From the NCBI RefSeq assembly GCF_000150275.1, contig NW_002060945.1, positions 1,678,199 through 1,742,198 of the forward strand: 64,000 bases of DNA, given 5' to 3'. The translations under genes were made by a program, and so were the position numbers. How positions within the stretch are numbered: position 1 is the first letter of the stretch; the number at the start of each line of letters is the position of its first letter. Positions 1-64,000 of this stretch are shown piece after piece. Below the pieces are notes generated by a model. It searched no databases and was not told where the DNA came from. It worked only from the letters and a program-made list of their open reading frames with translations. Source of the DNA: Trichoplax adhaerens. Taxonomy: Eukaryota; Animalia; Placozoa.

Positions 1-948
1 AAGCGTTAAGAAGGCAATTGCAATAGGGTAGAATAAATAGATAACTCAATACTTTGAAATAATATCGGAATTAATTCTTAAATCATTGAAAAAAATGCAG
101 CCATGAATAATACTTAAATATTTTAAGCTAAATATGATACAGATTAATAGAATAAGATCGGTGACCTTTCATTGCTCGGGCGATTAGATCATTGATATGT
201 TTTATTCAATCCTGGAGATTTACTAACCAGTTAAGATGTAAATTAATCATTAAAAAGTTAACTTCATGCTATCATACATTAAATGAATCATTTACATTCG
301 AGATGGAATCGACCACAGTAGGTAAAAGAGAAGCTAAAGTTCTTATAAATGATGGGCCTTACAACAGTTGTCTTTTTACATGTTAGCAGATTTATCAATG
401 ATGACAAAATCTTTTCCTAACTTATCGAGTTAATATCATCTACCCATACAAGGAGTAAATTTCTGAATAGCAAAGGAAATGGTTTGACACCTCCAATAAA
501 TCTAACTGTTTTATATTCCAAGTTGCACTAACATGAAAAACGAATCACTAGTTGATATCTACTGTATGAATATGCACTCAATTATTTCAACTTGACCCTA
601 GCGGTAGCGAATAAACATGCAGCTGGTAATTCTCGCCAGATTATTTCCATTCAATACATCTTGACTCTAAAGTAGTAAATTCTTAAAACTTTTACTGATT
701 AGCAGTCTTATAAAGCAGCGTAAATTCTACAAATAAAAGCTCCAATCTATCAATGTCATCGTCTCTATTTTTGCATTTCATTTTCAGCCTTTTTGTATTT
801 ATTTCGTAGCCATTGATTTACGAATATCATTTTAATCATGTATGCCTAAACAATTCATTCGTTGTTCATCTATTTTATCGATTATCCTAGAACATAGTAC
901 CAAAATGAAGTAGGTAGATTAACATAATTGTTGTTCATTCTATTGCAG

Positions 949-3591
949 CTTCGGGCCCTCCGTACATATGCCTTTGCACGCAAAGTTGCAATGCAGCATT
1001 AAACGAAAGACGCACATGTACAGCTCAAATTAGCTGTTTTCATAGCATTGTTAAGAATAATGCCACTGGAGTTATTGAAGAAAATCATGGCTGTTTCGAT
1101 CATATACTTCAAAGTAAATTTTGTGGCCGCCAAACTCCACTTTCATCGGTGGTGTGTTGTAAAAGTAATTACTGCAATGATAATGTTCATGGAACTGGAA
1201 GCGATAAAATACGTGCTACACTACCAATTACTACACCTACTACAGGTAATAAAAGAAGTAAATCATTCATTTTTATTTAGTAAAGTTAATTGCAATTCTA
1301 TAGCACTGATTGCTCTTTTAATACAAATTAAATGTTAACTGTATGATTTTATCTTTCCTAATATCACTTTCTAGCTGCCACAACAGGCCAAAGTATTGGT
1401 GGATCGGATGGATTTATGCTTGCGTTAACTATTGTTATTCCTGTCTTAGTATTATTACTAGTAGCTGCTATTGCTGTATGGCTTATACGAAGATCGCATC
1501 AACGCCATATGAGAGAATTATCGTCAAACAATTTGAAAGATCTAGAATTAAACCTTAAAGAGCAAGTTCCTTACTACCCACCAGATCGAACAGCAAGGTC
1601 GACCACAGATTATACATCGCAGCAAACTGGTATGCAAACAGAAATGACTTCAGGCAGTGGTTCAGGAGTTCCTCGCCTAGCTACGCGTACATTGGCTAAA
1701 GATGTTAAATTATTAAATGTTGTTGGTAAGTAGAGGCCAAGATAATTTGAAGTTATTGGCTATAATTATTCCATCGGTTTTGACTTTGCTCTTATAAGGC
1801 ACAAATGTACTCAAAACCCAAAGTGCTAGAAATAGATTTGCATAATACTATAAATCGATTTCGATAAGTTTTCCCATCCTAGCATTAAAGTTGCATGACC
1901 CTAGATAATGTGTATCTTAAAGATTCTATAAATTGAGATCTAGTAATATCAGATAGTATTAAAGATCGAAATATCATAAAGTCTTTCATTTGCATTATGG
2001 AATCTTAGCTCAAAGTTTGCTATATCCATTTCTATAAGATACTGCAGTTGTTATATTTAAGTTATAGAAAACAATGTCGTTCACTTTCGCTTCTAAAGAT
2101 GGATGAAATTGAACCAGTTTCTTGTAAAATGCGATTAGAGAGGCATTTTCTAAAGTGTTATGTACTGTATTCTTTCCCGCAGTATCCATTAAAATCAATC
2201 AGAAAGTTTATATCAATGATTTAAATTCGCCTTTTCCTCTTCATACTGTTAATCGATCATTTTCTCACCTATATCTTGATTTGGCTATGATATTATTAGG
2301 TAAAGGTCGTTATGGCGATGTTCGTAAAGCTAAGTATCATGGGCAAAAAGTCGCTGTCAAAATATTTTCTTCGCGCGATGAAAGATCATGGTTACGTGAA
2401 CGGCACATCTATGAAAATGTCCTTACTCGCCATGAAAATGTACTGTGTTATTATGCATCTGATATGACTTCCAGCCAATCCTGCACGCAAATGTGGCTAA
2501 TGACCCAATATCATGAGAATGGATCATTATATGATTATCTACAACGTCAAGTACTTGACCCATTAGAGCTGCTACGTTTAGCTTACTCGGCTTCAAGTGG
2601 TTTAGCCTACTTACATACAGAAATTGTGGGAACGCACGATAAATTAGCTGTGGCACATCGTGATGTTAAAAGTAAAAATATTTTAATTATGGACAATGGT
2701 AACTGTTGTGTGGCTGACATGGGCCTTGCAGTTACATTTAGTTCTGATCGTGGAATCCTTAATCTCGGCGATAATCCTAAAGTGGGTACCAAACGTTACA
2801 TGCCACCAGAAGTTTTAACTGAACGATTCAATCAAGAAAATTTTGATTCATTCCGCAAAATGGATGTTTACTCATTTGGATTAGTTCTATGGGAGATCGC
2901 TAGAAGATGTAAAACAGAATGTAAGTATTCAATGGACGAGAATGAATGATATGGTGAAACTTACTAATTGAATCATCTTACGCTTAAAATGAATAATTAA
3001 CATCTTCTCATTTCTCCTCTTAATGATATAGATGCCGATGCCGATGAATATCAACTACCTTACTTTGGTAAAGTTCCTAATGATCCTTCGGTCGATGAAA
3101 TGAGAAAAATAGTGGTTGAAGATAAAATAAGGCCACAAATACCCAAAAGACTCAAGAACCATGAGGTAAGCGTATTATTTATTTTGGTCACTCCTAAATC
3201 TAACTGTATATCATACCATTAGGATAGGATAGTTTTCGAGATCCGTTATAGTTTCTATGATAATCCGTAAATTAACAGTCATATTACATCGTTTTTTATG
3301 GATAAAATCATTGAAATTAAATCATCTAATTAGATATACAAGATATCATACTTAATTAAGAAGGTTGATCAGCGATTATGCCTTTTATTAATTGTATGGT
3401 TTCTTTCAATTATTCTATTGATGAAATAGATTTTAAGGCCATACTGTAAAGTAATTCGAGAATGCTGGAGCGAGAATCCAAGTTCAAGATTGTCCATGCT
3501 ACGAGTCAAGAAGACATTGATGAAAATGGTCAATAAGCTAGAATTTCAGAAATCGAAAGATTTGGCATCGAGTAATGAGGCAATAGCGTAA
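949..3591 (+). CDS. ACVR1: TGF-beta/BMP type I receptor Ser/Thr kinase, ALK1/2 (ACVR1/saxophone) subfamily; 5'-partial. Exons 949-1245, 1375-1725, 2300-2920, 3032-3165, 3430-3591
   Basis: Cys-rich ectodomain with CCKSNYCN box, TM helix [25 protein letters not shown] box TSGSGSG, kinase motifs [31 protein letters not shown]45 loop [15 protein letters not shown] matches the ALK1/2/Sax type. All junctions are GT-AG and in phase; stop TAA at 3589-3591. No signal-peptide exon was identified in the window. Confidence 0.93.
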
Positions 3592-6500
3592 AATTATAAA
3601 GGCAGTTGATTCAAATATAAATATTTCAGAATTTTATAGACGGCAGCAATGCATCCATCGGATTCCTCGTTTTATTTCTTTTTAATTCGCTTCAAGCTAG
3701 TCATTATTGAGAACTTGATGACAAATGAAACTTATAACCTATTGTGATAAGTATTGTCGTCGTACCCTCTTTGGGTTACTTCTTCATCTTGCGCGTTTAT
3801 TTACTTCTACCTGATAGTTATTCATTATCAGTTAGAAATGTTAATTTGTTTCATTTTTTTTTTACATTTTTTTGAGGGACTTTTTTAGTTTTTAATTAGC
3901 AAAGCTAAAGTTTTGACCAATGCTTCTATTAATGCCATGTTGTGTTCGAGATAGTAGATAATAAGGCTTCTATAAAGCCATTTCTTACCTTTGTGAAATA
4001 TCTGCACTTTATCAGAGTATAACTTTATACTAGTAGAATTGCAGCCATCTCTACTTTTCAGACACTATTTGTCTGATTTATTGATATTATCTTCCTGTAA
4101 ATACCTTTTATATCGCATGTACATCCTACTTGTCATGAGCAAAAATGTAGCGATAACTAGAAAGCGACAATTGAAAGTGATGAAATTAATTTTGGTAGCT
4201 ATATCATATCGTTAAATGATCTGGTATCGCTGATATTGACATATTAGTGTACATAAATTTGCGCGTACTGTACTGTATATACTTATATGAGTATTGATAT
4301 CTCATATACACGTACGTTTATTCCAACATGTAGATATTTCTTACATGTATAATGCATATAAGATTATGTATACAATCCAATTTGTTTGTATTCTGTTTTT
4401 AACTATTAATGATTAAATAATTTACTACTGATAGAAATCAACCTTGTACAGTACAGTATATGATCAATCCTATAGTTACTTGTAGTTTAGCAAATACTAC
4501 GATAATTACTAACATCTCCAAATTGGATAGTAATCCTGTGATCTTTATTTTTTATGCATAATTCTACAGTATCAGATTCTATTGGTCAAAGCTAACCATT
4601 TTAACTATCAAAGTCGGTGTAAAAAATTGCTTTGCTTGGATTATGATTTGTCTAGGTCAAATTACGATATAAAATTTATAAAAAATATCTCTATAAATTT
4701 CTATATACACATACACATATATATTTGTGTATTCACAATCATCAATCGCTAGAAGATATTCTTCTAGCAAACTAAAGATTTCGAAGTATTTTCCTTCAAG
4801 TGTTACATTTATAAATTTTAAGGATTTTCTTTTCTTTTGTTCAAATTTTTTAAGCAATAGCTCTAATCTTACATGTCATCACAATTTCGCATTGTCGATA
4901 AAATGCACAATTTTGCTAAATTTCCTTACACGCTGTACCTGAATAATTAAAATTGTTTTCATTTCCAACAATAACAGTATATGTTCATGTCTTCAAACTG
5001 AAAATTTTATTTTATCATGAACATAAAAATTAATGTATTATATATTATAATTTGTTTGACTGTATTGTTGGCTTCTTAATTTTCGGTCTGTAATATCAAA
5101 TTAACATTGATTTGTAAATATGTAGCTGACAATCACTATCTTCAGTTGAATAAATCGGCTTTCTTAACAATTAATCACATGATGTTGTCTAACGAAGTTG
5201 TGAAAATTGCTTAAATTTAATTGCTATAGTAGTACAGCAGTATCTAAAGCCTAGATCTGCTGTACTAAATTTAAACTACAAATAATCGGTATTGGCGTAT
5301 AATTTAAACACTGATCAAAATCATTTTGATATAGGTGATTATGTTGCTACATTTTATAAAACATTACTGAGACAAACAGAATCAGGTATCGACAAAACTC
5401 TAAGTTTCTAAGAGAAATCCTATGTTCAATTGTTCATTACTCTTTCAACATTACTACCAATTTTAAGAAAGAAGGATGACATGTGCTATGTATATCAACA
5501 TAAAAGTTCCTTTATCGATATCGGACTTTTGGATAAGTTATGCTGCATAACAGTGAAAAACTCAGTAATATTAAATTGATATAAAATTAGTTTTGGGTGC
5601 TATTTATTATGTAACTATGCTGACAATGTCTGGTTTCTTTTTCATTACTTTTAAGTAGCATTACTATCGATAATTCATGGTTACACGTGATTTTAATTCT
5701 AAGTAGCACTTGATAATGAATACCGGTAATTCTTTAGTATTTACAGTTGTGTGGTTGGTTATAATTTTAACCCAAAGCTTGCAAATGTTAAATGAACGAC
5801 TGCGAATATCTGTTGATTGCACCCCTTAAGTCAAATGGAACAAATTATACATGATTATTGCATGAACGTACTACCGTAATGATAAGAAATTAAAAATGAA
5901 CTGCACTTTAGGAATCGTTTTTAAGCCATCATTTTAGCAAGCACTTAAACAAGATACAAAATGATTGTAATATGAACTCTTTTATTTTCTAATAGCTAAT
6001 ATTTAATACAAGGACATGGCAAAATGATGCCGCCTGTATTTTAATATGGTACTATTAACACTCATATTTTATAATAAATACGTGTTCGCACCAAATCAGA
6101 CAATATGCAGCTTAGCAACATGTATAGGCAAGGTTGCTAACAGCAGTATCATTGCTATATATAAACCATAGAATACTCTATGTACTATCACTGGAATTAA
6201 TCGAAGGGATTACTTTCCAAGCTCGATGGTACAATTTAAAAGATATGTCATTATTAACTAATGTAAGACATTGTTACATCACCAGTCATGAGATAAGTTT
6301 TACGAAGCAGAAGTTGCCGCTGCATCAAACATTATATTCGTCACCTATTTTAACTGCAACACGAATACCCTAACTATGAGAAATTTCTTATCATCGGGGA
6401 ATTTAAGAAAAGTTTATATTACAAGTTCAAATTCCAGTCAAGCTTGTTTCATGCAGAAATATATCCAAAGTAAACTCGCCCATAAGTCCACTCGATTGTT

Positions 6501-6714
6501 ATAAAAACAATATGTTAAAAAGCAACATTCAAATGGTATTCTACTGCAATATAAACATTTATATAGTATTAATTCTATATTAATGTCACGATATATGTAC
6601 AAGACGTGAATACAGCATATATAATATATACAGTAGAAAGTACAAGCTATGTGCCAGCGAGGTTTAGCAAAACTGTGAAGTTAAGAATCTTGAATTACGA
6701 GCATTTTAAACAGT

Positions 6715-9700
6715 TTAAATTTTCATATCTCCGCTATGCAACAGACTATGCAATGTCTTCTTTACACGCAACACAGGCAGTCTAGATTCATTGTTGTCCG
6801 ACCAACATTCCCTAATGATCTTGCAAATTGGACTGATGAACTGCATTTCATATAAAAGAACATTTAATTAGGCATTAATGTCTATTTCATCAAAGACGAT
6901 TCAAAACTACACATGCTTCATGTGAAGGCAGCTACAGCGATATGATACCAATATGAAATGGAGATTTATTAATTGACTGTGAACTGTTTTAATAATAACT
7001 TTTAAAATAGGCACACTTACCGGGTGAATCTCCCATTCTTTCTTCAAACGAGGACGTCTCTTACCTACTACAACGACTCTTCTCATCTCTTCTATGCTAG
7101 GATCATGGGGTACCATTTCCGAAAAACAAGGCGCATAATCGTCTGGAGTACCTACAAGATTGTTATACGCGTATAAAGTTAGATTGAAGCAAATACTCTA
7201 CCTTATGAGTTTACACAGATAATATTCAAATTATGAGCGTGAAACCTGTTATGTTACTTCGAGACAAAACTTCCCATAACACTAAACCAAATGAATAGAT
7301 ATCCGCATTTTTAAAAGCGTCGAAGCTTCTCATGTTCAGAGTATCTTCTATGACTTCCGGAGGCATGTAACGTCTTGTGCCAACTCTCTCGTTAGACGGT
7401 ATATCAATAGTATTTGATTTTGAATAATAACACACGGCTAACCCCAAGTCTCCAATTGCACAACTTCCATCTTTCTTTACCAAAATATTATTACTCTTTA
7501 TATCACGGTGAGCAATAGCTGGCTTTCCTACATCATAAAATTTTACTATTATATATCTACAACTAGTTTAACTACATATAACTTACACAAAACGATATAA
7601 TAATATTTAGTGTAATTGTTTCCTATATTCCTTTACCTCTTATCCCTATCATTTCAGTGTGCAGGTGGGCCAATCCACAACAAATTGAATAGGCAATTTT
7701 AAATAATGCTTCTTGATTTAAAGTGGTGTCGGATAGGTAATTAAATAAAGATCCGTTTTCATGATACTCAGTTATTAGCCATAATTCTGTACATGTGCCA
7801 GCGTCCTTGTTATCCGCGGCTATGAACCGAAGAATGTTTTCATGTTGAAGCATAACTACACGATTATAAAAAGTATAGCATTGTATGTCAATTGGGATAT
7901 TGGAGATATCCTTAAAGCAATAGTGTAAATATTCACGTAATACTTTGTCAATTAATCTCTAACTACAGCTTACCAGTTTGATAAATTCTAACTTCTCTCG
8001 ACCAAGAAGCCTCTTCCTTTGATGTGAAAATTTTAACAGCGACATTATCGCCATGAAGATTTCCCAAATATACTGCACCATATCGGCCTTTTCCAATTGC
8101 CGGATACGATATTTTTGTCTTCTTAGCAACCGTCTCTTGCTCCATTATGCGTGAAATACCATTACGTGGGTCCATTGGTAAGGCAGAAGATCCCACACTG
8201 CTTGTTGACGCCCTTCTGCTTTCGGCCACGTTAGTAGGAGGTGGAAAGCAAAAATTCTGAATTGTTGCTAAAATTCGCTTCTTATTGGTTGTACCAGCTT
8301 CACCGTTTTCAAAATCACAGTTGCTAGAAGCGTTGCGTCTTCTCCACCAAATAATAATAACGCCGACCAAGATAGCTAAAAAACCAACTGATATTATAAT
8401 CGCTATTGCACTACTATCGGGATCCGTCGGCATTGATGTTGGATAATCACTCGAGGATTCGGTACTGTTCAATCTAGAAACTGTACCAGCGGTACCTATA
8501 GTATAGTGATATAAACAAAAGCAGACTACAGTAAATTTTTGGACTATAACTACGTTCGTAAGTTCCGTCAAAATTTTTGTTACCAGGAGTAGTAGTTATC
8601 GATGAAGTTCCGTTAATTTTATTGCAAAATTCAGAGTAGCAGCATTTGCCATACTTGGCAGTTAGTAATTTGCACTTTAGAGTCATATGATCTAAAGGAT
8701 CTGAAGGGTTGCCAGAAGTTCGATTAAAGCAGCCAGCTACCCACAGTGAGCCTTCTAATTGTTGGTAGTCGTAATAACAAGCACCGTCAGTATAACAAAC
8801 ATTTCCAAAGCATTGTTGCCCTTCTTCGGATACTCTCTTAATACAATGGCACGGGAAGGCTTTTTTACCTAAGTGGGAGTATAATAGTATAATAAAAAGC
8901 TGTAATATCTAAAAAGTATAAGTATCTAAGAAAAAATGCTAATTCAAAGTGGCATAAAAAAGCGAACTTAAGCTATACTAAAAAACATAATATAATACTC
9001 TGGCTAACAAGGAATGAAGTCTACGATACTGTAAGAGGCTGTAATGATAAAATTTTTAAATCTCTAAAAAATTAGAACTTTGATAGAGTTCATTACTAGT
9101 ATGAATGGTAGATAAACAGTACAATCATACGATATACGTATAATGAATTATACCAGTGTATTACACAAAGTACGTAAAAAGATATAGGGAAATATTATCA
9201 GTAATAACTATCAATAATTCTTATTCTCTCGCAGTAATATGCAAAAGTCGTGCCTCGAATATTAACTATTCGATTGTATTTTCAGAAATCCTTATATATT
9301 CGTTTATACATACGACAGATACAGAAATATTTAATAAGATTTAATTGTATGCTATATCTAAGTAGTCAGCTCTACTGTACAAAGGTTATTTGACCAGTTT
9401 TTATATACTTTTACAGTAGCGTAAAAAAGAAATCCATTGACCCTGAGTACTGTGTAGTATACCGTGCTATATCCGTTCAACATTAGATATAGTTTATATT
9501 AGTTCTAAATTATTTGCTATATAACTGAAAATTGAATACTTAACATTACAGTATTGATAGATACCAATACTAATGATGCATAATATAGTACGCGAAAATA
9601 AGCTACGCATGCATTTACAGGATTAAATTCAACAATAGCAATGATATGGTTTTTAGCAAATGTTTGTTATTATTTTCGATTAATCACAAAGCAATGCCGA

Positions 9701-11883
9701 ATATCCATTACAAAAGTAAGACAATATATTGTTTTCAACATTAATATGTATGTTTAACCGAATCGGTGGCCCTTTACTACCTGGAAGTTGTATAATATTC
9801 ATTATCTTTGAAAATTCATTAATCAATATTGTTTTATAATACAAATTTTTAGTCCATTTGCGTAGTTTCTACTGAAACTTTACCAGTTTATCAAGATAAT
9901 TGGACTTGGGCAATAATTTGCATTATTCTCATGGGAACCTTGTACCTCATTAAATGTTTTTCTTTAAATTTATACTCAAGAAAGGTTAAAAAAAATCAAC
10001 GTAACCGCCAATACTGTAAACTAATGGATGATAAACCTCAATCAACGATTTACAGACTCTTTAAGAAGTATTCTATTACTGCCGTATAAACTGCATCACC
10101 GGATTATACTAAAACTATGAAGTACGGAACTCTCTTCAGCATGTCATTAACTTTTAACCTTTATAAGTAAAAAGATTCAATTATACTTTGTATAATAATA
10201 CGAGTCAAAAACGCTAAGCCAGTAAAGTCTACACAATCTCGATTCATATGTTAGCGTTAACGTATATATGTTGACAGCTTAGGAATTCAATGCATCTATG
10301 TACTCAATTTACGTCTACAAAAGACAGAAATGAACAAAAAAGAATTAATGACTTCATTTTAAAATGTCTGATTAGCATAAAATTATATCTCAAGTAAAAT
10401 CTATATTGCAATATAGTCAGTAATTACGCATTCTTTCTGGTGAAGAGAATATTTTAATGATTGTAATGCAACTGTGGCGTAATTATGTAAAATTAACTCT
10501 ATTTACGAATAGAAAATGGATAACAAACTGTTGTCAGGAGTTAAAGCTTTAACGATAGGTCAAGAATGTACAAGGAGCAGATGTGAAAACGTTAAGAGCG
10601 AGTTTTCGAATTTTTGGCACCATTTAGCATGACTGAAAGAGTTTTTAAAATCACGACCTTACTCTGACTTCTTGTAGAATAGAGTATCCATTGATGGATT
10701 CCAATGTGGAATAATAACTAACGAACTACGTCTGTATGATTGATAGCAAATAAAATTGGCAAAAACGGCTGCAGTATTGGAATCTACTGTTGTAATAGAA
10801 CTATATGAATAATTTAATCATGATAAGATCCGTCATACTTTATTGCTCGCACATACTGTACACTATTATACAGTGATAAACAATGCAATAATACAGATCT
10901 ACTAAAATAGCTCATAACGACTACATTAAGGTAGAATGGCAATTATTCATCGGACACATTTCTTTATACTGATTAATCAAATGATTGTAATCCTTTAATG
11001 TGTAAGAAATCATAGACCGTAGCAATACATACTCAAATTCAATCATAAATTATTAGTCAGCGACGTGAAGTAACCTTTATTGATTTCTAGTAAAAACGTA
11101 ACTTTTAGATACTGTCGTTATGAATCTGGAATAAAATAAGGAAAGTAAATTGACAAATTTCCTATTTTCTGACTTTAATATTAACCTACTGCCGTTTACT
11201 ATCAGACTATCAACTTATCTTTGTTGTTAACATTCAATGCATCCCATTTAGAATACGTAGTATTGAAAATGCATTTCTGATTCAAAGTTGAAATTACCCT
11301 TATTAATTATCAAGAGTACTGTATATCTAGATCCAAGTACATCTACAGTCAGTAAGTAAGTATACTTATAGTACGTATCATCATAGAATTAATATTTTCC
11401 TTACGATAGTAGCATTAATTAATTAAAAGTGCAGAAAGGGTGGAATAAATTGTGTGCTAGGAAATAGCTAGGTTAAGTCAATGGAAGCTTATGATACGAG
11501 TTTTAAAATTATTTGTGCTTTAATTTTCTTTTCAATCATAACTCTCCACTTTTACAATGTAGAGAATAGTAAAAAAGAGATACGATGATCCATCCTTTCT
11601 ATTGCATATTACAAAAACTACTGCCGCAGAAGTTGCTACATCCTTGACAGTAGCTATTGAACTCATTTTGACATGAGTAACCCTATTGCGTTACCAATGA
11701 AAGTGGATTGTAATAACATAAAAAAGTAATCATTTCTACCCATTTGAAGACAACTTTGTGTATATATACAATAATGATCCATCAACAATACTTACTTGGC
11801 GATGTCGGGCCAGTCTGTGCTATTGCCACAGACATTAAAAATAGCAATAGCAATAAAGGCATAGCAAGTTTTTCAGTAAGCAT
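6715..11883 (-). CDS. TGFBR1: TGF-beta/activin type I receptor, ALK4/5/7 (TGFBR1/baboon) subfamily. Exons 11883-11796, 8868-8584, 8495-7974, 7855-7637, 7527-7246, 7151-7021, 6840-6715
   Basis: Signal peptide [22 protein letters not shown], ectodomain with CCYSEFCN box, TM helix followed by WWRRR, kinase motifs [31 protein letters not shown]45 loop [15 protein letters not shown] resembles ALK5 AADNKDNGTWTQLWL. Junctions are GT-AG and in phase. The symbol denotes the ALK4/5/7 group, not one-to-one orthology. Confidence 0.9.
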
Positions 11884-14139
11884 GTCGGCCTTGAATCTTT
11901 CCTACCACCTACAGTATATGCAATCAAAAATGAAGAAATTAGGCAAGATTTTATCTATTAACTAATATTTGATGGAATCATATCTTTGATTGTTGTGCAT
12001 TCTGGTGTTGGGGCTTTAGTTTACAGTAATCATTGTCAAAGTTTGCTGTCTCACTTTATGTCTATAGATTACTCCAATTCTTTGCTACATCTGTATTAAT
12101 AGCGTTATTATTCGTTATCATTTTGATGCCCTTTCAATCAATTTCACTTCAACGTCATAATATCATTAACGCAGTAAAGCAGAGTATGATGATGTCCTCT
12201 AACGATCGTATTGTATTTTCTTTTTGAAAAAAAAACTATACAATCAATCACACAATCGACTGCGCTCTCGAAGTTCCAGAGATTGAAAAAATTGGTCAAA
12301 CATGATGAATGCCGTTTACTTTAATATTATCCATTGCTAGTATCAACTAGATCGTTATGGTATTGAACTAAATTCTAATTTTGAATGAAGCCATTACGTG
12401 ATTGGAATTTGATATTTTGTAGATTCTGTTGTTGTCGATCAAGGAATACAATATTGCATTTGCTGATGTAATAATACAGTAAAGAGAAAAACAGAATTGT
12501 CAATACTACACGGTTTGTGTGCTGGAAACAGTCGTGCAGTAGCGATCACTACGTTGACTGGTATCTTGTGGTAGACATGAAAATTGGACAAGTAACTTAC
12601 TTTTTCTTTTCTGCAATGGACTATTTGAAAAATAACAACGATGTACAATGCATGACGAGTATTCGTCTATAGGATGGAATAATTTACAAGCGTCAGTATA
12701 GAATAGAATTGAATAAACCAATTTTTTCTATTGTATGGAGTGATTATCCGCTATAATCAGGCTTGCAACACACTTAGGTAGATATAAATTGACTTTTCAT
12801 CCCATCGCCATTGGTAGTACTGTATTGAAATAGACTACCAGCTTCGTAGGACCATGGGTAGCTGTTGGTTGTCGTCTTTTCTATCGACATTTTAATTACT
12901 ATCTGCGTGCCTGCCAGTATGATATGTCGATGGATGGATTGCGTTTTTATTCTACTGTAGTATGAAGATGATGACGATGATAGCACAGAGATTAGGAGTC
13001 AGGATGGATGGAAGAGCAAAAAGTGCCATTTAGTGTGGCATTTTCCCCTTGTAATACTACTAGTCGTCTGCGATTCTATACCTCTATTTTATGTATTCTT
13101 CAATGTATTTGCTACATCTTTATATGAATTTTCAATGGCCATTTTTTTCTTGGGTGCGTTGTGCCACATACAGTAGCAAGCTTATGTATCCCCCCCCCCA
13201 AAAAAAATGGATGGTTCCACAATATACACCGTTGAACGACACGATTGCTATCCTGACTTAAAAATAACCTTTAGGATCTTGAAAACGTTGTCTAGACGCC
13301 TATTGAAAAGTCTTTTTTTCCAATTCAAGATCGTGGATAGCTAGGGAATGTGTTGTAGTCATAAAAAGCCATTTTGGATAGGATAGTTGGTGAAAATGGG
13401 ACCATCGCTAGTGACAAGTCAAGTCTACACAACGCGTCGTACAGTCTGAAGCGTTGTATGGGCAAGGTGTTTTAGACAGTATGTTATTCTTCTTCACTTC
13501 CATACAGTATGGTGTTACAAAAAGAGTCACTGATTGAACTTTCTACGTCTCTCTATAGATTGGAAAAACTATCGTCGGATGGAAAAGAAACATGCTTACA
13601 AGACTTGAATCTCTGAATGTATCAAAGAGAGAAAAGAGGGGAAAAAAAAAAAAATAAAAAAAATATCCCCCCCCCCCAAAAAAAAGTCAAGCAATAGAAT
13701 AATGACCAAGGCATTACCCCAATGTTGCAAGTTGTTTTAGCCTTGTTGTACAAGCGTTGGATCCAATCAATGAATAGAGGAATGGCTGGAAAGTTGTTGT
13801 CGCCTTGCCCTTGACAGGCGGTGCAGTCGATAATGTACAATACGGCAAATTTGTCTTGTAATGCTGAAATCGGCAATCCTTTGAAAAAATCGATCACTCC
13901 ATGAGACGAGAAGAATAATTAGAATTAATTAGTGTACAACATTTTGCAGATCGATTAGTTGCACGAGATTGCTGAATATTGCGCCGGCGATTGGATGCGT
14001 TGAGCGATTATGGCGATGACTGGTGAAGATGACTTGAACGCCTTGTCTACTCTGTTATTATCATTGGATGATGGTCCAAACTGGTCAGTATGGGTACAGT
14101 ATGGTACCGCTAGCGATGTGATGGGACGGCAATCTACAG

Positions 14140-16730
14140 TAGCTGAAGAAAGGAGTGTACTGTAAATTGATTGATCTCCGTACTGTACAGTAGGCAGCAC
14201 CACAGTGGAGAGTACTGTAGACTGTCAAGTCAAATATAAACAAACAGCCTACTTGACTGTCCATATTCTGTACCGTGGCGCAACGACTGGACTACTGTAC
14301 TCCAGTTAACTTACTCTACTGGGTACTGTTATGCCAACAAGGATTGCATTGCGGAGACTTTTCCTCCATTTCCTTGAATACTGTATAACATGATAATATG
14401 ATAGCCAACAAGACGGAGCCCTATTGACGGACGCTGACTACCTACGGATTTCTTATTGTTGCCGATGTACAGTACTGTACTGTACAGTACAGTATTTCAC
14501 CGAGATAAGCAAGCAATATACTGTACAGTACAATCAAAAGCTTGGAGGAGAAACCTGCTGTACTGTACACTGTACAGTACTGCAGTTTGAAGGCAGTTTA
14601 TGATCATTTTTTTGGACAGTGGGCCGTCTTTAAAGTTATTCTACACTCCCTCAACAGGTTCTTTCATCGGTTCAACGCAAAAGTTATTGATTACCATCAA
14701 AAAATAGTTGACAAGCAATAGTGCATCTTGTTGACCGCTAAACTTGTTTGATAATCGATTACAAATCGAGCGTGTACAGTACAACGCCTACAGTACTGTA
14801 CAAAACCTTCATTTTTCCCTTAGTACTATCGCAATCGGAATACAGTACTTTAATCAAGAATGGCTTTGAAATTCGATATCGTACGCAAATTATAACGATG
14901 GATTCGTGTTATTGGATTTCTGCTCTATGGCTTGACATGCAATTTGTTCAAGTTCTGTACATACTTTTTGATTTTGCTTTGGTTTAAATACGTACAAGTT
15001 TCTCCGACACTTTGTACTGTACGTGCCGGACCGTAATGTTGAAATTTTGTAAGGGAAAGAAAACATTCAAGTCTATGACTGTGGTCGCTAATCGAAGTAT
15101 CTTGTCCTTATTAGAAATGGACCATAGTAAAGTATGAGTAAAGCTAGATATTGAGTTTATCTAGATTACTGATGAATTCGTGATTGCCGCATGTACAGTG
15201 AGTTGGTCATTTTTGAGTACAGTATTGATATCATGTATGCTACCGTGGGCCATGAAACCGAGCATCAACATCCAGCTTGTGTACAATCACTTTAATGTAC
15301 ACAATGCCATACTGAGTGTGTGTCCGCCTCGGCAACTGGTAAACTAGAGAAACCTTGAAACGTACGTACGGTAAACTGCGATCAGTAAATCACGAGTTAT
15401 TTTTGACTGGCCCGTGATTAATTTTCAAGTTGAATCATTCAACTGCAATCATGATCCACTACTGTATAGATTAGGACTTTACTACAAAAATAGTTTGTTG
15501 GGAATGTTGTGATCCATCATTTACCGCTGTAGGGATACACAATGGTAAGTCATGGATACACAATTACACATACTGTACACTCGAGACTGTTGTGTACAGT
15601 ACTGTACTGTGTACATTGCACAGCAGTGTTTTCCTAATTTCTTTCTTATCCAATGTCATGAGAAAAAAAATGTTCAATTTGAAGAAGCCGCAAGTCGAAA
15701 GCAAAGACTTGGAGGTAACTGGTGTCTCTATGAATGCGATCTACAGCATATATATAGATATACACACGCAAGTACAAGTATTGATATGTCACTACAGGCT
15801 ACAGAGTACCTTATGTAGCAATTAATCTGCGCTCACTTCGCTACCATCACACCCTTGCAAACTAACACGTCATCCCTTGCTGACTGTAGTAAACTGCTAG
15901 CTGGAAAGCCTTATGCCTCTGTTTGCGGTCCGTAAATTGGGCTGTAGGCCATATTAATGACTATAAGGAAATGGATGATTTTACGGTATAAAGTATGGAA
16001 CCCCACACTTGTTTACAAGGATCGAACATGAAAAGGTAATTGAGTATTAATTTGTTTTATTTGATTTGATTGCCAGAAAGCAATGTCACATGGCGTGTTG
16101 AACATTCGACGGTAAACAACAACAACTGCTTTGATTGACGACCTCCCGCGTAGCTAAAAAGTAGTTCGCCATCGATCACGTGATGATTTGTTTTTTTCTT
16201 GCATTCATATCAATCTGTCATTCATTGTTCTTCTGTGTACAGTCAAGTACAATCACTTTGAAACGGGTCTACAGTACATTACACTGTGTAGTACAGTGTA
16301 ATGTGCTGTAGTAGACTATCCACACTATGGTTGTCGGTGTCACTTTTTGGACGTCGCAACAGGGTCATACTGTACAGTACTGTCTGTACAGTGTACACTG
16401 TACTGGATCAGAGACTACTGAAAAGAAAGAGAGGGACAGCTTACCACTTTCGGTACAAAATAATATGGAGGGGGGGCTTTATCCTTTTCCTCGTTCCCGG
16501 TGTATAGTGTACTGCTGCAGACATGCAATACAGCTAAAATGACCATTAAAATAATCAGCCTCTCAATGATCATTAGTACATTGAACGATCGTTTCGCCTT
16601 CCTCTCTTTCCTTCTTTTGAGTAGGTTGGAGTAGTGGTCATGATAGGATACTAACCAACTATCAATCTGTGATGGTTCAATACTATACAGTATGAAGCTA
16701 CCGTGTCAAATCTTACTGTACAGTCTTCAG
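14140..16730. repeat. Dispersed ACAGT/ACTGT (TACTGTAC) repeat island upstream of the ALK4/5/7 receptor
   Basis: Many gtacagta/tactgtac words, e.g. 14467-14494, 14517-14582, 15571-15613, 16270-16403; region looks less AT-rich than flanking introns. Boundaries approximate. Confidence 0.7.
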
Positions 16731-19700
16731 TATGACTTGACTGGCGACACCTTGCTCCCATACTGAGTGAGGTAAGTTAGCAGTCTACAATTCTTCCTTA
16801 CCTTGATCGTCCTGATTCACAAGGATTGTGAAAACAGGTTGAGGATGAAATATTTATAACGGAGAGTTTATTCGGCAGTCAGTGGCATAAAAAGACAGTA
16901 ATAGTAATAGTGGCAATATTGTACTATAGAATAATTATACAGTGTACATGCCAGGTTTCTTTCTTTTTACTTTGATCAACATATACTACTAAATAAATAG
17001 TATGGTGTATAACTGTATATTGTATAGTTCTACATAGTTCTACAGAGACGTACATGAATTCATAAAGTCATTCATTATATTACTAGCGGGGACATTCCCC
17101 TACATCCCTTTAGTAGTCCATGCCAGCGCCTTCTAAAATAGAACAAGCGAATACATGTCTTGCTTATAAGACAAGACTTTGAATGTACTAGTGTACTTTC
17201 CAAGGAAGATCGGATTGCACTTCGTTCACAGTACCATCAGTACTGTGAACGAAATAAGCGTATTATCAATCATGAAGAGAAAGCCCTGCTTTCAATACTT
17301 CAATGCTTTTTACTGGACTGGTTCAAAAGTCTTCCATAGTTATTATTTTAGCCATGGAGGTAGAAGAAAATTAAATTACCTCCACAATTCTAGCAAAACA
17401 ACATAAACAAAGTAGTACTGTACTGTAACTTTCTATCTGTTAGGGATACCCTTGCTGTGTATTCGATTATTATTTATTTATTTAAACCACAAACCAAAAC
17501 TTGTTTTTTTCTAGTGATCATAAGTCTATAGTTACTTTCCTCCACAGAAGGAAAGGCTCAAGATATAATAACGGATGATAATGGTGTATCGAGGCCCTTG
17601 ACAGTTTCGTAAAACTCAAGCTAATACTATAACTTGTAGCCATTTTTCTCGTGATCTATGCCACTTGGTTGATCCTACTGATGAGTTCATCAACGTCCAA
17701 TGACATACTAGTTCCATTTTCCACCTTCGTATTAATTCTAAAAGAATTATTTCGCCTTACACTAGCATATATCGTATTTTATGCTTTTTCAAATTTTTTG
17801 TCCTTTTATTTGTAAATGTAGTAAATTTATTTCACAACAGTAGTTCAGTAATTGTGACCATAACCTCAACTTTTACACTCAATTTAGCACCGCCTATTTC
17901 AAGCATATAATCTTAAATTGCTGGATAAATAAGCTTAATGGACAGACTTAGTAAAGTCGATTGATTATTTTACTCACAGTGTATAAAAGAAAATCGATAT
18001 CATCTATTTACTATACTGTACATTTGCTGGATAGTTTACTGTAATTCACTCAGTTGGAACTAGATCTAGTGATTCTGAATTTTCGATTTTTTGTTAGGTC
18101 GTCATTGGCACATGATAGAAGAGATCACACAAGAGTGGTATTGAGTCGTTGCATAGACTGTATTAATACGGAATATTAGATATAGTAAATACATGTACTT
18201 TTTTTAATCGTAAATTTATGGTAGCCACTAATATCCAAATAGAAACCCGACAAACTTTATTAAGATATCCTCTATCCATCTACAGTATAGTTAGTATTAC
18301 TGTAGTACGCAATATGTCTTTAATACAAAATCATAAAGAGTATTTAGCACTTTTGCATCTAGAAATGATTTTAATGTTCTCCAAGCAGTTGCTATAATGA
18401 AGAATAGTTCAGATCCTTAATCTATAGGAAGATCTAATACATTGTAAAAATATTCAGCGCTATGTGATGAATAGTTACGAAAATGTGGTAGTGAAAATAT
18501 CAACCAAGAGAACAGATTAGTTTATATCCATGTAATATATGCAGATTAATTCCAATATGCTATTTAGACATCGTACATTAGAGACCCCATTTTCTTAAGT
18601 ACAGAGTCCCTATCGTATATGTACTGCTTGAAGTTCAGACATAAAGGAATTGCAACAACCAGCTAATAGTATGAAATTATTTCTGTATTCAATGGAAAAC
18701 TACATTTTAAAGATAATATCATTGATGCGAAGTTTTATTTAGAAGAATTTTAAAGTACATTTTATTTTAATATATACTACTGCATTATAACTTAAATGAA
18801 AGTAGCAGAAACTCTAAAAGCTCGGTAAAATAATTAGAAAAGTAAAGCAAAGATTCTGTTTCTAGCTATTCAGATCTTAGGCAGAAAATTACATCCTAAA
18901 TTTCTAGTCATTTAGACAACGTTCAAGCACGCATGTTATGCAATAGGGAATAGCTAAAACTTTACACGTAGTTTATCTAAAATGCGTTATTACAACAGAA
19001 AATAAATTTAGTCACAACTGACGAACCCAAATAATTACCGGTAATTAATTAATTAATTAATATAATAGTCTTCTAAATGGTAACTTTACTTTATAACACT
19101 AAAGAATTGATAAAATCTTGTTTCCGTTTTCAGTAATCAGACATTTTTTATTCTTCAACTGTAACTTTAGAGATCGTAACCATTTGTAAGAATTTACGAG
19201 AATTTGAATACGTCGCAAGTCTTTCTATTTAAAATCGCTAAGAGGAGGAAGTAGGTAGCTCGAGAAAAGAATAAAACATGAAATAAAGATTGCTATCACT
19301 TCATCAAGGATATCTGTGAAGATAAAGATTATATTTGCAGCAAAGCTAACAGTTTAATAGCTAATTTATCATCATTCATTTCTGTTTTTTATGATAACCT
19401 ATAATGCGACAGTCGCGTGGATCCAGAAATATAGGCAGGCTAGCTGACTTAGAATATTATATACTGAACACTTGTATACAATATATTGATGATATTTGTC
19501 ATATTGTATTTGCGTTATCATGCAGATATTCATATATACTCAAGGTTTTGGTAGCACAATTCTAAACTCATTTTATTTGGTACTAATACTATTGAATATA
19601 TCTAAAAATCTTATTCTATTGTAAGTTACAATCGGGATACGTATAATTAATTAATATTAGCAGCAATCTATGCTGCACAACAATAACTGCATAGTAAATC

Positions 19701-21764
19701 GTTTGCTTAATGCAGATTTAAACTACATATCTTGTAGATTATGAAGATATAACCAGTAATGAGAAAGGATAGTAAATGAAACCTAAAAATGAACATAGAT
19801 AATTGTAATAGTACAGTTCAAGAATTACTATTTAAGGCTAAAATTCAAAGGCTTTGTGATCACAAGTAGTCCTATAACATTGATACCAATGGGCCCTCTT
19901 AGAAGGTAAGATTGCAATAGCGATAATTATAGGAAATTGAATTTTATTAGACTAACTAAAAAGAAAAGTTTCTTGTTGATTTTATTCATTTGCAAACAGT
20001 CGTTAATAAACAACTACCAAGTACAGATAGATACGATCTTGAGTTATTGATGTAGTGAAAATAAAACAGACGAGACTTAATACTTCATTTTGATTACTGG
20101 ATATTGGAGAGTACAGAATGCCGCTATTTTATTTCGAATCAGTTCGCGTATTTAGGTAGTGTAATTAATTAATATTATGATCTTTCGTCGTAAAACTACT
20201 ACTATACATACAAGTATGTAGTTAATACTAGCGTCTTTAAATACACTATGAAAATATCAAACGCTAACATACTTCGTAATGTATTAGCCAATTAATTATT
20301 GAACGATTAAAGCAATTTTACAGACAAACTACGTAGGACAGTATTATAAGTGACTACAAAATAACACGGAAAGATACTTCTATACTTTTAGGCCGATTTT
20401 ACATTTCTGTATTTGCTATATAGAAATTTCAACATTCCATACAATAGCCTACCCCTGCTAATCTGTCGTTATCAAGGTTTCAAGTTTGTATAGAGCATAT
20501 AATACTATTACAGAAGAATGCACCTAAATCCATTTATTAGAATATGATCCCGTTTAACGAATCTAGCATAATAGAATATTAAGCGACAAAACTCAGTTAC
20601 CTTGAAAGAAAGTTGAAATTGTCCTTTTGATAATAATAAATTTGCGAGTCAATGTAACATCACGATGTTTGCAGAATGATAATAACATAATCACTGCATG
20701 CTAGTTTATACTATATTGTCGTGTTTTTACAATGATATCGTGATTAAGTGATACTTTAATTATCGCGTTCTCCTCAGTATTGGCGGTCTAAATGGCTGAA
20801 TGATGAAAACTAACTTAGAAACTATTTTATCACCTGCGGTTATAATCTTGCAACAATTAAGCGTATAATTATAACTTGATATCGATTATTTAAAGTCCAT
20901 AATAGCATGCAAGCAATTGAGAGCAAAGACAAATGGATATTAACTGAAATCTATCCAGTCTCTAATTTTAACACGATAAATTGCCAATTGTATTTTTAAC
21001 CGCTAAAAAGTATGTGTAATGGTGGTAAAAGAAGATGGAAGCTAGCTGAAATCTGTAATTTTGTAATACTGTAACTGCCAACTAGGGCATATCCATAAGA
21101 TAATAAATTGCGAATGATTGAGAATAAAGAAGCACATTTTATCTACTATTGCTTTATAAATTTACCAATTATGTTAACTACCTCTCGACATTAATTGTAA
21201 AGTTTTTGACTATTAAGAACGTGGTGACTTTCTCTGTTTTAGTTGATCTTGTCCTTTTTGTGAAAGATTGATGATGTAATAATCTCAGGGGCAGACTCTA
21301 AAAACTTATAAAACGCATTTATATTTAATTTTTTCAAAAAGTTCATATTGTATTATATAGCATAGATACATCTATCGTTTTGGAATTATTAATGCACGTA
21401 TCGATTTTAGAATACAAATAGAGAAATATTTTAATCCTGATCAACGGATCATACGTTAAAACTCGCTCGCGTACAATATGCGGAACAAATTTTCAGATAC
21501 CACGATATTAAGCTCAAGTACCAAAAATAACATTCATCGGTTTCATAAGAATATTTAACTTTTATTAAAGCATCTTCCATGACCGTGAGCGATAATAATA
21601 TCAGCTATTAAATAGAGTATTATGTCATAATTTATATGATCTTTTTACGTAAAGCTACGTTGTTAATAGTTACTAATCCAAGAAATCCAATCGTTTTTTT
21701 AGCTGAGACTTTGTTAATCATGCTGTTAGGTTTAAACTAATAACAATTCTTGCTGGTATACAAT

Positions 21765-21810
21765 TATATCTACGAGACTACTTTCCCTATTTTGGATGAA
21801 TAAGAAATGC
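21765..21810 (-). pseudogene. Degenerate remnant of the SEC61B last exon upstream of GRL copy 1
   Basis: Sequence from about 21610 to 21810 aligns by eye to 26580-26760 and 31590-31770 (aattcttgctggtatacaatt...tacgagactactttccc). The reading frame contains stops and the 5' part of the exon is deleted. Confidence 0.7.
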
Positions 21811-22389
21811 TCCTAATACTTTACATTTTATGATTTAGTCACATAGTCTATAGACTGTCGGAACTTATAAGAATGTAATAATTAATAAAATGCCTAATTA
21901 CTAAATCATAGCAAAATACTGCGGTAGATAATGGCGCATACTAATTTCGTATATTATTATTATTCTGCAAGTATTGTAAAATTATTGTTCATGTTGTATT
22001 TTATTACTATTATATCATGAATAATGATATAGAATCACACAGTACAGGATAATTTATATGACAATATGCTCTATTTTATCCATACACTCCCGTAGAGGAA
22101 CAGTTGGTCGTAATGAACTACTGGTACTGCGTAATTGAGCATTTGAGCGCTTGTCAATTTAGAATACTTTAGCAGTGAAGTAAATATATAGCGTGCAAAA
22201 GTAATAAATTTAAAATTAGTGCATGTGGACAGTCCATCACTTCGTGACAGGTACAACAACTATAACTATACTCATTAAAACCGATAATTTAATCCAAACC
22301 ATTGTTAAGTGTCGACTTTTAGATAATGGAAACTATTGTTTACAAGTTAACATTGTACACGTCTAATTTAATAGATAAGATTGTGAGTC

Positions 22390-22397
22390 TATATAAA
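22390..22397 (+). promoter_or_regulatory. Putative TATA box of GRL copy 1
   Basis: TATATAAA about 105 nt upstream of the ATG, conserved in the paralogous promoter at 27412-27419. Confidence 0.5.
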
Positions 22398-22501
22398 TTC
22401 ATTAAATTGATAAAAAAATAATCAGCCATTACACTCCTTCGCAAATCACTTCAGCTCATATTTCCATCTCGGCAGCTATAGTAGCAGAAAGCGATAACAA
22501 A

Positions 22502-25393
22502 ATGGAATCGAAAAGATCTAGTAACGATATAGTTTTAGCCAGTATAGACGAAGATCGAGAAAGTTCGAATGAAAATGGTACTGTGACTTATCATACTTCT
22601 ACAAGGTCATCCCTTGAAAATAACGTAGACACAGAAAATAGTAATAATAGATTTGGCGTTGATGACGGCATCAGATCAGTTTCAAATTCTAACAATCCAA
22701 TTATCATCGCTATTAAACCAATTTTATGCATATTAAAAGTATTTGGCGTGTACTATTCGGTTCCAGATAACAGTAATGTTATCGATACGCATTATGACGA
22801 CTGCCGAAGTGCAATGTTAGCCGACTGTCAACTAAAAAAGAAACGAACAAGAAGAACTATCTTCACTCCTTTGCGACTTTATTCCCTAGCGGTTTGTTTT
22901 TTACTGTGGATTAATGCAGGACGATTCGGGGCTAATGTTTTTATATATCAAAATACATCTTGGATGCCATTTGTTATATTATACGTTCTATGGCTTTTCC
23001 AAGTAGCAGGCAATGTATCTCTTTATTATTATATGTGCCATCGTAAGTTGCCGATACTCTTTAAGCACATTAGTAAGATACAAAGTAACGAATGTCAAGA
23101 CTTTTTAGCTTGTATCGGGCGTTATACTAGAAAACGATGTATCTATTTTCTGATTCCGGCGACGATCTTTGCCTCTATAAATATCGTGTTTCCTATATTC
23201 TCTCAATTTGGTCCAATTACAGAATTGAGAGTTGTAATGGATGTGATAAATAGTCCATGGCAAAATTCTACTGTCTTTCCCTACGTGTACATATTTGCAA
23301 TTCACGTCTATTGTACAATAGCATGGATCTATCCAATGGTTCTATTTTGTTTATGCTGCTTGATAATGGCCCATAAATTCCATACCTTAACTAAACGCTT
23401 TAAAAAGGCGATTCTACGGAATAACAGCGATATTATCCGGACTCTAGCGATTTATCGAGAACAACATCAAGCGTACTGTGTTATAACAGAATTACTTTCA
23501 GATACTTTCTCATTATTTATAGGTTACTTATACGTTACAAACCTTGCAAAAGCTTGCTTTAATTTATATCGCCTAATTTTTAACTGGAGTGTAAATGGTT
23601 TGTTAATGAACATTACATTAATAATATGGTTCATTGCTACTACTGGTATGACTATAATAACTTCATGGGTTGCTTCTATTCTTAATGCAGAGGTACAGTA
23701 TAACAATATTACACTAAACAAGTAATACGATGAAGTTTATTCTCTATTATTATTTCAATATATGCGAATTCGAAGTTCGTCAAGAACGAGTACGCTTACA
23801 ATACACTAAATTATCATGTTATCGATTTGTATCTATATAATCAATACTTATAATATTGTTAAATATATTAAACATAAAAATACAAAAACTTGAATAATGA
23901 TGTAAATAGACTCGTAAAATTGTTATCTAAATTTAGACAATTTCGACTTCCCTTTCGAAGTAACTAAGATTTATCGCTTAGTATTCCGTTACGCTAGATT
24001 TGCTTTAATGGTATTTTATTGTAATAAATATTCTTAGGCACATTCTCCAATATCAGTGTTATACTCTCTACAAACTCGAAATATTGGTAACGACGGATTA
24101 GCAGAGGTAAGCTTTATATAGTTATCGCAATTTCTACATAAGTAATAACATAAAATCAAGTTAAAGTATATACTGTAAACATATTACTTTATGTCGTATT
24201 GTACTATTTCGCAGTCACTCATAACATTATCGTATGTAGCTTATCAGTAAAATTACTTTTATTTTCTATTAATTATAATAAATTAGCTAATGCATTACCA
24301 GTATTGAATATGCAGACAAAGTAATAGCAAATGATTGTAGGAAACAGTGAAGACTGTAGGCGCTATAAATAAATTAACATAACAAACTATATTTGAGTAT
24401 AATTGAAATAGACTGTAAAGCTATCTATATTCGGTATAATACAAGATGTCTATATTTAATTAAGAATATGTTACAGACTACAGTGAAATCTAAATACACT
24501 ACAATCAATAACTCAAGATATTGTCTATATGTAGATGGTAGCAATTTATTAACGATCGTTTATAACTGTATAAGATTAAATAAGTAATATTTCTTTAAAG
24601 CTGATCTAGTAAAATTCTAATAAAATTCAATTTTCTATAGTTGCTCCTATTTCAGTCTCGCCTTCTAGCAGAACCCATTGGTATCAGTATTGTTGGAATG
24701 TTTGTGATAACAAGATCTTTGATTTTGACAGTAAGTGTTACCTACATTTCTTTAGATGTATTATTACAACCAACTAGGTACATTTTCAGATCTCTATTTA
24801 CAATTCTTTCTCATTACTGTTTATATTTATATAATGGGCGAGATATCGCAGTTTATGTCTACAGTATAGTTTCTTTAGTGAGAAATATATGGGATTGAAT
24901 TTAGTTGTCTTTACTGCGGTAGCTATCTTATGTAGGTACTAATAGGCGATATGGACTGCAGCTAATATTAATATTAATTCTATTTCGACCTTAACTTAAA
25001 ATATTAGAAAAGATCCATTACATACATTCAGTTACGCCATTACCCAATAAAGTGATTTTAAGATTGTGGCATCAAAACTTAGTATACATTACGTATAAGT
25101 ATATAATTACATAGTACGTATATAATATAGGAGTATTAAGTCGGTAAGCCTGAGTCTCTTTCTAGATTCGCATGATTATACTGTCAATTATCGTTTATCA
25201 GATTAGGTTAAAATGAATGATATATGTAATTAATTAGCTGTTAGACTACTAGGTCTTCTGTAACTGTAATATGTATCTTTACGGATATCTTTGATAACGC
25301 GATAGTAATCTTTATATTTTATTTTTTCTAAAGTTGCTAGGTATTTTTGTTACCTACTTCTTTCTTTTAGCGCAGCTACATGGAAAGGCTTAA
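22502..25393 (+). CDS. Gustatory receptor-like (GRL, insect OR/GR superfamily 7TM ion channel), copy 1, 469 aa. Exons 22502-23692, 24038-24106, 24641-24730, 25334-25393
   Basis: Multiple hydrophobic helices; C-terminus GISIVGMFVITRSLILTLLGIFVTYFFLLAQL carries the TYhhhhhQ(F) signature. A long first exon followed by three phase-0 introns near the 3' end is the hallmark GR/GRL gene structure. Confidence 0.9.
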
Positions 25394-26718
25394 ACGAATT
25401 AAGATTCTCGTGAGCACTTACAAAGGGTTTACAATTTCTGAAGTTACAGTTACGAGGAAAAATACTGTTACTACTTAAGACGAAAACAAGTTTACATCAA
25501 CTCATTAATAAACTATTTAGATGACTATTACACGAATTGACTACTATAGGATTTTTAATAAATCTATTTTATTGTCGTGATAGCGTATGTTATATAAACT
25601 GTACATATATCTTTAAGTCATACTCTGTTTACACGACGTATATTTTAAAAATCGCTTTAAATAATTAAAATTTAGAGACATAATTTTTTGTCCAAGATTT
25701 GGATATCAAGCACTAAAATACTGTTTGTAGTTGTTTTACCGAGCCTTAAAAAGTTTCAAGTACTATCATGGAAGTTGTCATGCAACAACTAGCTCGTCTT
25801 TGCAGTTTGCTTTTACAGATTATCTTGGTATCTAAACTTTAAATAATATGATATTTCTATAGAATATCAGAACTAATCTTTATGTTCTATGCTTCTAAGT
25901 ACAGATTAGGTTCTGTTAGCTGACATTTTTATCACCACGTAACCCTAAACACTTGTACATTGCTGTAGATCTGGATTATCCTACACTATACTAACTTCTT
26001 CGAGAATATTAAAGTCATTTCTGGAGACAAAAAACTGTGATTACTTTTTATGATTTTATATTAAAGACATTATGACGTACGGTATCTAGAGTAACACCAT
26101 ATATACTGTAGAGAAATACAAGATATCTTGCTAATGTCTATCAGATTTCTGTTAGGATATTAGTTACTACTGCATATTGCAATTAAAAGCAGCAATTGTC
26201 TTTACTATCATAACTAACATTACACAGCATTACAATTTATGCAATACTAATACCGATGTACCGTAATACAATAAATCGAAAGTTTGGTATCATCGTGTAG
26301 TAGATTAAATTATCCGTCCAATGTATAATGAAAAGATGACATGAACTTTCTTTTCTACTCTGTAAGAGTACAGTGATCGACTGTGCCTGTTCTTTCGTTT
26401 AGCCTCGCATATCTAAGACTAAGCACGAAACTGAAGTAAAGGGTTAGGCTATGATTGCAGTTTCTGCGCTACCATCATGAAAATAAATTTACTATGTTAC
26501 GAATGAGAGGACAAAAATTTATGAAAGCATAAAATACGAAACATACTACTGTAAGACGACGTTCATATTTCGCAGAATTAATTACAGTATCATGTAATGC
26601 TTTCGCGTAAAGCTATATAATTTCTATTCCAAGAAATTTAATCGTTTTTTAACTGAGAATTTATTAATTAATCACGTCATTAGGTTAAAATTGATAACAG
26701 TTCTTGCTGGCATACAAT

Positions 26719-26805
26719 TTATCTACGACAATACTTCTCCATAAATGGAATCAGAAAATAGCAACAATGTATATGATACTCATGACCAAAACTGGCACAG
26801 ACTCT
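26719..26805 (-). pseudogene. Duplicated SEC61B last exon with premature stop
   Basis: Near-identical to 31728-31815 with an intact caacAG acceptor. It reads [17 protein letters not shown] then TGA (26753-26751), followed by a 1-nt deletion relative to the functional exon. Confidence 0.85.
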
Positions 26806-27411
26806 CTGTTGATATAAAAATGGGTGTCATTAATTATTTAAATTGCTGCACATATAGAACAATAGACTACGCTTTCAATACTTGCATTTTATGATTCAGT
26901 CACCTAGACTACAGGAACTTATGAGAACGTGATAATTAACAAGACACCTAATCACTGAATCATAGCAAAACACTACGGTATATACTGGTGCACAATAACC
27001 ATGTTATTATTATCCTACAAGTATTAAAAACTTTTGTTCATACGAGTACTGTATTATGTCATGAATAGTAGAATAATTTATCATAATGAACTACTGTATA
27101 ATTGAGCGCTTGTCAATTTATAATTCTTTAGCAGTGAAATACAGACCTGTATGGCATACGGTATTTGCGGCAACATTAAATTTACTAATGTTGTATTGTT
27201 TCCAATATATAGCATGTAACAGTATTAAATTTGAAATCAGTGCATTTGGACAGTCTATCCCTTTATTACAGGTAAAACAGCTATAAGTATACTCATTAAA
27301 ACGAACAATTTAATCTAAACCATTGTTAAGTGTCGATTTTCAGGAGATAAAAACTATTGTTTAGAAGTTAAAATTGCTTATTATCTAATTTTATAGATAA
27401 GATTTCGAGCC

Positions 27412-27419
27412 TATATAAA
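27412..27419 (+). promoter_or_regulatory. Putative TATA box of GRL copy 2
   Basis: TATATAAA about 85 nt upstream of the ATG, conserved with copy 1. Confidence 0.5.
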
Positions 27420-27504
27420 TTGATGAAACAATAATCAGTCATTACGACCCTTCGTAAATCACTTTAACTCACACTTCTATATAGTTGCAGAAAGCGACAA
27501 CAAA

Positions 27505-30375
27505 ATGAAATCGAATAAATTTAGTAATGATATAGTTCCACTTAACATAAATGAAGATCGAAAAAATTCGGATAAAAGTGGGACTATAGCTCGTCATATT
27601 TCTACAAGATCATCCCTTGAAAATAACGTAGACACGGAAAATAGCAATAATAGATTTGGCATTGACGACGGCATCAGACCTATTACAAATTCTAACGATC
27701 CAATTATCATCGCTATTAAACCAATTTTATGCATATTAAAAGTATTTGGCATCTATTATTCGAATCGTGAACATCGAACTTCAATGTTAGCCGACTGTCA
27801 ACTAAAAAAGAAGCGATCAAGAAAGACTTTTTTCACGCCTTTACGAATTTATGGCTTGGCGGTTTGCCTTGTGCTATGGATCAATACAGGACGATTCTGG
27901 GCTAATATTTTTACATATCAAAATACATCTTGGATGCCATTTGTTATATTATACGTTCTATGGCTTTTCCAAGTAGCAGGCAATGTATCTCTTTATTATT
28001 ATATGTGCCATCGTAAGTTGCCGATACTCTTTAAGCACATTAGTAAGATACAAAGTAACGAATGTCAAGACTTTTTAGCTTGTATCGGGCGTTATACTAG
28101 AAAACGATGTATCTATTTTCTGATTCCGGCGACGATCTTTGCCTCTATTAATATCGTGTTTCCTATATTCTCTCAATTTGGTCCAATTACAGAATTGAGA
28201 GTTGTAATGGATGTGATAAATAGTCCATGGCAAAATTCTACTGTCTTTCCCTACGTGTACATATTTGCAATTCACGTCTATTGTACAATAGCATGGATCT
28301 ATCCAATGGTTCTATTTTGTTTATGCTGCTTGATAATGGCCCATAAATTCCATACCTTAACTAAACGCTTTAAAAAGGCGATTCTACGGAATAACAGCGA
28401 TATTATCCGGACTCTAGCGATTTATCGAGAACAACATCAAGCGTACTGTGTTATAACAGAATTACTTTCAGATACTTTCTCATTATTTATAGGTTACTTA
28501 TACGTTACAAACCTTGCAATAGCTTGCTTTAATTTATATCGCCTAATTTTTAACTGGAGCGTAAATGGTTTGTTAATGAACATTATACTAATAATATGGT
28601 TCATTGCTACTACTGGTATGACTATAATAATTTCATGGGTTGCTTCTATTCTTAATGCAGAGGTACAGTATAACAATATTACACTAAACAAGTAATACGA
28701 TGAAGTTTATTCTCTATTATTATTTCAATATATACGAATTCGAAGTTCGTCAAGAACGAGTACGCTTACAATACACTAAATTATCATGTTATCGATTTGT
28801 ATCTATATAATCAATACTTATAATATTGTTAAATGTATTAAACATAGAAATACAAAAACTTGAATAATGATGTAAATAGACTCGTAAAATTGTTATCTAA
28901 ATTTAGACGATTTCGACTTCCCTTTCGAAGTAACTAAGATTTATCGCTTAGTATTCCGTTACGCTAGATTTGATTTAATGGTATTTTATCGTAATAAATA
29001 TTCTTAGGCACATTCTCCAATATCAGTGTTATACTCTCTACAAACTCGAAATATTGGTAACGACGGATTAGCAGAGGTAAGCTTTTATATAGTTATCGAA
29101 ATTTCTACATAAGTAATAACATAAAATCAAGTTAAAGTATATACTGTAAACATATTACTTTATGTCGTATTGTACTATTTCGCAGTCACTCATAACATTA
29201 TCGTATGTAGCTTATCAGTAAAATTACTTTTATTTTCTATTAATTATAATAAATTGGCTATGTATAGTTAACTACGCTAATACAGCTGAAGTAAACAGAG
29301 ATAGAATAGTAACATTCTACACTCTGCAATATCTAGTGGTGAAAATTATTGATTATATCTCATCTATATTACTTACAGTATAGTATATCAATAACTTAAT
29401 ATATTTTCTATATGTACTATAGTTGGTAGCGATTTATTAACGACCGTTTGTAAATGTATAAAATCAAATAAGTAATATTTCTTTCAAGCTAATCTACTAA
29501 AATTCAATTTTCTGCAGTTGCTCCTATTTGAGTCTCGCCTTCTGGGAGAACCCATTGGTATCAGCGTTGTTGGAATGTTTGTGATAACAAGATCTTTGAT
29601 TTTAACGGTAGGTATTACAGATAATTCTTTAGATGTATTATTACAACTAACTAGATACATTTTTCAGATCTCTATTTACAATTCTTTCTCGTTACTATTT
29701 ATATTTTTATAATCGGCGAGATATCGCAGCTTAAATCTATAGTATGTAAAGAACTCACGAGGTTACTTGCCGTACTTACCCATTAACCCGTTATAGTTTC
29801 TTTATTGATAAATATGTTGGATTTAGTTATCTTTACTGTGGCAGCTATCTTATATAGCTATTAATATACAGCACAGATTACAGCTAATATTGATATTAAT
29901 TAATTAATTATACTACACTTCGACCTTAATCTAAACATTAAAGAAGACTCATTACTTACATTCAGTTATACTATTATCTAATAAAGCAGTTTTAAGATTG
30001 TTGCATTAAAGCTCAGTATACGCGTATATGTACTATTGTACATATAAAAATATAATAGCGCGTGAATGACAGACAATATTACCAACATATCAAGTATACA
30101 GTATACGATATGTTAAATCGGCTGGGCTATCTATCTTTCTAGATTCGCATGATTATACTGTCGATTATCACTTATTAGAATAACGTAAAATGAATGATAT
30201 ATGTAATTAATTAGTTGTTAAACTACTAGGTCTTCTGTAACTGTAGTCTATATCTTTACAGATGTCTTTGATAACGCGATAGTAATCTTTATTTTATATT
30301 TTATTTTTTCTAAAGTTGCTAGGTATTTTTGTTACCTACTTCTTTCTTTTAGCGCAGCTACATGGAAAGGCTTAA
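27505..30375 (+). CDS. Gustatory receptor-like (GRL) copy 2, 458 aa. Exons 27505-28662, 29008-29076, 29518-29607, 30316-30375
   Basis: Tandem paralog of 22502-25393 with the same exon phases, intact ORF and identical last exon (VTYFFLLAQLHGKA*). Confidence 0.9.
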
Positions 30376-31727
30376 ACGAATTAAGATTCTCGTGAGCACT
30401 TACAAAGGGTTTACAATTTCTGAAGTTACAGTTACGAGGAAAAAATACTGTTACTACTTAAGACGAAAACAAGTTTATATCAACTCATTAATAAACTATT
30501 TAGATGGTTATTATATTAATTAATTACTTAAGGATTATCACTAAACCTATCTTAATTTTATCGTAATAGCGTATTTTATATAAACTATACTATACGTATA
30601 TCTTTAAGCTATACTCTGTTTACACGACGTATATTTTAAAAGTCGCTTTAAATAATTAAAATTTAGAACATAATTTTTTGTCCCAAATTTGAATATCAAG
30701 CAATATTCTATTGTTTGTAGTTGTTTTACTGAGCCTTAAATAGTTTCAGGTACTATCATGGAAATTGTAATGCAACAACTAGCTCGTCTTTACAGTTTAC
30801 TTTTACAGGTTATCTTGATATCTAAACTTTAAATAATATGATATTTCTATAGCGCATCGGAATTAATCTTTATGTTCTATACGGCTAAATATAAATTAGA
30901 CTCTGTTAGCTGATATTTTCACTACTACATACCCCTGAACACTTGTACATTGCTTTAGATCTTCTTATAGAATGAAATCTAATTTATCCTTCACTATAGT
31001 AACTTCTTTGAGAATATTAAAGTCACTTCTGGAGATTAATAGTGTGACTACTTTTCGCGATTTGATATTAGACATTATGATGTACGGTATTAGCGTAATA
31101 CTAAATATATTGTAGATAAATATAGGATATCTTGCTAACATCTATCAGATTTCTGTTAAGATATTAGTTGCTACTGCATATCACGATTAAAAAGCAGTAC
31201 TTGTATTTACTATAATCTAATGTTACATAGTATTACAATTTATGCAACACCAATACCGACTTAATATAATAAATCGAAAATTTAGCATCATCGTATAGTA
31301 TCGATTTCTAACAGGGTACAGTAGATTAAATTATCTAGCGAATGTATGGTGAAAAGATGACATGAGCTTTCTTTTCTACTCTGTAAGAGTGCAGTGATCG
31401 ACTGTGCCTGTTCTATCGTTTAATCCTGCGCATCCAGCGACTAAATACTACCTTGAAGTAAAGGGTTAGGTCATGATTGGAGTTTTAGCGCTACTATCAT
31501 GAAAATAGTTTTACTATGTTACGAATAATAGGATGAAAATTCATGAAAGCGTAATATATTACTATAAGACGACGTTCATATTTTAGCAGAATTAAATACA
31601 GTATTATGTGACGTAAAGCTAAATTATACATAATTTTTATTCCAAGAAAACCAATCGTTTTTTAAGTAAGAATTTATTAATCACGTCATTAGGTTAAAAT
31701 TAATAACAGTTCTTGCTGGCATACAAT

Positions 31728-33650
31728 TTATCCACGAGAATACTTTCCCCATAAATGGAGTAAGAAAATAGCAACAATGTATATGATACTCATGACTAAA
31801 ACTGGCACAGGCTCTCTGTTGATATAAAAAAGAGTGACACAAATTATTTAGTTGTTGCACGAGTAGAATAAGAAACTACGCTACCGATAGTATGATCAAA
31901 GGATCACTTAGCAATATCTATTCAGACTTACACTTTAAATCCTGGAGAATCTTCCGTGAAAAATCTCCACGATGTCGCTGCACCTGCAGAACCAACTCTT
32001 GGAGCAGCACCGCCGGCACCACCACCGGTAGGTTTTCTTTTTGAAAATACAAACGTAAATATTTACGTCATTATATACATGTATATACATCTACAAAAGA
32101 TCGAGGCTGTTAACAGTCGTTTCACATCATAACAGCTACTACTACTATACTACTGCACATACAATTTTTGATAAGTCAACGAAACCGTGTAGGGCTTCAA
32201 AATCACAACTTCAATAAATCTAGATCTGATTTAAACTCGCATATTGTCATGTACGCTTATCTAGCAGCATGTGTATGAAATAATAGTGGCAAATTGATAC
32301 TATCAAAAGGCGTATAAAATCTTGTAACTCAGAATACCTTTGGCGTACTCCACTTGCACCCTTGACCGGTGACTTTCCACCAGCAGCAGCTCTCCCAGAC
32401 CCAACGGAAGTAGAAGAAGGCGAAGTAGGCTGAAATAGATTGAAGAGTTTGTTATAAAGTGTGAAGATTGCAGTTATCATAGTCAATAACGTCTATGTTA
32501 TATCTATACCAGTAGAAAATAATTGTAGTGTCAGGTTTAAGCGTTTTGCATACTGTGCGAAATGTAGACTCCGTGACTGTACTGATTAGTCTTCAATCTC
32601 AAAGGTAACAATTGTATACTACCGCATTGATGGAAAGTTTACGCTGTCGCTTTATAGTCAGGGGTCTGCCATGGCATTGGAAGTAAAAATGCTAATTCAT
32701 TTAGGTATAGTATAAGCCCAATCATGAATATGAGTGTCGTTGACGTTGATCGAATTGTGGAAGGGGAGAATGGTATATAATACAGTGTATAAACATATAT
32801 AATGGTATGCGCGTACAGTACAGTATATAGGGTACTATAAACAGTATGTAAGCGTATATACCATTTCACGACCGGTTGACTGCAGATAAATTTTAGGAAA
32901 ATTCTAACCAGGAACTTTAACATTACTAACAAACGAATAGCAGTCATGGGAAACTGAAAATTACACCGATTACCATTTGTAGATATAAAATAATAGATTA
33001 TTATGGGTGATGGTTGGCACGCGAAAATTTTTAAAGCGATCCGAATGATCAAAGCCAAGCAAAACTTTGAAAGCTTCTATTGCAAGTCATCCTGTAGTGC
33101 GGTGTAAGCAAATTGAAGACATGTTAAGCTGATTTTCCATAGTGAAGTGGCATCGATTGGAAATGGATGATGTAAGATTCAAAGCAATTTGAATCCTACA
33201 TGGGTAGCAAGAGTCTGTTGATGGTCGGCAAGCGTCAATTTTTAAAGCGATCAGAATGATGAAAGTCAAACAAAACTTTGAAAGCTTCTATTGCAAGTCC
33301 TCCTGTAGTACGGTGTAAGCAAATTGAAGACATGTTAAGCTGATATTTCCATAGTGAAATGGCATCGATTGGAAATGAATGATGTAAGATTCAAAGCAAT
33401 TTGAATCCTACATGGGTAACAAGAGTCTGTTGATGGTTGATAGTAAAACGATTTTGCATTGCTTTGGTACAATTTCAAATGTTGAATGACGATTGTTTGA
33501 AAAGTGGTTATCCCCATTCAGTACGCTAACTTGGGGTTAGGGTCACTTTTCAATAGTACATTCGAATGGAGAAATTCAATGCAATCATCCATCTATTGCA
33601 TCAAGAGATTCTATTCGTTTTCATACGTCTAATGAAGGAAATCTTACCAT
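31728..33650 (-). CDS. SEC61B: Protein transport protein Sec61 subunit beta. Exons 33650-33648 (ATG only), 32429-32338, 32036-31932, 31815-31728
   Basis: Spliced product [14 protein letters not shown]...VRQRKP...[41 protein letters not shown]. An ATG|gtaag first coding exon matches the vertebrate SEC61B layout; that exon is the least certain part. Confidence 0.93.
33009..33437. repeat. About 212-bp direct tandem duplication in SEC61B intron 1
   Basis: gatggt...tttttaaagcgatc...caaaactttgaaagcttctattgcaagtc...caagagtctgtt occurs twice (about 33009-33220 and 33221-33432) with scattered substitutions. Confidence 0.9.
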
Positions 33651-33757
33651 AGTTTTAATTTGGATATTTTACAAGAGAGAAAAAAGTTTTGCTGTCTTCA
33701 ATTGGGATCCTATCGATCAGTGAGAGTACTTTGACTTCAGTAGTCTACGTTACGCTG

Positions 33758-33860
33758 GCACGCGCAGAGAACGCTCTTCTGTAGGCTTGTTTTCGTTGAT
33801 TTGCATGGGACAGTATTGCGCACGCGTGGTTGGAGGAAATTGCCCCATGGTGCACGCGCA
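33758..33860. promoter_or_regulatory. SEC61B proximal promoter with three GCACGCG (NRF1-like) motifs and an octamer
   Basis: GCACGCGCAG 33758-33767, TGCGCACGCGT 33817-33827, TGCACGCGCA 33851-33860 and ATTTGCAT 33799-33806, in a CpG-rich patch 100-210 nt upstream of the ATG. Factor assignments are inference. Confidence 0.5.
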
Positions 33861-33869
33861 GTGCAACAG

Positions 33870-35515
33870 TATCTGTACAGTACACGCTACAGTAGTGTGT
33901 ACCGTACTCTACACTGTACAGTACTATACAGTACAAGACGTGCAGAGTTAGGCTGAAGATGACTGCTTTCCATCGGACAGGTTGGTTTGCCTTAGTAAAC
34001 TATGCAAGTTGAACAATTTCAAAATGGAAGCCTAAGCGTAATCATCCTCTACAGTACAGTACTGTACAGTATGTTGTGTTCAGGAACTACTAAAAGAAAA
34101 GGAGAGGGACCTTTTCTTCCAGTAGTTGCGGTGGTTTGTTGATCAGGTGTATTACTAGACTAATTATTCCCATGCAGTCGAACATAGCAGACCGATTGCA
34201 TTTCAATTTTATTTTCTACTCGATCTCTCAGGTTATGGACTGAAACATTTCAAGCGATACCACTTGTAATTCTTGAAGATATCGAGTCTAAAATGCAATG
34301 CAATCTGTAATCACCTACTCTAGTAAAAAAGCGATGTTGACATTAGAAAGGAAGCATCCTCCATGCTAGAGTAGGCCATGTTTTACGTGTAAGCATTTGA
34401 TTCGCTGCTGACGTCTCTATACAGTATGACAGCATTTGTGCATTGTCATCAATCAGTACTGTACCCAGTGTACAGTACTTTCGTGTACTGTACACTGTAG
34501 TGTTCATTGTGCTACTGTACTGTACTGTACTGTACTGTACTGTAGAATTTGCACTGTACAGTACAGTGTACAGTACAGATTCTGTTCTGTAAAGCTTTGA
34601 CCGTAACGACGGCTGTTCAAGTTACAGTGTACAGTACTGTACAGTAGCAGCTACAGTATTATGTCGACGTGTACAGTACTGTACCACTGTAGACTCATAC
34701 AGTACAGTACTGTACAGTGTACAGTAGACTACATACTGTACAGTAGACCATGAACTACTGTACAGTACGGTACTGTACTAAAAGTCGAAAAGAAGACCTT
34801 TTGGTAGGGGTACTGGATACTGTACACAGTAGTTACCCCAAAACAAGAAATCACATTTCATTGGCCAAAACAACAGTGTCATTACACTGCTGTACTGTAG
34901 TACGCACTTTTCCACCGTACACGATGAGAAAATAGCCGCTACAATTAGTGCTATACTGTACACTGTGGGATACGGATACTTAATTTGGGCCAATGAGATG
35001 CAATTTGTTGTTTTTTGATCACTACTATACAGTATACACTCTTTCAATAGTCCATGTCTTCCACTTTTTATACAGTACTCAGTGAGTGTACACACTGCCA
35101 TCAATGGACTACTACAGTAGATACTATAGTATACCGGTATACTGTACACTGTACTGTACAGTACTGTAGTACTGTATCTAGTAGTCCATAGTACAGTACA
35201 GTACAGTACTGTACACTGTACAGTACACAGTATACTGTACAGTACACAGTATACTGTACAGTACATAGTCCACAAAATAAACCATCAAAATACTGTACAG
35301 TACTGTACAGTAGATACTACAGTACTGTATACCGGTATACTGTACACTGTACTGTACAGCAGTATCTAGTAGTCCATGGTGCACTGCTGTACAGTATAAT
35401 AAATACTGCAAAAAATAAACCATCAAAATACAGTATGCGGTGATTTACAGTACACGTACTGTACTGTATCTGAAAAGAAATTCTACCCACTGTACTGTAC
35501 TGTACTGTACTGGAC
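33870..35515. repeat. Dense ACAGT/ACTGT pentamer repeat island in the SEC61B-ERP44 divergent intergenic region
   Basis: (ACTGT)n run at 34514-34543, mixed-orientation arrays at 34550-34780 and 35110-35515, and an internal imperfect duplication of about 190 bp (35111-35300 vs 35305-35435). Confidence 0.9.
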
Positions 35516-35763
35516 ACATTGGTCATTGACTGGAGTTGATGATCGCTGCAGGTATCGCATTGTACTGTTTAGAGCACTGGTGGAGAAGCTTCAGCTATCG
35601 TACCGTACCGGACCGAACTAGTGCAAGTATTCCTTAATTAGAATTCGTAAAGGACCATCAAGAGAACGTTGAATCGATCGATCTGCTTGCTATTTGTCCA
35701 TCGACTCCTTCTTCAAGCTGTCTGTCTACCAGATTCGTATGGTTTGAAATTAGCCCAGGGAAA

Positions 35764-38700
35764 ATGCGATACCTTTCCTTACTTTTGGCATTGATGGTAG
35801 GATTATACATTCTTTTTATACTGGATAATTTCTAAAATAGCTTATCAATCAGTTCAAACCCGACCTTTCTCAGGTCTACCTGCAAGACTGAAACACTGTG
35901 TCTTTGAAAATTTCACTGACGTATTTTCACTTCACTCAGTCAAGATAGATGATACTTATTTCACTGTCCTTTAATCGATGTAGAGATACATAAAATGCCT
36001 TGAAGAAGACTTAATGTTGAATCATGAAAGTAAAATGAAGACTATTTGTGATAGGAAATTTTCCACAGTCATTTCTTGTTTGATCTCGATCATTGTTTTC
36101 AATTGAGCCAAATTGAAACGAAACAGGATAGTGCACAAACGGTTGAGTCGCTTTACTCTGTACTATTGCAATATTCCTTTCAAGGTTAAAGCCGATACGA
36201 TTTCAAATCAATCCTTGATTGATATCATATTAAAACTGCGTTGTTCGTTGAATTCGCTCGGCTATCAAGCTTTGTACCCACAAGAAGGCATACAGTAACT
36301 TTGCACTGACTATATTCCCAGCGATAGAGCTGTGGACAACAATAATATCTCAATACGGTATAGAAAATGCTACAGCTTCAAGTAGAGATAGTCGATCAAG
36401 CAGACCTGCATTCAAACACGACCAACTTTCATCCGCTATGTTTCCAGGCTTGATGACAGTAATTGTATAAATAAATCCAACAGACTGACGTAAATTGGCG
36501 CTTATTTATACTGCTACTATTTATAAGCGCAACTTGATTCAACGAGTTAAGCATCAAAGTACTATCCAACTCATTGCTATATCACCAATACACATCTTCC
36601 ACAGTACAGTATAGACTATCTCTAAATACATAGTAACCTCCATCATGTTATGCTAGCCTACAGTGCTGCATCTTAATACGACAATAGCACCACGTATTCA
36701 TTATATCTAAATGGACGCGTATATTTAGATATACATGTCCAATTAGTTATACTATGACTACACAACGACACATCAATTATAATTACATATAGCGTATATA
36801 GATTTCAATAATGTTATGCAACACATGGATTAACAGAGAGTATCCCATTGATTAGCTGATACTCGCTCAAAATTGACTCGGTTGAAGTATTGAATGCTTA
36901 GAGGACTGCTATATAAGAAAATAAAGAGTATCGTCTTACATGCTCGTGCAATCCACAACTAAGACACAATAATATAAATATTTTCATTCAGTAGACCTCT
37001 CATCATGTCTAGATTGCAAAATGGATATCCATTAATTTATACTCGGATAAAAGTGAGCATTTAATTAAAGACTAGCTTTCTAGAATTGTTCTGTCTAGAC
37101 ATACTGTGTATTACAATTAGAAATTAGAAATGATGAGCGACTTGGACAACCGAGATGTAAATCTGAGAGAAAGCTTGATCAGCATTGCAATAATATTGTT
37201 ATGAAGTAACAGAATAATAAGTACTATAGGTAATGGAATACCTATAAAAAAGTGATCTATTCGATGTTGGCGTAATTATTTCTATTATACGAGTTTATTC
37301 CTGTGTTTCCACTGTACTATCGCTGAAATTACCAGTTGTCCTACTGGAGATTAATCCAACGCCACTAATTTAAAGTTTACTCTGCGAGATCGATATTGGC
37401 GTGGCACAGGCGTATGCGTATTTTTATCGACTTGGAGAACAGTACTATTACGTTCGCTGACAAACACTTTCACTGCCTAGTTCAGCGCTTTAAAATCAGT
37501 TAGAAATAAAGCTGATATGTAAAATTAAAAATTGTGTTACTTCTTACAGGATGATCTTGCACCTGATTAATTGTTGAAGGATAGCAGTATGAAGTGTTAA
37601 AGTGGAGTAGTTTTGTTATTCGCTTGCTCATAACAGCTATGTTGAGATAGGGTATCTTTTGTGTTAAGCATTATCAGTTATACCCAATAATTTTATACTT
37701 TCACAGTCACTAACAACGTACTACTGTATTTAAGCTTAGTAAATACAATTAAACCAGATTATATATTTTCTGGTGCGGTGAAAGTAATGCATGAATAATA
37801 CTAAGCGGATGATTTTTATACCTACTCCTGATTGACGCTAACGCTTTTAATGAATCATCAAACGGCCCTCGATTTCGTGATTGATGTAGTGATTAGAGTA
37901 TTTCTATCATTAAAATACATGTATATTTCCTAGCTACCGATCATCGCTTTTCACCTAATTAATTACGTTCAATAAATATGAAATAAAATCTTAACAATGC
38001 ATGCACATGTATGCAGTGTTAGTTGTAACTTTTAAAAATTGACTACAAATTGTACTAGACTGTAGACTATAACGATCGCTAATCTCTAGCAGGCTTTATT
38101 ACAAATTCGTTACAATATCATAGCAGATCCTAAGTTTTATTGATATTATCTTTTCGTCTTACAGAAGATAATCGGTATTATACAGTTACAGTTTCATGTA
38201 GCGTACATCAAAATGATTAAATGCCCCGCAAACCCGAAATTTGAAATTTTTGTACCTGTAGATAGTGTCCGTGCCTTCGTTACAGATTATTAGGTGATGA
38301 CAATCATGGCAATACTCTTTATGTTCCAATCACCTGGGTATAAATTATTGGCACAGTTATAGTATTAGCATACTGTAACTTTAATCTTCAATTCAGTCTT
38401 ACTATTTCTTGACTTATATAACTGCGGAAATGTTGCAACACTTTCTGTACAATACAATAAACAATTGCTTTTCGTACAACAATTCATTTATTAAAATACA
38501 TTTTTTGTTGATTATTATTTTAGTGTGTATGTCTATTCGAAGAATCTGATGCGGGCGCCATTGATTTAACTGAGCAAAATTTCGATGCTGAACTAGGTAT
38601 TATATCTGCTATGTAATTTCAGTATTATACGTACCGTGTACGTATGCTGGCATTTTTTTCGCCAGTGTAGCGCTAATTACTATTGGACTGATATGTGCGT

Positions 38701-41700
38701 AATTAGGTTAAATTTTGCCTGTTTTCCTACTGTGTAGTTAGTATTGATTTTCATCCTGATTCAAAGATCTATAATGTATATCCTGCGGTTCTTCTAGCGT
38801 CGATTTCGTATTAGAAAGGCTACTATTTAGATGCTATGACTACTTTCTTATACATTGGCCGTTTTAGACACTAAATTTTAGTTTTACCTTACGGCATCTA
38901 TCGGTATATCGATATTGGTATATGGAGTGTATCAGTAACGTTTATGCAACTTTCTCTCCAACAGGCAAGGCAGAATTTGCTATAGTAAATTTTTATGCGG
39001 ACTGGTACGTATATAGCTGTAGTTCATCCAATGAAATATTGAATGCTGCGTTAAATCCTTAGGTCTACTTGGTCTTATTATAGTACTGATATTACTGTAA
39101 CTATGTTTAGTTTTTAAATTGGCATGTTATTCCTTTCCTATTATCTATATGTTAGTAGTTGCATATTGACATAACATTCATACACAATGAGTGCATACAG
39201 TGATTATAAATTCAAATCATATCTGAATTAAGCCATGAGAAAGATTTTGGCATTATACTGTAAGCCTTTTGTACTATATGTCTTGCTACTAAAATAGCAC
39301 AGGATATTAATATAAATTAATTAACCATTATATACTGCCAGTATTTAATATGTATTACTTCCTTGTTGCAAATATAAGTTTAAAATCAGAAAAGAATACA
39401 AAAGCCTAATTTTCTTATAATATGATATTGCAAATACTGGCAGGTGTAGATTGCTAGTTCAGCTCGACTTGTAGACCTGAATAAGGGATAGTTTTATAAG
39501 ATTGTAGTATTAGGGATATCGTTAGAAATTTATGATAGCTACGAAAAGGTTTATAAAATAAATACCATAGGCGTATTTTTATTATGAATTCATAGCAGTC
39601 TCAGCTTACAATCGTCTTTAAAGCAATTGTAATTTAACTTTTAATTAGTCTATTGTATGGATTGCTATAGTATAAATCCGTCAACATCAGTTCACAAACT
39701 AGGAGATATTTGATTTTAGAGGTTTCTGTTAATTTTTATTTGCAGGTGCCACTTCAGTCAGTCACTAAAACCAATCTTTGATCAAGCTTCCGATGAAATC
39801 CAACGAGAATTTCCGGTAAGACTTTTTAAAAGTTAAGCTAAAGTTTATGTCAAAGTTAAGTTACCATAGGATTCGTATTAGGTAATGATACGAAAGGTCA
39901 CATAGAAATTTCGAAGATGTTCATTTTTCTAAGTGCCTATTACCGACGTGATTGTTGCATAATATAAATACTCAAATTTTATCTTATACAGACGGTCATG
40001 CTTGCCAAAGTTAATTGTATAACTCAAGGTGAGACAGATCGATGCACGTAATTCTTTCTTACATCATTTTTTCTTAAAATTATCCTACTGCTTAAATTTA
40101 GCATCTACTGTATTCTAAATCTAAATCAATGAAAACTTAAGGCATACATCTATATATTTAATATATTTCTTGTTAACTTGTTTGTATTAGCCAATGTGGC
40201 CAATAAATATCACGTTAACAAGTATCCAACACTAAAATTATATAGAGATGGAAGGGTTAGTAAAAATTCTGAATTGCTGTGTCTTCTTGAGTGATTGAAG
40301 ACTGTAATTTTATAAAGAAATGTTTACTTATTATGCACTTAATATTTGCATTATAATTCTTTAGGTATTGAAAAAAGAATATCGAGGGCAAGTAAGTTCA
40401 GAATAACATTAGCCTTATTGGGCATAATGTTAAAAGCGAATAATTGAGTACTTATTTATTAAACTGGACATATTTATACAGAGAACTGCTGAGGCTTTTA
40501 AAGAATTCGTTCGAGTACAAATGAAAGATGATATCGAAGTGGTCCCTGACGTTGAAAAGATGAAATTAGATGTATGACATTATTTATGACATCATGTTCA
40601 TGTAGTCTAGTATATTACTGACTATTGCCTTAGTCGAAATAGACGGTGTACTTACTAGTAAGAAATGCTAGGTTCATCATTGCAACAAAAAAGAGTGCCA
40701 AAGAGTTTCGTTAATGTTTATGCTTTTTTTCACCTTAGACTGACAGGCGTCATATTATTGGATATCTGGAATCTAAGGAATCGAAAACCTACGACATATT
40801 TAGGAGGGTACGAATTGATATTTCAAAACTCTTAGTAAAGCAGTATTCTGATTTAATGTAATCTCAAATCTTTGGTTATTCAGGTAGCTAACTTCTTTAG
40901 GAGTGACTGTCAATTTCATGTGGCATTTGGGTAAATTTAAGTTGCGTCATTTTGTAATGTTATAATAATTACGCTTTTCGGTACAAACTTGCTTTTCATT
41001 CTCATTTAGGGAAGCTTCAGTTAGTTTCAGACATGGTGGTGATACGGCTGGATTCAGGGATTCTCAGGTGAGATTAATCGCCATCGCAAATTGACATTAT
41101 TTATTTCTTATCGTAGTTTACTCCTTAAAGGTATTAACATCCATTTTTTACCGTATTTAATAAGTCCACTGATGATATATACTACAGCAACGGATTTTCG
41201 CCTGGTAATAATTATTTCTTTCAATGGACTCAAGATAAATGTGTACCCCTTGTTCGAGAAATTACATTTCAAAACGCTGAGGTTCGTAGCTATATTACCA
41301 ACCATAAATACGTAGGATCATTAACTAGTCTGCTTATATTTTAATTTAGGAATTGACAGAAGAAGGATTGCCATTTCTTCTTTTATTTTATGATCCTAAT
41401 GGTGATAACAAAATTGTAGAAACATTTAGAAAAATTGTTGGATCAGAACTATACTCTGAAAAAGGTTCGTCATCCCTTCCACATACTTTATATGCGATTT
41501 TTTTCAGTCAATTGTTAGAAAAGAGGTTATACAGTTTTCCTCGAATTTGCAGACAATATGAATTTCCTTACGGCAAATGGCTACCAATTTAGCCATCCTT
41601 TAGTACATCTAGGAAAGTCTACAGCGGTTCGTATCCACGAAGAATAAGAATTTTGTAACCGGAATTGTTATACTCTATTGACAGTTTGCTGTTCTTGCTG

Positions 41701-42217
41701 TCCCTATAATATGAATTACTTTTCTTGTAATAGGACTTGCCTCTTATAGCTATCGATGATTTCCGCCATATGTACTTATACAAAGATATCAACAAATTAA
41801 GGTAGCGTATTTTTGCACATACAGTACATTCTATTTGGAGTCGGATAAGGCTATAAGTAGCGCAAATATTACTTGATCATTTGTTTTGTAGTGAGCCATC
41901 AAGCCTGAAAGAATTTATTGCAGATTTACACTCTGGAAAACTCCATAGGGAATTCCATCATGGACCTGACCCTACGGTATATGTTTGATTGCAAAACTTA
42001 AATATTGCAATTATTTCCTTTCTTCTCAATACTAATATTAAATTGGGGACAATCGTATGCTTCTGCCTTATAGAAACCAAATCCTTCTGATGCAGCGTCT
42101 GAATCTTCGAATAAAGACAGCACAAAGGAAGTATCAACACCTCCGAAGAGTCAGTTTGCAAAATTAAGTCCTAGTGATCAAAGATACAGCTTACTTGGAC
42201 AGAGGGATGAACTGTAG
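35764..42217 (+). CDS. ERP44: Endoplasmic reticulum resident protein 44 (PDI family), multi-exon. First exons 35764-35796, 38524-38596, 38965-39004, 39746-39815; many short exons follow to the stop at 42215-42217
   Basis: Signal peptide MRYLSLLLALM|CVCLFEESDA, thioredoxin motif VNFYADWCHFS, then KYPTLKLYR, KKEYRGQR, KCVPLVREITFQNAEELTEEGLPFLLLFY, DLPLIAIDDFRHMY, DLHSGKLHREFHHGPDPT and C-terminal RDEL*. The first exon is less certain. Confidence 0.93.
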
Positions 42218-43372
42218 TTGTTTATGACGTTATAGCAGGATGGGTGCATATTTAGGTTCTATGAAGATTAAGACAATGGAACTCTTACAGTTTATTGTAC
42301 ACCACGTAACAAAATCAGTTACTAACCGTATTAAGCTAGATGATTGAGTACATTGTTCTAGCTACATTTTCAAGCTTTATGCAATATTGTAACGAACGTT
42401 CAATGTTACGTAGATGAGAATTTTCCATATCTAATGTACATGATTGTTTGCTATTGTGGCTTATCGTTTGCATTAGCTTACCTTTTAAAGAGCTAATGCT
42501 AGAATATTTTTACAGTAGCATCACATTAAATCCTAACTTGATTGACAACGTGTTAAGGCAGGTCTTCAACCTTTATTATTTTATCTTAATCTTCACATAT
42601 ATTTTATTGTACTATTGCAATGAATAGACAAACATAAGCCGTGTTATTCAAGCACAACTTATGAACCCTATCTTAAATAAAATTATAAAATAATATAGCA
42701 GATGGTTGAAGATATTTGCAGGCATTTACGACTACCGAGTTCATCAATAAATTACCAATATTCATCATACACGTTTATCAATGAAACGCTTAGGTAAAAG
42801 AATCGTAGCATAATGTAGGATGGGCCCTTTTATGTACATATTGATGTTTAAGTGCGCATTTGCCAAAGACTAGCTCTATATCGGTGAAAGCTTACAGTAA
42901 TATCTGATCTATTATTTATAAATGTATTTAAAGTACTCGATTTTCCTTTAATAGCATAAGTTTAGAAGCAACAGTGATAGTATTATTTTGTGGAGTAAAT
43001 TATTATACACGACTGACACGAATCAGATATTTTTAATTGAAAGTGAAACGATCATCATACATGTAGATCGTGCATTACTTTTCGTAAAATAAATATTATA
43101 ACGACAGTTGTCCTCATGTTAAAAGTCAATTACTTCTTAGATTAATACTGTAGATTAGTAATAATATTTCGTTGAAAATATAGCCAAATTATAGAATAAC
43201 TTTTCATCTGAATAGGTAGAGGTTAACAGTATATTCATGCCAATGAGCAGTAAGCCGCAAGGTTTTTGTTCCAAAAATACTTATATAAACTTTGTGGAGA
43301 CAATTCATGATCTCTATCGAGTATGCCACTCCTTTCAGACGGTTTTCAAAGGTTCGCATACTTGCTATGCTT

Positions 43373-44919
43373 CTACTCCTTTTTTTTAACGGTTTTATCA
43401 ATTGCTCGTTGATTACGATTCTTTATAAGTGATCCACCGGCATACCCAGCAAGTCCTGCAGCAACACCCGCAGCTAAACCCAAAAGTTTAATCCCGCTAT
43501 AGACTGCCACAGCTGGTCCTCCAACAGCAGCACCTACTACAGCACCCGTTACTGGAATTAACGCATACTTATACTTTCCGGCCTGAAAATAAAGGAATCG
43601 TTCAGTTGAAATTAATCGCTCCAAGGTTAAGAATGAGGTAAGCTGGACGATACCATGATCGCGTGATTACCTGAGCTAGACTCAAATTGCCCCGCTGAAG
43701 GTTACTTTGAGTACAATCTATATTATCAGATATCGATTCGATCGTTTCGCCTTGTTCCTAAATAAATATAGAGTTATCCAGTAAGGTCTCTAAGCTCGCA
43801 ATATGTAGGAAAAGATAGGCTTACTCTTAACATCGTGACATAAGTTTCGGATAGCTCCTTGACTTCTAATAAATTCTAATGTAAATTTATGAAAATAATT
43901 TAAAATAAGTCTCCAATAAAGCCACAGTATTAAAGATAGATACGGCTGTTCAAGTACTAGGTCAGAAAGGCTATTTTGAACAATGAAAGTCCGAGTCACC
44001 TTTTCTAACTTCTCCCACGATGCTTTAATTTCCTTCCTGTCTTCTTCTATAATGCTTAATTGAATTTGTTCACCATTATCGTCTAATAAGAATTAGATTG
44101 ATCAATTTGCTTGAAAGATTCATTGGAGAATGACAAACTATACGAAGTAATAAATGTAATTTGAAATTCTATAAATAAATTGCTTACCATCGGCTCCGGT
44201 ATTTCTGTGAATAGCTCTTTTACTAGCGGTTTTATCTTCTGATACCTCATCTATTTCTCGTTTGATATCACTTTGGATAATTTCAAATGAAGCAATAGAA
44301 TCAAATGCTTTTTCCTTAACCACTTTTACACGTTGGTCAAACTTGGCCAAGTCTTCATCTTTAACTTGACATCTAGTTTTATCTAACTCTTTTAGAGTTG
44401 CCTTGAGTTGCTAAATGCAATCAGATAATGACGTGTTGAATGAAAGCTAGAGTAAATTTCTAGCGCTAGAAGAGTGATACTAACTATTCATTAGTGACAT
44501 GCAGCACTCTTGGTAAAAGAGACCGAGCAATACGCTAATACTACTATGCCAAAGAGTAGTAATTATGCTACTTTCATTTCGTTTTAGAAATATAAAAGAA
44601 ATACCTCAATGAATGAAAGTAGCAGTCGATATACGAGAAAACTTACATTCAAGGTGTTGACAACATGTAGTTGTTCTCGACGAAGCCTGCCCCAATCGCC
44701 AATATCTCTAAACTAAGGGATATCAAAATGATTAACTTAATAACAATTCTAATGATGGTACATAACAGAATATGTTATAATTACACGTATTACTACCTTG
44801 ATTATGTTTTCCTTCTGCTTAGCCAATCGATCTAGATTCGTTGGAATGGCGACTTCGGTAAAAGCGTTTAGTGATCTTTCTATAACACGCAGTGAATATT
44901 TGTCCTCTGCCATAGCCAT
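43373..44919 (-). CDS. STX17: Syntaxin-17 (autophagosomal Qa-SNARE), multi-exon
   Basis: N-terminus MAMAEDKYSLRVIERSLNAFTEVAIPTNLDRLAKQKENIIK resembles human STX17; SNARE motif (SWEKLEKVT...EQGETIESISDNID); C-terminal Gly-rich double-TM hairpin TGAVVGAAVGGPAVAVYSGIKLLGLAAGVAAGLAGYAGG; basic tail ending KKKE*. Confidence 0.9.
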
Positions 44920-46177
44920 ACTGAAAAATCGCCGTTAAACAATACGTCGTTATCGCTAAGTATATCATCTCCATTTCAGAATTATACTCGTAGTTGAATT
45001 GAATTGAATGGTGTGCAATAGCATATCTGTATTACCTTTTCTCTGTTGGTGTAACACTGTAGATAATTAATTATAGTTGGGAAAATTTCTGGAAAGGAAA
45101 ATATTATGTAGTATGAGAATTTTTGATAGCAAGAAATATAAGTAGAGACCATTCATAATTCGCAATAGGATTGCGGTCAGTAAAGCTAGCAATCAACAAG
45201 ACAGAATTGAGGCTTGGTTATATGTATCAAGGTGACTGTAACTTTAATTAGAGAAAGCATTTTAAACCACTACTGTCATTCGTTCAATCTACCTCTTCTT
45301 TTCGCCATATCAACAGTAAAGTGGTGCATATAGCACCTTACATCGTGCAGAGTACAGTATAATATAGCAAGTGATCGCTGATGGATAATTTAACATAACA
45401 TTTGCCTACAGTATACTGTACTGTAAGTATATCGATTAGTACTAGTAGTTTAATTGAGTCTGCAATAGACTGTACTCGTATCCAGTCAATTCAGTTTTGA
45501 ATTAAGACACAAAATGTAACATGATTATTTGTAATGATGTTACTTACAAGGTTAAAAAGGAATTCTTGCTTTCATCCGTAGTAAGGACCTACGTATGCTT
45601 TGCCAATCAGCCCAATCAATATTTTATCGTGTTGTGCTGCAAATCGCCCCCAATCCAATCTTTGTCACAGTCTTGAGAGATCAACACGGAGATTTGTCTT
45701 AATGGATGAGATTTTTTGCGTTTACTTACAGAAGGTAATTTTGAATAATTTGAAGACTTGAAGTCGTTGTACCCATAGTCAAGAAACAGTTTATTAGAGT
45801 ATTAATTTCTTCTACTACTGTATTGATATTTTCGATGTTGTAGTGCCACGCTGGCAGCCGAGTTCCTATCCCAACAGCCAAGTCAATATGAATAGCCAAT
45901 ACTGTATAGGATTTAGTGTGACTAATAGCGTTCCAACTGATACTAAGATTGGTGTTAATCAGTCTCAAGCAAATTGAAACCAAATGAAATACCAGCGAAT
46001 AGAAGAAAGAGAGAGACAGCAAGGAAAAGATTCTAACAATCGGAGCAATAAGCATAAAAAGAAGTTTGGCAAAATTCGACTATCTTGTAGTATCCAATCC
46101 AAGCGGCATTAGACCGGATCGTAAACACTTGTATGGGGCCTTGTTCAAAACAAAACAAATGGACGTCAATCCAGTTC

Positions 46178-46529
46178 AATCCACTTGCTATTGCGGCCCT
46201 CTATAGTAATCCTGTTGCTATTGCGGCCGTCTATAGTAATCCACTTGCTATTGCGGCCCTCTATAGTAATCCTGTTGCTATTGCGGCCCTCTATAGTAAT
46301 CCTGTTACTATTGCGGCCCTCTATAGTAATCCACTTGCTATTTCGGGCCTCTATAGTAATCCTGTTGCTATTGCGGCCCTCTATAGTAATCCACTTGCTA
46401 TTGCGGGCATCTATAGTAATCCTGTTGCTATTGCGGCCCTCTATAGTAATCCACTTGCTATTGCGGCCCTCTATAGTAATCCAGTTGCTATTGCGACCCT
46501 CTATAGTAATCCTGTTGCTATTGCGGCCC
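46178..46529. repeat. 30-bp minisatellite, about 11.7 copies
   Basis: Unit CTATAGTAATCC(AC/TG)TTGCTATTGCGGCCCT in perfect 30-nt phase with few substitutions. Confidence 0.97.
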
Positions 46530-46654
46530 CCTTTCGTACTGTAGTCCTGTTCCTAATTTTTTACAGTACTGTACTCTACAGTACAGTATACAGTAGTATT
46601 ACTGTACTGATGTACTGTAGAGCAGCGTACAGTGTACTGTACAGTACTGTACTA

Positions 46655-46925
46655 GCACTGTCTGGCAGGGACTAGTTGATGAAGCTTCAGACCCAACTGT
46701 ACCACCTACTACACTATAGTAATACTGTTGCTCTTGCGTTACTCTATAGTATTACTGTACTGTAGAGATGTGGAGCACCGGACTAGCAGGGACTTGTTGA
46801 TGAAGCTTCAGACCCAACTGTACCACCTACTACACTATAGTAATACTGTTGCTCTTGCGTTACTCTATAGTATTACTGTATTGATGTACAGTAGAGCACC
46901 GGACTAGCTGGGACTTCTTGATGAA
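46655..46925. repeat. 121-bp direct repeat (about 2.2 copies) immediately upstream of CRYM
   Basis: GC(A/T)GGGACT recurs at 46665, 46786 and 46907. Each full unit contains a diverged copy of the 30-bp minisatellite unit (ctatagtaatactgttgctcttgcgttact). Confidence 0.9.
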
Positions 46926-47026
46926 CCTGCAGAAATTTTCTGTCGCAAGCTGTGCATGATAGAATTACTGCAGCCAATATCTCACCTATCACACGATTTA
47001 CCATCAGTAGATTGGTGCTTGGCATC

Positions 47027-47971
47027 ATGTCCAATTTATTATTTATCGACGAGAAAACTGTCCAATCCCTCCTTGATATTCGACAGCTTGTAGACATCAT
47101 CGAGAGAGCATTAATTAATTTTTCCATCAAGGCGGAAACCATAGCCCAACCTATTCGCACTGTTGTCAATATCCCATCTCAATCTGCTCATTTCTTTAAT
47201 ATGCCATGCTATTCACAACAAGATAATGCGTTGGCAACCAAGTTAGCCTGTCTATTCCCTAATAACTACAAACTTGCTTTACCTACAATTCATGCTGTAA
47301 TATTACTATTTGACTGCAACACTGGAGTTCCACAAGCGATCATTGACGCTGATTATGTGACTGAAATGAGAACTGCTGCTGCTTCGGCTGTCGCTACCAA
47401 ATATCTAGTCAATGACAATTACAACATCTTATGTATTATAGGTTCAGGGGCTCAAGCTCGCAGTCACCTGCTGGTGATGAAGGCGATATTTCAATTTTCA
47501 GAAATTAGAATATGTTCTCGAAGTAAAAGCAATGCTGAAAGGTTAGCTAAGGACACCAATACACATGCAGTAATCTATGATTGTGTACAAGATGCTGTTC
47601 AAGATGCTGATGTCATATGTACTACTACCAATACTGTCGATCCAATTGTTTTTGAGAAGTGGATTAAGCAAGGAGCTCATATTAATGCTGTCGGTGCTTG
47701 TACACCTCAGCGACGTGAAATAGATGGTGAATTAATGCGTAATGCTGTCGTTGTTGCTGATAGCCGAGAATCGGCTAAGAATGAGGCTGGCGATATTATT
47801 CTCGCAAATGCTTCGGTCGATGCCGAAATTGGAGAGATTGCATCTGGTAAAGTAACCATTGATACCAATCAAACAACAGTATTTGAATCTCTTGGATTAG
47901 CAATCGAGGATGCAGTCTGTGCACGTCTTATTTACGATCTTTATAATAGCCGTAATGTAACTACGTCATAA
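47027..47971 (+). CDS. CRYM: Mu-crystallin / ketimine reductase (ornithine cyclodeaminase family), single exon, 314 aa
   Basis: Motifs QPIRTVV, LATKL, TEMRTAAASAVAT, Rossmann IIGSGAQA, DADVICTTT, GAHINAVGA, EAGD, EIGE, TTVFESLGLAIED. First in-frame ATG is at 47027; the track start at 46952 is GTG. Confidence 0.93.
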   Translation: MSNLLFIDEKTVQSLLDIRQLVDIIERALINFSIKAETIAQPIRTVVNIPSQSAHFFNMPCYSQQDNALATKLACLFPNNYKLALPTIHAVILLFDCNTGVPQAIIDADYVTEMRTAAASAVATKYLVNDNYNILCIIGSGAQARSHLLVMKAIFQFSEIRICSRSKSNAERLAKDTNTHAVIYDCVQDAVQDADVICTTTNTVDPIVFEKWIKQGAHINAVGACTPQRREIDGELMRNAVVVADSRESAKNEAGDIILANASVDAEIGEIASGKVTIDTNQTTVFESLGLAIEDAVCARLIYDLYNSRNVTTS

Positions 47972-50817
47972 TGACAATCTTTGCTCTCACAACCTAATGC
48001 CTTCCAGTTTTGTCATGTCTAAGTCTAAAATGCAGATGATATCGTCAATCGCAAACCTGACATGATTGATTGTCCGTACGCAACGCAAATTATTATTCTT
48101 CATATTCAGTATAAGAAATATCAGCTCTCTTGTCGTTCAAATTTCGACTCCTATGTGGATTGTTTTTGTAAAAATTATACTCTAAAAAATGGGTAAAATT
48201 ATTCAATCTGCTGGTGGAATCTCGCTGAAATGATGTTAATGACGACGAATGGACGAAATTTGAACGTGATTAATTATTTAGAGCAATTTACACTATAATT
48301 GATACGTGTATAATACGTACGTTTTGGTCAACGATTTTTCAATTTTCTTACTAGCATTGGCACATAAAATTTTGACTATTTTAATATAATCTGTTATACG
48401 CTTTTAAAATCGACATACTTACAATTAGAAGAATAAAAAAGAACTCGCATTGATTGTTACAATAATTTTAAAAAGTTTTGAATGTGTTAGTTGATTGATT
48501 TTGTGGCAGGTACCTGTACCATGTATGCTACCACTACAAAGATACTGTTCATGCATCGAGTACTTTAAATGTAAAGCGCATTTATTGGAGTTATAAGTAC
48601 AGTAATGTATATCTCCTTTATGGATGTGATAAAGCGTCTTCTCAAAAATACAACAAGAACAGCAGTTTCTTGTAAACTTCACTTTATTACATAAGATTAG
48701 GTTCGTCTCAACTACCAAGGGCTATCTAACTGCAATCAGACTATCTCTGCACTATCTGAATGATAATTATCATTCACAATTTATATACAATTACAATGGC
48801 GTAACATGCACTTATGATATTATCATAAATACCGCAGTATGGATACAGTATAGAGTCGTCGATGTCAACTATTCAGCCAATTCATTCTCACTAACATTTG
48901 AAATTCAAGAACTGTAAGATGTGATAAATGCAAAGCGTTTGATGTTATAACAAGACGACTTTGATATAGTAATCGAATAGCTTTTAACTTAGTAAAGATA
49001 ATTATTACTTTCAATAACCCATTCTAAGTAACGCCAAAAGTGTTAACTATATGATCATTTCTCCTTCTCACATCGTTACCGAGCAATTTTAAAAATCTAC
49101 AAATATACCACAGCGTTGACTTGCAAAAGATTAATTTATTTTTGAATTTATAGTTATTTTGATAGAATTATATCAATTGAAATTACGTACATTACCTGCT
49201 TACGATTATCGGGTTCGGAGATATTGATCAACATTTAATAACACATTACAATAACTCAAATCACAAAGTAGATGACTACAGTATACGCGTAATTTTATTT
49301 GGTTAATTGTGATATTCCTGTACAGCTCTACTGCATAAAAAATTTACATAATACGGTAAATACAAATTGCAAATAATTTCAATAGGAATCGAAAGTCAAA
49401 AATTAATTATATTAGTGGAGTCGCGTAATCAATTCTTTTATAATAGTGATAATAATACGAGTATGACATTATCATCTTTAAATACAGCAACTATATTACG
49501 ACGATGCTTTTAATACATACTCGTACAATTCATCAACATTTGACTTGCTGTGCGCTATTAGTAATAGTTGAATGCAGTATTTATACAAGCAAATTATAAC
49601 TGGCTGCGAAGACTACGTAGTTAAAATGATAGCTGCAGCTTTAAATCTTCAATATGGATTAAATATTGTAATAAATCTGAGGATGAATACTGTCTTAACG
49701 CATAATTACAAGGTTAAGTTTAGAATATTGGGAAACAATATTGAGTTCGTTCAGCTTACTATAGAGATTGAAAATTTTTTTAATTACTAGTTTGATACAT
49801 TGTTAATTCTCCGATTGACTATTGTTATAATAGTTTAATAACCCTATTCGCAGCCAACAGTGACTGGCGCTATAAATTATTATATAATATCTTCGCTATC
49901 ATAGATGAAGTTTCAGTATAATATTAATAGTTAAACTAGAAATGATTATGTTACAGTAAAATTTATGGTCAATGCATAACGTATAACTTTGACCTGGCTT
50001 AAATAAGATAAAGAATTAGCTTATACATAACATAATAATATATGACCACACGTGTACCGTGATGCATTTTAATTCTTGATTTCTTAATTTAAGTGACCAA
50101 CTGCACTGTCATTAGCATTTAGTCTTAAATTTCATATTCATGGATAGACTGGGATAAATAATTTCACATCTTATTTCAATCATCATACGAACATTATGAT
50201 ATATTTTAATACGAAATATTGAGGCCACATTTTGGCCATGACAATGAAATGAAAGTAATCCAGTATAGATATACAACAAAATGAAATCTATACTCTATAC
50301 GATTGACTTTTACTCATATTATGACTGCTCATACCTACACTACCATACAAGCGCTTACAAATACTATAGTACCATCCGAATAGCTGCCATCATGATAATT
50401 TACTGTTAAACAATTAATATCCTAATTTTTCTGTTAAGATATTATGCAATGGTATATCCTTCCCAAGGAACTTACACCAATGATATTAATCCAGTATCAC
50501 TATTAGAACACGATTGGATATTGACTGAAATAAGATAAAGTTTAGTACAATAGTTGTGATACGTTATTCTTAAAGTCTAATCTCAACAGCTATTTAGCGT
50601 ATAGACGATAATCTTCATTTAAATTTTATATTTCATGACTGTCTGAAGTATTATATCCTCGGTAAAAACCTGCCAGGGAAATTTATATTACATTATCTCG
50701 TTAAAGCTATTTCTTATAGAAATCTGTATGGTAAAGAATTCAGATATGTAAGATATTCTACATAGCTCTATTTATTTGGCGTCGATAGGCATCAAGCTTT
50801 TAAAGTATAATTGTAAA

Positions 50818-52269
50818 TTAAGATAAATCGATTCGAGTTGCCGATACTGATTGTGGGAAATTTAACTTTGCCACTTTTTCGTGAGTTGCCCATTTACATA
50901 ACTTTAATCGAATTCGCCGCCTTCCAAAGATATAAATATAAGGACTAAGGATCGAATTTGCGTAGACAATACGACTAGTCCATAATTCTAGTATATGGAT
51001 ACCTTGGCCCAATAGCATATTTTGGCTGTCGAACAATCGAAGAGAGATAAATATCTGTCGTAAAAAGAAAAAGCGCGTCAACAGGAAAGGTCCATGATAA
51101 AACGATCATACTTTAGATAAAATTACACGTAGAATAGCACGGAATATGCAAATTAACTGATAGGAAAATAATTGATTTGACTATTTAAAAGCAGTGAACT
51201 AGCCAAAAAGGACTTAACTAAGATTGGAGTCATAATGCAACTTAACAAAATGCGATCAATTTTAATGAACTTAATTCTATAGGGCAGAATACTGCAAGCT
51301 AGTATAAATGGAGCTCAGTGCATAAATTTCATCAAAGGAAAGACTATGAAAGTAAAATATAATATTTTACTTTTTTAGAGCGCATAGAAGTAAATAATCA
51401 TGATTTTATTGTATTGGGAAGATTATGATTAATAAACTAAATTTACCGTTATATTAAGTAAAATATAGACTAACCGTATGGGGCAACCAAGATACACAAA
51501 ATGCCAGAGAAGTTAAAAGTAGAATGCACGTCATTTCTTTTTCGTCACTCATTTGGCGTTTACCTTTACGCTTAGCCATTTGCCGACTCTCACGTCTTTT
51601 CATGGTCATTTTGTATAGCGCCATGATAACAATACAGTTACAAGATATTGATAAAATAATACCAAAAAGATTATTAACAATAGTAACCCAAGCGAAAGCT
51701 TGATTGTCAGGACTGCCCCATTCGAAATTGCAATAGGTACATGGATAACGAAGTTTAATGGAATGTGGGCCAAATACTGGCAATAAAGAAACTATACCAG
51801 TATAAAGAGTTATTGCAAATAGTACTTTATTTACGAAACCTAGAGCGAAATGTTTATCATAAAGAAATGGCCAGACAAATGATATTAATCGCTCTATGCT
51901 CGAAGTTACGATAACATGAAAGGAGAAATTTTGAAAGAAGTAACGCGATAATGCGTAATAGTAGCAACCAAATTCGCCAAAAACCCAACGTTTTAGCCAA
52001 TAAGATGCAACACTTAGCGAATATGTACATATTGCAACCATGGTATCTGCAAAGCAGGATGTAAATAATAGTAGAAGAGGTATACGTTTCTGATAACGAA
52101 ATGATATCCAAGTTAAAACGCAGCCTAGTAAATTACTCCAGAAAATAGCTTGCTGAATAAATGTCCAGATGATGCCATTTTCAATTAAGATTTGATGTGT
52201 AACAGCGGTATTATAGCACCGAGTGTCTATCGATGTCAAATTGTTCTGCATTTTGGCTGTCGATATCAT
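50818..52269 (-). CDS. Class A GPCR, prostanoid-receptor-like, 343 aa. Exons 52269-51475, 51054-50818
   Basis: Seven TM helices; SSIERLIS..WPFLY in TM3/ICL2; ECL2 RYPCTYC resembles the prostanoid YPGTWC motif; TM6 VSWLP; TM7 SRIVYANSILSPYIY with the conserved Arg; a single coding intron at the end of TM6 as in prostanoid receptor genes. Confidence 0.8.
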
Positions 52270-55200
52270 GAAAATATTACCACATATATGTCAAGATATG
52301 CTGTTGGAATAAAATTAATTCTGGATTACCTTGAAAAAATGATAATATTGCGTGTTTTTTCCTTGGCCAAAGTGGCCATACTTCTAATTAATAGATTTTT
52401 ATACCTTACTTAGTGACTGGTCGTCATCAATTGCATTGAATAATAAAAAGTGAAAATTAAAATTATAATTTTAAATAGATAAAGAGTTGAAATATATCTG
52501 CGTAGTTAACGTCGATAAGCGATATGATATGTTCGACAGCTTCCTTTTCAGTATTTCATAATTACCTCATGCTGTTACTAAATTGAATTGAGAAAATCGC
52601 CGCTAACAATAGCTATAATATTAATTAGAAGCATCCAAGAAATAGATTAATTGACCTGATGACGGCTGAAATAACAGTTAACATCGCTACGGTATCAACG
52701 GCTACAGACAATGGTAGTTAATTATCCACAGCTTCCTCGAATACTATTATCGCCAACTTTGAATATATTTTTTAGAAAAATTAGCATATCATAGACATTT
52801 TAGTAAATAAGTTGTTATGATAAAGACAATAAAACATAATAATGACTATTCGACTAAACTAATTTAATACATTGCATTTGCTGTGTGATTTCTATGGCTA
52901 TGAATATATATAATATTGCATATTGTATTAACTTAATGTGATAGATAAACCTTTTTAGGTCAAGTTTAAAATTTTTTTACTTATAGAACATCCTTCAAGT
53001 AATATGACAGTAACCCATTATGATTATCATTGTTATTATAGTTATGATTATAATTAATATTATTTCATAGTTAATATCCATAGAAAGAAGAAATAGAATT
53101 TCCACCTTTGCACGGTGTGTTCTGGTGTGCAAGTAGAGTAAAAAATTAGTTACAATAAAATAGTTCTTTTCTTCTTATCTAAATACGATGTGACTTCGGC
53201 ATTTTAGATCTACTTGAAGTATTTTATAAGTTTTAGACAATAAATAGTAAATTAAGTACTAACTACTCAAGGCTAAACCAACGTTTTAAAATCGATTTGA
53301 TATTTTCTCAACTGTAAAGAACTCAATTCCGGTTTACTTTATTCTATATGTGCAATATTTTCTTAAAATTACACTAACTAATAAAATATTTACTCTTTAC
53401 TACTATGTCGAATATATTAATAAAGTTGCTTGCATAAATTATGAGACGCGAGATTAAAAAGAATTCTTTCTAATTACAATAAAGCATAGACAATTAGACT
53501 TTAGTATACTGATATAAGGTAGGTGCACTTTGTACGATATCACTTGAAGTATGATAGACGTATATTATTAAATATAGCTCTTTAGATAATAAAACTACCC
53601 GCTTATTGAATCACGGGCTGTAACCAAAAATGATTAAAGTGTTTACTTTAATACTTTGGCATAGAAGAAATAATAATGTTACCTTAAGTTACCGATGTCC
53701 TTGATTGGCAATTATTTGGTTTTAATCTTATAACATCATGAGTATCTAGTGATTTATAACATAGCTATAGATGATTTATAAAATTTTTCAAATTAAAAGA
53801 ATTAATTAATGTTTCTTACATAGTTATAATAAACTATAAATTGATCGTGTAATTATTTCATAAATAAATAATGGCCTTTTAGCTACGGTGCCTTTTCGTT
53901 ATTGCAGTGCATCAATTAATTAATTGCGGAATATTTATTATAGCAGCTGTCTACTAAACTAATTCGGATGTCTGTCTATTTCCAATGTAAATCAGTAGTT
54001 TTAATTCAAATATTGATCTTACAGTAACAATAGCTCTTTTAAATCTTTATCGGAATAATATCATAAAATAAATAACATAGGGATTTTTGCGCAATAATTA
54101 CGCATTGTCTTTTATAGGGTAAATTTGATAAAGTACCAATTATTTCTACTTTAGAGTTGAAAAATAAGCTATACTGCCTTTGTTTTATTCGGAAGTTTAA
54201 TTAAGTATGGAGGCTGAATACAAACTCTGATTAACATGCAAGAAACATGTTAATGATGTTATATGATAATTTGTAATTCGAAAAATAGTCTATTTCTTTT
54301 TCGACCCAATGACCTATCAAGGTTAAAAATGGGTGTAGATGCTTCCGTAAAAAAATTTTAAAATTTTGCTAACATGATTTTACTCTTAACACAATTTAGA
54401 GGTCATTGGTGCATAGATTTGATGGTCCTGCGTAAATTAAAATGTAACCGTAATAAGTCAACCATTTGGTACGTGATTTCTTCGCATAGTTTAATATTAA
54501 TAGCATAATAAAAAATATGAAATATTATTTATAAACAACACCTGAATTATATACACCAGTAATTGATCGAGTATAGTTTACACCTGATTTGACCAGATTG
54601 TATACTACCATGCTTGTTGAATCGATCATAAAGTTTTCTTGTCAATAGGTTAATAATACTAATGTAGGTTTCGTAAGTCTAAACTATGGAGCAGAACTAA
54701 ACATTAATAACTTTTTTTCTAACAGCTACCGAATATTACTATTGGTGACAACTCTGGATTATTTATAGATCAATATAGAGAATATCCGAAATGACTAGAA
54801 CAATGCATCGTAATCATTTAATTTTCTTTTACTTTACACTTGTCTTTCTTTCTTCTTTTAAATCGCTTCACTTCTAATATGCCCTTACAAATATCATCAA
54901 ATGGCACAAAATGCTGCTTCATAGGTTACAACTGCCTTCTTTGCTAATGCAATTATAAAATATCTAGCCAGTGGCATATTTAAGAGATAAAATTGTATTA
55001 CACAGCGTGCGAATAAGCTGTCCATTGCTAATTTGATGATAATAACCTGATCTTTTGAGACGCTCAATAACAGGATTAATTATCTTAATGTAATGGTTGT
55101 TGTTATCCATAAGGACGCGAAATAAGAACTTAAGGTAATTAAAGCTATAAATGAATAGATAAATTTTAGACTCCATTTAAAGTAGTACTTACGCGTAAAA

Positions 55201-57758
55201 TTAGATTTGTTTTTTAATATGGATGAAGATATTTAGACGTGAAAAAAATTGCTGTAATTATTGTATGCAGTACCTAGTACAAAAGTATAGCATTATTTAG
55301 AGTTGTATATAATAGCTCATTATTTCCCTCTAACGAAGATGGAATTACTATCTACAAATGATAAGATTTGAACTTAGTAATGTATAGCGGAATACGTTAT
55401 TCATTTTATCTTGATATCAAATTGAATTTTAGCTTTGGTTATTTTGTTTACTGTATTAATCAATCTCAAAATATCTCACTACACGGGATGAATAATATAA
55501 TAAATTGTGTTACGTATATGTATGCCGTATGTGGTGTACAATTTCCATTGCATATCTAACAGATCCGGGCAGATGCTATGATTTATTCATACTTATTTAC
55601 CGTTATTAATTAACTACGTAGTTAATATACAGCAGCTATTATTCAGGAAGATTTTAATCTAATCTGAAAGATAAGAAAAAACCGTGATTTTCGTATACCC
55701 TCAATGCTATTTAAAATTAGTATATAATGTATTGATATTGATGATGACAGTATTAGCTTGCTACGTAAGCGTCAAGTACGAGAACTTGTAACCTATATCC
55801 CTTACAATTAGAATTTTTGTGAATCGTGATAATATTTGAATTTGATAGGACCGTCTACACATCTTTTACGATCAATACATATATCGAAATTCTATTTCTT
55901 TTGCACTAATCGTTACATATGGATACCATTAGGCTAATAATAAAAAAAGCGTTTGCAAAGTAGGTATGATCCTAAATCTGATACCTTTATCAGTAAAGAG
56001 AATTCTGAAATTGTTCATCTAAATATATAGACATCAATCTGAAATATGAGTACATGTAAACCAATCGATCACCATTGAAACATGTTACTTGCAATTACTG
56101 TGCACATCTTCTATCTGATTATTGTCAAGTACAGTATAGCAATTGAAGTTTTTACTTTAATTGCTAAAATTTGAAATGTATATGAATAATTATACGCGTA
56201 TATATCATCTAGTGCGGTCAGGAAATCTGAGTAGGCAACCAGCTTTGGTTCTCTCACATAGATACTTTATCAACGCGGATAGACCTTGCAAAATAGTACA
56301 CATATATACTATATGACGAAAATCTTGGCCACGTCATGTCGAAAATAAAAAAAATAAAAGTAGATGATAACTGCACCATATTTCGATATGGACTACAATC
56401 TAAACTTTTTATGAACTACATTTAAATTTAAATTTGAACTTATTACATTACTGATATTGATAATTTAATATTAGTACTAGGGAATACCCGCTCTGCAAGC
56501 AGTTACCCGGCTTAAGTTCATAAATCAATGAGGAGTTTTTACGGCACACGATATCATTTAACACTAAAAATTACAGATTACTATAGAATTTCTATGCGGC
56601 AGTTTTACAGTATTCCGATTATATATAATAATTTTATAATGAACAGAACGAATTGCCGAGATTCATATATATAACCTGACAGAATAGTAAAAGTACTTTA
56701 TTTTTGGAAAATAACAATACGAAGTACTCTTCCTGTTCTAATGTTCCTAAGATATTGCAAATTCATTTATGTTACGAAATGAATGTTGCATGATCCTTTA
56801 ACATTGTATGCATTGGTTATGTAAGATATTTATTGTAGTGCGTGGATTATACATTTTAAAATATCAGCGGTTCTCTTGCATCATATATCGGATGCTGATT
56901 GCAGTATTTTATATTTGTAGGCGTATACATTATGCTAGAGCTATTGGCCAAGTGATAATGTTATTTGAATGGCTTTAGTAATCCTAACGATTAGGAAAGT
57001 AAAGACAAAAGGAAAATTGCAATACTGTGCAAAAGCGTAATCTTACTGGACATCCTATCATTCATCATAGCTATAGAAACTGCAACTAGTTCTAGTTATT
57101 CGGTTTAAATAGAATGAAAATTTTAGCAGGTGAATAATTCATGCACATATGGAACAATTTTGTAAATCATTTACAGATTCAGTCAGTATTCATAATTATA
57201 TCTTGAAATTGGGGGTATTTTTGATAGAATGGCGAGTAAAGCACAAAGCGAGCTTTTATCACTACACCAATGATTATATAATTTATTTAAATTGCGCAAT
57301 AGAATGTGTGTACCCTCAATTTATGCTTATGCATGGTGCCCAATATAAAGTAAGTAATCAATTAATTAATTATAGTTGGCTGTCTAAATGTCCATAATTA
57401 AGCGCAACTGTCTATGCCGGATTGGTTTGATATAAAAGTTGCAACTATAAGCGGTACAGTAGGGTGTCTTTTGAATATTAGGATAAATCTATGCACCGTT
57501 ACCTTAAATTTAATTGAAAATGCAATCTATGTACGTAACTTCCATGCTGTAATTTTACTTCAGTATACGAAAGTGGTCGTCAATATTGTTCTGGTTGTCC
57601 CGAAAATACAATATGCATAGGATACAAGTATCTATGTCACGCAGTATGAATTGTAAAGTTGCTATTAGTTTGATGAAATTGGAGCACGTAGCTTTTTGTT
57701 TAAGTATTCTAGTGCGATACTGCACACTAATGAGACTTTTAAATTCTATCCTTCGAAT

Positions 57759-57974
57759 TTATTTTGCTAAAATGAGTTTATCGGCGATATTTGCTAAGCC
57801 TTCCGCGCAAGCATCCACAAGACTTTCATCTATTCTAAAAAAGAATAAAATTAAACCAATCAGTATTTCCTTCACACTGTAAGGTCTCTCACAACAATGA
57901 TTTCCTCTGCATTATCCATTCTAGTTTTACATAATATCGCCCATTATATCCATTTCAAATTTAGCAGCAGTCAT
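57759..57974 (-). CDS. Hypothetical 39-aa two-exon micro-ORF with a BH3-like motif (exons 57974-57931, 57834-57759)
   Basis: Reads MTAAKFEMDIMGDII-IDESLVDACAEGLANIADKLILAK* across a 96-nt GT-AG intron with a strong polypyrimidine acceptor. Speculative. Confidence 0.3.
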
Positions 57975-58398
57975 ATGTTTCTAATTTGCCATCTGGATAT
58001 ATTTTTTTTTTCTCGAGAGTACTAACCAGAGCATTTAATTCAAGATATGTGTGAATATACTGTACACTTTGTAACCTTTTTAGAGTTTCCGTATCATAGC
58101 ACTACAGTACTGTACGGTACAAGGAATCAGGTGTTTGGGTCATTAAATATGCATTCTGTGCACTGAGTGTACAGCATATTCATGGCATATCGATTCAGTT
58201 AATTCATGAATTTTAAAAAGGACTTTTCCATGCATGGGCTTAGACCAGTGTTGAATACTGGTTTAGACGGAGAGCAACAAGATGGTACAAAGAAAGCCTT
58301 AACTGCTGACATTATGGCTGGCAGAGTTATGGACTACTACTGCAGAAGAATCTTTCCAGCAGTCCTTGAGCTTCACTGTACCGTACAATTTGAGTAGT

Positions 58399-58483
58399 CA
58401 GGGACTACTCAACTAAAAATTTTCCCTTTCAAAATTTTTTAGTTACGTCTTTGAGGGGAGAATTTTTAGTTGACTAGTCCCTG
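58399..58483. mobile_element. 85-bp inverted-repeat element (MITE-like, CAGGG termini)
   Basis: Left arm CAGGGACTACTCAACTAAAAATTTTCCCTTTCAAA pairs with right arm TTTGAGGGGAGAATTTTTAGTTGACTAGTCCCTG. Flanks gagtagt and cagtagt are only an imperfect target-site duplication. Confidence 0.5.
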
Positions 58484-58906
58484 CAGTAGTTCTATAGCAG
58501 AGTTTCCTCGCACTGCAGTATGGACCAGTAGAAATGGTCGTTTGCGAGTCAAAAATTTTCCCTTTAAAATTAAAAAATGTTTTAGTTACGGCTTTGAGGG
58601 GAGAATTTTTAGTTGACTAGTCCCTTCAGTAGTTCTATAGCAGAGCTTCCTGGCACTGCAGCATGAACCAGTAGAAATGGTCGTTTGCGAGTCAAAAATT
58701 TTCCCTTTAAAATTAGAGAAAATTACTTATATGCCACAGCATATTTTCGTATTTACTAATATGCCATTGGAAACTTCAGTAATTAAAAAATGTTTTAGTT
58801 ACGGCTTTGAGGGAAGAATTTTTAGTTGACTAGTCCCTGCAGTAATTCTATAGCAGAGCTTCCTGGCACTGCAGCATGGACCAGTAGAAATGGTCGTTTT
58901 CGAGTC
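58436..58906. repeat. Three direct copies of a ~115-bp unit containing the right arm of the inverted element
   Basis: ttttagttacg.ctttgagggga.aatttttagttgactagtccct.cagta.ttctatagcagag...accagtagaaatggtcgttt.cgagtc at about 58436-58550, 58580-58693 and 58793-58906. Confidence 0.92.
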
Positions 58907-58914
58907 CTTCACTA

Positions 58915-59100
58915 ACTGAACTACTGTACTGTACAGTACAGTACAGCATTTCACGTACTGTACTGTACACTGTACCAAATAATACTGTGTCATGTACAGT
59001 ATGCTGTTATCCAGGTCGTAGAACTGTTTGTCACACCTTCAGTATGGTAATATACTGTACTGTACCATGCACAATACGCGTATTGTACGTACAGTACGTT
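58915..59100. repeat. ACAGT/ACTGT repeat island upstream of TOP2
   Basis: ctactgtactgtacagtacagtacag...gtactgtactgtacactgtac and further copies up to 59098. Confidence 0.8.
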
Positions 59101-59223
59101 ATCACGGCTTATCGAAGTCATCAAAGGTGTAGCGTCAAGTTAAAACCTGTTTGAATTCATCGACCGTTCGAACTTGTAACCGTCAACCAAATTCAAAATT
59201 TGAAAACATAAATAGTGTGACAT

Positions 59224-59362
59224 ACTTCCGGCGACAGCCTACACGAACGTACTACACTGCGCAAGTATAAATAAGCAGACTCAAGCAAATGCAGTCATTC
59301 AATTGCTTGCTTCAGTCGAGATTTATTCCTTGCATTTACTTTCTTTATTGACGATTGTCCAG
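59224..59362 (+). promoter_or_regulatory. Probable TOP2 promoter and non-coding first exon
   Basis: ETS-like ACTTCCGG at 59224-59231, TGCGCA near 59258, CpG-richer patch directly after the ACAGT island, and a splice donor CAG|GTAAC at about 59362. Confidence 0.4.
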
Positions 59363-60204
59363 GTAACACTAAGATTCCTGAAATTGAGGAAGCTAACCTG
59401 TAACTACTACTACTACGATTTACTTTGTTATTTTCATTGGTGAATATCTTGCACTAATTAGTCATTATGGCTTTGGTAGAAAGAACTTTGGTAAGTAGAT
59501 GTTGATCCTCAAAAGATGATAATAATAATTCATTATTGAACGTTCATAGAAGAAATTTGAAACCCAAATCTCAAATACTGTTCTGTTGACTATTATTATT
59601 TTATTATGAGTTCTTGATTCTGTGTGTAGGTGAATTGCACGCTTACAATATTTAACGTATTCATTTGTACGGTATATAATTTTATACATAAAATAAAGAG
59701 TAATAGATATTACTATTTATTTATACTGTAGTTTAAATGATTCAGTAAAAGCGTCAGATTTTGGACTCTTCTAATCACAGAATTAGCCTTGCTGACGTTA
59801 CGGTTGTCATTGTAAATTCAAAGTACACTGTGCATATTCCTTTACAGTCCTACATAGACCTTCGCATATTTTTGAGTGCATAATTAACAGCTAATATTTA
59901 AAATTAAGTAAAATTAATCAATCATACACATATGTAGTTATTACAGACAGACCTTTGACTAGGTTCTCGAGCAGCTATTTCGTGCGGAAAATTAAAATTC
60001 CACCGTTTACTGTACTACTATAATATTTCACTTCCTGAAAGTGCATCAAAGTATTCGTATCCTGCACACTTTTAATTAGGCACCGATATTTTTATACCGG
60101 TGGCGATCATTTATAAATACAGTAACTCCATAGTACCGTATAGTGTTCGGTGAATAGTGAAGCTAAACTTAATAGAGACTCCAAAGTCTTAACACTATTG
60201 CACC

Positions 60205-60815
60205 GTACTGTACACATAGAATCACTCACTATACAGTACAGTATTGTCCAATTTTCCAGTGAAATTAGTGCGTCAGTGGTCAATGCTGATATATATGTCA
60301 CGTCATATATATATGCTGTAGACATTTTAGATTGATTTTTGGATTTTAATTTTTTTACATAGTAGCAAATTCTCTTCTTTTATTATCAAGTAGTCCCTGG
60401 TAAATGCTAATCGTTCATGGCCACACATGCTCATGAAGTTTACTCCATTATAACTTTTTCGCGCAGTGATATTGCATATCATTGATGGATGTAGTATTGT
60501 CATTTTATTATTGCACAGTACTGGACTACACATAGAGTCACTGTACAGTACATTAATACAGTATTGTCCAATTTTTCAGTGAAATTAGTGAGTCAGTGGT
60601 CAATGCTGATATATATATAAATGCTGTAGACATTTTAGATTGATTTTTGGATTTTACTTTTTTTACATAGTAGCAAATTCTCTTCTTTCATTATCAAGTA
60701 GTCCTTGGTAAATGCTAATCGTTCATGGCCACACATACTCATGAAGTTTACTCTATTATAACTATTTAGCGCAGTGATATTGCATATCATTGATGGATGT
60801 AGTATTGTCATTTTA
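60205..60815. repeat. About 310-bp direct tandem duplication upstream of the TOP2 coding exons
   Basis: cacataga.tcact...cagtattgtccaatttt.cagtgaaattagtg...gatggatgtagtattgtcatttta occurs twice (about 60205-60510 and 60520-60815). Confidence 0.92.
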
Positions 60816-61949
60816 ATTGATTTTTGAAAAAAACCGCCAATGATGGAGTATGCGCTTATCGCACTAATTTTTTCACGGTTATAGTACGGTACTAAAATTA
60901 AGTACTCTGTTCAGTTAAATACGCGAACAAATCCTAGAAACTATACGATTGAACCACCACTTTAGCTATGATTTCCGACACTAATCTGGAGATCTGAAGA
61001 CGCAGTTGCTTGAGTATGTGACACGTAATGTACAGTAGTCGTCTTTTTGTCCGCAAGACCTCAATCTGAATTAATTATTGTGCAGGAACAGTGTGTGTAG
61101 CATAGTGTTCCAGGTCTTTCTAGGAAAATATCATCCTGTTGCATAGTCCTTACCGATTTTTTATTGCTAATAGCAAGTCGAAAATGACGTCCGCAGTTAT
61201 TAGACCTTGCGTCGACTAATTTGACATCTTTAGATACTATGCTATCTTCTGCTTGGTTAACTATTGTATCAGCTCTTTAATTTGTTATTGCTAATTACTA
61301 GCAAAGTACACCTTGCTGAGTATTATTATTAATAATCTAGTTTGCATCAAAATAATATTTCCTACTATATTGTATAATAGATGGTATATATGTACGATAT
61401 ACGCACCTATATTACGTTATATCACTAGTATAAAATAGAAGGAAATATTCAAATTAAAACTTTGGGCCGATAACTGAATACGAAAAATGAAGAAATACAA
61501 AAGTCAGCTTGCTGACGAAGATATTTTATATCTTGGATGTAACCTCTTGGTATATTGACATATTATCATAGTTATACACAATTATGACATACGCTACATG
61601 ACTGTACAACTTGGTATTCATAGTATCTTGCTGATCTAACTAGATGGGATCCTAGTCCTAGTTTTACGTTTTTTTTATGTTATTAACAGTAAAAATCATG
61701 TCATCCAACAAGATTAGACATTACAATATAAAGTTGATAATTATGCTTATATTCTAGACTCGATATAATTTATTATTCCCAATTAAAACAGATACTGCTT
61801 TACTACTATATTTCGATCTAAAGTCTGGAATAGCAATTCTCTTGTCTCATTGTCTACTTCTGAAGTTTTATCAAACAATCTATCTAGTACTTATCAATTA
61901 GATTTCGCACTGCTAACATGCGATATATGGCATGTATTTCAATTAATAG

Positions 61950-63921
61950 GAAAACTCTGTGGTAGATGGCGTTAAGAAGAAGACTCCTAGCAAGAAAAAC
62001 AAGCGATTATCTGTCGAAAGGATCTATCAAAAGAAATCGCAATTGGAACACATACTCCTTAGACCCGATACCTATATCGGATCAGTTGAGCATATCACGC
62101 AAACTATGTGGGTTATCGAGGATGGCAAGATGATGAATAAGAGCATTACTTATCCTCCTGGCTTGTATAAAATCTTTGATGAAATTTTAGGTGTGCTACT
62201 CACTAATGCAAACTGTATCATACCTTTGATAGAATACGTACAATATTATTACAATGAATCAATGATTATTAAAATACTTTTCAAGCTTGCTCTTTTGTCC
62301 TAAATGCAACGTCTAAATTATTATTTCTTTCATTTTGTATACTAGTTAATGCCGCGGATAATAAGCAACGAGATCCAAGGATGGATACCATCAAAATTAC
62401 AATTGACCCGTAAGGATTTTACATTCGGAATAGTTGTCATTAATATTTCACAAGGAATACGTGAATTGTATCTATAAAATTTCTATCGATTTCCTGTACT
62501 AACTTATGTAAACATAAATTTTTGCTTCACAGCGAAAACAACTTGCTTAAAATTTGGAATAATGGGCGCGGTATTCCAGTAGAAATACACCGTGAAGAAA
62601 ATGTCTATGTACCGACCTTAATATTTGGTCACTTATTAACATCGAGTAATTATAACGATGATGAGCGCAAAGTTACCGGCGGCAGAAATGGATACGGTGC
62701 TAAACTTTGCAATATATTCAGCACAGAATTTAAAGTGGAAACTTATTCTGCTGACTCTGGTAAACAATTCTCACAGGTAATGAATTTATTAGTTTCGATT
62801 CAAGTTATGAATCGATTCTTATATGTATTTATCTACTTGGCTAATACAGCATTCACATCGTTATATTTAGACTTGGAATAACAATATGTCTAAGGCACGA
62901 GAACCTAAGATTACCGCAATTGAAAAATCCAAGCAAGAATTTACGTGTATTACTTTTAAACCAGATTTACAAAAATTTGGTTTAACACATCTGACTTCCG
63001 ATATTGTTTCGCTAATGACTCGCCGAGCTTACGATATAGCTGCAGCAGCTAGAGGTGTTAAAGTTTATTTGAATGGTGATCGAATACCTGTAAGTATTGC
63101 AGTTATGTATTTGTTCTCCTGCTAATGATTGCCGTTATACATAAATAGATGATTTCTACTACATTTTGATGAAGTAATAAAACTCATGTTGGGAACTAAA
63201 ATATAACATTTGCCATCTTAAAGATAAAAACGTTTAAGGATTATGTGGAACTGTTTCTGGCAAATGAAGAAAAGGATGATGGAGAAGAAGACAAGGAAAA
63301 ACGTAAAATCACTCACGAAATTGTTAATGGTCGGTGGGAAGTTTGCTTGACAGCTAGTGATAGAGGCTTTCAGCAAGCAAGCTTCGTCAATAGCATAGCT
63401 ACTACGAAGGTAAAATTAATAATATTAATGCTGATATTATCTCGTGTATAGAAGTATAAAGGAATTATAAGAAAGTTGACGCTAAATTATCTAGATCAGT
63501 CAACGTGATTCTTGCTTATCACAATAGGGTGGTACTCATGTCAATCATGTCGTGGATCAGTTAGTTGAAAAGTTGATGGGCGCAGTTAAAAAGAAGAACA
63601 AAGGTGGAATCGATGTAAAGCCTTATCAAATTAAAAATCATATGTGGGTCTTTATCAATTGCTTGATCGAAAATCCATCGTTTGACTCTCAAACAAAAGA
63701 AAATATGACACTTCGTGCTAAATCTTTCGGATCGTCCTGTAATTTGAGCGAAAAATTTATTAAAGGAGTAAGCTTAATTTGGTATAGTTTATGGCCAAAT
63801 CTAGTGTATATATATGCATACACAACGTAACTTTTGCTTAAGGACGATACTATTTATTCGCTAGGCTTTGGGATGCGGTGTTGTCGAAAGAATATTGAAT
63901 TGGGTTAGGTTTAAAACTCAG
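61950..63921 (+). CDS. TOP2: DNA topoisomerase II, N-terminal GHKL ATPase region; start exon unresolved and 3' end beyond the window. Exons 61950-62190, 62346-62409, 62533-62776, 62871-63089, 63224-63409, 63528-63767, 63865-63921
   Basis: RLSVERIYQKKSQLEHILLRPDTYIGS, PGLYKIFDEILVNAADNKQRD, IWNNGRGIP, LLTSSNYNDDERKVTGGRNGYGAKLCNIFST, SFVNSIATTKGGTHV, INCLIENPSFDSQTKE. Confidence 0.97.
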
Positions 63922-64000
63922 GTAAAATTTAGTATTTAAAATATCTAAATCATGATTATGTTAGCGTGCTTACGAAATAATTCTTAACATTTCATTTCTT

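Follow-up and report, generated by a model that had tools for sequence, protein, structure and literature searches.

An ALK1/2-type BMP receptor of Trichoplax adhaerens with a natural aspartate at the ALK2 Gln207 position, a recurrent state among type I receptors

Introduction

Replacement of glutamine 207 by aspartate in ALK2 (T204D in ALK5, Q233D in ALK3) is the standard engineered substitution that makes a type I receptor constitutively active. A gene of the placozoan Trichoplax adhaerens encodes aspartate at this position as its own residue, so that the protein shares the acidic residue of constitutively active receptors at the ALK2-Q207/ALK5-T204 site. The gene is located in a stretch of 64,000 nucleotides, called the window here and numbered from its first base. 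A sequence-only reading of this DNA had proposed that the receptor might signal without ligand or at a lowered threshold, or that it carried compensatory changes. The question was whether the aspartate is real, and whether it marks unusual signaling or an ordinary ligand-dependent receptor with a differently built inhibitory site.

Gene structure and expression

The gene corresponds to TRIADDRAFT_22452, and the partial database model P0295 (332 aa) agreed with the exons that we found. Five exons lie in the window, and their coordinates and motifs are given in Table 1. Their four internal joints were all taken from spliced RNA contigs and were all of the GT..AG type. At the end of exon B the donor was g|gtaagt, and exon C began after the acceptor as ag|gt aaa ggt cgt tat ggc, with a split glycine codon. 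The string ending in NVVGKGRYG, read earlier from the DNA, was correct at the protein level, but it spans this 574-nt intron.

Table 1. Features of the Trichoplax receptor gene in the window
Feature	Position	Strand	Evidence or remark
Exon A, cysteine-rich ectodomain (ends CCKSNYCN)	949..1245	+	Pfam Activin_recp; RNA joint 1245/1375
Exon B, transmembrane segment, juxtamembrane region and GS domain	1375..1725	+	Translation; Pfam TGF_beta_GS; spliced RNA contig 946-1243/1373-1729
TSGSGSG box, intact; target of type II receptor phosphorylation	1647..1667	+	Translation; gapless ALK2 alignment
VPRL at ALK2 L196-P197-F198-L199 (FKBP12 contact)	1668..1679	+	Gapless alignment
Lys-Asp (aaa gat) at ALK2 R206-Q207	1698..1703	+	Gapless alignment
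Exon C, kinase N-lobe and most of C-lobe	2300..2920	+	Pfam Pkinase; PDB matches; RNA joints 1725/2300, 2920/3032
Gly loop GKGRYG		+	Exon C motif
VAVK Lys codon	2359-2361	+	Exon C motif
L45 loop	2458-2490	+	Exon C motif
Asp-Lys-Leu at ALK2 G328-K329-P330	2638..2646	+	Gapless alignment; second FOP hot-spot position
HRD	2656-2664	+	Exon C motif
DMG	from 2716	+	Exon C motif
Exon D, kinase C-lobe	3032..3165	+	RNA joints 2920/3032, 3165/3430; identical to P0295
Exon E, end of kinase domain, C-terminal tail and stop codon	3430..3591	+	RNA joint; P0295

The RNA contig contained a further 27 nt that mapped 3.6 kb upstream of the window (C1412:1674559-1674585), which identified a 5' exon. This exon carried an ATG with an in-frame TAA before it and a GC donor after it, and it gave the N-terminus MSRTA... 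The full model, including 13 coding bases of the 5' exon, was 1578 nt long, that is, 525 codons and one terminal stop, and the frame was intact. No hydrophobic leader or signal peptide was seen in this 5' exon, which was the only one supported by RNA, and an alternative first exon is possible. A leader-like open reading frame at 754-810 (MSSSLFLHFIFSLF...) was considered and rejected: it lacked a donor of matching phase, and RNA depth over 1-910 stayed at background.

The domains were identified by running Pfam exon by exon. Exon A matched the ectodomain family PF01064 (Activin_recp) with 29.4 bits against a cut-off of 20.9, and exon B, in front of the kinase, matched PF08515 (TGF_beta_GS) with 23.5 bits against 21.3. 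Exon C matched Pkinase with 104 bits, and the catalytic lysine, the HRD and the D-x-G (ADMG) were all present. All three scores exceeded the curated Pfam cut-offs. A single transmembrane segment, lying between the ectodomain and the GS domain, was read directly from the sequence of exon B as a 25-residue hydrophobic stretch followed by RRSHQRH; positions 1416-1727 gave this segment, the juxtamembrane part and the GS region in translation.

Receptor class and the Trichoplax complement

The kinase exon was compared with PDB chains. The best matches were ALK1 (3my0, 8.8e-81) and ALK2 (about 1e-80), and the alignment was gapless over 203 residues. The ALK1/2 score of 273 bits was only slightly higher than those of BMPR1B (264) and TGFBR1 (256). 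The L45 loop was of the SDMTSxxSxTQ, that is, the ALK1/2, type. When a maximum-likelihood tree was built from 124 kinase segments, the Trichoplax row paired with that of a second placozoan, and the next well-supported set beyond this pair (98% SH-aLRT) held all 24 SDMTS-type rows. The earlier assignment to the ALK1/2 type was thus supported by the loop, the tree and the PDB matches.

The Trichoplax genome contained two more type I receptors, one a neighbor on the minus strand at about 6715-8571 and the other on contig C1408, and one ActRII-like kinase. This tally of three type I receptors and one type II receptor agreed with the published count of Pang et al. (2011), who also listed BMP-like ligands and a Smad1/5 (PMC3169577). 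The C1408 paralogue reads KRTFAKEITLVKAVGRGRFG, with glutamate at the Q207 site, so that two of the three Trichoplax type I receptors were acidic there.

The aspartate codon is real and conserved

The aspartate is encoded by GAT at 1701-1703, within gct aaa GAT gtt at 1695-1706. A phmmer search against all PDB chains gave a gapless alignment between the GS stretch and ALK2 (3h9r), which confirmed the proposed placement of lysine at R206 and aspartate at Q207. The chain 6eix, which is ALK2 Q207E, had its glutamate in the same column as the Trichoplax aspartate.

Contigs over window positions 1-3900 were then compared; they came from four public runs of four separate studies, with two organism labels. 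Three DNA or probable-DNA contigs spanning the gene and one spliced RNA contig (1373-1729) showed no variant at 1701-1703, and the sole difference within exon B was A>G at 1564. A low-frequency allele is possible at this codon, because contigs rather than raw reads were compared and contigs drop rare variants.

Another placozoan lineage was represented by the Logan contig L014, which was 88% identical in the kinase. It had the same GAT codon and an identical TSGSGSG box, with NPRL in place of VPRL. Between the two lineages pS was 0.54; pN came to 0.12 for the GS exon and 0.07 for the kinase exon. The low pN relative to pS indicated that the gene was under purifying selection, together with its GS box and a 10-residue block that was identical in both placozoans. 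An artefact, whether from errors in sequencing or assembly, RNA editing of the site or decay into a pseudogene, had nothing in its favor and was refuted by these data: the codon was the same in four runs of four studies and in spliced RNA, it occurred in the other placozoan lineage, the 525-codon frame was intact, and pN/pS was about 0.13-0.23. We regard such an explanation as scarcely credible. The aspartate is the fixed wild-type state in placozoans, and the gene encodes an ordinary BMP type I receptor of the ALK1/2 (Saxophone) class, which is expressed and under selective constraint.

Acidic residues at the Gln207 position of other receptors

A search of 1.84 billion cluster representatives was run with the kinase exon, and in the matches we noted the residue that stood eight positions ahead of the Gly loop. 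Aspartate or glutamate was found in 24 of the 115 representatives with a recognizable GS box (21%). On the tree, the acidic state required at least 18 changes, and 10 independent pairs were placed on well-supported branches. Argiope (D), Potamilus (E), Hydractinia (E) and Macrostomum (E) were among the genera with an acidic residue. A search from an Ancylostoma protein gave nematode SMA-6-type proteins, 34 of which had aspartate and one glutamate out of 41; Tkv/BMPR1B proteins of non-nematode phyla in the same search had glutamine. Drosophila Saxophone, presumably of the same ALK1/2 orthology group, also appears to have glutamine in its wild type, as the engineered activated form carries a Q-to-D change.

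The nematode proteins included C. elegans SMA-6 (Q09488), which reads RTVRQDLTIIKTI|GQGRYGEVRKALYRG and in which the aspartate is D264. Its genetics are known: animals mutant in dbl-1, daf-4 or sma-6 are small, and the long phenotype seen when dbl-1 is overexpressed is suppressed by sma-6 or daf-4 (PMC1112587). SMA-6 thus needs DBL-1 and DAF-4, meaning that a receptor with a natural aspartate is still dependent on ligand and on the type II receptor. The Asp was therefore no sign of constitutive signaling, as invertebrate receptors commonly carry it naturally and a ligand-dependent one is among them. The suggestion that the residue marks ligand-independent or otherwise unusual signaling did not survive this survey. 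The sequence-only reading had itself named a common Asp in ligand-dependent invertebrate receptors as evidence against its proposal, and this is what the representatives and nematode SMA-6 revealed. An acidic residue at this site recurs naturally among type I receptors, and it can coexist with signaling that depends on ligand. A literature search for earlier reports of natural acidic residues at the Q207 site returned nothing relevant.

Residues of the autoinhibitory lock

In the structure of ALK2 with FKBP12, Q207 forms hydrogen bonds with W227 and with Glu-55 of FKBP12, F198-L199 fill the FK506 pocket of FKBP12, R202 and R206 bind D269, and G328 tolerates no side chain (PMC3481300). We compared these positions with the Trichoplax receptor. 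P197, L199, R202 and D269 were kept. The changed positions were L196 (Val), F198 (Arg), R206 (Lys), W223 (Arg), W227 (Tyr), G328 (Asp) and P330 (Leu). The earlier reading had correctly noted an altered FKBP12-contact segment: FKBP12 gating would be expected with Leu-Pro followed by two hydrophobic residues, and the segment here was V-P-R-L, in which the gapless alignment placed arginine at F198, the first pocket residue.

These positions also varied in the survey. The FKBP12 site was canonical in 83 of 122 representatives and non-canonical in 39 (32%), and position 198 was basic in nine of the 122. At position 328, glycine was found in 75 of 119 rows and another residue in 44 (37%), and proline was kept at 330 in 111 of 119.

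The change of G328 to aspartate had been absent from the earlier reading. It was also kept in the second placozoan, and these two placozoan rows were the only ones in the survey with aspartate at 328.

We asked whether the acidic residue goes together with other lock changes. Raw counts hinted that W227 and R206 were lost, and the FKBP12 site degenerate, more often alongside it (Fisher p = 0.036 for the last of these). However, this signal was absent in phylogenetically independent pairs, where the median p was 0.73 for R206 and 1 for each of W227, W223 and the FKBP12 site, in a test of low power with only 10 well-supported pairs. Compensatory covariation was rejected on these 10 pairs, and the proposed compensatory changes did not emerge from them.

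The lock residues bear on a different reading, in which Asp207, Arg198 and Asp328 would loosen the packing between the GS domain and the N-lobe and abolish FKBP12 gating, leaving a leaky receptor with raised basal activity or a lower need for type II input. The roles of these positions in ALK2 (PMC3481300) are consistent with it, as Trichoplax has D at 207, R-L at 198-199, D at 328 and Tyr at 227. All of these residues were kept in the second placozoan, and the glutamate of the C1408 paralogue points in the same direction. However, the TSGSGSG box was perfectly conserved under strong purifying selection, which is expected if phosphorylation by the type II receptor still matters. In addition, SMA-6 has D at 207, no Leu-Pro and a non-Gly residue at 328, yet it depends on ligand and type II receptor (PMC1112587), and the positions concerned vary naturally, with an acidic 207 in 21%, a non-Gly 328 in 37% and a non-canonical FKBP12 site in 32%. 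We consider a leaky or low-threshold receptor unlikely, although it is the strongest of the competing explanations.

FKBP12 of Trichoplax

The FKBP12 orthologue of Trichoplax, TRIADDRAFT_50462 (P0409), was intact, with 113 aa, and was encoded on C1408. It read GTGSVIRGW, compared with GKQEVIRGW in the human protein, so that serine replaced Glu-55. The charge clash predicted between this position and an acidic 207 was thus absent in Trichoplax, because the residue was serine. Among 118 FKBP12-like proteins, the position was Gln in 59, Glu in 52 and Asp in three, and Ser occurred in Trichoplax only. Since Gln was about as frequent as Glu, the position was not a conserved charge, and the idea of Glu-55 as a conserved acidic partner was ruled out.

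These data bear on a co-adapted interface, in which FKBP12 would still gate the receptor and serine at the Glu-55 position would avoid the clash with the acidic residue. That the serine was unique among the 118 proteins and that two of three Trichoplax type I receptors were acidic at 207 would fit with this. However, the frequencies of Gln and Glu at the FKBP12 position did not indicate a conserved charge, the arginine in place of F198 would need to fit into a hydrophobic pocket, and one species pair is no evidence of co-evolution. Such a co-adapted interface seems very unlikely to us.

Discussion

The above results suggested that the Trichoplax receptor is activated in the canonical way, through its intact GS box, and that its autoinhibitory lock is built unlike the vertebrate one. 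This is the most likely reading, and we favor it with moderate confidence. A BMP-type ligand would join the receptor with the single Trichoplax type II receptor, which would phosphorylate the intact TSGSGSG box. The SDMTS-type L45 loop would then steer the kinase to Smad1/5. By analogy with SMA-6, activation would still need both ligand and the type II receptor. SMA-6 is of the BMPR1 type and is not an ALK1/2 orthologue, so that it is a precedent and not a proof. The lock, comprising Q207, F198, G328 and FKBP12 Glu-55, appears to be built differently than in human ALK2, and it is probably less dependent on FKBP12. A literature search for placozoan pSmad or placozoan receptor biochemistry found none.

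Counting against canonical activation, several lock positions differ toward known activating changes, namely Q207D, F198R, G328D and P330L, and the RNA-supported 5' exon encodes no signal peptide. Judged from these residues, the receptor may have weaker autoinhibition or a control that is independent of FKBP12. A broader proposal extends this to placozoan type I receptors in general, whose GS/FKBP12 lock might be much weaker or built differently, given that two of three are acidic at 207 and given Asp328, Arg198 and the serine of FKBP12. Natural receptors resembling caALK, including SMA-6, might then reveal the background residues that make Q207D and G328E harmless. This is speculative, and we give it a rather small chance of being right. 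If true, a weaker or different placozoan lock would bear directly on the way in which FOP mutations activate ALK2.

The gene was already among the three Trichoplax type I receptors of published surveys, and the useful result was comparative. The textbook activating state of the Q207D type is the natural wild type for roughly one in five type I receptor lineages, and a non-Gly residue at G328, the FOP/DIPG hot spot, is likewise natural in many lineages. Caution is needed in inferring the activation state from single residues, as the genetically ligand-dependent SMA-6 is among the carriers. Placozoan ALK1/2 and SMA-6 offer natural backgrounds for dissecting how far FOP-type activation depends on context.

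Comparison with known systems

The closest known systems are human ACVR1/ALK2 and ACVRL1/ALK1 (3h9r, 3mtf, 3my0), which have the same architecture, the same class and an identical TSGSGSG box. The L45 loop resembled the human SDMTSR(H/N)SSTQ. The equivalents of R202, R258 and D269 were kept, and those of R206 and R375 were conservatively replaced by lysine. Unlike the human proteins, the Trichoplax receptor had DMG for DLG and PPE for APE, and no signal peptide was seen in its RNA-supported 5' exon.

The engineered caALK2 (Q207D) and the FOP variants Q207E and G328E/R/W are similar in that the same residues are affected at the same aligned positions (PMC3481300). However, those are single changes in a vertebrate background with the other lock residues in place. 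The Trichoplax residues are a long-fixed wild type in which many neighboring positions also differ.

C. elegans SMA-6 (Q09488) and its nematode orthologues share the natural aspartate (D264 in SMA-6). In the GEVRKALYRG of SMA-6, Arg and Tyr occupied the W223 and W227 positions, as in Trichoplax. At the G328 position SMA-6 also departed from glycine, and its FKBP12 site was degenerate (QAAL). In contrast, it is a BMPR1/Tkv-type receptor with a shorter GS box (SGSGSG) and a kinase with inserts, and its aspartate arose independently on the tree.

The 5' end and gene model of the receptor

The 5' end of the ALK1/2-class type I receptor gene (TRIADDRAFT_22452) was reconstructed from RNA contigs. 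In its first exon, an in-frame TAA precedes an MSRT(A) start, and the donor was of the GC type (cacag/gcaagt). The protein built on this exon is 525 amino acids long, and no N-terminal signal peptide was present in it. Unless an alternative first exon exists, only the transmembrane segment would thus be available to translocate the 120-residue ectodomain. The public model of the gene (P0295), compared with window 949-3591, is partial: its 332 amino acids begin at the Met preceding the GS box. Missing from it are the exons for the ectodomain and the transmembrane segment, both of which were spliced to its exons in the RNA contigs.

Locations of the features examined
Feature	Location	Strand	Remark
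First exon of the window receptor	L013:1501-1535 = G000:C1412:1674559-1674593		Sole RNA-supported first exon; 3.6 kb upstream of the window; joins window 946-949
Asp-Lys-Leu at ALK2 G328-K329-P330	window 2638-2646		Window receptor
Neighbouring convergent gene	window 6715-8571	minus	ALK4/5/7-type receptor by L45 loop
Third Trichoplax type I receptor	L004 = G000:C1408:4979277-4982453	minus
FKBP12 orthologue TRIADDRAFT_50462	L027:1526-1617		G000:C1408
Single-exon FKBP, 118 aa	L018:1489-1845	minus	G000:C1413
ALK-type receptor P0131	L016:2201-3621		Marine eukaryote; JGI metagenome 3300053785

Residues of the GS exon and kinase

A single variant was observed in the GS exon among the contigs of the four sequencing runs. 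It was an A-to-G change at window 1564, found in two of the four, by which the Gln codon CAA of the juxtamembrane segment KEQVPYY becomes CGA, encoding Arg. In the kinase, the Asp at G328, a FOP/DIPG hot spot of ALK2, and the Leu at P330 were both common to the window receptor and that of the second placozoan lineage; neither change was mentioned in the initial note. P330 was retained in 111 of the 119 receptors surveyed.

FKBP proteins of the assembly

Glu-55 of human FKBP12 contacts Q207 of ALK2 (PMC3481300). The Trichoplax orthologue carries Ser in its place, and it was the sole Ser among 118 FKBP12-like proteins, where the position was Gln in 59 and Glu in 52. The single-exon FKBP of 118 residues appears similar to plant-type FKBP12; in its sequence, VHCIGSL...KKFWSTKDPGQKPFTFQVGVGKVIKGWDEG, Lys occupies the match to Glu-55. 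Two very short contigs carry genes that looked bacterial by eye: on G000:C185 (L020, 1128 nt) an apparent Mip-like FKBP, and on G000:C670 (L023, 2077 nt) a protein of about 450 amino acids resembling trigger factor. Both probably derive from an endosymbiont or a contaminant.

Comparison with other type I receptors

The third Trichoplax receptor (KRTFAKEITLVKAVGRGRFG) has Glu at the ALK2-Q207 site, where the window receptor has Asp, and the GS helix of this third receptor is interrupted by an intron after TSGSGAGRPLMV. In the neighbouring receptor, the GS box was degenerate, and the spacing from GS helix to Gly loop was longer by one residue. The metagenomic receptor P0131 has the GS helix TSGSGSGGLRLIRRTLAKDIELL. 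Its R-L and RTLAKD motifs were identical to those of the placozoan window receptor; however, the two were placed separately in the tree despite these common motifs.

Follow-up and report, generated by a model that had tools for sequence, protein, structure and literature searches.

Ancient metazoan microsyntenic blocks have been catalogued in several studies (PMC3514665, PMC4085046, PMC8851819). A block is defined as at least three orthologues with five or fewer genes in between, and collinearity is not needed (Simakov 2013, Robert 2022). Vertebrates have lost 85–91% of the oldest microsyntenic blocks (Robert et al. 2022, PMC8851819), so that a block kept in mammals belongs to a minority. Many old microsyntenies have been tied to cis-regulatory constraint (PMC3514665). 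In genomic regulatory blocks, a signaling or developmental gene and unrelated housekeeping genes are linked over deep time. Synteny between Trichoplax and human was reportedly described in the Trichoplax genome paper. In human 9q22.33-q31.1, TGFBR1, ALG2, SEC61B and NR4A3 lie within a 1.03-Mb stretch (PMC3668473), and one yak scaffold carries ERP44, STX17, NR4A3, SEC61B, ALG2 and TGFBR1 in this order (PMC9756674).

The window analyzed here, a 64-kb stretch of the 9.66-Mb Trichoplax adhaerens scaffold C1412, contains within 38 kb an ALK4/5/7-class type I receptor, SEC61B and STX17 on the minus strand and ERP44 on the plus strand (Table 1). ERP44 is head to head with SEC61B and tail to tail, that is, convergent, with STX17. 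With the receptor, two intervening genes, SEC61B, ERP44 and STX17, the arrangement falls within the block definition, the distant genomes being mammalian and represented by the published human and yak lists (PMC3668473, PMC9756674). It fits among the catalogued blocks as one shared by a non-bilaterian and vertebrates; neither the block nor the STX17/ERP44 pair is named in the searchable texts and supplements of the microsynteny literature. We consider it probable that the block has come down from the gene neighborhood of the placozoan–cnidarian–bilaterian ancestor as a real remnant, generally of a familiar kind, with STX17/ERP44 as its firm core. The linkage of all four genes likewise appears to be ancestral and not coincidental.

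The same four orthologue classes are found a handful of genes apart in Trichoplax and in human and yak, the mammalian side of the comparison being taken from gene lists in the literature and not from sequence. Read along the Trichoplax minus strand, the order is STX17, ERP44, SEC61B and receptor, whereas in mammals it is receptor, ALG2, SEC61B, NR4A3, STX17 and ERP44; the first-pass annotation had rightly called the order shuffled. The Trichoplax block lacks ALG2 and NR4A, contains two membrane-protein genes absent from the mammalian block, spans 38 kb compared with about 1 Mb and, unlike human 9q, has an ALK1/2-class receptor beside the ALK4/5/7-class one. We take human STX17 and ERP44 to be convergent, and TGFBR1, SEC61B and STX17 to share a strand; on this assumption, the adjacency and convergence of STX17 and ERP44, as well as the common strand of the receptor, SEC61B and STX17, are the same in both genomes. 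The human map offered in the first-pass annotation agrees with the published lists in linkage and order.

Table 1. Features of the Trichoplax block and its immediate surroundings (positions within the window)
Feature	Position	Strand	Description
Second type I receptor, ALK1/2 (Saxophone) class, visible exons	1416..2949	+	PDB, GS motif match
ALK4/5/7 (Baboon)-class type I TGF-beta-family receptor	6715..11883	-	PDB matches, L45 loop
ALK4/5/7-class receptor exons	signal peptide near 11883; ectodomain ~8477-8908; TM, juxtamembrane, kinase 8595-6715	-	
Tandem pair of single-exon genes for multi-pass membrane proteins	22502-23725, 27505-28695	+	ORFs of 407 and 396 aa
SEC61B	31728..32400 (about)	-	PDB Sec61 beta, Pfam Sec61_beta
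ERP44	38524..42217	+	at least 11 exons, RDEL and stop at end
ERP44–STX17 spacer, stop codon to stop codon	42218..43372		1,155 bp
STX17	43373..44919	-	seven exons, 280 aa, C-terminal glycine-zipper double-TM hairpin

For each of the four genes there is one clear candidate orthologue genome-wide. Exons of the block were searched singly, the sole full-length protein query being the STX17 database model; together, exon matches and this model put all four genes at the places and on the strands originally claimed. The product of the STX17 gene, which is single-copy in the Trichoplax genome, is the database model XP_002110857.1, and its twin in Trichoplax sp. H2 is named Syntaxin-17. The model carries STX17_N (PF26585) in the precomputed domain table; the local Pfam copy gave no match. 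Searches with the hairpin exon bring up, from many animals, proteins named syntaxin-17 or syntaxin-17-like, with the match at their C-termini, and the SNARE exon shows a weak resemblance to Qa-SNARE in a PDB search. PDB searches with these two exons returned no STX17 match, and an Atlas search with the hairpin exon gave bacterial glycine-zipper clusters only. A word search with the full model found one beetle protein only. The search with a 15-sequence STX17 alignment was dominated by beetles, so that STX17 from anthozoans, sponges or amphioxus did not emerge.

ERP44 is also single-copy in the Trichoplax genome. One of its exons has PDB matches to ERp44 chains only (2r2j, E = 5e-6), a thioredoxin exon is recognized, and the protein ends in RDEL. 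The exon at 38524 starts at a splice acceptor, which places the signal-peptide exon further upstream; it was not found there. The ERP44 model of Trichoplax sp. H2 has 392 residues with Thioredoxin and Thioredoxin_6 domains. For SEC61B, three coding exons are visible: an N-terminal one rich in Ser, Gly and Ala, one represented by a 13-residue sequence, and the TM exon. The exon with the first Met was not located at the locus. Exon 3 matches the Sec61 beta chain 2wwb_C in PDB (E = 1e-4), and the TM exon is the top match genome-wide to Pfam Sec61_beta; as it covers just a portion of the domain, it scores 22.4 bits and falls short of the 27-bit cut-off. Scans of single STX17, ERP44 and SEC61B exons against Pfam and NCBIfam were mostly blank.

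The assignment of the receptor is less sharp. Its two kinase exons have human TGFBR1 as the top PDB match (128.5 and 94.6 bits), followed by BMPR1B (127.1 and 87.3 bits) and ACVR1 (119 and 76.7 bits), and for one of the two the margin of TGFBR1 over BMPR1B is small. The L45 loop, ADNKDAGT, is of the ALK4/5/7 (Smad2/3-specifying) type. A Pfam scan of single exons recognized the kinase domain only: TGF_beta_GS has no match on this receptor and matches both other type I genes. The 11 residues at the GS position lack the canonical SGSGSG box, which makes the Trichoplax gene a divergent member of the class at best. Altogether, the genome encodes three type I receptors, one ALK4/5/7-class, one ALK1/2-like and one BMPR1-like, and in a published tree 'TaBabo' branches deep among type I receptors (PMC2657120). 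Judging from sequence, orthology with ALK4/5/7 is likely at the class level only. Where trees give an ambiguous answer, the block offers evidence from position that the divergent Trichoplax 'Babo' and vertebrate TGFBR1 are orthologous at the class level. The ALK1/2-class gene is convergent with the ALK4/5/7-class one; its PDB scores are 277.9 bits for ACVRL1, 277.8 for ACVR1, 269 for BMPR1B and 260.6 for TGFBR1.

Between the receptor and SEC61B, which are separated by about 20 kb, sit the two multi-pass membrane protein genes. Neither matches Pfam, and they form a lineage-specific, putatively chemoreceptor-like pair. No Rfam families or tRNAs were found in the 64-kb window. As the first-pass annotation had observed for the window, searches found neither ALG2 nor NR4A in the block. 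All four zf-C4 nuclear-receptor loci of the genome lie on other scaffolds, none on that of the block. ALG2 was not located, with none found in the window and its 50-kb flanks; GT1/GT4 matches considered as ALG2 were rejected, the genes being PIGA-, ALG11-, ALG1- and GLT1D1-like. The proposed search of the flanks for missing neighbors likewise yielded no further 9q22-31 orthologues recognizable by eye within 50 kb.

The part of the block that reaches furthest across animals is STX17/ERP44. Using gene calls and tblastn of Trichoplax ERP44 exons, we found STX17 followed by a convergent ERP44 in the jellyfish Rhopilema esculentum (spacer of 7.0 kb), the crinoid Anneissia japonica (5.9 kb) and the hemichordate Ptychodera flava (4.6 kb). 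It is also present in Trichoplax sp. H2. The presence of the convergent pair in jellyfish, crinoid and hemichordate is new here. Together with the literature on mammals, these observations make the pair common to Placozoa, Cnidaria, Echinodermata, Hemichordata and mammals. In Tribolium the adjacency is gone and other genes lie downstream of STX17, and the 10-kb surroundings of STX17 showed no ERP44 exons in Paralvinella, Ridgeia, Gigantopelta, Biomphalaria or Pycnogonum. Thus, the survey across metazoans suggested in the first-pass annotation bears out the pair in Cnidaria, Echinodermata and Hemichordata but not in Tribolium. It covered the STX17/ERP44 pair with flanks of 10 kb; linkage of the receptor with SEC61B is seen in Trichoplax and mammals.

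In the reading that we favor, the core of the ancestral neighborhood would be STX17 and ERP44, transcribed toward each other with close 3′ ends and surviving in five phyla or more. SEC61B and the ALK4/5/7-class receptor with its ALK1/2-class neighbor would be members of the same small neighborhood, and would have stayed a few genes from the pair in Trichoplax and mammals, both of which rearrange slowly. Local transpositions may have reordered the genes without flipping them. Retention was probably mostly passive, short intergenic distances offering small targets and few breaks, and any selection would concern the tail-to-tail pair only. The pair includes no transcription factor and no shared promoter, so it fits neither a regulatory block nor a bidirectional promoter and, lying outside both usual explanations, offers a clean example in which to ask why convergent neighbors stay together. 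Few old microsyntenies persist in placozoan and mammalian genomes alike, and each is a natural test of selection versus inertia; otherwise the block is what one would expect, given that placozoan genomes are known to rearrange slowly.

A stronger version, which we regard as unlikely, holds that the three ER genes (with ALG2 in vertebrates) form a selectively maintained, co-regulated secretory-pathway neighborhood more than 600 million years old. It would be anchored by the STX17/ERP44 3′ ends, which would interact via shared termination, antisense or enhancer elements, with the type I receptor pair bound into this chromatin domain as well.

That Trichoplax and mammals alike have a signaling receptor next to housekeeping genes to which it is unrelated is reminiscent of a genomic regulatory block, in which receptor enhancers in or around the housekeeping neighbors would cause breaks to be selected against. 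The agreement of relative orientations, on the human strands assumed above, points the same way, as does the published link between old microsyntenies and cis-regulatory constraint (PMC3514665). However, SEC61B is some 20 kb away from the receptor, beyond two unrelated genes, the gene order is unlike that of mammals, and the link between the receptor and the ER genes could be followed in Trichoplax and mammals only. The best-conserved part, STX17/ERP44, includes no developmental gene and is itself broken in Tribolium, with ERP44 absent within 10 kb of STX17 in the five other protostomes. Type I receptors are, moreover, broadly expressed, which is atypical of the targets of regulatory blocks. 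Compared with such systems, the Trichoplax block has two housekeeping genes as its stablest element and is interrupted and reordered. We therefore hold this explanation to be quite improbable.

Equally doubtful, in our estimation, is a co-regulated ER/secretory cluster, in which a common chromatin domain or stress-responsive control would keep SEC61B, ERP44 and STX17 (in mammals also ALG2) together, with the receptor as a passenger. The three adjacent genes do encode ER or ER-Golgi proteins, mammals add ALG2, and SEC61B and ERP44 are arranged head to head. There is also a surplus of ER-stress elements (CCAAT-N9-CCACG) with one mismatch, five compared with 1.18 expected, four of them at 33.8–42.8 kb. 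However, no function is known for such one-mismatch sites, whose clustering was a post hoc observation. The window contains no exact ER-stress element, UPRE-like sites occur at chance level, and by our estimate chance should put three ER genes side by side a few times per genome.

The chance of such a block arising was also estimated by simulation. Full shuffling produced no four-gene blocks, and shuffling within 17 perfectly conserved linkage groups gave 0.01–0.03 blocks per genome at the observed tightness, with the matching orientations not yet counted. The loose published gap rule (five or fewer genes in between) within a perfect linkage group raised this to about 0.55 chance four-gene blocks per genome, so the statistics depend on thresholds set after viewing the data. 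Independent proximity in two lineages of genes from a shared ancestral chromosome is thus very unlikely despite the loose-rule value and the flanks devoid of further 9q22-31 genes, and for STX17/ERP44, which has the same convergent layout in five phyla, coincidence cannot be the explanation. The deep conservation proposed at the outset is upheld in that the orthologue classes are right, the block is tighter than chance and the pair occurs in five phyla. One more gene of human 9q31, TEX10, is on the same Trichoplax scaffold, 6.1 Mb away.

Exons of the window were read per frame and searched singly, in an assembly of 105.63 Mb (1,414 contigs, ~32% GC); the only full-length protein used was P0001, the database model that corresponds to the window's STX17 (TRIADDRAFT_54205). 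The TM exon of SEC61B is the genome's top match to Pfam Sec61_beta. ERP44 is single copy, and one of its exons matched only ERp44 chains in PDB. Its first recognisable coding exon lies directly 3′ of a pyrimidine-rich tract and AG, forming a splice acceptor (38500-38530). Since the 392-aa ERP44 model of Trichoplax sp. H2 starts at this same point, that annotation appears to lack the signal-peptide exon, which we did not find. For STX17, family scans and PDB searches with its exons left the identity unsettled. The hairpin exon, as query of an exhaustive protein search, retrieved the Trichoplax model along with proteins of 300-330 residues, matching C-terminally and named syntaxin-17 or syntaxin-17-like, from Trichoplax sp. 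H2, Ptychodera, Liolophura, Biomphalaria, Gigantopelta, Rhopilema, Anneissia and others. The model, also single copy, carries its STX17_N assignment in the precomputed Pfam table.

Features in and around the window (L037 and L038 are stretches to its right; G000:C1412 is the block's scaffold)
Feature	Position	Strand	Evidence or character
ALK1/2-class receptor	1416-2949	+	
ALK4/5/7-class type I receptor	6715-11883	-	kinase exons vs PDB, L45 loop
Multi-pass membrane protein	22502-23725	+	single exon, 407 aa
Multi-pass membrane protein	27505-28695	+	single exon, 396 aa
SEC61B	about 31728-32400	-	PDB Sec61 beta match; Pfam Sec61_beta
SEC61B-ERP44 spacer repeats	33870-35520		short tandem repeats, periods 19-22
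ERP44	38524-42217	+	PDB ERp44, thioredoxin exon, RDEL C-terminus
STX17	43373-44919	-	XP_002110857.1, STX17_N, named relatives
30-bp repeat	46178-46529		11.7 copies, 90% identity
Ornithine cyclodeaminase/mu-crystallin	46952-47971		
Similar to spacer repeats	L037 2900-4200		
P450-like ORFs	L037 4386-5888, 7277-8773	+	single exon, ~500 aa each
DNAJC22 (wurst)-like ORF	L038 2902-4071 = G000:C1412:1785100-1786269	-	TM2 domain
TEX10-type gene	G000:C1412:7837442-7837708	+	Ipi1_N

The top PDB match of the minus-strand receptor's kinase exons is human TGFBR1 (128.5 and 94.6 bits), followed by BMPR1B (127.1 and 87.3) and ACVR1 (119 and 76.7), and its L45 loop, ADNKDAGT...LWL, belongs to the type that specifies Smad2/3. 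Our genome search found three type I and one type II receptor genes, the same count as published (PMC2657120, PMC3169577). The window's plus-strand type I receptor is ALK1/2-like (ACVRL1 and ACVR1 278 bits vs TGFBR1 261 in PDB), and the third, on scaffold C1408, has a BMPR1-type L45 loop. The minus-strand gene is therefore the sole ALK4/5/7-class candidate in the genome, with the caveat that 'TaBabo' branches deep within type I receptors in a published tree (PMC2657120). Its GS box is degenerate: an 11-residue stretch at ~8090-8230 replaces any canonical form, and Pfam TGF_beta_GS, which matched both other type I genes, did not match it. The two receptors of the window stand tail to tail, ~4 kb apart, unlike the vertebrate neighbours ACVRL1-ACVR1B and ACVR1-ACVR1C, which are in tandem orientation.

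The Trichoplax block was compared with published gene lists for human and yak. A 1.03-Mb stretch of human 9q22.33-q31.1 contains GALNT12, COL15A1, TGFBR1, ALG2, SEC61B and NR4A3 (PMC3668473), and one yak scaffold contains ERP44, STX17, NR4A3, SEC61B, ALG2, TGFBR1 and COL15A1 (PMC9756674). The first-pass annotation had described the gene order as shuffled, and it is indeed permuted: STX17, ERP44 (opposite strand), SEC61B, receptor along the Trichoplax minus strand, whereas mammals have receptor, ALG2, SEC61B, NR4A3, STX17, ERP44. Relative orientations of the block genes agree, taking human STX17 and ERP44 as convergent and human TGFBR1, SEC61B and STX17 as being on one strand.

In other animals, we surveyed 10 kb either side of STX17. 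A convergent gene with Thioredoxin and Thioredoxin_6 domains lies downstream of STX17 in the hemichordate Ptychodera flava (4.6 kb; 411 aa), and genes of the same kind in the scyphozoan Rhopilema esculentum (7.0 kb) and the crinoid Anneissia japonica (5.9 kb). In tblastn searches, Trichoplax ERP44 exons 8-12 matched all three genes with the expected order and strand, identities reaching 86%. The placozoan Trichoplax sp. H2 has a layout identical to the window. In the beetle Tribolium, the genes near STX17 encode a short-chain dehydrogenase and a ribosomal protein. In the larger genomes of Paralvinella, Ridgeia, Gigantopelta, Biomphalaria and Pycnogonum, there was no ERP44 exon within 10 kb up- or downstream of STX17 and no called gene within 10 kb downstream. 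SEC61B and receptor exons were absent from the 10-kb flanks of the surveyed STX17 loci. The STX17/ERP44 pair is common to five phyla; the four-gene linkage was compared in Trichoplax and mammals only.

Could the block arise by chance? We simulated 7,000 orthologues among 11,500 Trichoplax and 20,000 human genes. A full shuffle yielded 0 expected four-gene blocks per genome under either gap rule. A deliberately harsh null, 17 perfectly conserved linkage groups with random internal order, gave 0.55 blocks with at most five intervening genes in both genomes. At the observed tightness (at most two intervening genes in Trichoplax and one in mammals), it gave 0.01, and 30 linkage units, again with random internal order, gave 0.03, values that are optimistic because the thresholds were chosen after the data were seen. 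Matching orientations were left uncounted. Together with the pair in five phyla, these low expectations lead us to take the block as inherited, in line with the deep conservation proposed at first pass.

The best-supported reading of the persistent linkage is that an ancestral neighbourhood would have been retained passively in slowly rearranging genomes, its most durable part being the tightly spaced convergent STX17/ERP44 pair, on which selection possibly acts. A weaker alternative is that co-regulation would keep the ER genes SEC61B, ERP44 and STX17 together. One-mismatch versions of the ER-stress element CCAAT-N9-CCACG number five in the window vs 1.18 expected, a post hoc count, and four of them (33825, 36585, 38333, 42755) fall at 33.8-42.8 kb, in the spacers around these genes; yet the window has no exact element, and UPRE-like sites are no more frequent than expected by chance. 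The first-pass idea that shared regulation might tie the receptor to its neighbours fits the anatomy poorly: two genes are inserted in the block, the receptor lies ~20 kb from SEC61B, gene order is permuted, and the part that has proved most stable contains no developmental gene.

Published work already describes conserved synteny between Trichoplax and human and catalogues ancient microsyntenic blocks, and the four genes constitute a block under the published definition. What is new is this block as one more ancient microsyntenic block. Neither it nor the STX17/ERP44 pair is named in the literature and supplements searched; the block may sit unnamed in orthogroup tables.

At first pass, no NR4A or ALG2 gene had been seen in the window. 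All four zf-C4 nuclear-receptor loci of the genome are on other scaffolds, so the block has no NR4A. ALG2 was not located among the genome's glycosyltransferase matches: these were genes resembling PIGA (1.75 Mb off on the block's scaffold), ALG11, GLT1D1 and ALG1. A TEX10-type gene lies on the block's scaffold, 6.1 Mb distant; human TEX10 adjoins INVS and ERP44. By eye, we recognised CDK7-, ESCO-, ALDH7A1-, TAF5-, P450- and DNAJC22-like genes in the 50-kb flanks, and no 9q22-31 gene among them. The DNAJC22-like ORF, ~45 kb past the window, may represent further paralogon linkage, human DNAJC22 being at 12q13, close to ACVRL1 and ACVR1B. The two P450-like ORFs are tandem and highly similar.

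Also in tandem are the two membrane protein genes, near-identical except in the N-terminal part and without a Pfam match. The head-to-head SEC61B-ERP44 spacer is rich in ACAGT/ACTGT repeats, with similar sequence in the right flank. Finally, the ornithine cyclodeaminase/mu-crystallin gene follows closely downstream of the 30-bp repeat, which is open in two frames, and the 504-aa Trichoplax sp. H2 model of this gene may include the repeat.
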